This document shows, in pieces, positions 1 through 49,244 of a DNA stretch of 49,244 bases (position 1 is the first letter of the stretch; each line of letters starts with the position of its first letter). Source of the stretch: a virus. Lineage: Duplodnaviria; Caudoviricetes. Location of the stretch: positions 1-49,244 of the IMG/VR virus record IMGVR_UViG_3300006169_000024; one strand, given 5' to 3'. A program made the translations under genes and the position numbers. The notes beneath the pieces are model-generated. The model searched no databases. It had not been told where the DNA came from and saw only the letters and a program-made list of their open reading frames with translations.

Positions 1-87
1 AGCCCACCCCGGACGAGATCCTCTACGCTCAGAAGTGGGGGATGCCGGTGCAGGACTTCATGGCCTGGAAGCGTGGTGTGCAGCAGA
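1..87. repeat. Terminal direct repeat (87 bp), identical to 49158-49244; most likely the assembly overlap of a circular contig
   Basis: Base-by-base identity agcccacccc...gtgcagcaga at both ends; an ORF reads in frame through the junction. Confidence 0.95.
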
Positions 88-116
88 CGCAGCCTCAGCA
101 GGGTGGTGGCTGGTGA
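1..116 (+). CDS. C-terminal end of the scaffolding protein (continues from 48134 across the junction)
   Basis: In frame with ATG 48134; ...PTPDEILYAQKWGMPVQDFMAWKRGVQQTQPQQGGGW, TGA at 114-116. Confidence 0.75.
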   Translation, partial: PTPDEILYAQKWGMPVQDFMAWKRGVQQTQPQQGGGW

Positions 117-139
117 GCCCGCGCGGGGAGGTCGAGATC

Positions 140-499
140 ATGGCGGACTCGCAGGAAGCACTCCTGCTCGATCCGTCAACGCTCGACAAAACGAAGCACT
201 ACAGGTGGGTGCAGCCTCACTTCGTGGCGAAGCGGCGGGCTCAGGGCTACGAAGTGGTGCTGCGGAGTGTGCACAAGGTGAAGATGCTCACCGACTCGCT
301 GGATCTCGACACACCTGAGGACCAGATCAAGTACAACGACTGCATCCTCATGATGTGCCCCCTCGGGTACTTCAGAGAAAGGAGGAAGCGCAACAAGCAG
401 CTGACCGACCTTCGCCTCACAGGGCCGGAGGAGAGGTTCAAGAGCCAAGCCCGCAAGAGCGGGGTGCGTACACTCACCGGAGATGATGAGGAGGATTAA
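140..499 (+). CDS. Head-module hypothetical protein (119 aa)
   Basis: GGAGG RBS before ATG 140; lies between scaffold and capsid genes; HYRWV...GYE...D.ILM pattern. Confidence 0.65.
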   Translation: MADSQEALLLDPSTLDKTKHYRWVQPHFVAKRRAQGYEVVLRSVHKVKMLTDSLDLDTPEDQIKYNDCILMMCPLGYFRERRKRNKQLTDLRLTGPEERFKSQARKSGVRTLTGDDEED

Positions 500-500
500 C

Positions 501-971
501 ATGAGCTTCAAGCTGGCACGGCCGCGTGGGCATACCATTCCGCCTACGAGGAACTTCCCCCTGGCGGCAGGTGCTGCCTTCGAGATCGGTGCACTGCTCG
601 TGCGTGACGCCAATGGCGCGTGGGCTGAGTGCGGCGCCGATCCGGCCAGCATCGGGGGCGTCGCGGAGGCTCCGGCGGGCACCGACACCAGCGGGTTCAT
701 CCGCACCGGGAAGCGTGAGTTCCCCCCGGGCTACATGCAGGCCACCCTGGTACAGGGCGAGGTGCCGTTCCTCGCGCGCTATGTCGGCACCCTGCCGGCG
801 GCCAACGGCGGCTCCTACGGAGTCGTCCGTGACACCGATGGGCTGTGGAAGGTGGACTTCAGCGACACCACCGCCACTCGGGTGAAGCTCACCGGCAGGC
901 GGACGGACGCCCCGGAGAACCTGGCGCTGGTGGAGGTGGTATTCCTGGCGGCGAACGTGCAGATCATCTAA
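501..971 (+). CDS. Probable capsid decoration/minor head protein (156 aa)
   Basis: GAGGAGG RBS; Gly/Ala-rich, beta-type sequence directly upstream of the MCP. Confidence 0.55.
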   Translation: MSFKLARPRGHTIPPTRNFPLAAGAAFEIGALLVRDANGAWAECGADPASIGGVAEAPAGTDTSGFIRTGKREFPPGYMQATLVQGEVPFLARYVGTLPAANGGSYGVVRDTDGLWKVDFSDTTATRVKLTGRRTDAPENLALVEVVFLAANVQII

Positions 972-1009
972 GGGGCGTAGTCCCCACAACCATCTTCGAG
1001 GAGGAGACT

Positions 1010-1912
1010 ATGCCCATCGTCAGGGGCCAGTACGCAGAGAACCTCGCGCCAGGCCTCAACATGCGGACCTTCAACGCCTATCGCGAGCGGGCGGAGATCT
1101 ACCCGTCCATCGTGAACGTCAAGACCACCAACCGCGCCTTCGAGGAGGACTACGCGCAGGGCGGCTTCGGGCCGCTGGCGGAGAAGGGCGAGCTGGAGTC
1201 TACGATCCTGGACGAGCCCATCCGGCTGGGTGGCGTTCGGTTCTACCCGAAGAGCTACGCCCTCGGGTTCGTCATGTCGGAGGAGATGAGGGAGGACGAC
1301 CAGTACAACCTCATGGGTGACCTGGCCGCCAACCTCGGGCGCAGCGCGCGGTACACCGCGGAGCTGTACGGCCACGACGTCTACAACAACGCTTTCACCA
1401 CGGCGAAGTACGCTGGCCGTGACGGGAAGGCGCTGATCGCCACCGACCACCCTGTGGTGGGCACCGGAGGCACCGCCTCCAATCGCCCCAACGTGGACGT
1501 GGATCTCTCCCAGGCGGCCCTCGAAGCGGCGTGGGGGAACTTCCAGACCCAGATCGACGACAGGGGCATGCCCATCGACCTGACGCCGCAGGTGCTGCTG
1601 GTGCATCCCACCCAGGTGCTTTTCGCCCGTCGGCTGCTGGAGTCCACCCAGTATCCGGGCGGCAACAACAACGACATCAACCCGATCCAGGGGATGCTGC
1701 GCATCGTACCTTCCGTGTACCTCACGGATCTCGATGCGTGGTATATCCTGGCGGCGCCGTCGGAGATCGACGTCCGGTTCTACTGGCGGAAGCGCCCTGA
1801 CACCCGTACCTGGGACGACAACGACGCTGACGCCACGTTCCACAAGATCAAGCAGCGTCACGCTGTTGGGTTCGGTGACTGGCGCGGGGTCTACGGCTCC
1901 ACGGGCGCCTAG
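1010..1912 (+). CDS. Major capsid protein (HK97 fold, Mu gpT-like family, 300 aa)
   Basis: GAGGAGGAG RBS; MPIVRGQYAENLAPGL start, FEED..GFG.L.EK.E, DGKALIATDHP, LLVHP, YLTD.DAWY, GFGDWRGVYGSTGA end; downstream hairpin. Confidence 0.85.
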   Translation: MPIVRGQYAENLAPGLNMRTFNAYRERAEIYPSIVNVKTTNRAFEEDYAQGGFGPLAEKGELESTILDEPIRLGGVRFYPKSYALGFVMSEEMREDDQYNLMGDLAANLGRSARYTAELYGHDVYNNAFTTAKYAGRDGKALIATDHPVVGTGGTASNRPNVDVDLSQAALEAAWGNFQTQIDDRGMPIDLTPQVLLVHPTQVLFARRLLESTQYPGGNNNDINPIQGMLRIVPSVYLTDLDAWYILAAPSEIDVRFYWRKRPDTRTWDDNDADATFHKIKQRHAVGFGDWRGVYGSTGA

Positions 1913-1919
1913 TCGCGGC

Positions 1920-1951
1920 GGCGGGGAGGGGGCGCTCCCCTTCGCCTTATT
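1920..1951 (+). terminator. Imperfect GC hairpin after the MCP gene, running into motif copy 1
   Basis: ggcggggag-ggggcg-ctccccttcgcc followed by ttatt. Confidence 0.45.
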
Positions 1952-1966
1952 ACAAATTGCAAAAAG
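1946..1966. promoter_or_regulatory. 21-bp palindromic motif, copy 1
   Basis: cttattacaaattgcaaaaag, abuts the RBS of gene 1976. Confidence 0.8.
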
Positions 1967-1975
1967 GGGGAGTCG

Positions 1976-2233
1976 ATGGCCAGGAGAAGCTGCGCACTGA
2001 TTGGTACGGGTGCGGGACCGAAGGTGCATGTGCGCGGAAGCGCTGCGGCGAAGGTGTCAGGGCTACACGACGGCGAGAGGTGTGTGGTGCGCCGCTTCAG
2101 TGCTAGTGGTCATATCGACTCCCGGTTTCTGGACCAGAATGATACGCACTTTCTGGGCTCGTGCGATTTCGTGGAGGTGGAGTACAGCGGCAAGAACAAG
2201 CACTTTTCCTGCGTTATCTTGATCGGAGTCTGA
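1976..2233 (+). CDS. Hypothetical protein (85 aa)
   Basis: GGGGAG RBS; fills the gap between MCP and adaptor genes. Confidence 0.55.
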   Translation: MARRSCALIGTGAGPKVHVRGSAAAKVSGLHDGERCVVRRFSASGHIDSRFLDQNDTHFLGSCDFVEVEYSGKNKHFSCVILIGV

Positions 2234-2234
2234 A

Positions 2235-2993
2235 ATGCCCTTCACGATTCTAGATCCTACGGCTGCCGCGGCGGCGCCAGTCACCACGCAGGGATCGCCG
2301 CTGACCTCACAGGGCTACACGCTGGACGCCTTTCACAAGGAACTGCAGCTTCTGTTGCAGGACCGTGACGATGTAGACACGCCGCAGCTCACCTCATGGA
2401 TCAACCAGTCGTATACTGACGTTTGCACCAGCATCGACCTGGATGAGCTGAAGGGCAGTATTGCCATTACCCTGGTTGCGGGGCAGGCTCTCTACAGGCT
2501 CCCCTACGTGGTGAGCCATGTGCTAGGGGCAGCGATTGTGCTGCCTACGACTGTGAACGTCAATGGAGGGTATCCGTTGGATAAGGGCGATCTTTCGTCC
2601 TACAGGGCACTGATGGAGGAGTCGGGCGACCCTGAGTTTTTCTTCAGGCATGGCGACATGCTGGTGTTCTGGCCGACGCCCGATGCGGCCAGGACAGTGG
2701 CGGTGGACTTCAGGCTGCGGCCGGTGTGGATGACTGACCTTACGCACAGTCCGCTGCTGGGCCTGGAGTGGCACGAGGTGATTCTGCTGGGCGCGCGGTA
2801 CAGGGGTTTCAGCGCCAACCTGGAGTGGGACAAAGCGGTTCCGGCGGAGCAGGAATACCTGAGGCTGCTGCGGCGCCGGACCAACCGGGAGGCGACGGAG
2901 CACGAGGGGCGGGTGGTGCTTTCGTCTGTGCCGAGGAGGCTGGAGGATGTTCGGCGGCGCGTGGTGAGGCGCTCTTCGCTGGAGCCTGAGTAA
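2235..2993 (+). CDS. Head-tail adaptor / tail tubular protein A-like
   Basis: Position after MCP; WINQSY, LVAGQALYRLP, FWPTPD, WHEVILLGA patterns typical of podovirus adaptors. Confidence 0.6.
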   Translation: MPFTILDPTAAAAAPVTTQGSPLTSQGYTLDAFHKELQLLLQDRDDVDTPQLTSWINQSYTDVCTSIDLDELKGSIAITLVAGQALYRLPYVVSHVLGAAIVLPTTVNVNGGYPLDKGDLSSYRALMEESGDPEFFFRHGDMLVFWPTPDAARTVAVDFRLRPVWMTDLTHSPLLGLEWHEVILLGARYRGFSANLEWDKAVPAEQEYLRLLRRRTNREATEHEGRVVLSSVPRRLEDVRRRVVRRSSLEPE

Positions 2994-4708
2994 TGGCAAA
3001 CTACAGGAGAGACCTTGGCCGAGGGGGCTACGGCACCTACGGCGAAGGGCAGCGACTTGACCCAGAGACGCTGCCCAAGCTTGAGTGGGACACCTACAAC
3101 AGCTTCAAGGGTGGCTACAACAGCAGCGACTCGCGTCAAAACACGCCTGCTGGCTTTAGTCCCTATAGCTGTGACGTGGAGGTGACGGCGAACGACAGGC
3201 TGCGTCGTGCTCCGGGGGTGCTGGTGGCGGAGGCGCTGCCGGGGCATAGCCCTGTGCAGATGGTGATGCACACCAGCCTGGGCTATGTGCCGGAGCTTCT
3301 ACTTTTTGATCCGCCCTACATGGGCATCAGGGGGGCAAGCGGCGCAACTACGTGGTACAACGTCGGGCTTCCAGCGGCGCCGCGGGGCTTCGCCCACACG
3401 CACTTTGGGGAGGAGCTGATATTTTCCAGTGGAGCGGGGTCGGTTTACAGGAGGCTTCCGGGAGGTACCGCGCTTACGGCGCTACCGCAGGCGCCTCCGG
3501 CAGAAACCTACGCCACGTTTGGCTCCAGGGTGTTCGCTGGCAATGTACTGTCGGGCGGGACGCAGGAGCCGCTGGGCATCATGTGGAGTGCTGCGAACAG
3601 CGACTCCGGAGACTGGAGTGGCAGTGGCAGCTCTTACGAGCTGCTGGTAAGCAACACAGGGGCGCACGAGAAGATTGTGGCGATGCTTCCGCTGAGCTTC
3701 GACATCATGGCTATCATGTGTCGGCACAGCGTGTGGGTGGGTCTGCGAACGGGGCAGCTGGAGCGACCTGCTGATTTCCAGGCACGGAAGGCTGCGGGGG
3801 CCATTCACGACAGGGCGTGCGCCCTGGTGGGGCAGGCGGTAGCCTACCTGTCGGACGACGGTGTGAGGCTCTTCGACGGAAACGTGAGCAGCATAATTTC
3901 ACAGGAAATCAACGCCGATCTCCTTCCGTTGGACCAGGCAGCACTGGAGTCCTACGTGGTTTACTACCACGAGAAAACCCAGAAGCTCTATGTGCTGACG
4001 CCTGATGGTACCTGGATAAGGGACATGTTCTACCAGCGGTGGGAGAGGCGGTCGCTGGTGGCGAAGGATGCCTCGGTATATCCTACGTCGGTGACGATTG
4101 GGGGAGTGCCGCGCACGACGGACTTCTACAACCTGTTCTTCTTGCTGGACAACCAGGCTGCGGCGCGGGTGCTAGGGCTGGAGTCGCATGATGCAAGCGA
4201 CAACGCTGGCGTAGCCATGACGCCCCTGTGGGAGTTTCCACTGAAGCAGGGTAGGTATGGCACGCAGCTGGTGACGCACAGCCAGGCGATGCTCAACTAC
4301 AGCGGCGCAGGCAGCATCAAGCTCTATCATCCAGACACCGAGGGCGACTACGTAGAAACCAGAAGGGTTGAGCTGCCGACGGCAACGAACAGGTGGCTGA
4401 CCACAGGGCTCGGCGCCACTGGAACGGGGCTTGGCTCGAGGCTGGAGATTCTCGCCGGGGACGTGGAGGTTATTGAGCTTCAAACTGGATTTGTTGTCCG
4501 TGGTCCCAGGCGAGAGCGCCGGGTTCCGGCGTGGCCTACGGAGGTGGCACCTGGCGTCTACGAGCACACGACCTCCGACACGAGGGACGCGGAGTGGATG
4601 TACGACAGCGCTACGGGTCACTACGTGCTCACGCCTTCGGAGCTGGTCCCGCCCGATGCAGTGGTTGCCAGGCTCGCCCTTGTGGGTAACACCGTCCAGG
4701 AGTATTGA
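2993..4708 (+). CDS. Tail tubular protein B / nozzle-like (571 aa)
   Basis: TAATG coupling to the adaptor gene; beta-propeller-like repeats (F.SRVFAG, IMWS, YLSDDGVRLFDG, ISQEI). Confidence 0.6.
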   Translation: MANYRRDLGRGGYGTYGEGQRLDPETLPKLEWDTYNSFKGGYNSSDSRQNTPAGFSPYSCDVEVTANDRLRRAPGVLVAEALPGHSPVQMVMHTSLGYVPELLLFDPPYMGIRGASGATTWYNVGLPAAPRGFAHTHFGEELIFSSGAGSVYRRLPGGTALTALPQAPPAETYATFGSRVFAGNVLSGGTQEPLGIMWSAANSDSGDWSGSGSSYELLVSNTGAHEKIVAMLPLSFDIMAIMCRHSVWVGLRTGQLERPADFQARKAAGAIHDRACALVGQAVAYLSDDGVRLFDGNVSSIISQEINADLLPLDQAALESYVVYYHEKTQKLYVLTPDGTWIRDMFYQRWERRSLVAKDASVYPTSVTIGGVPRTTDFYNLFFLLDNQAAARVLGLESHDASDNAGVAMTPLWEFPLKQGRYGTQLVTHSQAMLNYSGAGSIKLYHPDTEGDYVETRRVELPTATNRWLTTGLGATGTGLGSRLEILAGDVEVIELQTGFVVRGPRRERRVPAWPTEVAPGVYEHTTSDTRDAEWMYDSATGHYVLTPSELVPPDAVVARLALVGNTVQEY

Positions 4709-4710
4709 CT

Positions 4711-5190
4711 ATGAGTGACTTTCGGGGCACGACGCTGATAGCCGATACGGAGGTTTTTGCCCAGTCGAGCCTCAACGTGCGCCACTGGGATAACCTGCTG
4801 GGCAAGCCATCGACGTTCACGCCTACGGCGCACGCCCACGATGCAGGCGACATTACCACTGGGACGCTGGCCGACGCGCGACTCAGCGCGCTGATCCCAC
4901 GGCTCAACAGCACGAATACCTTCCAGCAGCGCCAGACGTTCCAGGACGGGGTGACGGTGACGGCCGGAACCATTCAGGCGCCGCAGAACACCTACTACGG
5001 GGCGCTGTCGCCCGGAGGGGTGTTCGTGGGGCTGATGAAGCTCAACGTCAACAGCCTGGAGCTGAACTGCAATACCCAGGCCCTTTCACTTGTGAACGCC
5101 AGCCTTGCGGCCACGGCCGGAGCGGTGGCAAACTATCTCAACGTGATCGTCGGCGGAACTCCCTACAAGGTAGCCCTGTTAGTACCATGA
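4711..5190 (+). CDS. Short tail-fibre-like protein
   Basis: WDNLLGKPSTFTPTAHAH..DITTGTL..ARL fibre motif with HxH. Confidence 0.55.
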   Translation: MSDFRGTTLIADTEVFAQSSLNVRHWDNLLGKPSTFTPTAHAHDAGDITTGTLADARLSALIPRLNSTNTFQQRQTFQDGVTVTAGTIQAPQNTYYGALSPGGVFVGLMKLNVNSLELNCNTQALSLVNASLAATAGAVANYLNVIVGGTPYKVALLVP

Positions 5191-5459
5191 ACCTGGAACT
5201 CAGTGTGCAGGAGAAGCTGGAGATCCTTGCTTCGCAGATCAAGCAGGCACGTGCGTCAGCCTTTGCGCAGGAAATGGAGGTGCTGTCACTGGAGGCACAG
5301 GTGCCAAAGCGAGGAACGGAGCGTCAACACCAGGACAACATTGAGGCTCGACGCAACGTGGCGCACAATGCGCTGCTCGGAGCCAAAGCGCTGGAGGCGG
5401 TGTTCTGTGAGCTGGAGGCTACCCTTCTCCCGGAGGTAATCAATGGCAGCGGTTCTTGA
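5187..5459 (+). CDS. Coiled-coil hypothetical protein (possible fibre chaperone)
   Basis: ATGA coupling; helical and E/Q/A-rich. Confidence 0.45.
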   Translation: MNLELSVQEKLEILASQIKQARASAFAQEMEVLSLEAQVPKRGTERQHQDNIEARRNVAHNALLGAKALEAVFCELEATLLPEVINGSGS

Positions 5460-5886
5460 AGGACTCCTGAAGAGGGAAATCCTGGAATGGCTCTTCCGGG
5501 GAGCGGCGGCGCCCAGCGTTACTGGCCCCTTCGTGGTGAGCCTACATACCGCCGATCCCGGGACTACGCGAGCCAATGAGGTGAGCACCGGGGTATGGAC
5601 AAACTACGCCAGGCAGAATCTGGCTCGCACGTCGGGTGGGTTCGCGGCGGCGGCCAACACTGGGGGTAACAACGAGCGGATCGGCACGGCAGGCGCGGCT
5701 CCGGACTTCGGTACGGCGACCATTGTAGGTACGGCCCCGGTTGTGACTCACGTTGAGGTGTGGGACAGCGCCGGCTCACCTCGACGGGTGGGCGGCATGG
5801 CGCTGACCACACCGCAGACGATCAACAACGGCAATCCTGTGAAGTTCAACGCCGCGGGAGACCTGAACTTCAACCTCAACGGGTGA
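5443..5886 (+). CDS. Tail-associated structural protein
   Basis: GGAGG RBS; VSLHTADPG..NEVS...YARQ pattern common in phage tail proteins. Confidence 0.55.
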   Translation: MAAVLEGLLKREILEWLFRGAAAPSVTGPFVVSLHTADPGTTRANEVSTGVWTNYARQNLARTSGGFAAAANTGGNNERIGTAGAAPDFGTATIVGTAPVVTHVEVWDSAGSPRRVGGMALTTPQTINNGNPVKFNAAGDLNFNLNG

Positions 5887-5893
5887 GGGCACA

Positions 5894-6253
5894 ATGGTCG
5901 AGATCATCTCCATGCCTACCAGTATGCGTCTGGGCGCCAATCGCAGCGCCCGTATAAGGGTGCCGGATGTAACTGGTGGACGGTTCATCCTGGATATTCT
6001 TCTCACGCCGGAGGACATCGTAGATCCTCGCAAGAGCGTGGTGTTCTCGATGCTGTGGCTGCGCGAGGACGGGGTGTGGGCGCAGTTCGCCTCCACAGAG
6101 TTCATCTGCGGACCGCACCACAATCCTACAGGTCCCAACTGGGAGGGCATCCAGCTGGAGACGACGGCGCCCTGGACCGGCGCGAAGGACATCAGCTTCG
6201 AAGTGGAACTGCCCGTGAAGATGCGGATTGGCGCTATCCTCAACCTGATGTAA
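5894..6253 (+). CDS. Hypothetical protein in the tail module
   Basis: GAGGG RBS; collinear packing with neighbours. Confidence 0.55.
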   Translation: MVEIISMPTSMRLGANRSARIRVPDVTGGRFILDILLTPEDIVDPRKSVVFSMLWLREDGVWAQFASTEFICGPHHNPTGPNWEGIQLETTAPWTGAKDISFEVELPVKMRIGAILNLM

Positions 6254-6257
6254 GCCA

Positions 6258-9200
6258 ATGCCTTCCTGGGTAGACGCGAGTCCTACGGGCGGCACCAGAG
6301 TCTCCAGCGGATCTTTCGTCGCCCACAATCACAACGTAGTCCAGCTCACCAACGATGTAGCGCTGGTTATCGAGGTCGGGATTGCTGACAGCAATTCGCG
6401 TAACGACGCTGCGGCGTCGGGCACTGGAGGGTACATTTCTGGCGTCACTGTGGGTACGGTGCCCAACCAGGTAGCTGCGCAGCGCTGGATTCGCAAGAAC
6501 GGCCAGAATAACATCAGCGACACACAGTGGGCGTCGGAGATCTGGATTGCTAAAGGCCTCGGAGGTCTGGGTGCTACCGGCAATCACGAGGTGCGAGTCA
6601 CTGCTTCTGCGTCGATGGAGCTTTTTCTCGCCTCGCGACTGGCGGAGAGTGTAGATCAGTCAACGCCCGTGGGCGATGCGCAGATCATGCCGGCTAACGG
6701 CACTTCGATTGCGCTGCCAAGTGTCACACTGACGACACAGGTGGGCGACCTACTGATTGGGTTGCTGATGATGAATGGCACAGGTGGTAGCTTCACCTGG
6801 ACCAGCCTCACGGAGTTCCTCAACTACACCTCCACCGACCAGCTTATCTCCGTAACGCGCGCTGCTACGGGCACCAGCGAGACGCTGAGTGCCAGCGCCC
6901 GCAGCGCCGGTGACGTTTTCAGCTTCGTTGGCGTGGCGCTGCGTGCACCTGCCGGGGGAGGGACGCCCAACAACCTTGAGGCTAGCGGAACCGTTGCGGT
7001 GGAGGGCAACGCCAACCTCACGGCGGAGAAGCTCCTTGGAGCTTCGGGCGAAGTCCTCCTGACTGGCGCCGCGGCGCTGCAGGTAGACAAGCGACTTGCG
7101 GCTTCCGGAGAAGTGCTCGTAGAGGGCAACGCCAATCTCAGCATCATCCCCAGCGTCAACCTGGCAGCGTCCGGTACGGTGCTTGTACAGGGCAACGCCC
7201 TCCTCCAGAAGGAAGTGAGGCTTGTCGCGGCGGGCAGCGTCAGCGTTGGTGGCGCCGCGGAGCTTGTGGCTGGCGCCGCGGAGGAGGCGGAGATCTACCG
7301 CTTGGATCTCCCACTTCGTGACCTGAAGGATCTCTACATTGGTGCAGACCTGACGGTCAGGAAGGTCAACGAGGTCATTGAGCGGTTCAACGGCCTCGGC
7401 AATGGGCGGATTGCTGCCCTGGAGGAGCTACTTGCTGGACTGTCGCGCGACGACACAGATTTTGTTTTCAACAACAGGATCTACGCGCCCGATATCCTGG
7501 TGTCGAGGCCCCGTCTCGATGGTAGACGTTTTGTGGAGGCCGGAGCGGGGAGCCAGACTTTGGGCCTTATCGCAGCCATCCAGGCAGCCTACAGCACCCG
7601 GTCGCGCCTTATCCTTCCGGGCGCCGATGAGCCCTACTGGATCGGGGACATGGCCTGGGTACAGAACATCACCGATCACGTAGTGATCGAGGGTGACGGC
7701 CAGGGCATGACAGAGCTGAAGCTCCTTGACGGGGCCACCACCCTCAGCGGATTTGGACTTCTGCGGCTTGATCCTTCAGTCGATGGGATCGTGATTCTCC
7801 TGGAGAACATCACACTCAACTCGAACTTCACCGGGAATCCCCTGCGGCTGTACCTGGCAAGTGGCTCTGCCCCCAGCGCCTACACTATCGGGGAGACCAT
7901 CACGAACCTAGACTTCCCGACACGCACTGCAACTGTCCGGAGCATCGGGTCGAACTACCTGGGGATTGAGTTCCCCCCTCTCCAGGGCAACACCTACGAG
8001 TTCGACGTAGGAAACACCATCCTGGGCAGCACCTCCGGGGCTTCGTCAGTAGTGCTCAGTGGGCACCCCACAGATTTCACCAAGGGACTCAACCCTTACT
8101 CGTGGGAGTCTAGCGCCAACCTTCGCTTCGGCGGCAACCGGCTACTCAGCGCACAGCTGCACAACGTAGAGTGCCTTGACCAGATCGGGGATGCCATCAC
8201 GCCTGGCGGTGTGAAGGAAATGATCCTGGATCGGGTGCGCGTTCGCGAGGCGGATAAGTCACCCCGCAGCGGAATGACGCTAGCCACTCAGTTCGGCCGG
8301 GTGATGCTCAACGACTGCAACTGGGACCAGCAGCTCAGCGTGGAAAGTGCTGGTACAGGCATCACGGCGCCGGAGGAGGACTTCGTGGTTACGGCCAGCA
8401 ACTGCTTCTTCAAGTCACTAAACCTAAGCTTCGCTCGTGTGACTACGAAGGGAACCAGTGAGGCTCGTTTCCAGGGGTGCTCCATCGGTGAGATCCATTC
8501 CTTCGGTCGCTGGCCGGTTTCGTTCAAGCAGTGCATCGTTCGCCCCACTCGACAGATCAGCGTTACGGGAGGAATTGACGAGGCCGTCTTCGACAGGTGT
8601 ACGTTCCTCGTCCCGGCGGGCTTCACGCAGCTAACGGGCACCACAGTTTTTGCCATGTACACCTTCTCCACCAATGGCAAAAACAAGGTGGCTTTCAACA
8701 GGAATAGGTTCCTGTGCGACTCGACGGTGGCGCTGGACTACTTCATCGACGCCATCAACTGCAGAGAGCAGCTCAAGTTTGTTGGCAACGATTTCCTTGC
8801 AGCCCATGTGCCGCCCCTGCGATTTGAGCAGCGGGGAGACCAGCTCGACCGGCTGATCATTGTAGGCAACCACTGCTTCTATGCCCCGGCCTCGGGTGCG
8901 GCGGTGCCGCAGAACTTTAACTTCGCGCAGCACTGGTCGCGCAGCGACGGTCAGGCGCGTGAGCCGATCACGATTGAGGACAACCACGTCTACGGTGAGT
9001 TCGCCACGCTGACCAACATACTGCCCACTTGGAGCGGGTACATAGCGGGGCACTATGCTCGCATGTGGCTGAAGCGCAACAAGCACCGACATGCCAGCGG
9101 CCAGCTCTACAACCTTCCCACAGGCGCGGCGCTGACTCACATAGCGCCGCCGCATGGCGCAGGGGTACGGATGCGGCTTCTCTCCCTGGACGACGTTGAG

Positions 9201-9383
9201 GTGTCGGCTATGCCGACTGCAGGTTCGTGGGTTAATGGCCAGCGGGCGTTCAGCTTGGCGCCCACTCTCCAGGGTGTCAGCCCGAACCAGTACGTTGTGT
9301 CTGCGTGGCTGCGCCTCGTCACTGGCACCAATCACGTACTCAACACTGATTGGGTTGAAATGCGGCAGCTCACCGGAACTTGA
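6258..9383 (+). CDS. Tailspike/tail fibre with probable right-handed beta-helix (depolymerase-like) domain, 1041 aa
   Basis: AIQAA...LILPG...VIEGDG.G.T.LK beta-helix entry, Asn/Cys ladder (GNDF, GNHC, DNHV); five ~20-aa stalk repeats. Confidence 0.7.
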   Translation: MPSWVDASPTGGTRVSSGSFVAHNHNVVQLTNDVALVIEVGIADSNSRNDAAASGTGGYISGVTVGTVPNQVAAQRWIRKNGQNNISDTQWASEIWIAKGLGGLGATGNHEVRVTASASMELFLASRLAESVDQSTPVGDAQIMPANGTSIALPSVTLTTQVGDLLIGLLMMNGTGGSFTWTSLTEFLNYTSTDQLISVTRAATGTSETLSASARSAGDVFSFVGVALRAPAGGGTPNNLEASGTVAVEGNANLTAEKLLGASGEVLLTGAAALQVDKRLAASGEVLVEGNANLSIIPSVNLAASGTVLVQGNALLQKEVRLVAAGSVSVGGAAELVAGAAEEAEIYRLDLPLRDLKDLYIGADLTVRKVNEVIERFNGLGNGRIAALEELLAGLSRDDTDFVFNNRIYAPDILVSRPRLDGRRFVEAGAGSQTLGLIAAIQAAYSTRSRLILPGADEPYWIGDMAWVQNITDHVVIEGDGQGMTELKLLDGATTLSGFGLLRLDPSVDGIVILLENITLNSNFTGNPLRLYLASGSAPSAYTIGETITNLDFPTRTATVRSIGSNYLGIEFPPLQGNTYEFDVGNTILGSTSGASSVVLSGHPTDFTKGLNPYSWESSANLRFGGNRLLSAQLHNVECLDQIGDAITPGGVKEMILDRVRVREADKSPRSGMTLATQFGRVMLNDCNWDQQLSVESAGTGITAPEEDFVVTASNCFFKSLNLSFARVTTKGTSEARFQGCSIGEIHSFGRWPVSFKQCIVRPTRQISVTGGIDEAVFDRCTFLVPAGFTQLTGTTVFAMYTFSTNGKNKVAFNRNRFLCDSTVALDYFIDAINCREQLKFVGNDFLAAHVPPLRFEQRGDQLDRLIIVGNHCFYAPASGAAVPQNFNFAQHWSRSDGQAREPITIEDNHVYGEFATLTNILPTWSGYIAGHYARMWLKRNKHRHASGQLYNLPTGAALTHIAPPHGAGVRMRLLSLDDVEVSAMPTAGSWVNGQRAFSLAPTLQGVSPNQYVVSAWLRLVTGTNHVLNTDWVEMRQLTGT
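6970..7280 (+). repeat. Five tandem 20-22 aa repeats in the tailspike (L.ASG.V.V.G.A.L)
   Basis: NLEASGTVAVEGNANL / LLGASGEVLLTGAAAL / RLAASGEVLVEGNANL / NLAASGTVLVQGNALL / RLVAAGSVSVGGAAEL; DNA agggcaacgcc recurs three times. Confidence 0.85.
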
Positions 9384-9384
9384 C

Positions 9385-9405
9385 CTTTTTACAAATTGTA
9401 AAAAG
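9385..9405. promoter_or_regulatory. 21-bp palindromic motif, copy 2
   Basis: ctttttacaaattgtaaaaag (perfect arms), immediately followed by ATG 9406. Confidence 0.85.
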
Positions 9406-9840
9406 ATGAACGTGACGTGCAGCGTTATTGGCAAGCCTAGGGTGAGGCTGCTGTGGCCTCTGGTGGCGCCTGGTGTGGAGCACTACAGGGAGAAGTCTCC
9501 ACACCACACGCCTCCGGAGGAGGAATTGCTGCAGTGGCTGGAGTCGCCAGAAGGCGATGAGCTTTTTGTTTTCACGGCTGACGCACGCTACGCCGGGTTT
9601 GTTACTTTTCGGGTTCAGCGGTTGGACGATGAAGTCTGGGGTACGATTGCCATGATCTACGTGCAGCCGGAGTTCCAGGGAGGTGACGTGCTGCCGCAGG
9701 TAGTGCAGGCACTGGAAGTGGAGCTTCGCTCACGAGGCGCGACGGTGATGAACTACATGACAAAGAGGCCAGGGTTTCGTAGGTTGGCGCCTAGGCTGGG
9801 CTTCCAGCCCCGAATCATCGAGTGGATGAAGGAGCTATAA
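9406..9840 (+). CDS. GNAT-family acetyltransferase-like protein
   Basis: YAGFV...IAMIYVQPEFQG...RLGF; position before internal virion proteins, as in many podoviruses. Confidence 0.65.
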   Translation: MNVTCSVIGKPRVRLLWPLVAPGVEHYREKSPHHTPPEEELLQWLESPEGDELFVFTADARYAGFVTFRVQRLDDEVWGTIAMIYVQPEFQGGDVLPQVVQALEVELRSRGATVMNYMTKRPGFRRLAPRLGFQPRIIEWMKEL

Positions 9841-11858
9841 TGGCGATCGGAACTGCAGCAGCAATCGGCATGGGCCTTGCTGGACTGGGCTCACTGTGGA
9901 ACGCCCGGAACCAGAATCAGCAGGCGAAGCAGGCAGGTGCCTACGGGGCGCAGCAGGCTGCGGCGCTGATGGGGATGATGCAGGGAGGGCCTTCAGCCAG
10001 CGAGCTGCAGATCATGCAGATGCTTGGGGCGTTGCCTCCGGCAATGCAGGTACAGATCCCTGGGCTGGCGCAGGCGGCTGCGCCGCAGGGAGGTGGGGCG
10101 GCGAACCCTCTGGCAATGGCAATGCTCGGCGGAGGCGCAGGACTGGGCTCGCTGCTGGCGATGCAGCGTCCAGCCCTGGCATCGGGGGCAGCGCCGCAGA
10201 CGCAGGCGCCAGCCGTAGGGACTTCGCCCACGGGCGAGTCCTCGCGGTCGCTGGCAGAGATGCTGGGCTTCACGCCGCTGGCGCTGGGCCGCCCTGCCAC
10301 CATCGAGGAGGCCAATGCACAGGTGGCGCAGCAGCGTGCTGCAGCCCAGCAATGGCGCGATTCCGGCTTCGGATCGAAGGAGAACTACTACCTGAACCAC
10401 GCGCCAGGCGCGATGCGCGTGACGATGCGCTTAGGCGAGGACGGACAGCCTGCGTACTACACCGCTGGCGGCGAGTACATCGGTACGAGCCTGGACAATT
10501 TCAACAACCAGGACTGGGATCGGCTCGCTGACCCCTACCAGCAGGTAGTGCCGAACGACTACGCCGGAAATGTCTCGGCGGATCAGGCGCGGCAGAACAC
10601 CGGGGTGCCGGCTGGCCAGTTCGTCGGTGGTCCAGGAGACGACTTTCGGAACGTAGTTTCGCAGTACATGAGCAACTACGGCGATGGCGCGGCGCTGCTG
10701 GCGTACCTGGGTGGGGTGGGCGGGGAGGGCGGTGGCGGGTTCGGGGGAGGCAACCTCAACGCGATGCACGGGCCGCTGAACTACGGTAACACGCTGGGGG
10801 CTGCAGGCCAGGGAGTCGCGGCGCCGCAGCGAGGAGCGGATGTAAGTGCGATGAACGTGATGGCTCCGGACTTCGCGCCGCAGCTTTTCGCCACTGGCTT
10901 TGCGCCGGAGATGTTTAACGGCGCCACTGGAACGCAGGGGTTTAACACTGGTCAGGATTGGCTGATGCAGGCGTTGCGGGCTGATCCTCGGACGAGTGTG
11001 GACGTGAACCTCAACAGCTTGATCTCGCAGGGCGGTCAGCCCTTCGACACTTCCGGGCTCTTCGGGGCGCTGGAGGCTACGAACAACCGGCGGACGCAGG
11101 AGCAAGTGTCGGCGCTGCAGGCTTCCAGCAGCGGGCTGGGGCAACGGGTTGGTGGGGCGAAGGCTTCACAGGAAGCAAGCCTGCGGGCGCAGCTCGAGGA
11201 GCAGTTTGCGGCGCAGCGGGCGCAGATCGGGATGCAGGCCCACGAGGCGGGATTGGGGCGAGTGATGCAAACGCTGGGTATGCAGGCTGGTCGTGAGGCC
11301 CAGTGGGACGCCAATCGTCAGGCGGCTGCACAGCTTCTACAGCAGGGCGGGCTGGCGCAGCAGGGGCTGCAGTTGCAGGGTACACAGGCAAACAACGCGG
11401 CCCTCCAGGCTGCGGAGGCGCTGAGGCTGCAGGGCATCACGCAGAACAATGCCCAGAGTCAGTTTGCGGCCGACCAGGCGCTGCGTGCCCAGCTTGCGAA
11501 TCAAGCCTCTGGCTTGCAGGCTTCGCTGGCTAACCAGTCGAATAATTTCAACTTCGCCAACCTCTGGCAGCAGGGACTGATGCGCGGGCAGGAGCTGCAG
11601 CTCCAGGCCAACCAGGCGGCCTTCGGAAACCAGGCACAGCTGGTCCAGATGATGCAACAGGCTGAGCTGGCGCGGCGCGCCGGAAATATGCAGCTGATGG
11701 GGATGGCCACGCAGGCTGGAATGCCGCAGGCCGGGCCTGGCTACGGCGACGCCATCGGGGATCTGGGCACGATGATTATGATGATGCAGATGATGGGTGG
11801 GCAGCAGCAGCGAACCAGCGCTCCGGCCTACACGCCGACGATTCGGACCACCTTCTAA
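9840..11858 (+). CDS. Internal virion/ejection protein 1 (Gln/Gly/Ala-rich, 672 aa)
   Basis: TAATG coupling; hydrophobic Gly/Ala N-terminus, long Q/A helical stretches. Confidence 0.65.
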   Translation: MAIGTAAAIGMGLAGLGSLWNARNQNQQAKQAGAYGAQQAAALMGMMQGGPSASELQIMQMLGALPPAMQVQIPGLAQAAAPQGGGAANPLAMAMLGGGAGLGSLLAMQRPALASGAAPQTQAPAVGTSPTGESSRSLAEMLGFTPLALGRPATIEEANAQVAQQRAAAQQWRDSGFGSKENYYLNHAPGAMRVTMRLGEDGQPAYYTAGGEYIGTSLDNFNNQDWDRLADPYQQVVPNDYAGNVSADQARQNTGVPAGQFVGGPGDDFRNVVSQYMSNYGDGAALLAYLGGVGGEGGGGFGGGNLNAMHGPLNYGNTLGAAGQGVAAPQRGADVSAMNVMAPDFAPQLFATGFAPEMFNGATGTQGFNTGQDWLMQALRADPRTSVDVNLNSLISQGGQPFDTSGLFGALEATNNRRTQEQVSALQASSSGLGQRVGGAKASQEASLRAQLEEQFAAQRAQIGMQAHEAGLGRVMQTLGMQAGREAQWDANRQAAAQLLQQGGLAQQGLQLQGTQANNAALQAAEALRLQGITQNNAQSQFAADQALRAQLANQASGLQASLANQSNNFNFANLWQQGLMRGQELQLQANQAAFGNQAQLVQMMQQAELARRAGNMQLMGMATQAGMPQAGPGYGDAIGDLGTMIMMMQMMGGQQQRTSAPAYTPTIRTTF

Positions 11859-11867
11859 GGAGGGCAC

Positions 11868-12890
11868 ATGGCGGCAGGTGGAAGCCCGATTCAGAACTTC
11901 CTGGAAAGCTACTTCCAGATCGCGCAGTTCCAGCAGCGAGAAAAACAGATGGAGCAGCAGGCCTACCAATTTGGTAGGCAAGAGGCTTTGCAGCAGCGGC
12001 AGATGGAGAACGCGGAGCTGGAAAGCTTCGCGCAGCGGCTGCAGCAGGTACGGAATCCGCAGGAAGCACAGGCGCTGGGTCAGTTCTACGCCTCGAGGAA
12101 TCCCGGGATGGCGCCTGCCATTGGGTCGCTGATCGACAACACGGTGACGAACCTGCAGACTCAGCTGGCCAGCGCTGCGCAGAACTTCACCGACCAGCAG
12201 ATGTCCGGCGCCGCAGCTGCTGCCCTTGGCATCGGGCCTACATGGGGCCAAACGGAGCAGAGTAGGCAGTACGAACAGACCTTCGCCCGGGGGGTTAAGG
12301 AAAGTGATCGTGCCTACAACGAGAACGTTCGGCAGTTCGGTGTCAACGCTGGCTTTGAGGGCCGACGTCTGGACCTGTCGCAACAGCAGCTGGGTCTGGG
12401 ATGGGCTCAGCTTCAGCAGCAGGGAGAGTTGGGTCAGATGGGTGTGATGGCCCAGATTGGATATCTGCCCTCAATGATGGCTGGGGAGCTTTCCGGACGA
12501 AAGAGCGAGCTGCAGGCGCAGCTAGGAATGGCGCGCAATCCGGAGGCACGGGCGTCGATTCAGCGGGAAATTGACGACATAAGCGCACAGATGGGCAGGC
12601 TCGGGCAGTTCACCTCGGCATTCCTCAACCGTGGGCAGGGTGGCGGCGCCGCGGGCGGGATTGAGCTGAATCAGCTGCTGAGTGCGCGCCAGCAGGCTGA
12701 GGACAACATCCGCGAGGCGAAGGACGCCGGATCTCGGCAGGCAGCCATTGCTGGCTACGAGCAGCTTCAGAGCTTTATTGCCCAGTATCTGGGCACGGCT
12801 CAGCCGGGGCTTCGCTTTGATCCTACGTGGTTCGGTTTCGGCGGCGGCGAGGCGGTCTTCGTTCCCAACGCTCACCAGCCCAAGCGATGA
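11868..12890 (+). CDS. Internal virion/ejection protein 2 (340 aa)
   Basis: AAGGAGG RBS; Q-rich helical composition; position in the ejection cluster. Confidence 0.65.
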   Translation: MAAGGSPIQNFLESYFQIAQFQQREKQMEQQAYQFGRQEALQQRQMENAELESFAQRLQQVRNPQEAQALGQFYASRNPGMAPAIGSLIDNTVTNLQTQLASAAQNFTDQQMSGAAAAALGIGPTWGQTEQSRQYEQTFARGVKESDRAYNENVRQFGVNAGFEGRRLDLSQQQLGLGWAQLQQQGELGQMGVMAQIGYLPSMMAGELSGRKSELQAQLGMARNPEARASIQREIDDISAQMGRLGQFTSAFLNRGQGGGAAGGIELNQLLSARQQAEDNIREAKDAGSRQAAIAGYEQLQSFIAQYLGTAQPGLRFDPTWFGFGGGEAVFVPNAHQPKR

Positions 12891-15800
12891 TTAATCCAGC
12901 ATTCAGCGCCTCGGCATACGAACGCTATCGTCAGCAGCGGCAGGAGGGTCTTAACCGGACCCTCCGCCAGCTGGCTTTGTCGAGTGTCATTCGAAGTGAG
13001 CTGCCTATGGCGCCGCCGGAATGGACCTACGACATTGCTGGGCCGCTGATGCGAGAGCAGCCGGAGGAACAGGTTCGTGAACTGGTGAACGTGCAACAGA
13101 CGCTGCCCCGTGAGTACGACGAGCTTCTCGGGCAAGCCGACTACTTCGGGATTGCCAATCCGGAGCGGATGCCAGCTGACCAGCTGCTGGGGCTGGTGCA
13201 GGAGAGGTTTCGGGAGTCTCGGGAGTACTTCGAGAGGAATCCGCAAAGCGCTGCAGCTTTCAGGGACAACCTTTTCTATCTGCAGGGCTCGGCGGGACTC
13301 GATACCTTTTTGGAAACGGCACAGCGGATTCCCTTTGTGGGAGACCTGATCCACGACATGCAGGCTACCCGCGCCGCGGAACGCTGGCTGTCGCGCTACC
13401 AGACAGGCCTGGCGGCCCGTGTCGGAGAAACTCCGGCAAACATCGCAAAGGGCATAGGCACTGTGGCCAGCTATGCCGTCCCGGCTACAGCGGCGTGGAA
13501 ATTCGTTGCTGCGGCGGGGATGCTTCCTGAAGTAGCGGCAGGTTCGCGGCTGTCGGGGCTGGTGCGTGGAGCCCTCCAGGGTGGATTCAGCGAATGGCTC
13601 ATCCAGGGCGGCGGTGACGCTCCCATACCGGAGCGGGCGCTGAACATCGCCCTAGGAGCTGCCGGAGGCGCTGGCGCTGCGGCGGGCGGTACCTTCGGCG
13701 CGGCGGTTGCAGGCGGAGGCGTCGGCGCTATTGCAGGCAACGTGGCATCCGGAGGCGACCCTCGCGCCACGGCTGGTGGTGCACTCCTGGGAGCGCTTGG
13801 CGCCGCGGGCTACATGCGCCGTGCGCAGCGCAGCTTCCCGTCGAAGGCGCTGAGCATCTACCAGACTCGGGACGGCTATCGTCAGTATGGCGAGGGATTC
13901 GACTACTGGACGGACACCAGCCCGGAGGGCTACATTTCCTCCGGCCGGACCATGCTTCCCCCCGTTGGGGGTGGAGGCACGGCGCCGCTGCAGCCTCCCC
14001 CGCCGCCGCCGAAGCTCCTCCCTTCGGGAAGTCCTGCTGTGGCGGTGGTCAACGGGCAGCCGGTGCCGATCGAGACTGGACCGCTGCCTTCTCCGAAGGA
14101 TGCCTTCCTGGCGGAGTTCGATGAGATCATCAAGGCCCTGGACTTCCTTCCGCAGGAGACGGCCGCCGGACTCTATCATGCGCCCATCACTCCGCAGGTT
14201 CAGCAGACTGCAGCCTTGGCAAACGCCATAACCTACGTCCCCGTGGGACCTGGGATCATCAAGGTACCGGAGGTTGCGAAGAACTTCCAGGCTCGGGTTG
14301 GTCCTCCGGGTGCGGTTGCACCTATTTACAATTTGCAAATAGCGGGGCCGCTTCCGCAGAGTCAGGTGCAGGATACCTACTACCACGGCGGCGTACAATC
14401 CTATGAAAACATCGACCTGACGAAAGCAGGCAAGAACGACAGCGGCGCGGAGTACTCGCTCTACGGCCCGGCATACTACAGCACGAAGTCCTCGGCGGTG
14501 GCCGGTGGCTCGGGCGACTGGTGGGAGTTTGATCGGAGTCCCTACAGCGCGTGGGGGGCTGAGGGCGGTGGCTACGCTGCGGCGGGCGGGAAGATCAACG
14601 TGGACGAGGCTCAGGCCTACCAGTTGAAATTGCAGGATAACGTGCGCCGCGCTGAGGCGCGCGATCCCACGCTTATTGATGAGCTGGGCTACAAGGCACC
14701 CACCGGGATGGACTGGTTTGACTACTGGACCCCTGTGATCAGGGACAACGCCCAGTGGTCTATTGGAGTTGACGGGGTTATTGCGCCCAATGTGAGGCCG
14801 ATGCGGCTGCTCGTGAGAAATCCGTTGCGGATTGACTACGAGCTTCCGCTGGAGCAGTACGACAACATCCTCGATGAGCTGAGGAAGCAGTTTGGGGACT
14901 ATGCTGCAGACGAGTACGAGAACTCCTTCATGAATCGGGAGTTCCAGGAGGATACCGGCTACAAGTTTGCGCCTGGCGCCAATCAGGGAGGCAATGCTTA
15001 CTGGGCACTGGTGGACTTTCTGGGCGCTCGCAGCTCTGCAAACAGGTTCTTGAAGTCTGCGGGCTTCGACGGGATCATTCACTGGGGCGGACGGAAGTCT
15101 ACGCCTCACGAGGTGGTGGCTGTGTTCGATCCGTCGCAGGTATACTCGGCCTTTGGGCCTGCAGGCAAGGCGCAGATGACTGGGGTGAAGATCTATCAGG
15201 CAACAACGGCTCGTCCGCCTTCGGCGCCGCAGATCGCCGCGGCGCGCTGGGTGGAGGGGAAGCTCCAGAAACACCCCGGCGCCTATGAGATGGAGCCCGG
15301 GCTGGTGAGGGTGCCTGCGGAGAGCTTCCGTACGAGCGGCAGCGCTCCGGTGACGGACCTCTACTATCGTGGACCGCTGAGTGGCACGCAGGCTCCGGTG
15401 ACATACCACGGAGCGAAGTACGGGTTTCCCTACTGGGACATGAGCAAGGTCGGTGAGACTGACGGCAGCGCCGATGCCGCCTTCTGGGGGCCGGGGATCT
15501 ACTCTTCGGAGCTGACGAAGACGGCGGTGGGTACGCCCTCCTCCTGGGACGAGCACGTTCCGGGGCTGCCGATGAGTCAGCAGGGTCCGTATGAAACTCA
15601 GGGCTACGCGGGCGGTGGTGGGACTCCGGCGATTGCCTACGATGTCTCAAGGTATGAGGCCTCGCAGAGGCTGCTCGCGCTAGCGCAGGCGAGGGATCCT
15701 CGGTACTACGACCCGAACAATCCTGATCTGAAAGCGGCTGGGGTATTCGTCAGCAGCTACTTCCATCCACCGCAGCCTGGTGATCCCTACAGCGGTGCTT

Positions 15801-18800
15801 ACAGCGCTGACGAGTGGTGGAATACCCAGGTCTCGGACCTCAAGTGGAACATTGAGACCTTCGAGAGTGGGATAGCTAATGGTCCGACGCCCAATGCCTG
15901 GGTGATGAGGCTCAATATCAAGAATCCCTTCAATGGGGATGAGCCCATTACACAGGAGATTGCTGATAAGTTCATCCAGTACCTTACGGCAAAGAAGCCG
16001 GCGGATATCTCGAAGCTGGGCTGGGAGAAGCAGGAGGACTGGAACAGGTACGTGACGGAGATCAACGAGCTGGTTGCAGCGCGTGAGCAGTTCAGCAGCG
16101 GCAAGGATGTCTGGGGAAAGCCATATACCTCCTGGGACACGAAGCTTGGGCACCAGCCCGGAACCACGCGCCAGCTCTACAAGATCGTAGCCAACCTCCT
16201 GGGCAAGGTGAAAACCACGGAGGCCCTGAAGGAAATGGGCTACGATGGGATTCGCCACTGGGGTGAGCCTGACGGAGACGGGGATGGTTGGGTCTGGATT
16301 GCCTTCGGCCCAGAGCAAGTCTACGGGGCCTATGGCCCGGAGGGCTTCGCTGCGCCCACGGCGATTCCTGTGTATGGTGCGGCGCCGCGAGGAGTTGAGA
16401 GTGCTCCGGTGCAGTTTACTGCACAGATGGCTCACCTGGAGGCGGTGAACCTTAGCAAGCACGCCTCGCTGGTGGAGTCCCCGGCGATGGCAGACCTGGT
16501 AACGCCGGAGAGGCTCGACGATGCCGACGTCGCCTGGGCGCTGACGGAGAGCTACCCGGGGCAGGTAGGAATTCTGCGCGGCCTACAGGACCCAGAGGGA
16601 ACACTGCAGCGAATCCTGATGGAGCAGGCGCCGAACGGAGTGGGGCCGACGGACTTCCGAGTGGTGCAGCGGGGTGAAGGTTTTGATCTGCTGGTTTCCG
16701 GCGGCGTGCCCATTACCGAGAAGATGCAGCTGCAGTACGAGGCCTATGGGATGTTTGAGGGCCAGCTGGCGGTACACGGCCTCACCGGCCAGGAAGTGGT
16801 GGTGAAGAAGCTCTACGGCGGCGCCGCGCAGGTTCAAGCACCGTCGGGTGGGCCGCTGGCTGACGTGCTGATCGGCGACCTGCTTCCGCAGAAGTCCTCG
16901 TCTCTGGCCTGGGACGTGCCGGATCTCTACGACGAGTTCATGAGGTTCGCCAACGGGCTACTGCAAATGGAGGCTGTGGCTACGGCGACGAAGCCTCTGG
17001 ACTTCTTTGGGGTGGAGGCTGGGACGCAGATGGTCCGGCTGATGAACACCTACCTGAAGGCCTCCGGGGTAGATCCTCAGTCGCACTACGGCGCCGCAGT
17101 GAGGTGGAGCCTGGAACAGAAGCACATTGAAACTCTTCGGGAGTTTACCCCCGTGGAGGAGCAGGACTTCTACGCCCATGTGGAGGCTGAGTACAACGCC
17201 ACGGTGGCTAAGTACGGCACGCCGCAGCCGACGCTCTACGACCTGGCACGAGCCCGTGACATGGAGTGGCGACCGGAGGAGCGAGCCCTCGTGGATCTGC
17301 TTTCGGATGGCCAGCTCCGCATCCCGGTGGAGTCTGAACATGCGGCGAAGGTTTTCCTGGAGAACTTCCAGCGCGAAGCTCCCGACAACGCTCCGCCGAT
17401 GCCTTATCCCCTGGAGGCGGTGCCACAGGCTGTGGGCTACAGTCCCAACAGCGGCGCGGCCTTCGGTGAGTACCACAGCACACAGCAGCATGAGGACGCT
17501 CTCCTCACGATGCTGGAGTCCTACTACGCGGAAGCTGATCAGAAGTTCGGTGCCCTCGGCGGTGGCGGTGGTGGGGCTCCGCCTCCTCCGGAGCTGCCTC
17601 CCGCGGGTGGCTTCGGTGAGCCTCCGAAGTTGCTGCCCGGAACTTCGCTCACCAGCCAGCTAGGTATTGCCTACAAGAACGATCCCCGGCGGTACAACGA
17701 CCTGCGGCTGGCCGCGGCGTCGCCGGTGAGTGATTGGCTAGTGCCGATCAGGAACATCGTCATTCGGCTGGACGAGATGTTCAATAACCTGGGCGTGACG
17801 CAGGGAAATTTCTACAGCCTCGTGGCGGATCTGCAGAACGGCTACGCCACTCACGTCAACCGCAGCGCACCCTGGAAGGAGCGGGCTTACGCTGCGATCG
17901 AGCCCATACGGAACAAGTTCGTTCGGGACGGAACCCTGTGGGAAATCCTCAACGCTGAGGATCACGTCAGGGAAACGATGATGCGGGTGCAGGGATTCAA
18001 CGCCGCGGAACGCCAGGCAGTTACTCAGTGGGATGCGGTGATGAGCGAGTTTCACTCCAGCGAGGCGTTGCAGGCTTTCCCGGAAATGGGCTTCCGGCGG
18101 CATTATATTTCCTGGATGAACAAGTGGGAGAGCCAGCTACCTGGACAGACCCGTAACATCCCGGGCGAAGCCTCGTGGGGACCGGAGAATCCGCGAGGGC
18201 CTGAGCAGTCGCCGGAGCTGGAGAAAGACGTGGGGGTGATTATTCCTCGGTACTTCGACGGGTTCTTCAAGCTGCGGGAAATGAATGGTCCCTACCAGGA
18301 ACTGATGGAGCGAATCCGCCAAATCCCAGAGGATGGGCCGGAGGAGCTGTCGGGTGTGAAGCGCACCCTGGAAGGCTGGGCGAAGGCGCGCATGTGGGGA
18401 CTGGACCCCACGCACGACAAGATCGCCAACGGGGTGAGGTGGATACTCGACACTCTGGGCAAGCCTCTCGGGCTGCGAGTGACGCTGGACGATGTGATGC
18501 GAGGCTCCTACGGACTCTTCGCTGCAGGCTACCGTCAGGCCCTGGGTGGACAGCTTTCGCCCCTCATCCGGGATATGCCGCAGCTCCTCATGGGCGGTAT
18601 GCAGATTGGCCTGGACGAGACGGCGCGGGTGATGATTCAGTACATTAAAGATCCGCAGTACAGGCGCATGGTGACTGAGCGCGGACGCGAGCTGGGCACC
18701 ATCCAGGTAGGCCACATGCAAGGCGTCGATGCTGACGTGATGGGGGCCGGAGCCTGGCAGACTCAGCAGATGCAAGCAGCCTATGGGCCGGAAGCTGCGG

Positions 18801-19891
18801 CGCGGCGCGAACAACTGGCTCAGGTGGGCGACTTCCTCCAGGATCGGATTGTAAAACCAGCGGGCTGGCACGGCGGGCTGCAGGGTAAGTGGTACGATCC
18901 CCTGTTCGTGTACTCGAAGCTGGGCGACTTCGCACGGTTGATTCTGGGTGAGGTTGGCTACCAGCAGGCGATGCGCGGCATCGGGGAGTTCGGCCAAGTC
19001 TGGACCAACGCGGGCGGCGAGGCGCGACTGGCGCTGCGGCAGCAGCTTCTTAACCGCTCGCGCGTGGGCCGTTTCCAGGGAGCCATTCAGCGCAGCTTCA
19101 TGGATCGGGTGGAGGCTGGCGACTTCGAGGGCGCTGCGAAGTTCTTCGCCAACGAAGTAGCCAACTCGCAGAACATCTACGGGCTTGCGGCTCAGCCTCC
19201 AGCGTGGCGCCAGATGGGTCCGCTGACGGGCAGGATTGGTATGCGATGGAAGACCTTCACCACCCAGACGTTGGCCAACCTGGCCCAGGTATTTCGTGAC
19301 CCGAACATCAGCCTGCCGAACAAGATGGCCTTCGGCTCGCAGATCGGTGTGATGCAGATGCTCTTCGCAGGGGCTACGGCCCTCACGGGGTGGAACTTCC
19401 ACAGGATGGGCCTCTATGGCAGCATCGCCGGCACCTTCCAAACAAGTCTCTTCGACCTCACAAACGACATCCAGCGCTGGGGAGGCTGGGCTCAGACGGC
19501 AACTGGCAGCATGCCATCTCCAGACGTTCGCGCCCTCATGGGTGCGGGGAACGCAGGCACAGGGTCAGCGTTCTTCACGACGGACCCCACTCGCGCAACG
19601 TGGAATCCCTGGGGTGGTGCCATTCGCACTGCGACAGGCTTCGCGCAGGCCGCACAGTGGGGGCCGGAGGCGATAGCGCGTTTCGCTGTAACGGGTCAGC
19701 GCAGCGATCCGTGGATGGACAGGGTGAACATGGGCATCACACCTATGCCAAACGGGCAGGACGGACCCTACGCTGCGCCCTTTGCAGCGCCTACGGGCGA
19801 CGGCGAGATGGACTGGCTACGTGCCTACATGAGAGAGCCGGACCGCTCCTATGGAGTCGATCCGGCGTCCGGTGGGGCAGGCGCAATGTAG
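12887..19891 (+). CDS. Giant internal virion/ejection (polyvalent) protein, 2334 aa, with two tandem ART-PolyVal-like domains
   Basis: ATGA coupling; Gly/Ala membrane-like segment; two YHG...G.(A/G).YS...NP...LK..G(F/Y)DGI.HWG...F.P.QVY units. Confidence 0.75.
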   Translation: MINPAFSASAYERYRQQRQEGLNRTLRQLALSSVIRSELPMAPPEWTYDIAGPLMREQPEEQVRELVNVQQTLPREYDELLGQADYFGIANPERMPADQLLGLVQERFRESREYFERNPQSAAAFRDNLFYLQGSAGLDTFLETAQRIPFVGDLIHDMQATRAAERWLSRYQTGLAARVGETPANIAKGIGTVASYAVPATAAWKFVAAAGMLPEVAAGSRLSGLVRGALQGGFSEWLIQGGGDAPIPERALNIALGAAGGAGAAAGGTFGAAVAGGGVGAIAGNVASGGDPRATAGGALLGALGAAGYMRRAQRSFPSKALSIYQTRDGYRQYGEGFDYWTDTSPEGYISSGRTMLPPVGGGGTAPLQPPPPPPKLLPSGSPAVAVVNGQPVPIETGPLPSPKDAFLAEFDEIIKALDFLPQETAAGLYHAPITPQVQQTAALANAITYVPVGPGIIKVPEVAKNFQARVGPPGAVAPIYNLQIAGPLPQSQVQDTYYHGGVQSYENIDLTKAGKNDSGAEYSLYGPAYYSTKSSAVAGGSGDWWEFDRSPYSAWGAEGGGYAAAGGKINVDEAQAYQLKLQDNVRRAEARDPTLIDELGYKAPTGMDWFDYWTPVIRDNAQWSIGVDGVIAPNVRPMRLLVRNPLRIDYELPLEQYDNILDELRKQFGDYAADEYENSFMNREFQEDTGYKFAPGANQGGNAYWALVDFLGARSSANRFLKSAGFDGIIHWGGRKSTPHEVVAVFDPSQVYSAFGPAGKAQMTGVKIYQATTARPPSAPQIAAARWVEGKLQKHPGAYEMEPGLVRVPAESFRTSGSAPVTDLYYRGPLSGTQAPVTYHGAKYGFPYWDMSKVGETDGSADAAFWGPGIYSSELTKTAVGTPSSWDEHVPGLPMSQQGPYETQGYAGGGGTPAIAYDVSRYEASQRLLALAQARDPRYYDPNNPDLKAAGVFVSSYFHPPQPGDPYSGAYSADEWWNTQVSDLKWNIETFESGIANGPTPNAWVMRLNIKNPFNGDEPITQEIADKFIQYLTAKKPADISKLGWEKQEDWNRYVTEINELVAAREQFSSGKDVWGKPYTSWDTKLGHQPGTTRQLYKIVANLLGKVKTTEALKEMGYDGIRHWGEPDGDGDGWVWIAFGPEQVYGAYGPEGFAAPTAIPVYGAAPRGVESAPVQFTAQMAHLEAVNLSKHASLVESPAMADLVTPERLDDADVAWALTESYPGQVGILRGLQDPEGTLQRILMEQAPNGVGPTDFRVVQRGEGFDLLVSGGVPITEKMQLQYEAYGMFEGQLAVHGLTGQEVVVKKLYGGAAQVQAPSGGPLADVLIGDLLPQKSSSLAWDVPDLYDEFMRFANGLLQMEAVATATKPLDFFGVEAGTQMVRLMNTYLKASGVDPQSHYGAAVRWSLEQKHIETLREFTPVEEQDFYAHVEAEYNATVAKYGTPQPTLYDLARARDMEWRPEERALVDLLSDGQLRIPVESEHAAKVFLENFQREAPDNAPPMPYPLEAVPQAVGYSPNSGAAFGEYHSTQQHEDALLTMLESYYAEADQKFGALGGGGGGAPPPPELPPAGGFGEPPKLLPGTSLTSQLGIAYKNDPRRYNDLRLAAASPVSDWLVPIRNIVIRLDEMFNNLGVTQGNFYSLVADLQNGYATHVNRSAPWKERAYAAIEPIRNKFVRDGTLWEILNAEDHVRETMMRVQGFNAAERQAVTQWDAVMSEFHSSEALQAFPEMGFRRHYISWMNKWESQLPGQTRNIPGEASWGPENPRGPEQSPELEKDVGVIIPRYFDGFFKLREMNGPYQELMERIRQIPEDGPEELSGVKRTLEGWAKARMWGLDPTHDKIANGVRWILDTLGKPLGLRVTLDDVMRGSYGLFAAGYRQALGGQLSPLIRDMPQLLMGGMQIGLDETARVMIQYIKDPQYRRMVTERGRELGTIQVGHMQGVDADVMGAGAWQTQQMQAAYGPEAAARREQLAQVGDFLQDRIVKPAGWHGGLQGKWYDPLFVYSKLGDFARLILGEVGYQQAMRGIGEFGQVWTNAGGEARLALRQQLLNRSRVGRFQGAIQRSFMDRVEAGDFEGAAKFFANEVANSQNIYGLAAQPPAWRQMGPLTGRIGMRWKTFTTQTLANLAQVFRDPNISLPNKMAFGSQIGVMQMLFAGATALTGWNFHRMGLYGSIAGTFQTSLFDLTNDIQRWGGWAQTATGSMPSPDVRALMGAGNAGTGSAFFTTDPTRATWNPWGGAIRTATGFAQAAQWGPEAIARFAVTGQRSDPWMDRVNMGITPMPNGQDGPYAAPFAAPTGDGEMDWLRAYMREPDRSYGVDPASGGAGAM
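14322..14342. promoter_or_regulatory. 21-bp palindromic motif, copy 3 (intragenic)
   Basis: ctatttacaatttgcaaatag inside the giant gene, encoding PIYNLQIA. Confidence 0.75.
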
Positions 19892-19894
19892 GCC

Positions 19895-19915
19895 CTATTT
19901 ACAATTTGTAAAAAG
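19895..19915. promoter_or_regulatory. 21-bp palindromic motif, copy 4, where the two gene arms converge
   Basis: ctatttacaatttgtaaaaag overlapping the stop of the last - strand gene. Confidence 0.85.
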
Positions 19916-20135
19916 GCCAACCGGGGGGAGCAGGCTTGTAGATCAGAGCCTGCTCCCCATCCTCTCTTATGGCGAGTTCTTGGGAGGGGATGTAGACTTT
20001 GTGCTCTGTTGCAAGAGCGCTGTCCATACGAGGGCGAGGATCCTCTTCGCCCTCGTAGGTTTTGTACCACCTGTCTATGCTGCGATCCTCGGAGGGATCG
20101 TCGATGCAGATGTACTTGATAGGTTTACGTCTCAT
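19899..20135 (-). CDS. Hypothetical protein (78 aa)
   Basis: ATGA coupling with the upstream NTPase gene. Confidence 0.55.
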   Translation of the reverse strand: MRRKPIKYICIDDPSEDRSIDRWYKTYEGEEDPRPRMDSALATEHKVYIPSQELAIREDGEQALIYKPAPPGWPFYKL

Positions 20136-21283
20136 CGTTTGGCCTTCAGTACTTGGTCTTTGATCACTACAATGTCCATTTGCTGCAGGGTAACGAGGAT
20201 CTTGTCGATCTGCTCCTTGTCGATGGAGTGGATGTTGGTGCCTACAATGTGTTTGTAGGGGATGCCCTGCGGGCCAGCTCCCAGGATCTGCCGCTTGATC
20301 CGCTCGTGGTCCATTGAGTAGATGTTGCGGCCGACACCCTGGAAAGCGTTGGACATAGACTTCTCTACTTCACTGACGACAGCAATGGCGGCTGCAATGT
20401 CCTTAGTGTCTACGATCAGCTCGCTGCTGCGTGCGAGACTGAGAGCCATTGCAACCTTGATTGCGTTGTCCTGCTTGCGCTCGTAGAAAGTCTTGAGCCG
20501 GGCATCTGCTGAGGGTCTGAAGTTTTCCTCGTTTTCGTACCACTCGGTGTAGTAGTCTCGGGCAGTGGGCGAGAACTGCATCATCCCCTTAGCCATTGCG
20601 ATGTCTGCCAAGTCATGAGCCAGAAGCCGTTTGAGTTCCTCCTGGTGTTCTGTCATCTCAGGGATGGCTACACGCTGCGGCCGGGATTCCTCGTAGATGA
20701 AAAGGGCACGAGAAACGAAGCCGCCCTCGACGGCAGTTTTCGGGAGGTTGTCACCCAGCCAGGTTGGCGTAGTGGCTGCAATGACGTTCAACCAGGGCGC
20801 TGTGATCTTCTCGCTGCCGCGCGAGACGGTTTCTTTGTCCCAGTTCTTGCGGCAGTCCCACAGGTCGGTGAGGACTGCTGTTACGTCGGTGGTGCCCTCA
20901 CCGATGAAGGAACCCAGTTCGGAGGCGTAGGCCGTGAGCGATTGATGCTCCGGGTTCTGGATTCGCGTCATGCGGGAGATGAGACTGGCGCCGCTGACTT
21001 TCTGCGGCGCGATCTCGAACTTCACCCCCCAGTCCATTGCATCCTCGAGGATCTCGCGGGCGTAGCCCATTGCAGTGGATTTGCGCGGTCCTCCGGATGG
21101 GCCGGTGAGGACTACGAACATATTGCTGTGAATGGTGAGCCGACCCAAGCGAAACCAGATTTTGCGCTGCGCCGCAGCGGCGATGGTGGCAAGGCCGCAC
21201 CACAGGTGGAAAGACTCGGGTGACTCAGTGCCTTCCGTGTACTCTTGGTAGGCGTAAAGCCAGTGCTCAAGTCTCCGGGGCAT
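20132..21283 (-). CDS. DUF3987/YfjI-like P-loop NTPase, probable replicative helicase-like protein
   Basis: ESPESFHLW, LTGPSGGPRKSTAM (Walker A-like), ASELGSF, LTDLWD, GGFVSR; adjacent to PolA. Confidence 0.65.
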   Translation of the reverse strand: MPRRLEHWLYAYQEYTEGTESPESFHLWCGLATIAAAAQRKIWFRLGRLTIHSNMFVVLTGPSGGPRKSTAMGYAREILEDAMDWGVKFEIAPQKVSGASLISRMTRIQNPEHQSLTAYASELGSFIGEGTTDVTAVLTDLWDCRKNWDKETVSRGSEKITAPWLNVIAATTPTWLGDNLPKTAVEGGFVSRALFIYEESRPQRVAIPEMTEHQEELKRLLAHDLADIAMAKGMMQFSPTARDYYTEWYENEENFRPSADARLKTFYERKQDNAIKVAMALSLARSSELIVDTKDIAAAIAVVSEVEKSMSNAFQGVGRNIYSMDHERIKRQILGAGPQGIPYKHIVGTNIHSIDKEQIDKILVTLQQMDIVVIKDQVLKAKR

Positions 21284-21485
21284 CCGGCCCTCCGGATACT
21301 GGACCAATGTATCTAACGGATGCGCGGTGACAGGTGCACGTCTCAGCCACTGTTGCCTTTTCTACCTCGCGGTAGAGTTGCTCGATGAGATCATCGACAC
21401 ACAGGTGCTCTTCGAAGTAGAAGTCTGGATGCTCTCCCTCGAACTTCACCCGCATGCTGATTCTCAGTTCGATGGTGTGTAGCAT
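21267..21485 (-). CDS. Hypothetical protein (72 aa)
   Basis: TAATG coupling to the PolA stop. Confidence 0.5.
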   Translation of the reverse strand: MLHTIELRISMRVKFEGEHPDFYFEEHLCVDDLIEQLYREVEKATVAETCTCHRASVRYIGPVSGGPDAPET

Positions 21486-24019
21486 TAGAACTCCTTGAAG
21501 ACTTTGCAGTCGCCCCAGTTGGACTTCCATTCCCTGATATGCTCCGGGTCGAGGTCGAGGGAAACCTCAACCGGGATGGTGAAATCCTCCCCCGTGCGCG
21601 GATTGGTGAGGGGTACGAGCAATGCCTCTCGGATCAACGCCGCGGCGCGCTTCGCATGGGACTCATACACCTGGAAGGCCACGGCGTCGTGAATCTGCAT
21701 CAGCCCTTCGTAGCCGCATTCGAGGAGTTCCTCGTGGATGCCCGCATAGCGCATATACCACAGATCCCTCTCGACGGTATATGGACAGGGAATCCCCTCA
21801 AGGTTGAGGAGGCCCACGTTGAGAATCTGTCCAACCGTGGACTGCGGTGTGAACGCAATCGCTTCAGGCAGGATAGATCCCACATGCCCGTAGAAGATCC
21901 GCTGGAATCCAAGGAGGTTCTCAAGAGTCCTCGTTTTGTAGAGCTGGTTTTTCACCTGGTCCCACCACCGGGGAAGCCCGGGGTGGATGTTCCTGTAGGT
22001 GTGGATATAGGTTTCAGCTTCCTTGAGGTCCACACTGACGCCGGTTTTGTGGGCGTCCTGGTTGACACTTCGCATGAAGGTCTGCGGACCCTGCATGTAG
22101 TTCCCGGCATGGCGAGTTTTTTTGCTGAGGTAGTATTCGTCCTCGGTTAGCTCCTCAGGTTTCTTGCCGAAAAGCGCTGCGCCTAGGTTGCGGTGAGCGT
22201 TCTGTCCCGGCGAATGATCCAGTAGCATACGCGGGTCCCCTGTGAGGTGTGCCACAACCAGGGATTCCGCCTTCTCAAGATCGGCGTAGCCGAAAACCTT
22301 TTTACGATCTGCGATGAACGCGCGCCTCGCCCTTTTGTCACGAGGATAGTTCTGACCGTTTGCACCCTTCCCCGTAGGGTAAAACTTGCGAGAAGCGAGT
22401 CTCCCGGTGACAGTCTTAGTCGGATCATAGTGGCTCCGCATCCTCCCATCGGAGTCAAACTCAATGTCGAAGAACTTCGACCGCAGGTCTCGCGCGTTGC
22501 GAATCTTGCGGATGAGGCTGATGCAGCGCTTCGCCGTAGGGTCCTTTGTTTTGATTTCTAGCGCCGCAAGGGTCTTGTCGTCCGTAGCCGGCCCTGTTTT
22601 GTTCATCTTCAGGGGCTTGAGCCCCAGCTTGTTGAAGAGCAAGTCGCTGACCTGCGGCCCGGACTTGACGTTGATAACGTCTGGAAGTCCGGCGGTGCAC
22701 ATAAGCTCCAGGGCGTGGACCATCGCATCCTCTTCGAGGATTTTCCTGGAGTCCTTCATCAAGTCTGTGTCGATCCTGATTCCGCGGCGCGACATCTCCC
22801 AGAGGGGATTGAGCAGGGCCATGAGGAATCTGAAGCTGCGCTCGACCTTCGGATTGTCGAACTCCAGGCGCTGCTGCTCCTCCATGATCTCGTGCTGTGT
22901 CCACACGTCTATTCCGTTGTAGGCGTAGACTATGTGGTGGGGCATCTTGCCTTTCTCCACGTCCTTCCAGTTGACCATCCCCTTGTGGTAGGGCTGGTCG
23001 GTGTAGATGCTGATGAGGAAATCCAGACCCTTGGGCAACTCGACGTTGGCAACGTAGGCTGCCACCATCGTGTCGAACACCACACGCTTCATGATGGGCA
23101 GGCTGTAGTGCCATTCCAGGATCGAAGCGTCAAACATCGAGTTCTGGGCGTTGAAGCCCTTCGTGTTGCGAATGATGTCGCTGACATACTGGATGTCGCC
23201 CAGCGACTTCGTTGGCACGACGTAGGCACTGTTGCGGTCGTTGGTGAGGCCGACACACAGCAGCGTGTTGCGGATGTACTCGATGTCGAGGGTAGTTGGT
23301 GTGGCGGGATCACTGAGAAGAATGTCCCGCACGTCGCTGCGTGTGAGGATCGAAGGCTCCCACTGAGGAACTTCCTCCCGGTCGATCACGCCCTCGTAGT
23401 TGACGAGGGTAGAGGGCTGCGTACCTACCTGTACAATGAGCTTCCGGGGGCGCCGGACTTCAGGAAAGAGGCCTTCGGCCTTGGCGCGGGCCAGGTCGCT
23501 GAGCCAGATCCCGTGGTCCCCCATCCCCTCGCGAAGGATGTAGGACGGATGGTAGGTAGGAATAACCTTGAAGCCCTCCACCAGGGTGGAATGGAGGATA
23601 CTGCCGCGCCAGTCCTGAATCCCGGTGAAGCCGCGAATGCGTTCTCCGTCCTTCATGTAGTCTACCCATCGCCCCTTGCCCGTAAGGGCATGAAGGGCGA
23701 AGTTCCCAAGCGCCAGAATGACGTTGGGACGTACGGAGAGGATCTGGGATTTCAGCTGTTCGAGGCCCAGAAACACCGGAAGATCCGGCTCTCCGCCGTC
23801 GAGGAAGAACTTTTCCAGCTTGTTGGCTGGTGGCCGCGCCGCGCAAAGGTTAGTGTAGTAAACCTCTTCGGGGTCGATGCCTACCTGCATGAAGAACTCC
23901 CGGAGCTTCTGGCCGGCAGGGCCAACGAAAGGTCGGCCCTGCCGCTCCTCTTCCTCGCCCGGGGCTTCGCCAACAGCCATCAGCCAGCTGTTGGATGGTC
24001 CGTAGGGCGAGACGATCAT
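21485..24019 (-). CDS. polA: Family A DNA polymerase with N-terminal family-4-like uracil-DNA glycosylase domain and 3'-5' exonuclease (844 aa)
   Basis: UDG GEAPG, PFVG.AG, TYHPSY; Exo I DIE, Exo II NSMFD, Exo III YNGID; TGRLAS; motif A DLEKAE, motif B KKTRHAGNY, motif C QIHDA. Confidence 0.92.
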   Translation of the reverse strand: MIVSPYGPSNSWLMAVGEAPGEEEERQGRPFVGPAGQKLREFFMQVGIDPEEVYYTNLCAARPPANKLEKFFLDGGEPDLPVFLGLEQLKSQILSVRPNVILALGNFALHALTGKGRWVDYMKDGERIRGFTGIQDWRGSILHSTLVEGFKVIPTYHPSYILREGMGDHGIWLSDLARAKAEGLFPEVRRPRKLIVQVGTQPSTLVNYEGVIDREEVPQWEPSILTRSDVRDILLSDPATPTTLDIEYIRNTLLCVGLTNDRNSAYVVPTKSLGDIQYVSDIIRNTKGFNAQNSMFDASILEWHYSLPIMKRVVFDTMVAAYVANVELPKGLDFLISIYTDQPYHKGMVNWKDVEKGKMPHHIVYAYNGIDVWTQHEIMEEQQRLEFDNPKVERSFRFLMALLNPLWEMSRRGIRIDTDLMKDSRKILEEDAMVHALELMCTAGLPDVINVKSGPQVSDLLFNKLGLKPLKMNKTGPATDDKTLAALEIKTKDPTAKRCISLIRKIRNARDLRSKFFDIEFDSDGRMRSHYDPTKTVTGRLASRKFYPTGKGANGQNYPRDKRARRAFIADRKKVFGYADLEKAESLVVAHLTGDPRMLLDHSPGQNAHRNLGAALFGKKPEELTEDEYYLSKKTRHAGNYMQGPQTFMRSVNQDAHKTGVSVDLKEAETYIHTYRNIHPGLPRWWDQVKNQLYKTRTLENLLGFQRIFYGHVGSILPEAIAFTPQSTVGQILNVGLLNLEGIPCPYTVERDLWYMRYAGIHEELLECGYEGLMQIHDAVAFQVYESHAKRAAALIREALLVPLTNPRTGEDFTIPVEVSLDLDPEHIREWKSNWGDCKVFKEF

Positions 24020-24243
24020 GAGGACTCTCCCTCCACTTCTACGATTGTGTTGAGGGTGAGGCAAGTAATTGCACCACTAATGCTGGCAACGAAAGCGCAG
24101 GCAAACATAGCTGCGCCGTTCCGCATAAAGCCTGCAACCACCATGCCCATCAGCGAGCCCAGGAAGATCAGGCAGAGAACTGTGATGAAGCCATAGGCGA
24201 AAAGCAAGCCTGTGCTCATCCGTTCAACTTCTTGAGTACTCAT
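24016..24243 (-). CDS. Small two-TM membrane protein
   Basis: Two long hydrophobic stretches; coupled to neighbours. Confidence 0.55.
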   Translation of the reverse strand: MSTQEVERMSTGLLFAYGFITVLCLIFLGSLMGMVVAGFMRNGAAMFACAFVASISGAITCLTLNTIVEVEGESS

Positions 24244-24617
24244 CCTCGTGCTCCTTCCCGCTCGGCCTCGAACTCGGCATCACGCTCCCAGTCGTACAGC
24301 CGCCCGCCTGCAGGCTGGCCCTGGTAGAAGGGCGGGAAGGGGTAGGTAGCCGGCTCGTTGCGCATGACGCTGGTGAACGAGGGCTCCTGCGGGCTAACCA
24401 TCGGTGAGGGTGGTGGGCTCACGGCTCTCTGCTGAAGCAGGCTCTGCTCCTGCTGCATCTGCGCCGCTACTCTCCGCACATTCCACAGGGCTTGCGCCAG
24501 CTCCTCGATCCTCGCCCAGGTTTGGGCATAACCCAGTTCCTTCACCAGCACTCCCACGATGAAGTGCTCCCTCGGTGGGCTCCCGCCCAGTGGTGCTGCT
24601 CCCTGATACTGTGACAT
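24240..24617 (-). CDS. Hypothetical protein (125 aa)
   Basis: GGAGG RBS, ATGA coupling. Confidence 0.55.
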   Translation of the reverse strand: MSQYQGAAPLGGSPPREHFIVGVLVKELGYAQTWARIEELAQALWNVRRVAAQMQQEQSLLQQRAVSPPPSPMVSPQEPSFTSVMRNEPATYPFPPFYQGQPAGGRLYDWERDAEFEAEREGARG

Positions 24618-24909
24618 CCTCTTCCTCCTGCGCAGCGCGCATTGATTGTACGTTGAACTCCCGCTCGATCCGCTGATCGTTCTCCGAAAAGAGGAATGCT
24701 TCTAGCACCAGCGGTGGCCCAGCGTAGGGCCGGTGGAGTGCTGCGGTGATAACCTTGCTGTTGGGGAAGCCGAAGGTCACAGCCTCGCGCGAGACTATGA
24801 CGTTCTTCCCTTCGTACCTGCCGTAAGCGGCGCCGCAGTCACAGCTGCGCTGCTTCGCAGAAGTGAGGCTCACGGCCATTAGGCAGTGACGGCAGTAGAT
24901 GAGAATCAC
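24394..24909 (-). CDS. Zn-ribbon hypothetical protein (CxxC...CxC); C-terminus overlaps the next gene
   Basis: GTGA coupling after DUF4406, GGAGG RBS; IYCRHC...SCDCG. Confidence 0.5.
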   Translation of the reverse strand: MILIYCRHCLMAVSLTSAKQRSCDCGAAYGRYEGKNVIVSREAVTFGFPNSKVITAALHRPYAGPPLVLEAFLFSENDQRIEREFNVQSMRAAQEEEDVTVSGSSTTGREPTEGALHRGSAGEGTGLCPNLGEDRGAGASPVECAESSGADAAGAEPASAESREPTTLTDG

Positions 24910-25235
24910 TCGGGCACCTCCTTCGGCGGGAAGCGCGCCGCTGCGAGCCACGTCCCACAGTAGGCCACTTCGTAGTTCAGCCGCGAGGCAATGTCCTTCT
25001 CCAGGCTGGCGCCGCGGGAGGCCTCCCACCCAGGCATCAGCGCAAGGCCATCACACTCCATGAGGGCGATGATGTCCTTCTTCATACACTGTTGCCAGGG
25101 ATCACTCAAGGAGTTCAGCTCTGCCGGATTGACTACTTCGTAGCCTGCGCCGCGCAGCGCTTTGGCAGCGGCGTTGAAGGCTGGGAAGTTATGATCCGGG
25201 AGGCCGGTCATGGGACCGCAGAGGTAGAGCTTCAT
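24906..25235 (-). CDS. DUF4406 / nucleoside 2-deoxyribosyltransferase-like protein
   Basis: LYLCGPMTG...NFPAF...G..VVNPA...CM..DI..L..CD....PGW..SRGA.LE signature. Confidence 0.85.
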   Translation of the reverse strand: MKLYLCGPMTGLPDHNFPAFNAAAKALRGAGYEVVNPAELNSLSDPWQQCMKKDIIALMECDGLALMPGWEASRGASLEKDIASRLNYEVAYCGTWLAAARFPPKEVPE

Positions 25236-27013
25236 GAGGCCTCCTCCGCAGGCTCCGTGGAGATAATCTTCTGGACTTCCTCTGGAGTGCAGGTTGTGGG
25301 GTCCAGCCCACCCATCTCCACGGCTGTGTCCAGCATCCGACAGACTTCCGAAAGCTCACCCTGGAGGTCGTCCTCATTGCTGCCGCGCAGCTGTGCCAGG
25401 TTGTGGCCGTCGTACTTGATGTAGCCCAGGAACTCTTTCCCGATGCGGAAGGTTTCGTACTGGAACACCTGGCCCGGACGACGCCCCGAAGGCTTCGGAG
25501 TGGTGCTCACCTCAACCTCCCCGGTGTCGTCCTCCGGAAGGGTCATGGCGAGCCCCTGCTCGTAGCGACGGAGCGAGGCCTCCACAGCTTCCTTCGTGAT
25601 CGGCTGCATGTACTGACGGATCTTCCCGTGGGCAAACGGCAGCATCTGCGGGTTCTTGTCGCAGCCCCACGCCACTCGACTGAGGCTCGCCGCCGCGGCA
25701 AGGCTGTTGCCGCTGCCGAAGAAGGTGTCGCACACCACGTCACCTGTGAAGGTGAAGCGCTCCACAAGCTCTCGGTAGAGGCTCATGGGCTTCTGGTTGG
25801 CATGGACTCGCTCGCTGCCGTACTCGGCGTCGTGGACGAGTACGTTGCTGCAGCCCGGTTTCATCAGCCTGCCCTTGCCCAGGTTGACTACGAGGATCAG
25901 CTCCATGAAGTTCTTCGCATGGAGGTGTGGGAACCTGGGTTGGTTTCGGCTGTTGGGCCTGTACCAGATCCAGGGGAAGGGCTCGGGTCGGAGGAATCGG
26001 CACTCACCAACGGAGGCCCCAGCGAGAGTGCAGCGAGCAGGATATTGCGCATGCCTGTAGGCGCCATGCACTGCGCAGCAGTCTTGGGCCAGCTCTTCGA
26101 TGTAGTCGTAGGTTTCCTTCCCGGCGAAGAACACCAGCCATCCTGTTTCCCGAGTGGCCTTCACCAGCTCCGGCAGAAGGTTCTTGTAAAGCTCCGCTGC
26201 TTTCTCCGGATCGTCGTCGTAGGACGACAGGTGCTCCCCTTCGGGGGTGAGAGACTTCTGCCCCTGCTTCCAGTAGTTGTAGCCATAAGGGCCGTCGAGG
26301 AGCATGAGGTCTACGCTGTTGGGCAGAAGCTTCCGCGTGAACTCCACAGCCTCCTCCGTACGGACGCGCTCTTCGATCGGCGCCACGGGAGCAGCGTAGG
26401 GCGCGGCGCCGTTGGTACTCCCCGGGGTGCTGGTGCCAAGCACCTGGGCGGCCCTGGTTTCATGTTGCTCCAGCAGCTTCCCAGCCTGCAGCGCCGCGTT
26501 CTTGCTACTTGCCTTGCGTAGCCCCGGGTTCTTCTCCAGGATCTTCGCCGTGGCTACGTCTCGGGAGAAGGTTGCCTGGGACTCACCCAGCTCTCGGGCG
26601 ATCTCACCGTCGGTGATGGAGGGATTTTGGAGTCTGCGGAGCTCCGCAATCTCGCGCTTCGCGTCCACCTCCTCCTGCCAGGTCATTGCCTTCCGTTTAA
26701 GGTTTTCGTTCAGTTCAAGTTGGCGGTGCTTGATCTGGTCCATCTCCTCCCGGCCGAAGGCCTCGATGGTTTCCCAGCCCAGCAGCGCCGCGGCGTTAAG
26801 CCTCCGCCCTCCGGCTACCAGCACCCACGGTTGGCCTTCGTAGTCGTCGAAGCCCTCTTCCTTCTCCACCTCCTCCCGGCCAGGAGGCCGGACGGTGATG
26901 GGAGTGATCTGCCCATTGTCCTTGAAATCGTTGAGGAGATCCTCCATCTCCGTCTTGCCGTAGTCCCTGCGGCGGCGCCGCCCGATGTAGATTTCATCCA
27001 GCCGCAGTTTCAT
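25232..27013 (-). CDS. ParB-like N-domain + HTH + beta-class N4/N6 DNA methyltransferase fusion (593 aa)
   Basis: GQITPITVR...LVAGGRRL...ELNENLKRKAMTWQE (ParB/Srx); EIARELGESQATFSR (HTH); LLDGPY (motif IV variant), HANQKP..L, VCDTFFGSGNS (motif I). Confidence 0.85.
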   Translation of the reverse strand: MKLRLDEIYIGRRRRRDYGKTEMEDLLNDFKDNGQITPITVRPPGREEVEKEEGFDDYEGQPWVLVAGGRRLNAAALLGWETIEAFGREEMDQIKHRQLELNENLKRKAMTWQEEVDAKREIAELRRLQNPSITDGEIARELGESQATFSRDVATAKILEKNPGLRKASSKNAALQAGKLLEQHETRAAQVLGTSTPGSTNGAAPYAAPVAPIEERVRTEEAVEFTRKLLPNSVDLMLLDGPYGYNYWKQGQKSLTPEGEHLSSYDDDPEKAAELYKNLLPELVKATRETGWLVFFAGKETYDYIEELAQDCCAVHGAYRHAQYPARCTLAGASVGECRFLRPEPFPWIWYRPNSRNQPRFPHLHAKNFMELILVVNLGKGRLMKPGCSNVLVHDAEYGSERVHANQKPMSLYRELVERFTFTGDVVCDTFFGSGNSLAAAASLSRVAWGCDKNPQMLPFAHGKIRQYMQPITKEAVEASLRRYEQGLAMTLPEDDTGEVEVSTTPKPSGRRPGQVFQYETFRIGKEFLGYIKYDGHNLAQLRGSNEDDLQGELSEVCRMLDTAVEMGGLDPTTCTPEEVQKIISTEPAEEAS

Positions 27014-27212
27014 CGCGCCTCCTCAGCTTGCGGAAAAGGGTGTGCGAAGGCTCAACGCTGACCAGCATCACTGTCTCCTCGTCGATTACGAACATCGTCT
27101 CTCCGGTGAGATCCGCAGGCCTACCCTCCACCGCCACCAGCTGCTGGTAGCCCATTGCGTAGGCTAGAGCCTTTGCAAGCATAGGCGCGAGTGAAACTGG
27201 AATGCTTTGCAT
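26994..27212 (-). CDS. Hypothetical protein (72 aa)
   Basis: GAGGGA RBS just after motif copy 5; starts MQSIPVSL. Confidence 0.55.
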   Translation of the reverse strand: MQSIPVSLAPMLAKALAYAMGYQQLVAVEGRPADLTGETMFVIDEETVMLVSVEPSHTLFRKLRRRDETAAG

Positions 27213-27218
27213 TCTTCC

Positions 27219-27239
27219 CTCTTTGCAAATTGTAAAAAG
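27219..27239. promoter_or_regulatory. 21-bp palindromic motif, copy 5
   Basis: ctctttgcaaattgtaaaaag; 27 nt (27214-27240) identical to 31884-31910. Confidence 0.85.
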
Positions 27240-27240
27240 G

Positions 27241-27702
27241 TTACCGGCGTTTCCTCCGACGCTTCGCCTCCTTTTTGAGAAGTGAAATGCGCAGGCGCTT
27301 CGTTTCGCTATATACCTGGCTGTCGATGCCCGGGGTTTCCTGAGTGAGCCACTGGCTGCAGGCGATTTCCAGCTTTTGCATGAGGCGATGGCCCTGTGCC
27401 CAGGTGTACTTGTAGAGTGGCCTCTGGAGCTTCGCCGTGTCGTCCTGGATGATTTTGTCGTAGATCGAGTGGATCTCCGCATGGTGGTTGCGGCAGATTC
27501 GAACGACATCCTCCGGCCGAAATTCGTAGTAACGCCGCCGGAACTCTTCCCAACGCTCCTGCCCACTTCGGTGAGCCCAAGCGTTCAGCCACATAGCCTC
27601 GCCCCTGCGGTGGTGACGGTCGAGTGTGCCAAGCCAGCGACATGCTGGCTTGGCACACCCGTTGCCGGCGACCCCCGACAGGGAGACGCCTAGGCGAGTC
27701 AC
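27241..27702 (-). CDS. HNH-like (beta-beta-alpha-Me) endonuclease
   Basis: CAKPAC...LDRHH...DVVRICRNHHAEIH. Confidence 0.55.
   Translation of the reverse strand: MTRLGVSLSGVAGNGCAKPACRWLGTLDRHHRRGEAMWLNAWAHRSGQERWEEFRRRYYEFRPEDVVRICRNHHAEIHSIYDKIIQDDTAKLQRPLYKYTWAQGHRLMQKLEIACSQWLTQETPGIDSQVYSETKRLRISLLKKEAKRRRKRR
27624..27658. repeat. Perfect 15-bp inverted repeat with 5-nt loop
   Basis: gtgtgccaagccagc-gacat-gctggcttggcacac. Confidence 0.9.
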
Positions 27703-28136
27703 CGTCCTTCCATGTGCTTGATGCGGTTGGTCTGCTTCGTCTCACCGTTCTTCTGGTAGGACTCCACAGCAACCTGACCACGCCACCCCTTGTTGACCAG
27801 CTGGTCGGTGTCGTAGTCGTCGTCCGTCCAGGACTCCACCGTGTCCTTACCGAAGATCGCCTCGAAGTAGCGCTTCAGCGCTGCGAGGCCGGGGTCGGAC
27901 AGCGCGCCCTCCTTCGTGCGGATGTTGATGTAGTCCCGGTACTGCTTGCCCTGGTACTGGCCGTCCTGGAACTCGCTGATCACGATGTAGGCGATCGGGT
28001 CGTCGGTGTCCAGGTTGGGGAACTTCCCCTTGTTCTCGACCTCCTCGATCTTCTTGATCTCGAAATCGTAGACGGAGGGCTCGAACACCTGGAAGTCGGT
28101 GCTGACGTCAGCCATCGAAGCCTTGATCTTCGCCAT
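27699..28136 (-). CDS. DUF669-like single-stranded DNA-binding protein
   Basis: F.VFEPSVYDFEIKK.E...F.DG.Y.GK.Y.D...N.IK pattern; next to the AAA ATPase. Confidence 0.65.
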   Translation of the reverse strand: MAKIKASMADVSTDFQVFEPSVYDFEIKKIEEVENKGKFPNLDTDDPIAYIVISEFQDGQYQGKQYRDYINIRTKEGALSDPGLAALKRYFEAIFGKDTVESWTDDDYDTDQLVNKGWRGQVAVESYQKNGETKQTNRIKHMEGR

Positions 28137-28206
28137 TGTGTCCTCTGGAAGTGTAGGTTGTGTGCGTGTACTTCAGGCGGCGTAGCCGCCACTGCGGGAC
28201 GCAGGC

Positions 28207-28386
28207 TCAGTCCTCGTCCCAGTCCGACTCGTCCTCTTCGTCGTCCAGCTCATCCTCTTCCCATTCGTCGTCCTCCCAGTCGTCGTCCTCCAGCTCGTCC
28301 TCGGAGAAGGCGTCCTGCTCGCCCGGGACTTCCTCCGGAAACTCCGAAGGATTGATTTCGTAATCCACCGCTCTGTCGCCTCTCAT
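28207..28386 (-). CDS. Hyper-acidic 59-aa protein (absent from the ORF track), possible DNA mimic
   Basis: GGGAGG RBS then ATG; MRGDRAVDYEINPSEFPEEVPGEQDAFSEDELEDDDWEDDEWEEDELDDEEDESDWDED. Confidence 0.65.
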   Translation of the reverse strand: MRGDRAVDYEINPSEFPEEVPGEQDAFSEDELEDDDWEDDEWEEDELDDEEDESDWDED

Positions 28387-28510
28387 GCTTCCTCCCTGCG
28401 TTGGGGTTGAACAGGATAACGCCGATCAGCGCTATCCCAATGAAGGCCGCTACGGTGACGCCCACAGCCAGAAGGGCGATCTTCGCCACGGCCCAGAGGA
28501 AACTGCTCAC
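28250..28510 (-). CDS. Small membrane protein with Arg/Gly tail overlapping the acidic ORF
   Basis: GTGA coupling to the ATPase stop; about 30-aa hydrophobic N-terminus. Confidence 0.45.
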   Translation of the reverse strand: MSSFLWAVAKIALLAVGVTVAAFIGIALIGVILFNPNAGRKHERRQSGGLRNQSFGVSGGSPGRAGRLLRGRAGGRRLGGRRMGRG

Positions 28511-29271
28511 GCCTTCGAGAAGAAGGGAGCCACCGACGACCACTCCGCTTTCAGCGTGCCGGAAGGCACACCGTGGCGCGTCTTGGCCTGCTTGCGCATT
28601 CCGGAGGATTCGGTGTGAAGGGTGCTCCAGGGAGTCTTCGATTCCATCGTGCCCTTCGATTCGGTGAACCAGACCTCATCGAAGTAAATCCCGATCTTGC
28701 CGGAGAGCTGACCACCGACCAGGGGAAGCAGTTCCTTGTCGGCGGTGACAAGGTTCTCGTCGCGCTTCACGTGAGCAGTGAACACCAGCTGGACGGGCCA
28801 CGAACACAGTTGCTCGATCACGCGCTCCATGAGACGAAGCTGGCTGCCCCAGTGTTGGACCTCGATGGGCGAATCGCCAGTCTTGCCCCCGCTGCGGAGA
28901 ACGTAGTTCATGCAGATGTTCGCCATCGTGGTGATGGAGTCGCCGCCCAGGGTTTTGAAGGGCCACTCCCCCACTTCGATCTTCGGCCACACCTGCTCGT
29001 TGAGGTACTTGATGAACCCCGGCCAGGCCTCGCCCCACGGGTAGATTCCCTCTTCGAGGGTGGCCTCCTTCTTGACCTTCACGCCGAAGGGCGCATCCTT
29101 GAACGTCTGGAATTCTACGTCCATGTCTCGCGCCGCGGCCATCCCCTTGTCGAAGTCGAGGACGAAGGGCTGCGGGCACGTTGCAAGGAAGCGTGTCTTA
29201 CGGCTCCCGCCATCCCCGACGACGAGGATTTTGGGGTAGGGGTTCGTCTTCAGATCCTTCGCGTTCGGCAT
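28507..29271 (-). CDS. AAA_24 / Sak4-like recombination ATPase
   Basis: KILVVGDGGSRKT Walker A, LDFDKG, DSIT, VFTAH, FDEVW, AKTR. Confidence 0.8.
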   Translation of the reverse strand: MPNAKDLKTNPYPKILVVGDGGSRKTRFLATCPQPFVLDFDKGMAAARDMDVEFQTFKDAPFGVKVKKEATLEEGIYPWGEAWPGFIKYLNEQVWPKIEVGEWPFKTLGGDSITTMANICMNYVLRSGGKTGDSPIEVQHWGSQLRLMERVIEQLCSWPVQLVFTAHVKRDENLVTADKELLPLVGGQLSGKIGIYFDEVWFTESKGTMESKTPWSTLHTESSGMRKQAKTRHGVPSGTLKAEWSSVAPFFSKA

Positions 29272-29434
29272 CGAGAAGCTCCACGGTGAGGCGTATATGT
29301 TTGCCCAGGAGGGGCCGGAGGAACTGGATGATGGACTGGTAGCCGTCGTCGCCCTCCACAGTGAGTTCCAGTCCAGGCCCAAGGATGGGGCCGGAGACTG
29401 TGGTGGCGCGTAAGCGCCCCTCAATCGCTGACAT
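29198..29434 (-). CDS. Hypothetical protein (78 aa)
   Basis: GGAGG RBS; collinear with neighbours. Confidence 0.45.
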   Translation of the reverse strand: MSAIEGRLRATTVSGPILGPGLELTVEGDDGYQSIIQFLRPLLGKHIRLTVELLDAEREGSEDEPLPQNPRRRGWREP

Positions 29435-29756
29435 CGAACACCTCCTGCGCGGTGCGCGGCGCGGCGCCCTCCCACGTAGGGGCGGCGAGGATCTCGCTGG
29501 TGCGGAAGATCCTGACTTCCTCCCTGTCGATCCTGACCTTCACGCCGGAGGTGGAGGCGAAGAGCACCGTGTCGCCTACGCCGACAGGGAAATCCATGTC
29601 GCCCTCTGGCTCGTCGCCGCCGACTTCCAGGACTTCGCCCAACACCAGTGACTTGTCCGAGGGCAGCCAGATCCCACCCACCGTTTCCTCCTTAAGAGGA
29701 AGGACTACGATCCGGCCCGGCATCGGGTTCCAGGTGATCTTTCCCTTGCGCTCCAT
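29421..29756 (-). CDS. groES: GroES/Cpn10 co-chaperonin
   Basis: PMPGRIVV...EETVGGIWLP...GEVLEVG...VGVGDTVLF....G...SEILA. Confidence 0.9.
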   Translation of the reverse strand: MERKGKITWNPMPGRIVVLPLKEETVGGIWLPSDKSLVLGEVLEVGGDEPEGDMDFPVGVGDTVLFASTSGVKVRIDREEVRIFRTSEILAAPTWEGAAPRTAQEVFDVSD

Positions 29757-29892
29757 CGGTGAGCACCTCGTCGTTGGAGTAGCGCTGGTCGCACTGTGGA
29801 CAGTACCAGCACCTGCTGGTGATTGACGGATAGGGCTCCAGTGCGTGTCCTACTGGGCACCGTTGGGAAAACTTGAAATTGGACTTGGGCAT
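29692..29892 (-). CDS. Small Zn-ribbon protein
   Basis: TGATG coupling; RCPVGH...WYCPQCD. Confidence 0.5.
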   Translation of the reverse strand: MPKSNFKFSQRCPVGHALEPYPSITSRCWYCPQCDQRYSNDEVLTDGAQGKDHLEPDAGPDRSPSS

Positions 29893-30128
29893 CAGGCCTC
29901 CGACAGTGGCCAGGTTGCTCCACAGAAATGGCAGTAACGCCACACTTCCTTACCGATGATCGTCTGTGCGTGCGAAGCACCAGGGAGAGCGACGGTCACG
30001 CTGTACTCGGCGCCGCAAGATTTGCATGCGACGTACTCCGTAGGGTACGGCGTCGGCGGACCCTTTTCGAAGATCTCCTTGAGCCTGGGGCTAAGCAAGT
30101 CTGAGAACTTGCCCCTGACTATGGCCAT
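29892..30128 (-). CDS. 78-aa protein: capsid N-terminus-like segment fused to a CxxC/CxxC Zn ribbon
   Basis: GGAGG RBS, TGATG coupling; MAIVRGKFSDLLSPRL...CKSC...CHFC. Confidence 0.6.
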   Translation of the reverse strand: MAIVRGKFSDLLSPRLKEIFEKGPPTPYPTEYVACKSCGAEYSVTVALPGASHAQTIIGKEVWRYCHFCGATWPLSEA

Positions 30129-30478
30129 CAGTCCTCCTTCGGCCCGATCGTGATGATTGCAGGGTTGACGGTGCCCTGCGCCTCCGGCGCGCCGCCAAAG
30201 CTGGCGTTGTGCAGCTTCCTCAGGGCTTCGCCGTGAACCCAGAAGTGGGCCAACGCTGCCACTGCCGCGCCGTACATGAAGCCGGTGATGCCCTCCGTGT
30301 CTGCCTCGTGGGAAGTCCTCTTCCAGATGTCCTCCAGCTCCACGCCGGCGGCAAGCCACTCCTCCATCAGGTTGCCCCACCGCTCGCCGTAGGCGACGAC
30401 TGCCTTGCCGTAGGCGTCTTCGCTGTTGATGGCGACGTAGTTGTCGTAAGTGGTCTGAAGCCCCTCTTTGATCTTCAT
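30128..30478 (-). CDS. Conserved-looking phage hypothetical protein (116 aa)
   Basis: GITGFMYGAAV..L..FW.HGE.LR..HN motif; RBS. Confidence 0.65.
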   Translation of the reverse strand: MKIKEGLQTTYDNYVAINSEDAYGKAVVAYGERWGNLMEEWLAAGVELEDIWKRTSHEADTEGITGFMYGAAVAALAHFWVHGEALRKLHNASFGGAPEAQGTVNPAIITIGPKED

Positions 30479-30667
30479 TCAGCCCTCCGGGTCCATGAGT
30501 GTCAGCTCCAGCTCCTCGCCGCCAGCCACGGTGATGGTGCAGCTTGCTGCGTTGGCCTGCTTGTCTACCTCTCCGATCATCGTGATACGATCCAGCCCCG
30601 GATGTTGCACGTGCTGGAGGACGTAGCGGATCTCCTCCATCAGCTTGGCGATCTGCTCTCCTTTCAT
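30479..30667 (-). CDS. Hypothetical protein (62 aa)
   Basis: ATGA coupling, GGAGG RBS. Confidence 0.5.
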   Translation of the reverse strand: MKGEQIAKLMEEIRYVLQHVQHPGLDRITMIGEVDKQANAASCTITVAGGEELELTLMDPEG

Positions 30668-31593
30668 TCGTCTACCTCCAGCGGATTCCAGGGGTTAAGA
30701 GGAAGCTGTTGCAGCGCCCGGTAGCGGAAGCTCGGGGCCTTGCTGCAGAGGTCATGGTAGCCGCACAGCCCGAACTTACGGCTGCATCCGTTGTCCCCGA
30801 AGTGGCCCACCGGGAAGGGGTAGTCGGCAGGGTCGCCACTGTGCTCCAGCCAGTTGCTGTGCCGTTCCTCCCACGCCTCGATCTCTCGCGCCAGCCTTGT
30901 GATCCAGGCATTGGTGTTGTGCGTCCACTCCAGGATTTGCTCCCTCGTGAAGGTCACGAACTGCTGCTCGAAATTGGTGCCGGACTTGATGCAGTGAATC
31001 ACGTTGATCTGCACCCCGGCAATCCGCAGCCCCGGGGCAAGCTGCTGCGCCGCCCAGGTGTAGCCCAGCATCTGGTTGGAAAGCTCGAACCCGCTGAAGT
31101 AGTTCTTATCCAGACGGCTGGTGGTCTTGTGGTCCTGCACGTAGTGCAGTCCACCGACCTCGATGATCCGGTCGATCTTCACAGCCCACGGGTGGAGGAG
31201 TCCGCCGCCCTGAATGTTGGCCGACATCTCCACCATCGGCTCCTCCGGGAAGCCCACAGTCTTGGCGAACTCAGCTGTGGGCGATGCCCCCCATTTCTGG
31301 CGGTAGCGCTGGAAGTCCAGCACGCCACGCTCCAGCGTGCGGTACTCGCCCTCCTCCTCCACACCGTGCTCCTTCCACCAGCCACGGCCAGCCATTTCGG
31401 CAAGCTCGGGGCTGCCGGTGCGGTAGTACACTTCGAGGAGCTTGTGCATCAGGCTGCCGTAGGCCAACGCGGGGCTCCGCCCGGCGCCGCGGCGATGCAG
31501 GTACATGCTGTACCAGTACTCCCGGGGGCACGCCATGTAGGCGCTGAGCGCCGTGTTGTCGAGGGGGCGCTGGATCACTGGGAGGGAAGTCAC
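30664..31593 (-). CDS. PD-(D/E)XK Cas4/RecB-like exonuclease
   Basis: ACPR..W, YGS..H, KIDRI, DHKTT, QMLGY, C-terminal CSRKFGLCGYHDLC (split Fe-S staple). Confidence 0.85.
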   Translation of the reverse strand: MTSLPVIQRPLDNTALSAYMACPREYWYSMYLHRRGAGRSPALAYGSLMHKLLEVYYRTGSPELAEMAGRGWWKEHGVEEEGEYRTLERGVLDFQRYRQKWGASPTAEFAKTVGFPEEPMVEMSANIQGGGLLHPWAVKIDRIIEVGGLHYVQDHKTTSRLDKNYFSGFELSNQMLGYTWAAQQLAPGLRIAGVQINVIHCIKSGTNFEQQFVTFTREQILEWTHNTNAWITRLAREIEAWEERHSNWLEHSGDPADYPFPVGHFGDNGCSRKFGLCGYHDLCSKAPSFRYRALQQLPLNPWNPLEVDE

Positions 31594-31878
31594 TTAGCGC
31601 CCCCTCTTGTAGCCAGCGAGAACCTCTGCCTCTTTCCTGTCCATTACCAGCCAGGTCTTCGGCCGTCGGTCGCCCGGCCAGGCGAAGTCGTCGAACTCCT
31701 CCTCGTTGTAGCAGAAGGCCGCCGCGTCGAAGGGACCGTTCTGCACTACGCAGATCACGCCCTTCCCTGCCTGGAGCGCACGCCGCGCCTCATTGAGGCT
31801 CACGGCCGTGGCTCCGTAGTACGTCATGATCTGGCCAGCCTTGTCCTGGCTGTTGGGAACTTCGATGTAGTATCCCAC
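31594..31878 (-). CDS. Hypothetical protein (94 aa)
   Basis: GAGGGA RBS directly after motif copy 6. Confidence 0.6.
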   Translation of the reverse strand: MGYYIEVPNSQDKAGQIMTYYGATAVSLNEARRALQAGKGVICVVQNGPFDAAAFCYNEEEFDDFAWPGDRRPKTWLVMDRKEAEVLAGYKRGR

Positions 31879-31888
31879 TCTCGCTTCC

Positions 31889-31909
31889 CTCTTTGCAAAT
31901 TGTAAAAAG
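31889..31909. promoter_or_regulatory. 21-bp palindromic motif, copy 6
   Basis: ctctttgcaaattgtaaaaag. Confidence 0.85.
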
Positions 31910-31924
31910 GATTGAGCGAAGCCC

Positions 31925-32134
31925 TCACCTCGCCCGGTTACCTTCCCACATGGAGCGGATCTGGGAGTCGATCACCTCCGAAACCTCGGGCATCTCCCGC
32001 GTGGCGTCGAGGAACGCAGAGAGACTGGAATTGATGAACCACTTCACGGCACCGTACTGGGGGAAGCGTCGCTTGAACTCGTCGTAGAGTTCCTGCGGAA
32101 CATCGCTCCCGAACTCGACTGTCGGGGCAGGCAT
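31925..32134 (-). CDS. Small protein, possible ribbon-helix-helix regulator (69 aa)
   Basis: GGAGG RBS; TVEFGSDVPQELYDEFKR...VKWFINSSL beta-alpha-alpha pattern; first gene after a consensus promoter. Confidence 0.5.
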   Translation of the reverse strand: MPAPTVEFGSDVPQELYDEFKRRFPQYGAVKWFINSSLSAFLDATREMPEVSEVIDSQIRSMWEGNRAR

Positions 32135-32182
32135 ACGAACCTCCGGGGTGGGGGACATGCGCGACATCGGGGGTACGCATGC

Positions 32183-32211
32183 AATATAACAGTCTGAGGA
32201 CGTTTTGTCAA
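32183..32211 (-). promoter_or_regulatory. Sigma70-type promoter with extended -10
   Basis: - strand TTGACA-N17-TATATT with TG at -15/-14. Confidence 0.8.
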
Positions 32212-32759
32212 GTCTGCCCACGCATCATGCATCGGCCAGGAGAACACACCGTTGGGCAACCAGGACACCAATCAGGCTGCGGAGCTTGCTGCTGGGCCAT
32301 GCCCATCATCTGTGAGAAGCGTGCGGCTTGCACCTGAAGCTGTTGCTGCGCAGCGCGCTGTTGTGCCATGAGCAGAAGTTCTCGTTGTAGTTGCTGCGAC
32401 ATGAATCGACAGCCGCCGACAGGACAGCCACCAGTCTGGCAGCCTACGCAGGACATGAAGCTTGGTTGAGTGGTCGCCAGCTGGCCAAGGGTGTTGATGT
32501 AGTTCTGCTGCGCAGCTTTCTCTTTTTCTCTACGCTCCCTGTCTGCGACACTCGAAGTGAGCATAGCGAACTCGTGCTCCAGCTGACGGTCCGCCGCAGT
32601 GAGGTTGTAGACCCAACGATCCTCCGGAGGAAAGTTGTAGGTTTGGGCCTGGAGGATCTTCTCCTCTGCAAGCTTCTCCGCCTGGGCGAGGCGCCGCTCG
32701 TGGTGGTCCCGGCGGAACCAGAACCACCACGCACGCACGAGGCGCCACAGCCTCCTCAC
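32208..32759 (-). CDS. Gln-rich protein with two four-Cys clusters (183 aa)
   Basis: GTGA coupling to the helicase stop; CVGCQTGGCPVGGC and CPGCPTVCSPGRC. Confidence 0.55.
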   Translation of the reverse strand: MRRLWRLVRAWWFWFRRDHHERRLAQAEKLAEEKILQAQTYNFPPEDRWVYNLTAADRQLEHEFAMLTSSVADRERREKEKAAQQNYINTLGQLATTQPSFMSCVGCQTGGCPVGGCRFMSQQLQRELLLMAQQRAAQQQLQVQAARFSQMMGMAQQQAPQPDWCPGCPTVCSPGRCMMRGQT

Positions 32760-34342
32760 CTCCGCTTCGCGGGAAGGATAACTTCGTAAAGGGTAGCCTT
32801 CGCCCGGGTGATGGCGACGTAGGCCAGGTTCTTCTCCTGCTCCTGCTGCCACGGCTGCTTCGCGTAGGGCGAAGGCATGTACTGGTTGCGCCCGTAGAGG
32901 AACACGTTGTCCCACTCCCGGCCCTTGGCCTTGTGGATGGTGGCGAGGGTGAGGTTGCGCACTCCGTCCTGGAACATGGAGGAGATCAGGTTGCGCAGCG
33001 GCTCCAGCCCGTCGTCGTCCTGGAAGTTCGTCATGAGGACGAAGAGGGTTTCCACCTTGTCCTCCGTGGCGCCGAGCTTCGCAGCCTTCTTGGGGTTCTC
33101 GTCGGCGCGTGCGCGCTCCTTCTCGAGGAACTCATCGAGCTTGGAGCGAAGCTCCTCGATGGTAGTGGCGCCGCGCCATTTCTTTGTGAGGGCGATGAGG
33201 CCCTGGCCCAGCTCACGTCCCTCTACGTGGCAGGGAATCCTGCGCTTCATGTAGCCGAAGGCTAGCTCCACGAGGGGCTTCATGTTGCGGCAGAGGATCG
33301 CGTCCTCGGCGCCGGGGGTGAGAGCCTGGAAGAGTGGAAGCTCCAACTCTACGACTGCGCCTTCCGGCGCCGACGGTGCAGCCTCAATGTGGGACACCAG
33401 CTGGCGGGCGTGCGCCACCACAGCCTTCGGGCACCTGTAGGTGACGGTAAGGGGAAGCTCCACGCAGCTGAACTCCCGGGTGATGAGATCGAGGGCGTCG
33501 CTGTCTGCGCCGGTGAATCCGTAGATCGCCTGGTGCCGGTCGCCCACAGCGACTACCCGCCCACCCGGGGCGAGGATGCGACGGACCATCTCCCGCCGCG
33601 CGGCGTTGGTGTCCTGCGCCTCGTCCACGAACACTACGGCGTACTTGTGGAAGAGGGCTCGGCGCAGCACGGGCAGATAAATCATGTCGTCGAAGTCGAT
33701 GATCTCCAGGCCTAGCTCGTTGCTGCGCGTCAGCGCCTGGAGGCACCAGGCGAGAGCGGTGTCGATGCTGGCATCGTCGGCGGGCTTGCGCTTCCACCTG
33801 TCGCCACCGTCGTCCTCGGCCAGCATGTCCTTCAGGTCGAAGTGGTCGATGATTTCCAGCCAGGGCTCGTCGTCCTCCATGTCGCAGAGGACACCGAAGA
33901 GCGACTGCTTCGCAATCGAGCAGGCCTTGGCTACGAAGGCCCGAAGGGCCTTGGGCACCCGGATCTGCTCCATCACCACGTCCATCTTGTTGGCATCCGT
34001 TCGGGCCTTCGGCGCCATGCCCTTCCAGGCACGGAGGCCCACGGAGTGGAAGGTCTTGGCCGCTACTTGCCCTTCGCTGATCCCCGCCGCGGCGAGCTTC
34101 CGGCCGATCTCGTCTGCGATGGCTCGGTTGAAGGCGAGGAACGCGCCGTTGGAGGCGACGAGTCGGGCCAGCTCCACAAGCGTCGTGGTCTTGCCGGCCC
34201 CCGCCACGGCCTCGATGGTGAGGTTGTCCCGCGATTCGCGGTAGCGTCGAAAGATTTCCTCTTGCTGTGGGGAGGGAGTGAAGCTCCGCGCCGTGGGCAC
34301 GTACTCCGGAACCTTCACGCCTCCCAAGTTGATCTTGCCCAT
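32756..34342 (-). CDS. UvrD/Rep-like superfamily 1 helicase (528 aa)
   Basis: EAVAGAGKTTT, LAFN, TFHS, VDEAQD, VGD..QAIYGF.GA, TYRCP, TIHKAKGREW, YVAITRAK. Confidence 0.92.
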   Translation of the reverse strand: MGKINLGGVKVPEYVPTARSFTPSPQQEEIFRRYRESRDNLTIEAVAGAGKTTTLVELARLVASNGAFLAFNRAIADEIGRKLAAAGISEGQVAAKTFHSVGLRAWKGMAPKARTDANKMDVVMEQIRVPKALRAFVAKACSIAKQSLFGVLCDMEDDEPWLEIIDHFDLKDMLAEDDGGDRWKRKPADDASIDTALAWCLQALTRSNELGLEIIDFDDMIYLPVLRRALFHKYAVVFVDEAQDTNAARREMVRRILAPGGRVVAVGDRHQAIYGFTGADSDALDLITREFSCVELPLTVTYRCPKAVVAHARQLVSHIEAAPSAPEGAVVELELPLFQALTPGAEDAILCRNMKPLVELAFGYMKRRIPCHVEGRELGQGLIALTKKWRGATTIEELRSKLDEFLEKERARADENPKKAAKLGATEDKVETLFVLMTNFQDDDGLEPLRNLISSMFQDGVRNLTLATIHKAKGREWDNVFLYGRNQYMPSPYAKQPWQQEQEKNLAYVAITRAKATLYEVILPAKRR

Positions 34343-34710
34343 TAGAACTCCAGGTTGAAGGTTATCTTCGACAGATCGAGGTTCATCCTGCGCTTGTCTA
34401 CGACGAACACTACTGGCTCCTCCACCGTGTACCACAGAGGCAGCGGCGGATGCCGGTAGTCACCTGCCAGGGCGAGGGCGCTGTTCCGTGCCTGGCGCCG
34501 CCGCCAGTCTGGGTGAAGCCTTTCGCGCGGCGCCGTGGCCGGAAGGTATGACGACGTAACGACAGGTATCCCCAGGATCTCGTTGTAGCGTGCCTCCTGC
34601 GAGGCAGGCACTGGTGGCAGGAACTGGTTAAGTACCTGCGGATGCATCATCAGCTCCTTGCCGATGCGAGCGTGAAGCTCCTTGAAGATTTCCTCTAGGC
34701 GTTTGTTCAT
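34342..34710 (-). CDS. Hypothetical protein with a capsid A-domain-like segment (122 aa)
   Basis: ELMMHPQV...ILGIPVVTSSYLP; GAGGAGG RBS; TAATG coupling to the helicase. Confidence 0.55.
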   Translation of the reverse strand: MNKRLEEIFKELHARIGKELMMHPQVLNQFLPPVPASQEARYNEILGIPVVTSSYLPATAPRERLHPDWRRRQARNSALALAGDYRHPPLPLWYTVEEPVVFVVDKRRMNLDLSKITFNLEF

Positions 34711-34923
34711 TCAGAGATCCTCCTCTAGCTGAGTAACTGTCCCGCAGTCGTGGGTGTCACATACCCACTCCGTGTGGACAGTGGGCTGGACGTTGGTGTA
34801 GTATACCAGTGCTAGCGTTGCGTTCTTCCGCATGGGCCGGTGACAGCCGCCGCAGATCACCCGCAGAATTTGGTTATCCGGCGGCGACTCCTCGGAGACG
34901 AAACGTCTAGGTTGCCACATCAT
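34711..34923 (-). CDS. Small Zn-finger protein
   Basis: ICGGCH...WVCDTHDCG. Confidence 0.5.
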   Translation of the reverse strand: MMWQPRRFVSEESPPDNQILRVICGGCHRPMRKNATLALVYYTNVQPTVHTEWVCDTHDCGTVTQLEEDL

Positions 34924-35491
34924 CAGGGTTCCATCCCAGGGGCACGAGATCCTCCGTGCGCGGCGTGAGCGTGAGTGCTCCCTCGATCTCGAACATCACG
35001 TAGCCTTCGGCTTCGCCCTGCTGCCATAAGTACACCAAGTCCTCCCGTGTGAGGGAGTGGTTGGGTAGGTACACCTTGTCCTCGCGCCGCTGGCGCCACG
35101 CCTGAAGGACGCCCACGCAGCTTAGCTCGTCGTCGGCAATGACCCTCGTGGAGGGCGTATCAACCAGGATCTGTACCTTCACCTCGCGCTCAACGCGCGG
35201 CACAGCAAGCACGGACGACGAGGACTCCACGACGATGTTGTAGTAGCCGTACATGGCTGCCAGTTCCGGAAACCGCTCGGCGTTCTCCGCCGCTGCGAAG
35301 AGCGCTTCGCGCACCTTGTAGGCGTGGCGCCGCGCCGAGCCCGGTGAAACTTCCCAGCGCACGCGGCCTCCGGCAGCGAGCTGTCGTATGTGAGGGAGCA
35401 TACGCTCCACTGTGATGGGACTACGGCTGAAGGCCACGCGTACCTCCCCCCCGCTGGGGCGTGGTGAGGGTAATCCGCAGCGGGAAGCCAA
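34907..35491 (-). CDS. Hypothetical protein (true start probably the GTG near 35437-35443)
   Basis: ORF track; GGGGAGG RBS before the internal GTG. Confidence 0.55.
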   Translation of the reverse strand: MASRCGLPSPRPSGGEVRVAFSRSPITVERMLPHIRQLAAGGRVRWEVSPGSARRHAYKVREALFAAAENAERFPELAAMYGYYNIVVESSSSVLAVPRVEREVKVQILVDTPSTRVIADDELSCVGVLQAWRQRREDKVYLPNHSLTREDLVYLWQQGEAEGYVMFEIEGALTLTPRTEDLVPLGWNPDDVAT

Positions 35492-35579
35492 GCTCGTCCG
35501 TCTGCAGCGTGAGGGGTCTGCCGCCGTCGGCGATGGCGCGCAGCTCCCGGGGCTCTATCTGGAGAATGATCTCTTTCAT
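35421..35579 (-). CDS. Hypothetical protein (52 aa)
   Basis: ATG immediately follows motif copy 7, same geometry as copy 2. Confidence 0.45.
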   Translation of the reverse strand: MKEIILQIEPRELRAIADGGRPLTLQTDELGFPLRITLTTPQRGGGTRGLQP

Positions 35580-35600
35580 CTTTTTGCAATTTGTAAAAAG
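35580..35600. promoter_or_regulatory. 21-bp palindromic motif, copy 7
   Basis: ctttttgcaatttgtaaaaag. Confidence 0.85.
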
Positions 35601-35601
35601 G

Positions 35602-35907
35602 TCACTTGATTTCTTCCCAGTTGAAGAGCGTTGGCTTCTCGGGCTGGAGATCTCGGGAGAAGATGAGATCACCTACTTTGTTGCATCCTTCAAGCCATAC
35701 CTCCTCGAGACCTTCACCTGTTTGAAGCTGCAGGTTATGTGCCTTGAGGATGGCATCTATCTGGTTAGCCACATCTTCAAGTTCCTCTGGCGTGTGCACT
35801 ACTACTGGCACTCGCTGCTTCGGACGAGGGCGCTGGAGCTTTGGCTTGTCCTCCCGGCGGATGAGCCCCAGGTAGTGAGGCTCTTCCTTCTTTTCGTTGT
35901 CGCTCAT
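35602..35907 (-). CDS. Hypothetical protein (101 aa)
   Basis: ATGA coupling, GAGG RBS; starts MSDNEKKEE. Confidence 0.55.
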   Translation of the reverse strand: MSDNEKKEEPHYLGLIRREDKPKLQRPRPKQRVPVVVHTPEELEDVANQIDAILKAHNLQLQTGEGLEEVWLEGCNKVGDLIFSRDLQPEKPTLFNWEEIK

Positions 35908-36215
35908 GTGAGTACCTCTCCTGCAAGGCCGATCACCCTTTCGATGGGCACCACGTAGAGGGCGCGAGCGCCTTGCCAGTCGGTGTACTCCACGGTGAGG
36001 GAGTACTTGTTGAGGTGGTGGATGGTGGCCTCGCGCTTTTTGCGCCCGTCCCGGGAGAAGTAGACCACTTGCTGGCCCGGGACGTAGCGCTGCACGGCGT
36101 CCTCGCGGAGGCTGCGCCTCCGGATGAAGCACAGGTTCTCGACTTCTCGCACGTCCTCTTCGGTGGCGCTGACGAGCAGCGCCGCGGCGATGGTGACGAG
36201 GGTTTCACGGTTCAT
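35904..36215 (-). CDS. Hypothetical protein (SH3-like beta barrel possible)
   Basis: AAGGAGG RBS; YVPGQQVVY...ATIHHLNKYSLTVE. Confidence 0.55.
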   Translation of the reverse strand: MNRETLVTIAAALLVSATEEDVREVENLCFIRRRSLREDAVQRYVPGQQVVYFSRDGRKKREATIHHLNKYSLTVEYTDWQGARALYVVPIERVIGLAGEVLT

Positions 36216-36472
36216 GGGGCCTCCTTGAGGAGCTGGGCTGCCTTGTCGTAGATAGCTGTTGCCCCGTCAGTGCCGTGGAGTTCAGTGGCGGCGACGAAGA
36301 AGGCACCAAGAACTGCTTCTGCTTTGGGTGGGCGAGGATCACGCCAGCCAAAGATTCGCTCGGTGATGGTACAACCAGCGTACTCTACCTGTCCCTTCAC
36401 AGCCCGTCGGTTGAGATCGCTGTTGATCTTCTCCTCCGGGCCTTCGTAGACGAGGATGCGAACGACTCTCAC
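36212..36472 (-). CDS. Hypothetical protein (86 aa)
   Basis: GTGA coupling, GGAGG RBS. Confidence 0.55.
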   Translation of the reverse strand: MRVVRILVYEGPEEKINSDLNRRAVKGQVEYAGCTITERIFGWRDPRPPKAEAVLGAFFVAATELHGTDGATAIYDKAAQLLKEAP

Positions 36473-36675
36473 TGGGGCCTCCGGGGGGTTGCCTTGTGGA
36501 TGATGCCCTCCGGCGGCGCCGGTAGGCTGAGGGTGTACACCGTGGAGAGCTCCTCGCGAGCTACGGAGTAGCTCTTCTCGGTGTCGAACTCCTGCACGAG
36601 GACGACGCTTGCATCGGGGTCCGACAGGACCCGGACGGGCCGACCGTTGGAAAGCATTCCTTGGATCTTGCTCAT
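36469..36675 (-). CDS. Hypothetical protein (68 aa)
   Basis: TAATG coupling; starts MSKIQG. Confidence 0.5.
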   Translation of the reverse strand: MSKIQGMLSNGRPVRVLSDPDASVVLVQEFDTEKSYSVAREELSTVYTLSLPAPPEGIIHKATPRRPQ

Positions 36676-36863
36676 TAGAGTTTCCTTTCTCTGAGTCTCT
36701 GGGCCATCTGCTCCACTACGCCCTGCGATACGGCGCAGCGGGCAACCTCGATGGCCAGGGGGTGGTGGGCGCTGCCGCCTGCGCGGGTGATCTTGTCCAT
36801 TAGCTCCCTGCCAAGGGAGTCGAGTTGCTGTGCGATCTCGTCGGCCTTGTCGCTGAGTTTCAT
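36675..36863 (-). CDS. Hypothetical protein (62 aa)
   Basis: GGGAGG RBS, ATGA coupling; starts MKLSDKA. Confidence 0.5.
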   Translation of the reverse strand: MKLSDKADEIAQQLDSLGRELMDKITRAGGSAHHPLAIEVARCAVSQGVVEQMAQRLRERKL

Positions 36864-37069
36864 TTGTTCCTCCCGGCGAGCCAGTTCTGTACGGCACGGT
36901 GTGGCGTGAGTGCGATGCCGCACTGGTTGAGCACGGCGCGGCTGTCCTCGCGTGAGATATGTGCTACGGTGGCCGGCGCCGCAGCCCACACAAGCGTGCC
37001 GCCTTCGGCGCACATGGCCACGAGGGAAAGGTTGTGTTCTTGGATGAGCTTCATGGTGTGCTGGTTCAT
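36860..37069 (-). CDS. Hypothetical protein (69 aa)
   Basis: ATGA coupling; starts MNQHTMK. Confidence 0.45.
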   Translation of the reverse strand: MNQHTMKLIQEHNLSLVAMCAEGGTLVWAAAPATVAHISREDSRAVLNQCGIALTPHRAVQNWLAGRNK

Positions 37070-37272
37070 GGGAGGTTGTCTCCAAGACAGATGTGCGCCG
37101 CCCTGCCGTCCACGATGGCAATGACTTCCTCGCCTCGGCGCAGGCGTCTCCACCCCTGAGAGGTGAGAGTGAGCCTGCGGTCGGGGCTGTAGAACTGTCC
37201 GCTCAGGGTGAAGCGACCGTCTACCTCTTCGATGTCCCCGCCTCGATAGAGGATGATCAGCGTAGCTCTCAT
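37066..37272 (-). CDS. Hypothetical protein (68 aa)
   Basis: GGAGG RBS, ATGA coupling; starts MRATLIIL. Confidence 0.5.
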   Translation of the reverse strand: MRATLIILYRGGDIEEVDGRFTLSGQFYSPDRRLTLTSQGWRRLRRGEEVIAIVDGRAAHICLGDNLP

Positions 37273-37628
37273 GGCACCTCCACGTTGTTGCGGTTGCACC
37301 AGTCCTCGACCGCCTCGGGTAGGTTGAGCCCGACGCCCGGGGCCATGAGGAGTGGACCGTCGGCCTCGCCTCCGATGAGGTCTACGAAGTCGAGTAGGCT
37401 CCCGCGCGTGCGCCACTCTTTGACAGCAGTGTGCGCTCGACCTACGTACCACTTTCCCTCTTCGGTGCGAAGCACGCTGAGGTTGTACCTCAGGATGGTG
37501 AGCCAGCAGTCTTGTGCACGCATCAGTTCTTCGGGGGGAAACAGGTGGATCGCATTTCCTGCTCGGACACCACTCTCTTGTCGGTGACGGTCGCATCGGA
37601 GAACGTAAGCCTCCAGATTGTCCGGCAT
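37269..37628 (-). CDS. Hypothetical protein (about 119 aa; start uncertain)
   Basis: ORF track, collinear with neighbours. Confidence 0.45.
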   Translation of the reverse strand: MPDNLEAYVLRCDRHRQESGVRAGNAIHLFPPEELMRAQDCWLTILRYNLSVLRTEEGKWYVGRAHTAVKEWRTRGSLLDFVDLIGGEADGPLLMAPGVGLNLPEAVEDWCNRNNVEVP

Positions 37629-37747
37629 CCGTTCTTGTGTTCGTCGCCGCAGCGGATGAACTGCTGATTGCCTACCAGACGAATGGTACCGAACCATTCG
37701 CTGCCACATGACGGGCAGGTGTAGGTCTCGCGGGCGCTCCACTTCAT
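37523..37747 (-). CDS. Small Zn-ribbon protein
   Basis: ATGA coupling; YTCPSCG...RCGDEHKNGC. Confidence 0.45.
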   Translation of the reverse strand: MKWSARETYTCPSCGSEWFGTIRLVGNQQFIRCGDEHKNGCRTIWRLTFSDATVTDKRVVSEQEMRSTCFPPKN

Positions 37748-37989
37748 CGCTCGATTATCTCCACGTTAGAGTAGCGGTCGATGTTCTGCATGGCGATGAT
37801 CCTCGTGGGATGCACGAGCCTGGGCTTGTGTGCCCAGGCTTTCCCCTCCTGCTCTATGACTCGCGCGTACATCAGACCCGACGATTCGCCCTGCGACCAC
37901 TCGATGAAGGTGCCGGTGCGAGTCTGGCTCCCGGCGCCGCGCCAGACCAGGCGAGCGCCGTGCTTGATGTCGCTAAGCTTCGCGCTCAT
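37744..37989 (-). CDS. Hypothetical protein (81 aa)
   Basis: GGAGG RBS; starts MSAKLSD. Confidence 0.5.
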   Translation of the reverse strand: MSAKLSDIKHGARLVWRGAGSQTRTGTFIEWSQGESSGLMYARVIEQEGKAWAHKPRLVHPTRIIAMQNIDRYSNVEIIER

Positions 37990-38338
37990 TGACCCTCCGC
38001 ACGAACTCCTGCTCGGCGCGGCTGTCCCAGTCCACGTGGAGGGCCAGGTCCGCGTCGCTGTACTCACGGTAGGGGTTTGCGTCCTCGTGGGGCGGCCTCC
38101 CCGCAGCGTCGATCAGCCCCCAGAGATCCTGCGCCGCCGCCTGCATGGCGTCGATGAGGGCGTCGTGGTCGCACTCCCGATGGAGGATGGAGAGGGTGCC
38201 CGCCGGGAGGGACTGAAGCTCGCCCTGGTACATCTTGCCCTCCACCAGGTGGTCGCACGTCGGGCAGCGTGCGGCGATGGGCTGGCCCGGCGCCGCGCCG
38301 TTGCGTCCCACCACGAAAACCTTCCGGGTGTCAGTCAT
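37973..38338 (-). CDS. Hypothetical protein with CPTC motif
   Basis: GAGGAG RBS. Confidence 0.55.
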   Translation of the reverse strand: MTDTRKVFVVGRNGAAPGQPIAARCPTCDHLVEGKMYQGELQSLPAGTLSILHRECDHDALIDAMQAAAQDLWGLIDAAGRPPHEDANPYREYSDADLALHVDWDSRAEQEFVRRVNEREA

Positions 38339-38495
38339 CGTTGTGCTCCTCTCGTTCGGGGTAGTCGTAGTCGGGTGCTTCGTCGAACCAGTTGCTGACG
38401 GTGCCCACCGCCTTGCAATGGGGGCATTGGTACCAGGTGCGGTTGTCCATCCAGTCGCGCTTGCACGCGCTGCAGTTGTGGTCCATGCAGGCCAT
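38331..38495 (-). CDS. Small Zn-ribbon protein (54 aa)
   Basis: GGAGGAG RBS, TAATG coupling; HNCSAC...CPHC. Confidence 0.55.
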   Translation of the reverse strand: MACMDHNCSACKRDWMDNRTWYQCPHCKAVGTVSNWFDEAPDYDYPEREEHNDD

Positions 38496-38836
38496 TAGCG
38501 TAGCTCCTCCTCCAGGTTGTAGATGCCGGGCCAGGCCATACCGCGCCATACGATGCGCTTGATGGTGGCCTCGCTCAGGCCATACCGCTGGGCCAGGGTG
38601 TCGATGGTCGTCGGGTTCTGCTTGTCGGTGTGCAGGTAGAAGATCTCCCAGTTCCGGTCAGCGAAGCTGTTGGCACCGTGCATACGCAGGCGGTGCATCT
38701 GCCGCCCCCTGGAGGTGACGGAGGGAAACCCGCACACCGGGCACAGCAGCCTGCGCATCCTGGGCTTCGCCCGGTCGGCGTGCCGCAGGTTCTCGCCGGG
38801 GAACTGCACGAGGTTGTCGATCTTCAGTGCGCCCAT
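38495..38836 (-). CDS. C2H2 zinc finger + Mor-like HTH transcription regulator (113 aa)
   Basis: CPVC-x12-H-x4-H followed by RNWEIF...TIDTLAQRYGLSEATIKRIV. Confidence 0.7.
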   Translation of the reverse strand: MGALKIDNLVQFPGENLRHADRAKPRMRRLLCPVCGFPSVTSRGRQMHRLRMHGANSFADRNWEIFYLHTDKQNPTTIDTLAQRYGLSEATIKRIVWRGMAWPGIYNLEEELR

Positions 38837-38982
38837 CAGTTCCTCGCAATGCGGATGATGTGGACTGTGTTGTAGGGGTGGCGCCAGTCAAACACGGCGT
38901 CGAAGTAGAAGGCTGCGAATCTGTCCCACTCCCACCTGTGCATGGCCGTGGCCAGGAGTCGGGGCTCGAAGAGCCGGATCAT
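38836..38982 (-). CDS. Small hypothetical protein (48 aa, absent from the ORF track)
   Basis: AAGGAG upstream, ATGA and TGATG couplings; MIRLFEPRLL...RIARN. Confidence 0.45.
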   Translation of the reverse strand: MIRLFEPRLLATAMHRWEWDRFAAFYFDAVFDWRHPYNTVHIIRIARN

Positions 38983-39155
38983 TTCTTATGGCTCCTTTCC
39001 GCCATGATGACGCAGTAGAGGGCTGCGCACGCCATGCCTAGGGCTGCGTCCATCCCCGGCGAGGCCTTCGTCCTGCCGACGTTGACACTCCAGAGGAGAA
39101 CCAGCGCCGCGCAGATGTACACCAGTCCGCCTACGGCCCACGCGCCGCGCCTCAC
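38979..39155 (-). CDS. Small two-TM membrane protein (58 aa, absent from the ORF track)
   Basis: GTGA start; AWAVGGLVYICAALVLLW...AALGMACAALYCVIM. Confidence 0.45.
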   Translation of the reverse strand: MRRGAWAVGGLVYICAALVLLWSVNVGRTKASPGMDAALGMACAALYCVIMAERSHKK

Positions 39156-39307
39156 TCCACCACCTCCACCCGCGCCGCGGGCACACAGACTTCACCCCAG
39201 AACCAGGTTCCGTCCGTCCGCTGCCGGTGCAGCAGCACCCAGAAAAAGCCCTCGGCCCAGTAACCGGGGCCTTCTTCGCCAGACTCAAGTCGCAGATTGA
39301 GAACCAT
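39152..39307 (-). CDS. Small Trp-rich protein (51 aa, absent from the ORF track)
   Basis: ATG 7 nt after motif copy 8; MVLNLRLESGEEGPGYWAEGFFWV... Confidence 0.45.
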   Translation of the reverse strand: MVLNLRLESGEEGPGYWAEGFFWVLLHRQRTDGTWFWGEVCVPAARVEVVE

Positions 39308-39314
39308 AACCCAC

Positions 39315-39335
39315 CTATTTGCAAATTGTAAAAAG
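39315..39335. promoter_or_regulatory. 21-bp palindromic motif, copy 8
   Basis: ctatttgcaaattgtaaaaag. Confidence 0.85.
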
Positions 39336-39365
39336 GGGCGGGGAGGAGGCTTGCCTCCCCGCCCC
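39330..39365 (-). terminator. Intrinsic terminator (12-bp perfect stem + U5)
   Basis: ggggcggggagg/cctccccgcccc; U tract supplied by motif copy 8. Confidence 0.75.
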
Positions 39366-39373
39366 GGCGGGGG

Positions 39374-39607
39374 CTAGAAGTGGATCGTCTCCGCGATGCG
39401 CTCGAAGATCCTGGGGTTGATCTCGCCCGGGAACTCCACCTCCAGCTGGGCGAGGGTGCGGACCTGCTCCGCGCGACGGCGGAGGTGCGCCTGGGCGGCG
39501 CGGATCTTCAGGAGGGCGGCGTCCGCCTCGGTGCGGACGGTGTACTGCTCTGCGAGGGCGAACTCGGCGTCGCGCCGACGGGACTTGGGGGTGTAGTTCT
39601 CGTTCAT
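39374..39607 (-). CDS. Hypothetical protein (77 aa)
   Basis: AGGAG RBS; starts MNENYTPK. Confidence 0.55.
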   Translation of the reverse strand: MNENYTPKSRRRDAEFALAEQYTVRTEADAALLKIRAAQAHLRRRAEQVRTLAQLEVEFPGEINPRIFERIAETIHF

Positions 39608-39660
39608 GAGAGTTCTCCTGGGTGAAACTCTAGCCAGGGCGCGCCCCTGGCGGCGACGAG

Positions 39661-39939
39661 CTAGCGCTCGTAGGACTTTCCGGCGGACCAGCCCGACTCG
39701 TGGATCGGCGTGCCGTAGATGGAACCAATGATCTTCGGCGGCGCCACTCCCTCCTCCACAACGTACCACTCGATCCACGTGCAGGCAGGGGGCGCGTGCT
39801 CGTCAGCGATGTCTACGCTCATTCCGGTGTCGACGCACAGCGCCACGCTTAGCGTGCGGCCGCCCTCGCGGTCCATGTAGCGGATAGCGTAGAGATCGTA
39901 GACCCACCGGGAAACGGGGATCAGGCACATGCTTTCCAC
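39661..39939 (-). CDS. Hypothetical protein (about 90 aa)
   Basis: ORF track, GAGGAG RBS. Confidence 0.5.
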   Translation of the reverse strand: MESMCLIPVSRWVYDLYAIRYMDREGGRTLSVALCVDTGMSVDIADEHAPPACTWIEWYVVEEGVAPPKIIGSIYGTPIHESGWSAGKSYER

Positions 39940-40418
39940 TCCTCGTTGAAGTTACGGACTGCGGCGCGAAGCGCCTGGGGGTCGAGGTTGTCGGCAACAT
40001 GGAGGGTCCACTCGGTGTGGCCCTTGCTGTTGCGCGCCTTCGTGGTGCGGGTTCGGATGCCTTCGGCGTCCCGCAGGAACTGCGCCGCCGCCGCGGCCTT
40101 GTCGTGGTCAGTGGTGCGAAGCGCCACCTGGGTGCCACCTCGGCAGGGGCAGCGCTTCGCTGGGGGCTCCTTCTCCACCCGGCGGGGATGCGCCCCGGTG
40201 AGGATGCCTTCGGCAACGCTTGCCGCGTCGCGCAGAACCTTGTCCAGCGCCGGCCCGGCGCGCAGGGCTTGCAGCCCAAAGACTACGAGCACTCCGTGAG
40301 CGGCGGGCACCGCCGTGAAAACCTGCGGCTGCGGTTGCAGGCGCACCTCCAGGCGGTCAGCCCACTGCGGCAACGCCGCCGCCAGGAGGGCCGCCAGGAG
40401 CGATTGCTCTTGCGTCAC
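39921..40418 (-). CDS. Hypothetical protein (165 aa)
   Basis: GTGA coupling; GGAG RBS. Confidence 0.5.
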   Translation of the reverse strand: MTQEQSLLAALLAAALPQWADRLEVRLQPQPQVFTAVPAAHGVLVVFGLQALRAGPALDKVLRDAASVAEGILTGAHPRRVEKEPPAKRCPCRGGTQVALRTTDHDKAAAAAQFLRDAEGIRTRTTKARNSKGHTEWTLHVADNLDPQALRAAVRNFNEEWKACA

Positions 40419-40624
40419 AGTCCGTGCTCCGTGCGGTAGGTTTCGTACATGCGCTGGAGGCTCTGTGCCCACTCCAGTAGGTCCGCCACCCGATCCTCCA
40501 TATCGGCGTGCTGGATACCTTCGATGTCGTCCGCGAGGCGTTCGGCATTCCGCTCAATGTGCCGCGCCGCACGGTGCAGCTGGCGGCTCGCCTCCGTCCA
40601 TCCGTCCACGGGTAGGGCTCGCAT
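40415..40624 (-). CDS. Early coiled-coil hypothetical protein (69 aa)
   Basis: GAGG RBS; first gene after promoter 40703-40731. Confidence 0.55.
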   Translation of the reverse strand: MRALPVDGWTEASRQLHRAARHIERNAERLADDIEGIQHADMEDRVADLLEWAQSLQRMYETYRTEHGL

Positions 40625-40702
40625 GTTGTTCCTCGCAGGTTCGGCGCCGCGCCGCCCGGACCCCCCGGGTCGCGCACCCCCGGCGTTGCGGGGGATGGTA
40701 CC

Positions 40703-40731
40703 AATATAATCGTCTGGTCCACGTTTGTCAA
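40703..40731 (-). promoter_or_regulatory. Sigma70-type early promoter
   Basis: - strand TTGACA-N17-TATATT, near-copy of the promoter at 32183-32211. Confidence 0.8.
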
Positions 40732-40789
40732 GTCTGCGGTGGAAACTCGTTTCCGCAGGCGCCGTGCGCCCCGCCGCCTGCTCCATTTC

Positions 40790-41046
40790 TTCCGTCCGTC
40801 CATCCATCCATCGGCCTCCGGCCGGGGGCGTCCATCCACCAGGGCAGTCCACCCACCAGGGCAGGGTTGGTGCCCCGGGCCTGCCCCCGCTAGTAGTTAG
40901 TTAGAAAAAAAAATTTTTAAAAACTGACTACTGCACAGGCCTGCCCCCGGGCGTCGCCGGGCAGGGTTGGCACAGGTCAGGGTTGGATGTCCCCCGTGGA
41001 CGGACGTGTGCCCCCGAACGGGCGGTGGATGGATGGATGGGCGGAA
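40790..41046. other. Candidate replication origin: AT-rich core, short direct repeats, flanking inverted repeats
   Basis: 24-nt IR (21/24) at 40790-40813 and 41023-41046; CAGGGTTGG x3; GGCCTGCCCCCG x2; A/T core 40891-40931. Confidence 0.5.
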
Positions 41047-41080
41047 CGTGTGGATTGCTCCCAGGCGCGAAGCGCCCCCC

Positions 41081-41101
41081 CTGTTTGCAAATTGCAAAAA
41101 G
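41081..41101. promoter_or_regulatory. 21-bp palindromic motif, copy 9
   Basis: ctgtttgcaaattgcaaaaag. Confidence 0.85.
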
Positions 41102-41139
41102 GAAAGCGCCATCGAGCCTGGATTGCTCGATGGCGCTTT
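41096..41139 (-). terminator. Intrinsic terminator (15-bp perfect stem)
   Basis: aaagcgccatcgagc-ctggatt-gctcgatggcgcttt; on the - strand followed by ccttttt from motif copy 9. Confidence 0.8.
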
Positions 41140-41189
41140 GCGTCGGGTCGCGCGAGGGTTACTACACTACTCTACGGCTCTGCCGGGCT

Positions 41190-41720
41190 TCAGCCCGCGT
41201 CGGCCTCGGCGTCCATCGCATCCAGCTCCGCCTCGGTGAACTGGCCACCGGCCAGGATCATGCCCCGAACCTTCGCGCGCTGGGTGCGCGGAAGCGCCAG
41301 GTACATGTCCCGGGCAGTGGCGCGGGCGCTGTCGCGGTCGGCCTCCGCCTTGGCCTTCGCGGCCTCGGCCGCGGCAACCTTCCCGCTCTTGCCCTCACCG
41401 CGCTTGCGCGGCGCACCCAGGCGGAACTCCTCCGCCTTCTTCTCGACGTCGGCCCGAACCTCCTCCGCGTCGCGGTCCTTGTACGCCTCGTCGTTCAGCG
41501 TGTCCTTGATAAACTTCTGAATCGTGAGGCTGAGCCCCTGGCCGTTGATCGCGTTGAGGATTACCTCGTCCGCGTTGACGCCTTCGGCGGTGCTCACCCG
41601 GCTCTGCCGGAACTCGTCGAGCGTCGTGGGCAGCGTGTACGTGAACTTCAGCCCCTTGAAGCGGGCCGGATACTCCAGTCCGTTGTCCTTCTTGAGCTCG
41701 AAAGTGGTCTGCTGTGCCAT
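41190..41720 (-). CDS. Monocistronic early protein, Lys/Ala/Glu-rich (176 aa)
   Basis: GAGGG RBS; own promoter (41852-41880) and terminator (41096-41139). Confidence 0.7.
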   Translation of the reverse strand: MAQQTTFELKKDNGLEYPARFKGLKFTYTLPTTLDEFRQSRVSTAEGVNADEVILNAINGQGLSLTIQKFIKDTLNDEAYKDRDAEEVRADVEKKAEEFRLGAPRKRGEGKSGKVAAAEAAKAKAEADRDSARATARDMYLALPRTQRAKVRGMILAGGQFTEAELDAMDAEADAG

Positions 41721-41851
41721 TGTGCCCTCGTTTGGGAGAAGTGTCGTGGTTGAGGGGGCGAATGCCCCCGTTGCCCTCCGGCTTCCCCCTCGCGTGACCC
41801 GTGTTGTCAATCAGCCCCGTGCGGCCCCGCCGCCCCGTGCGATCTACCACC

Positions 41852-41880
41852 AATGTAACCCCCGGCGAGCTGGATGTCAA
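41852..41880 (-). promoter_or_regulatory. Sigma70-type early promoter
   Basis: - strand TTGACA-N17-TACATT flanked by GTGGTAG direct repeats. Confidence 0.7.
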
Positions 41881-41981
41881 CACCTACCACACAAGTGTTT
41901 CCACCCCGTTCCCCGCCCGGAGCGCGCACACGCGAATGCAACCTCCATGCCAAAAGAGGTGATTCTCCTGCCCTGGGACAC

Positions 41982-42062
41982 TTTTTCCGAAAAATCGCTC
42001 CCGGGCCGCAGTGCCTTTTTCGGAAAAGTTTGTTTCCCGCAGCGCCGGGTTTTTCCAAAAAA
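41982..42062. repeat. Three TTTTTC-N2-AAAA units at exact 34-bp period
   Basis: tttttccgaaaaa 41982, tttttcggaaaa 42016, tttttccaaaaaa 42050. Confidence 0.75.
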
Positions 42063-42414
42063 CTGACCCTTCGGTTTTTCAGCGGTTTCGCGCCAGGATG
42101 CCCCACGCCGCGCGATCGCCTGGGGCGAGGGTAGTGGTGGCCCCGGCGGCGCCGCGCCCCGCACAGGCGATCCTCGACGGGAACTGTTGTTCCCCCGGGG
42201 AGGCTTGCTTGCTGGCCAGCAAGTGGCGCGCAGCGCCCCTGGCGCCCCAGGCACCTGCGCCCTCGCGCCTCGCGCCTCTGGCGCCTGACCCGACCCCAAA
42301 AACCGGGAGTCGCCAGATGGCGAAACAGCTATCTCCTGATCGCCACAGATCAGGGAAAACCAAGGTGCGCAACTCCGGACCTCCGAAGTCCCGCAAGTGC
42401 CCCCTGGGCGGGGA

Positions 42415-42443
42415 TTGCGGCCTCGGCCTAGGGCCGTTAACTT
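42415..42443 (+). promoter_or_regulatory. Possible weak promoter for the morphogenesis arm
   Basis: TTGCGG-N17-TAACTT upstream of motif copy 10 and the first + strand gene. Confidence 0.3.
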
Positions 42444-42476
42444 TCAACTGCGCCGGAGGCGCGCGGCGGGGCGCCA

Positions 42477-42497
42477 CTATTTGCAATTTGCAAAAAG
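42477..42497. promoter_or_regulatory. 21-bp palindromic motif, copy 10
   Basis: ctatttgcaatttgcaaaaag merging into the AAGGAG RBS. Confidence 0.85.
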
Positions 42498-42507
42498 GAG
42501 AAGTCCA

Positions 42508-43104
42508 ATGGCTGAGGACAAGAAGGGGAGCGCGGCGCCAACGGGCGCCCAGGCGAACCTCGGGACGACTGCGGCGGACGTGCGGCCCAGCGCCACGGCG
42601 CAGCGGGAGGCGGAGGAGAGTGCGATCCCGCGAGGGAAGGAGCGGGGAAGCCAGCTGGAGATCGCCGGAGGGGAACCGCAGCCCGACTTCGCGGGGCCGA
42701 CGCCGCGGAAGCCCACGGGGCTGCAGGCAGAGGAGGCCCTTTTTACTACTAACGGCACGGTACCTGGCGGCATGGTGGGCTCGCCCACGGGGCCAGTGCC
42801 AGTGGCGGCCGTTGCTGCCTCGCCGGAGCAGGCGGAGGAGCTGCTAGAGCAGCGCGAGAAGGCGCTGAAGCGCGAGGGGCGGCGCAGCGCGCTGGAGGTG
42901 GAGCTTACCGACGAGGAGATCGACCGGATGAGCGGCGCCGAGCTGCGCTCCGTGGCGCTCGCCCGGGGCTATCGGGACTTCCCGGAGGCTGGAACCCGCG
43001 CTTCGCGGGAGGCGTTCCGGACGGCGCAGGAGGAGGACGAGCGGTTGCAGGAGCGGCTGCGCGCAGGACGTAAGCGCACCGCACGCAAGCGGGCTGAAGC
43101 CTGA
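42508..43104 (+). CDS. Hypothetical protein with Rho-N/HeH-like C-terminal motif (198 aa)
   Basis: AAGGAG RBS; EEIDRMSGAELRSVALARG. Confidence 0.6.
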   Translation: MAEDKKGSAAPTGAQANLGTTAADVRPSATAQREAEESAIPRGKERGSQLEIAGGEPQPDFAGPTPRKPTGLQAEEALFTTNGTVPGGMVGSPTGPVPVAAVAASPEQAEELLEQREKALKREGRRSALEVELTDEEIDRMSGAELRSVALARGYRDFPEAGTRASREAFRTAQEEDERLQERLRAGRKRTARKRAEA

Positions 43105-43148
43105 GCCCAACGGCCCCCCAGTGGGGCGCACACTCCCTGGGGGGCCTC

Positions 43149-43871
43149 ATGAGACTAGAGAAACTTGGACTCGCCGCGGGGGCGCTGCAACCCTCCCTCA
43201 GGACTCCGGAGAACGACGCGGAGCTTGAGGCGCTCTTCAGCGCCGCCCTGGAAGGGCGCCTACCGCGGCAACGGGAGCTGAAACCCTACGAGCCTCAGAC
43301 GCTCAACGAGCGCCACCTGGCAATTGTCATGGCGAGGCACGCGGGCTTCAAGCAGCGCCAAATTGCCCAGGTTTTCGGTGCCACGGAGACTAACATCAGC
43401 ATCATAGTCAACCATCCCGACGCCCAGTATATCCTGGCACGGCTTTCGGCGCGGCGCGGCGGGGAGGAAACGCCCATTCAGCGCCGGCTGGCGGAGCTAA
43501 ACGAGCCTGCGCTGGACGCAATCGAGGCTGTTTTCGACCCGGAGCTGGAGATTGACCCAGTAAAACGGGCCAACATGGGCTTCAAGGTGCTGGAGGCCAA
43601 CGGGCATTTCAGGCCTAAGAAGGTCGAACACGAGCACAACGTGCAGCTGAAGGGCTCGGAGCAGCATCTTGGGCTGCTCGCCGCGGCGCTGCAGGAGAGT
43701 CGGGCGCTGCCGGAGCCTATTATCATGGAGTTCGACCCAGAAACGAAGACTTTCTACGCTCCTGGGAGCGGAGTCGAGGGCAGCTCGCGACCCGAAACTC
43801 TTCCTTCGGACACTGGGGCGCCCTCACCCAGTGGCTCCCAGGAGCAGCCTTCGGCTGAGGAGGGGTCTTGA
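43149..43871 (+). CDS. Probable terminase small subunit (HTH)
   Basis: LNERHLAI...GFKQRQIAQVFGATETNISIIVN HTH; KVEHEHNV tail; directly upstream of TerL. Confidence 0.55.
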   Translation: MRLEKLGLAAGALQPSLRTPENDAELEALFSAALEGRLPRQRELKPYEPQTLNERHLAIVMARHAGFKQRQIAQVFGATETNISIIVNHPDAQYILARLSARRGGEETPIQRRLAELNEPALDAIEAVFDPELEIDPVKRANMGFKVLEANGHFRPKKVEHEHNVQLKGSEQHLGLLAAALQESRALPEPIIMEFDPETKTFYAPGSGVEGSSRPETLPSDTGAPSPSGSQEQPSAEEGS

Positions 43872-45376
43872 CGGCCCCCTCGATGGGGGAAATCGCAGAG
43901 GAAGTTCGTGCCTTCGGCAGTGAGGAGCGCGAACTTCTACGAGCTACTGCCCAGAAGGACCTCTACGTCTTTTCGAAGGGAATCCTGGGCTATCCTGACG
44001 TGATTCCTGAGGTTCACGGGCCGCTCTGCAAGAGGCTCGTGGAGTCGCCCAAGAGGCGCCGTCTGTGGTTGCTGCCCCGAGGGCACCTGAAGTCCACTGT
44101 AGCCACGGTTGCGGACAGCCTTCGGCTGGGAATCGACAATCCAGACGATGCGCGAATCCTCATCGTCGGCGAAACCGCGACGCTAGGCGAAAAGTTCCTC
44201 AGTGAGATCAAAAATCACTGCATGAACAACGAAGTCCTGCGAAGTTTGTGGCCGGAACTCATCCCGGAGCGCTTCACAGGGCCTGGCGTGCAGTGGTCGT
44301 CAACGATGGCAAGTCTTCGGCGCAGCAGCGCCCACAAGGAGCCTACGTGGCAGGCCATCGGTGTGGGTGGAGCCTCCGTAGGTTCGCACTTTACGCGCAT
44401 TAAGGCTGACGACCTTATCGGTTTCGAAGCGGCGCGTAGCGCCGCCGACATGGCCTACGTGATTGCGTGGGTGTCGAACATCGAGCCCCTGCTAGTAAAC
44501 CAGCATAGGGACATCATCGACTTCATCGGCACCCGCTGGCTTCGCAACGACGTCTACAGTTTCGTCATGGAGGCCTACGGCGAGGCTCTAGAGGTCTACA
44601 CTCGCCAGGCCATCGAAGATGGCAAGATCATCTTCCCCAATCTGCACACCTGGGAAGAGTATTCACGGATTCAGCGCATCAACCCGCTGCAGTGGGCAGC
44701 CCAATACAACAACGCTCCCATTGCTGCTGGTCACGGCGACTTCCCCGTAGGGAATATCCTCAACTTCATGCTCACGCACGACAACGATGAGGTTGTCGCC
44801 AGCGACCGTCGCTACGAAGTAGCGCAGCTAGACCGGGTGCTTGCAGCCGACCCTAACTCTGGGAGCCTCGTGGCTCCTGACGCCGCGGCGATCAGCGTGC
44901 AGGGCTACGGTCCGCGGAACGAGGTTTTCGTTCTAGACTCCTGGTCGGGCCGGGTTTCACCCTCGGACTTCGTGGACAAGATCTACGCGCTTGCACGGAA
45001 GTGGCGTGTGCGTGTTGTAGGAATCGAAAAGGCTGGCCAGCAGAACACGGAGCACTACTTCCGGCTGAAGGCCGAAGCCGAACAGTACAGCGTCCGTGTA
45101 CAGGAGCTGAAGCCCCGGGGACGCGCAAAGGAGGACCGGGTTCGCGCCGCAGTGGAGCCCCTCATCCGCTCGCAGCTCCTCTACCTCCTTCCGTCGCAGA
45201 CGATCCTGCGCCAACAGCTGGGCGAGTTTCCTGACACACTCCTTTGGGACGAGGTGGATGCACTGGCCTATGGCCCCGAGCTTGGGCGTAAGCCTCCCGA
45301 TACGGAAAAAATCGAGCGGCGGCAGGGAGCGCTGAAGCGCCTCCTCACGCTACGCTCCCACCTTACGGGCTACTGA
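43868..45376 (+). CDS. terL: Terminase large subunit
   Basis: LLPRGHLKST (Walker A), GSHF..IKADDL (Walker B), GTRW, AQY.N.P, AADPN, GIEK, DEVDALAY. Confidence 0.9.
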   Translation: MTAPSMGEIAEEVRAFGSEERELLRATAQKDLYVFSKGILGYPDVIPEVHGPLCKRLVESPKRRRLWLLPRGHLKSTVATVADSLRLGIDNPDDARILIVGETATLGEKFLSEIKNHCMNNEVLRSLWPELIPERFTGPGVQWSSTMASLRRSSAHKEPTWQAIGVGGASVGSHFTRIKADDLIGFEAARSAADMAYVIAWVSNIEPLLVNQHRDIIDFIGTRWLRNDVYSFVMEAYGEALEVYTRQAIEDGKIIFPNLHTWEEYSRIQRINPLQWAAQYNNAPIAAGHGDFPVGNILNFMLTHDNDEVVASDRRYEVAQLDRVLAADPNSGSLVAPDAAAISVQGYGPRNEVFVLDSWSGRVSPSDFVDKIYALARKWRVRVVGIEKAGQQNTEHYFRLKAEAEQYSVRVQELKPRGRAKEDRVRAAVEPLIRSQLLYLLPSQTILRQQLGEFPDTLLWDEVDALAYGPELGRKPPDTEKIERRQGALKRLLTLRSHLTGY

Positions 45377-45377
45377 T

Positions 45378-45677
45378 ATGACATTTGCGCAGACGGTGGC
45401 AATCACCCCCGATACGTATATATCAGTAGTACTGCTTATCGCTGTGGTCGGCGCCGCGGTGAAGATCACCCTGCTGCTGGCAGAGATAAAGTTTGAACTC
45501 AAGGGCGTTCGCAGGATGGGCAAGCAGGTGGCCCACATGGAGTCTCACCTGCTGCTCTTCGAGGAGGACGTGAACAACCTCTTCGGTGCTCTGCGCAGCA
45601 TGGACACACCAGAGAAGCTGCCCGAGTTGACGAGGAGGGCTCGCTTCCGGCCCTTTCCCGTGGAGGATAACGAATGA
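45378..45677 (+). CDS. Single-TM membrane protein
   Basis: Hydrophobic N-terminus plus coiled coil. Confidence 0.55.
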   Translation: MTFAQTVAITPDTYISVVLLIAVVGAAVKITLLLAEIKFELKGVRRMGKQVAHMESHLLLFEEDVNNLFGALRSMDTPEKLPELTRRARFRPFPVEDNE

Positions 45678-45949
45678 CCCAGATGATCCGTACGGCCTGG
45701 AAGCTGCGGGGCGCGCTCTCTGCGGCGTGGATCCTGAGTTGTGCGTTTGTGTGGGCCTTGCGGCGCGCCTGGTTGAGTACTATCGGACTGGGAGCTGGCT
45801 TCGAGCATTTGCCGCCTCTAGAGCGTTTCAATATCTATTCCGATCTCGAGGCCATGACTCGGGTTCTCCAGGGCGTTATCTTCTTCCTCCTGGTGAGCCT
45901 CCACAGTCTTAGAAACGTCTTCCGTCACTTCGACTCAGGAGACTGCTGA
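45674..45949 (+). CDS. Two-TM membrane protein
   Basis: GGAGG RBS, ATGA coupling, two hydrophobic segments. Confidence 0.5.
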   Translation: MTQMIRTAWKLRGALSAAWILSCAFVWALRRAWLSTIGLGAGFEHLPPLERFNIYSDLEAMTRVLQGVIFFLLVSLHSLRNVFRHFDSGDC

Positions 45950-46212
45950 TGCGCTACGAACCTGCGCTACGTCACGGGATCATCGTGGGCCTTCTGGCCC
46001 TGGTGCTGCACTGGCTGGGGCTGGAATTCTCGGAGGCTCACCGCGGCGCCGTGGACAACCTGGTGGAGGCGCTGGTCGTGCTGCTGCCACTCGGCCAGGC
46101 GCTTGCGCAGGCCCTCCTCACGCGCCGTCGTGTGGTGCCTGTGGCAAAGATCGAGGATGGCGACTACATTGTCCCGCTGGTTCACCCGGGGCGGCACTAC
46201 GAAGGCCACTAA
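45949..46212 (+). CDS. Holin-like two-TM protein
   Basis: EPAL..GIIVGLLALV...GL.....AL...RRRVVPV resembles small holins. Confidence 0.5.
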   Translation: MRYEPALRHGIIVGLLALVLHWLGLEFSEAHRGAVDNLVEALVVLLPLGQALAQALLTRRRVVPVAKIEDGDYIVPLVHPGRHYEGH

Positions 46213-46214
46213 GT

Positions 46215-46235
46215 CTATTTGCAAATTGCAAAAAG
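46215..46235. promoter_or_regulatory. 21-bp palindromic motif, copy 11
   Basis: ctatttgcaaattgcaaaaag, 7 nt before the portal ATG. Confidence 0.85.
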
Positions 46236-46242
46236 GGCGACG

Positions 46243-48108
46243 ATGATTCCTCCTGAGCAGATTAACCCGGCGGCACTGAGATATCTCCTGGACTACCTTC
46301 GGGAGGATATTTTCCGTGCACTGGGAGAGCGGCGGCCCCTGGAGGAGAAATGGCTCAAGTACCAGAAGCTCTATAAGGCCCAGCCGGAGTCTCCGGTGAG
46401 GATGTTCCCCTTCCAGGGGGCGGCGAACGTAGTCCTGCCGGTGGCAGCGACGGACGTGGACACGATCTACAGTCGTCTGGCGGGGATTCTCTTTGGGCCG
46501 GAGAACTTGTGGAGCTGTACGGCGCTGAGGGAGGATATGATTGACTACGCGCCGCGGCTGCAGGAGTTTCTCAAGTGGGCACAGCGGGCGGAGTTGAAGG
46601 CCTACGAGGCGGTGGCCGACTGGCTGCTGGAGCTTTGTAAGCTCGGCACGGGGGTGCTGAAGGAAAGGTATCGTCGAGAGTCGAAGCTCGTTTATGAGTT
46701 TCGGGAAACGCCGCAGGGAACCCTGGCGCGACACCAGAGGCTCAATGTGCTCGACAATCCGAGGATTGACCATGTGAGCCTTTTTAACTTTCTGGTGCCG
46801 GCGGGCACAACTGATCACCAGGAAGCTTCGTGGAACGCCGAAAGGCTGATGCTCAGTAACGAGCAGGTGGCGGCTCGGGTGCGCGCCGGGATCTACTTGC
46901 CCGACGCCGCGCAGAGGCTGCTGGTTTCTAGGGGCCACGACAGGCCCAGTTGGCTGGAGGACGAGGCGCAGCGCGCCCAGGGTTTCCAGGCCGGTATCAC
47001 TCGGAAGCACGAGGTGTGGGAAGTCTGGACGGACTTTGATCTCGGCCAGGGGCCGCAGGCCCTGGTGTGTACGATCCATCTGCCGTCAATGACCTACCTT
47101 CGGTACGACTACAACCCTTTCTTCCACCAGGAGAAACCCTACGACGTGGGGCGCTACCTGCGCCAGGAGAAGCAGTTCTACGGGATGGGCCTCTGCGAGA
47201 TGCAGGAGATGTTCCAGGAGGAGGCCACCACGATGCACCGGCAGCGGTTGGACAACAACACGCTGAACAACGCGCCGATGATGTGGGCCAGGAGCGGCAG
47301 CGGCATCCGGGAGGACGAACCTGTTGTACCTGGGCGATGGTTCATCACACAGGAACCGGAGGACATCAAGGCGATTGCCTTCGGCCGGCTTGCCAACAGC
47401 ACTGTGCAGGACGAACAGATGCTCATGCAGTACTCGGCACGCCGCACGGGAGTCAACGACTATGTGATGGGCAACCAGGCTGCGAGCATCGGCTACGCCA
47501 CGGCGCAGACGAACATCATGCAGCACCAGGAGGCTGCGAAGCGCTTCGACCAGACGCTACGCGAGGCGCGAGTGGCCCTCAGCGGCGCCGGACGCAGGAG
47601 CGTGGAGCTTTACCAGCAGTTCAACACCTCCGGCAAGGAATTCTACGTTCTCGGTCAGCGCGACGGTGAGATGGTGAGGCAGATCCTCCAGTTCCCCCTG
47701 GAGCTTATCCGCCACAGCGTGGCTATCGACGTGACGGCTACGAGCGCCGCGCTGAACAAGGATGTGCAGGTCCGGACGAACACCATCCTGATGCAGCTGG
47801 TAACGCAGTTCTACCAGCAGATGTACCAGATGATGACCCTGGTAGTCAATCCGCAGATGCCGCCGCTGTTGCGTATGTTGGCGGAGCGGATGATTGTAGG
47901 CTCCAACACGATGATGCGCAGGGTGCTGGACTCCTACGACATGCAGGACGTGGACAGGATTATTCCGGATATCCAGGAGATCCTGGCACAGCAGCAGATG
48001 ATGATGGGCGGGATGGGCTTCCCCGCGGCGCAGCCGCTTCCAGGGATGGCGCTTCCGCAACAGATGGCCGGCGCTCCAGCGCCGATGTTGCCGCCTATGG
48101 CGGCGTAA
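46243..48108 (+). CDS. Portal protein (621 aa)
   Basis: PFQGAAN, KLGTGVLK, EVWEVW, FYGMGL.E...Q, RLDN..L.N.P, TGV, TA pattern; located between TerL and scaffold. Confidence 0.85.
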   Translation: MIPPEQINPAALRYLLDYLREDIFRALGERRPLEEKWLKYQKLYKAQPESPVRMFPFQGAANVVLPVAATDVDTIYSRLAGILFGPENLWSCTALREDMIDYAPRLQEFLKWAQRAELKAYEAVADWLLELCKLGTGVLKERYRRESKLVYEFRETPQGTLARHQRLNVLDNPRIDHVSLFNFLVPAGTTDHQEASWNAERLMLSNEQVAARVRAGIYLPDAAQRLLVSRGHDRPSWLEDEAQRAQGFQAGITRKHEVWEVWTDFDLGQGPQALVCTIHLPSMTYLRYDYNPFFHQEKPYDVGRYLRQEKQFYGMGLCEMQEMFQEEATTMHRQRLDNNTLNNAPMMWARSGSGIREDEPVVPGRWFITQEPEDIKAIAFGRLANSTVQDEQMLMQYSARRTGVNDYVMGNQAASIGYATAQTNIMQHQEAAKRFDQTLREARVALSGAGRRSVELYQQFNTSGKEFYVLGQRDGEMVRQILQFPLELIRHSVAIDVTATSAALNKDVQVRTNTILMQLVTQFYQQMYQMMTLVVNPQMPPLLRMLAERMIVGSNTMMRRVLDSYDMQDVDRIIPDIQEILAQQQMMMGGMGFPAAQPLPGMALPQQMAGAPAPMLPPMAA

Positions 48109-48133
48109 GAGGGCAAACCGCGAGGAAAAGGCT

Positions 48134-49244
48134 ATGGCGACTCCACAGCAGTACATTCCCCAGGGGCCTCCGGCCCCGGCTCCGGCGCAGCCGGTGTACT
48201 ATCACCCGACGACGACGCTGCCGCAGCAGTACCCCAACGCGGGCTACAGCGTCGATCACCTGCCTCCGCCGCCGCAGCGACAGGGCCAGCCCTACGCCGG
48301 AGGCGTGCCGGGGGCGGGGATGCAGCCACCCCTGTATCCGCAGCAGCCTGCTGCGCAGCAGCTGAGCGTTCAGCAGTGGGGTCAGCAGCAGCAGGCTGCG
48401 CAGCAGCCCCAGCTGCCGCCGCAGCAGTTCCCCCAGGCGCCCCAGCCTTACGGCTACCCGCAGGCGCCGCAGCCTGGAATGTACCAACAGCCTCCGCAGC
48501 AGCCTGCTGCGCAGCAGCCGCCACAGGGACGCGTGGTGCAGCTCGAGGACCACATGCGCCTCGACGGCGCGAATGTTCCTCCGGAGCTTCGGGGGCGTAC
48601 CTGGGGCGAGGCCAAGCGGCTCTACGGTGCGCTGGCAACGAACTGGCTGCAGGGCCAGGGGGGACCTCCGCCGCAGACGCCTGCGGCACAGACTATGCAG
48701 AGCATGACGCCTCAGGCGCCGCCGCAGCGGCCGCAGGCGCCCCAGGCGCAGCCCGGAAACTTCTGGCAGAACCCGGAGCAGCGCGTGGGGGAGATCGTCC
48801 GCGAAACCATCCAGCAGACGGTGATGCCTGCGCTGCAGCCGGTGGTCCAGCAGACTCAGGCGCAGGCGGTGATGCAGGCACGGAATATCGCCCGCACGGG
48901 GATGCAGGACTACGATGCGCTGGAGATCGAGATGCTCCCCCGGATGCAGGGGCTGCCGCCTGAGGCGCTGGCCAATCCGCAGACGTGGATCACGGCGGCG
49001 CGGATGGTCAGGGGGGAGCTGATGGAGCAGGGGCGCTACCAGGCACCGGCCAGGACACCGACGCCGCCTCCGGGACCTGGGGCCGCGGTTCCGAGCTACC
49101 AGTTCTTCTCTGAGGCTCCGACGGCCGGTGGTGCCTACACCGCGGTGGCGCCGCAGCAGCCCACCCCGGACGAGATCCTCTACGCTCAGAAGTGGGGGAT
49201 GCCGGTGCAGGACTTCATGGCCTGGAAGCGTGGTGTGCAGCAGA
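48134..49244 (+). CDS. Scaffolding protein, Pro/Gln-rich (about 379 aa, ends at 116 across the junction)
   Basis: GAGG RBS; VPPELRGRTWGEAKRLY and C-terminal TPDE...AQKWGM...F motifs; between portal and capsid genes. Confidence 0.75.
   Translation, partial: MATPQQYIPQGPPAPAPAQPVYYHPTTTLPQQYPNAGYSVDHLPPPPQRQGQPYAGGVPGAGMQPPLYPQQPAAQQLSVQQWGQQQQAAQQPQLPPQQFPQAPQPYGYPQAPQPGMYQQPPQQPAAQQPPQGRVVQLEDHMRLDGANVPPELRGRTWGEAKRLYGALATNWLQGQGGPPPQTPAAQTMQSMTPQAPPQRPQAPQAQPGNFWQNPEQRVGEIVRETIQQTVMPALQPVVQQTQAQAVMQARNIARTGMQDYDALEIEMLPRMQGLPPEALANPQTWITAARMVRGELMEQGRYQAPARTPTPPPGPGAAVPSYQFFSEAPTAGGAYTAVAPQQPTPDEILYAQKWGMPVQDFMAWKRGVQQ
49158..49244. repeat. Terminal direct repeat (87 bp), identical to 1-87
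   Basis: Sequence identity with 1-87. Confidence 0.95.

What the first reader, a model, noticed from the sequence alone, without database searches (positions are those of the whole stretch)
1946..46235. Genome-wide 21-bp AT-rich quasi-palindrome, 11 copies, with strand-fixed asymmetry
Seen: consensus CTnTTTRCAAWTTGYAAAAAG at 1946, 9385, 14322, 19895, 27219, 31889, 35580, 39315, 41081, 42477 and 46215 in an otherwise GC-rich genome. Gaps around the circle are 1.4-7.4 kb. Ten of 11 copies keep the invariant AAAAAG arm on the right of the + strand while the left arm varies, in both the + and - transcribed arms. Eight copies sit directly before an RBS or ATG. Inference: a dimeric-protein site spanning early, replication and structural modules. 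Polarity tied to the chromosome rather than to transcription suggests something beyond a simple operator, such as a loading, DNA-entry or packaging signal, or a stoperator-like network in a phage with no visible lysogeny module.
Basis: partly seen in the sequence, partly recalled or inferred. Interest (0 to 1): 0.85.

Follow-up and report, generated by a model that had tools for sequence, protein, structure and literature searches.

The report
Docking sites for phage ParB-methylase
This soil-type phage carries eleven evenly spread copies of a 21-base palindrome, also kept in its relatives, that are likely docking sites for its own ParB-type DNA-clamp protein fused to a DNA methylase, which would be a way of aiming a modifying enzyme at the phage's own genome.

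Summary
The 11 palindromes are real (chance 0.01). They are more evenly spaced than random (largest gap 7.4 kb, p=0.005). The claimed chromosome-fixed polarity is weak: only 8 copies are asymmetric, overlapping terminator tails and ribosome-binding sites can explain it, and relatives show no such bias.

Related podoviruses keep the site family at matching positions. Dispersed palindrome families were found in 22 of 25 genomes with a ParB-HTH-methyltransferase fusion and 0 of 13 without it; one uniform blind scan gave 14 of 23 versus 0 of 8. The genomes are not independent.

The sites follow this gene, not the capsid/portal module, TerS, the RHH-like gene or the C2H2-Mor gene. Site bases co-vary with recognition-helix residues 146 and 151; 146 aligns with ParB's known specificity residue R173.

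Best reading: parS/OB-like loading sites for the fusion 25232-27013 (about 0.8 for the binder), likely spreading a methylase over phage DNA (about 0.5). Binding, nucleotide gating and methylation are untested. My searches found no paper pairing this fusion with sites. This scan's earlier notes reached the same idea on at least 14 other genomes.

The parts
1946..1966 (.). palindrome copy 1, after the major capsid gene and a GC hairpin, before RBS/ATG 1976
   Evidence: same position in G002
9385..9405 (.). copy 2, between stop 9383 and ATG 9406 (GNAT gene, start of the ejection-protein block); outer arms symmetric
   Evidence: G002 and G003 have a site before the same block
14322..14342 (.). copy 3, inside the 2,334-aa gene, read in frame, halving a 10.5-kb gap
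   Evidence: G002 has a degenerate copy inside its 1,995-aa homologous ORF
19895..19915 (.). copy 4, where the two transcribed arms converge; follows a minus-strand hairpin
   Evidence: same zone in G002
27219..27239 (.). copy 5, 216 bp (centre) upstream of the ParB-MTase start
   Evidence: a site lies within 1 kb upstream of this gene in 16 of 18 genomes
31889..31909 (.). copy 6, after the RHH-like gene; supplies the T-tract of a minus-strand terminator-like hairpin
35580..35600 (.). copy 7, between stop 35602 and ATG 35579 (minus strand); outer arms symmetric
39315..39335 (.). copy 8, T-tract of a 12-bp minus-strand hairpin, 7 nt before ATG 39307
41081..41101 (.). copy 9, T-tract of a 15-bp minus-strand hairpin after the first early gene
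42477..42497 (.). copy 10, overlaps the RBS of the first plus-arm gene (ATG 42508)
   Evidence: same position in G001, G002, L042, L043, L060
46215..46235 (.). copy 11, before the portal gene
   Evidence: a site precedes the portal gene in L005, L006, L008, L009, L038, L042, L044, L045
25232..27013 (-). ParB-NTD + HTH + beta-class N6/N4 DNA methyltransferase fusion, 593 aa; inferred binder
   Evidence: Pfam PF02195, PF01555; PDB sequence hits Spo0J, Noc, ParB, KorB, CcrM; AlphaFold model pLDDT 88; Foldseek
26531..26611 (-). HTH (residues about 135-161); recognition helix GESQATFSRD, Q146 aligned to ParB R173, R151 to N178
   Evidence: residue roles from PMC7383237 passages
25604..26380 (-). 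methyltransferase domain (about residues 212-470), DGPY and FFGSG motifs; predicted homodimer interface at residues 299-391
31925..32134 (-). small RHH-like gene (fold read by eye); close clade only; possible partner, not the general binder
43149..43871 (+). terminase small subunit with HTH; rival binder, disfavoured

Best explanation
The eleven 21-bp palindromes are real, evenly spread and conserved in related phages, and are likely parS-like docking sites where a dimer of the phage's ParB-HTH-methyltransferase (25232-27013) would load and then spread along phage DNA to methylate it. Shown: the sites, their spacing, their conservation at matching positions, their co-occurrence with this gene and its domain make-up. 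Inferred, about 0.8: the HTH reads the site, with residue 146 and R151 setting particular bases. Predicted: the methyltransferase domains dimerise and take the place of ParB's C-terminal dimerisation domain. Inferred by analogy to ParB/KorB, about 0.5 overall: nucleotide binding closes the N-terminal gate and the ring slides a few kb from each site, so sites every 2-8 kb would cover the genome and confine methylation to phage DNA (anti-restriction or a self mark). The apparent polarity in this genome is likely secondary reuse of the arms as terminator T-tracts and RBS.
For: (1) All 11 close-relative loci (TerL at least 41% identical) that held enough flank showed CT-NWTTRC-N5-GYAAWN-AG; L046 showed a different 17-bp pair, and L007, L036, L037, L039-41 and L056 showed none. 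(2) One uniform blind scan found a strong family in 14 of 23 fusion-bearing genomes and 0 of 8 without the fusion. With transferred matrices, targeted consensus searches and 7 more GenBank genomes the tally is 22 of 25 versus 0 of 13. (3) G023 and G025 share the window's capsid, adaptor, portal and TerL clade but lack both fusion and sites, while LS06, G007, G009 and G012 have sites and the fusion but no detected window-type capsid. (4) Kuura, PaMx41 and Tiera have the TerS-HTH, no ParB and no site family. (5) A site lies within 1 kb upstream of the gene in 16 of 18 genomes; chance per genome is 0.13-0.39. (6) Among 19 genomes R151 matches C at position -3 without exception (8 vs 11). H146 matches G at -6 (5 vs 14) and is the only perfect column of 405; G017 and the G008-G014 group carry it on separate branches. 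Position 146 aligns with R173/Q, a proven ParB/Noc specificity residue (PMC7383237). (7) A prediction noted beforehand, that G010 would carry a G009-like site, held: 3 strong and 1 weak site. (8) GxRR and ENxxR motifs are near invariant. (9) The homodimer model scored 0.65 against a best control of 0.35 (mark reached by 20 of 30 true pairs and 1 of 23 single chains; runs share at least 71% of contacts; pLDDT at least 75), with the interface in the MTase domain. This may be from memory of solved beta-class MTase dimers. (10) The largest gap is 4.7-8.5 kb in 9 of 11 near-complete genomes.
Against: No binding, nucleotide or methylation data. The genomes are related, so the counts overstate independence; several negatives are fragments or distant. 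I searched fusion-bearing genomes harder than negatives. Mel-JY34 has only a weak candidate (5 hits vs null mean 0.85, max 3), and G019/G020 have none. Control proteins also hold perfect predictor columns (DNA polymerase: 7 and 3 of 737; TerS has some in its own helix among 12 rows), and G at -7 had no perfect predictor. Even spacing fails in G004 (14.4-kb gap), G013 (12.2 kb) and G005 (16.3 kb), and is individually significant for the largest gap in only 5 of 11 genomes. The residues matching ParB's hydrolysis Q52/E93 and cytosine-binding S68 are changed in the window protein (GGRR, not GERR). PMC12704722 lists no N6N4-MTase fusion among its CTP binders, and PMC13229309 found NTP-site mutations did not impair another phage ParB. 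Motif IV reads DGPY, not DPPY. The window still lacks GGGCCC (0 vs 33 expected), so methylation is not blanket protection.
Confidence: 0.55

Rival explanations
1. Same binder, but its main job is transcription control: a KorB- or BisD-like clamp that represses early promoters or activates late genes from distant sites, possibly locked by the small RHH-like protein; methylation is secondary.
For: KorB acts from OB sites up to more than 1 kb from promoters with a small partner (PMC11790492, section 4); BisD activates promoters after sliding from bisS (PMC12409273 abstract). The three strong sigma-70 promoters (41880, 40731, 32211) each lie 312-607 bp from a site. The late arm has no sigma-70-like promoter. 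A site sits upstream of the fusion gene in 16 of 18 genomes.
Against: No site overlaps a strong promoter; most follow terminators or sit at stop-start junctions, and one is deep inside a 7-kb gene. The MTase motifs are kept across homologues of about 24% identity. The RHH-like gene was not detected in the 12 distant-clade genomes that have sites.
Confidence: 0.22
2. The sites bind the terminase small subunit or another virion/packaging protein and serve DNA packaging or entry.
For: The TerS-HTH is present in all near-complete site-bearing genomes. Some TerS helix columns predict site bases among 12 rows.
Against: Kuura, PaMx41 and Tiera have the TerS-HTH and no sites. G023/G025 share the head module and have no sites. 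G004 and G013 have the same site arms but unlike TerS helices, while G007 and G012 have near-identical TerS helices and different sites. No polarity in relatives.
Confidence: 0.08
3. Same binder, used to organise, bridge or position replicating phage DNA (Noc- or partition-like), with the methylase as a passenger.
For: The closest sequence matches are Spo0J, Noc and ParB; the gene sits in the replication module next to SSB-like, Sak4 and polymerase genes.
Against: No ParA, integrase or plasmid replicon was found among 64 scanned proteins; sites are dispersed rather than clustered.
Confidence: 0.1
4. A host regulator box or an intrinsic DNA/RNA structure.
For: Several copies double as terminator tails or RBS.
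Against: The exact pattern gave 84 scattered hits in 185,579 genomes, nearly all one per genome and in unrelated taxa. Of 5 followed up, none showed a regulon. The site sequence differs between phage lineages in step with the phage protein. Arm changes are not compensatory.
Confidence: 0.05

Closest known systems
KorB and its OB operators on plasmid RK2 (PMC11790492; section 4 and passages read)
   Same: ParB-family NTD plus HTH (PDB 8qa8/8qa9 hits); palindromic sites acting away from promoters; clamp loads at the site and slides. That OB occurs about 12 times around RK2 is recalled, not read.
   Different: KorB has a plain C-terminal dimerisation domain and a 16-bp site, and also partitions a plasmid. 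Here the C-terminus is a DNA methyltransferase, sites are 21-23 bp, the host element is a podovirus without detected ParA, and no repression is shown.
Chromosomal ParB-parS and Noc-NBS (PMC7383237, passages read)
   Same: GxRR and ENxxR motifs, HTH geometry, and variation at the position equal to specificity residue 173.
   Different: 16-bp sites versus 21-23 bp with a 5-7 bp loose centre; no ParA; altered Box I and hydrolysis residues; methylase fusion.
BisD-bisS of ICEclc (PMC12409273, abstract read)
   Same: ParB-like clamp on a mobile element carrying an extra effector domain and loading at its own parS-like sites.
   Different: Two sites, about 50-kb sliding and a transcription-activator domain, versus 11 dispersed sites and a methylase.
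Phage ParB-CTPase/N6N4-methyltransferase fusions (PMC12704722) and ParB-dependent T-dioxygenases (PMC13229309); passages read
   Same: The same domain fusion is reported as frequent in phages, function unknown. The idea that ParB directs modification enzymes to loci is cited there as unconfirmed.
   Different: The passages read give no DNA site for the fusions; the dioxygenase-associated ParBs lack an HTH.
Dispersed phage operators: Cluster O mycobacteriophage 17-bp dyad (31 copies, PMC6439249 passages); L5 stoperators and phiC31 conserved inverted repeats (recalled)
   Same: Many short sites at gene junctions across a phage genome.
   Different: Stoperators are asymmetric and bound by an immunity repressor (recalled); no such repressor co-occurs here, and the sites track a ParB-MTase.

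Membership tests
ParB/KorB/Noc CTP-gated clamp with parS-like sites | ParB N-terminal fold with Box II GxxR and Box III ENxxR | tested here: met
   AGGRR and ELNENLKR; G68, R71, E100, E103, N104, R107 invariant in 52 sequences; Spo0J/Noc/ParB hits E 1e-15 to 1e-11
ParB/KorB/Noc CTP-gated clamp with parS-like sites | canonical Box I cytosine-binding and hydrolysis residues (MxParB S68, G73, Q52, E93) | tested here: inconclusive
   G kept; S, Q and E positions changed in the window protein, S kept in distant homologues (residue list from PMC13229309)
ParB/KorB/Noc CTP-gated clamp with parS-like sites | central HTH DNA-binding domain | tested here: met
   helices 135-142 and 146-161 in the model; aligns to the Spo0J and Noc HTH
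ParB/KorB/Noc CTP-gated clamp with parS-like sites | C-terminal dimerisation closing the ring | tested here: inconclusive
   no ParB CTD; predicted dimer through the MTase domain, 0.65 vs control 0.35, possibly from memory
ParB/KorB/Noc CTP-gated clamp with parS-like sites | specific binding to a palindrome, NTP binding and sliding | not testable with these tools
   only co-occurrence and covariation
ParABS partition system | ParA partner and clustered centromere | tested here: not met
   no ParA among 64 proteins scanned; sites dispersed
beta-class N6-A/N4-C DNA methyltransferase | motif IV (D/S)PP(Y/F) before motif I FxGxG, with the beta-class fold | tested here: met
   DGPY (variant; DPPY in most homologues) then FFGSG; Foldseek top hits CcrM, M.PvuII, M.RsrI
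beta-class N6-A/N4-C DNA methyltransferase | methylation activity and target sequence | not testable with these tools
   no reads listed for this genome
Stoperator network (mycobacteriophage L5 type, recalled) | asymmetric site oriented to transcription and bound by an immunity repressor | tested here: not met
   site is palindromic, no orientation bias in relatives; no integrase or repressor family hit
Polar packaging/DNA-entry signal | conserved strand polarity and linkage to the virion module | tested here: not met

The most novel reading that the evidence does not exclude
A self-addressed DNA-modification machine: a nucleotide-gated ParB ring whose lower gate is a methyltransferase dimer, loaded only at phage-specific palindromes spaced to tile the genome, so that sliding delivers processive methylation to phage DNA and not host DNA, with site and recognition helix co-evolving as a private address code across a large podovirus group.
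Probability: 0.4. Interest if true: 0.85.

Novelty: new variant of a known kind. Interest (0 to 1): 0.66.

Why it matters
ParB-methyltransferase fusions are reported as common in phages with unknown function (PMC12704722). The idea that ParB aims DNA-modifying enzymes at chosen DNA is cited as unconfirmed (PMC13229309). Candidate sites, a two-residue recognition rule and a cultured example (Vibrio splendidus phage VS-ABTNL-3, 4 exact sites) make this testable with standard binding and methylome assays. If sliding is confirmed, it extends nucleotide-gated clamps from segregation and transcription to targeted DNA modification.

Tried and rejected
Searches that found nothing: megablast and single-protein searches found no close relatives. 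The first genome-contig scan found no prophage relative. No tRNA genes. No sequencing run was listed for 25000-34000 (no RNA holder listed). No earlier scan notes on this genome or protein. The ESM Atlas search of the RHH-like protein gave unnamed clusters only.

Readings rejected: RNA/ssDNA hairpin (non-compensatory arms). Promoter element: the sites do not overlap the strong promoters and abut start codons; two 9/12 consensus matches use a site's TTTACA. C2H2-Mor 38495-38836 as binder (no homologue in 31 genomes). Host box: 84 scattered hits, 5 followed up, none phage-related or regulon-like.

Errors corrected: two mis-typed consensus spacers gave false blanks and were corrected (Mel-JY34, one search then 63; VS-ABTNL-3, one search then 110).

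Rows left out of counts: G003 (structural fragment, 2 sites, ParB region absent). G024, G026, G030, G031 (no ParB hit, not scanned). ON073792 (plasmid-like record). The shorter ParB loci L151-L184 not fetched as whole records. Six near-duplicate genomes were left out of the trees. G028 (no ParB) has 4-5 palindromes confined to its first 5.2 kb and was counted as not genome-wide. EBPR podovirus 3 has a 4-copy repeat judged a library linker.

Literature: searches found no paper pairing the fusion with sites or describing these repeats. PMC10370329 (Desulfofustis phage; term search of the main text) has no ParB mention. Supplements were not read and may bear on this.
Full report
Observation. The window is a circularly assembled 49.2-kb, 62% GC phage. 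Its genes include an SU10-like portal and adaptor, very large ejection-type genes, PolA with a UDG domain, a DUF3987 primase, Sak4 and UvrD. Spacing is more even than random: largest gap 7,439 bp against 13.5 kb expected, p=0.005. The two arms change independently, including A-C mismatches, so this is a double-stranded site for a dimer, not a hairpin. Copies sit at stop-start junctions or just after GC hairpins. One is read in frame inside the 2,334-aa gene despite its GC3 of 0.74. None overlaps the three strong sigma-70 promoters.

Polarity. Only 8 copies are asymmetric in the outer arm, all varying on the left (p=0.008); the centre base splits 7:4. Five of the eight follow a minus-strand hairpin for which the site's CTTTTT is the T-tract. 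The other three run into a plus-strand purine-rich RBS. The terminator scan overall is not above shuffles, so this is a plausible account, not a proof. In 17 relatives the worse arm falls left or right without a consistent side. I reject chromosome-fixed polarity as the key property.

Relatives. TerL homologues of 48-69% identity are common in metagenomes. An alignment of 50 of them fetched 31 viral and 80 metagenome loci. Eleven close loci carry CT-NWTTRC-N5-GYAAWN-AG at matching places: before the portal gene, after the capsid gene, before the 42508 homologue and before the ejection block. Several short close loci show none, and L046 shows a different pair. The complete relative G002 has 9 perfect-armed copies plus a degenerate one inside its longest gene. 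More distant loci (L050, L059, L062, L027) have their own palindrome families, but their ParB status could not be read.

Which protein. G001 and G002 share with the window a ParB-HTH-methyltransferase, an RHH-like gene, TerS and two others, but not the C2H2-Mor gene. An alignment of 52 fusion homologues fetched 39 loci. I read 31 whole records or fragments, and later 7 more from GenBank. One blind scan applied equally found strong families in 14 of 23 fusion-bearing genomes and 0 of 8 without. Transferring matrices, and targeted searches, raised this to 22 of 25 versus 0 of 13 (Fisher p about 1e-7, not valid as independent counts). Exceptions are Mel-JY34 (weak) and G019/G020 (none). The sites follow the fusion across virion modules. 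G023/G025 have the window's head genes and TerL clade but neither fusion nor sites. Desulfofustis phage LS06-2018-MD01 and G007-G016 have both, with no detected window-type capsid. The RHH-like gene is confined to the close clade. TerS is widespread, but three TerS-positive, ParB-negative phages lack sites. In 16 of 18 genomes a site lies 56-924 bp upstream of the fusion gene; G017's family was found from that rule.

Recognition code. The HTH aligns to Spo0J GKARSTVANAL and Noc GKGQSTIANKL, making Q146 the equivalent of R173 and R151 of N178. R173/Q is a proven specificity switch and N178 a DNA contact (PMC7383237, passages). Across 19 genomes R151 matches C(-3) perfectly and H146 matches G(-6) perfectly, the latter on two separate branches. 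G013 is in the distant clade in all four trees yet has G004-like arms and a similar helix; this may be shared ancestry. G006 is in the close clade yet has K146 and the TGTT-type 23-bp site of the distant clade. The control tempers this: about 0.4-1% of columns in the polymerase also predict these traits perfectly, and G(-7) had no perfect predictor. What counts is that the hits fall in the eight-residue helix at positions known to touch DNA; the traits were chosen by eye.

Mechanism. The model (pLDDT 88) shows ParB NTD, HTH, a helical linker, a beta-class MTase and a small extra C-terminal domain. Foldseek returns CcrM, M.PvuII and M.RsrI, then Noc, ParB and KorB. A two-copy prediction of residues 1-478 scored 0.65 against a best control of 0.35 (20 of 30 true pairs and 1 of 23 single chains reach the mark; at least 71% shared contacts; pLDDT at least 75). 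The interface is in the MTase, and the pass may reflect memory of solved dimers. In ParB the C-terminal dimer closes the ring and the clamp spreads from parS (PMC12704722, passages). That the sliding DNA sits between the HTH and that dimer is recalled; here the MTase would face it. I therefore commit to site-loaded, spreading methylation of phage DNA, about 0.5, with about 0.8 on the binder. Against it: gaps of 12-16 kb in G004, G005 and G013; altered Box I and hydrolysis residues; no CTP binding reported for such fusions in the passages read; continued avoidance of some 6-bp palindromes. KorB/BisD-like transcription control is the main rival.

Novelty. Clamps with dispersed or distal sites are known (KorB, Noc, BisD), the domain fusion is catalogued, and the targeting idea has been voiced. 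Searches found no paper giving these fusions a site; the library omits most subscription papers and I read no supplements. The scan's earlier notes report the same pairing on at least 14 other genomes. My reading was set before that call, and I do not count those notes as support. Verdict: a new variant of a known kind, interest 0.66.

Noticed in passing
window 30128-30478 (-): Type I Thoeris inhibitor Tad4 match (PF25186, E 2e-29); not detected in the 31 relatives.
   Followed up: no
window 29421-29756 (-): Phage-encoded GroES-like co-chaperonin, shared by the close clade.
   Followed up: no
window 12887-19891 (+): 2,334-aa ejection-type protein with a weak ART-PolyVal hit below cut-off.
   Followed up: no
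window 41852-41880, 40703-40731, 32183-32211 (-): Three strong sigma-70 promoters, all on the early arm; none for the late arm and no RNA polymerase or clear sigma gene, so late activation is unexplained.
   Followed up: partly
window 40800-42500: Gene-poor divergence region with an A/T run near 40900 and two sites 1.4 kb apart; may hold the physical genome ends. Sites are also denser near record ends in G002 and LS06.
   Followed up: no
window 25232-25480 (-): Extra C-terminal beta-sheet plus two-helix domain (residues about 515-586) on the fusion, seen only in the closest homologues.
   Followed up: no
G012:36704-37357 and G014:23169-23630: A second, stand-alone ParB-like gene of about 250 aa beside the fusion.
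   Followed up: no
L334 (MF497422) 174, 6569, 23360, 38801: Cultured Vibrio splendidus phage with the fusion and four exact CAATCG-N6-CGATTG sites; a possible test system.
   Followed up: partly
L337 (JF412296) 9394, 13809, 29046, 38965: Four copies of a NotI-containing repeat, likely a library linker left in the assembly.
   Followed up: partly
L331, L332 (G035): A Clostridia MAG has a roughly 250-bp repeat, often in tandem pairs, holding a similar palindrome 17 times; looks unrelated.
   Followed up: partly
L340 (ON073792): Record named as a cyanophage reads like a plasmid with polysaccharide genes and ParA/ParB.
   Followed up: no
G028:184-5234: ParB-negative phage with 4-5 palindromes clustered in its first 5 kb, operator-like.
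   Followed up: no
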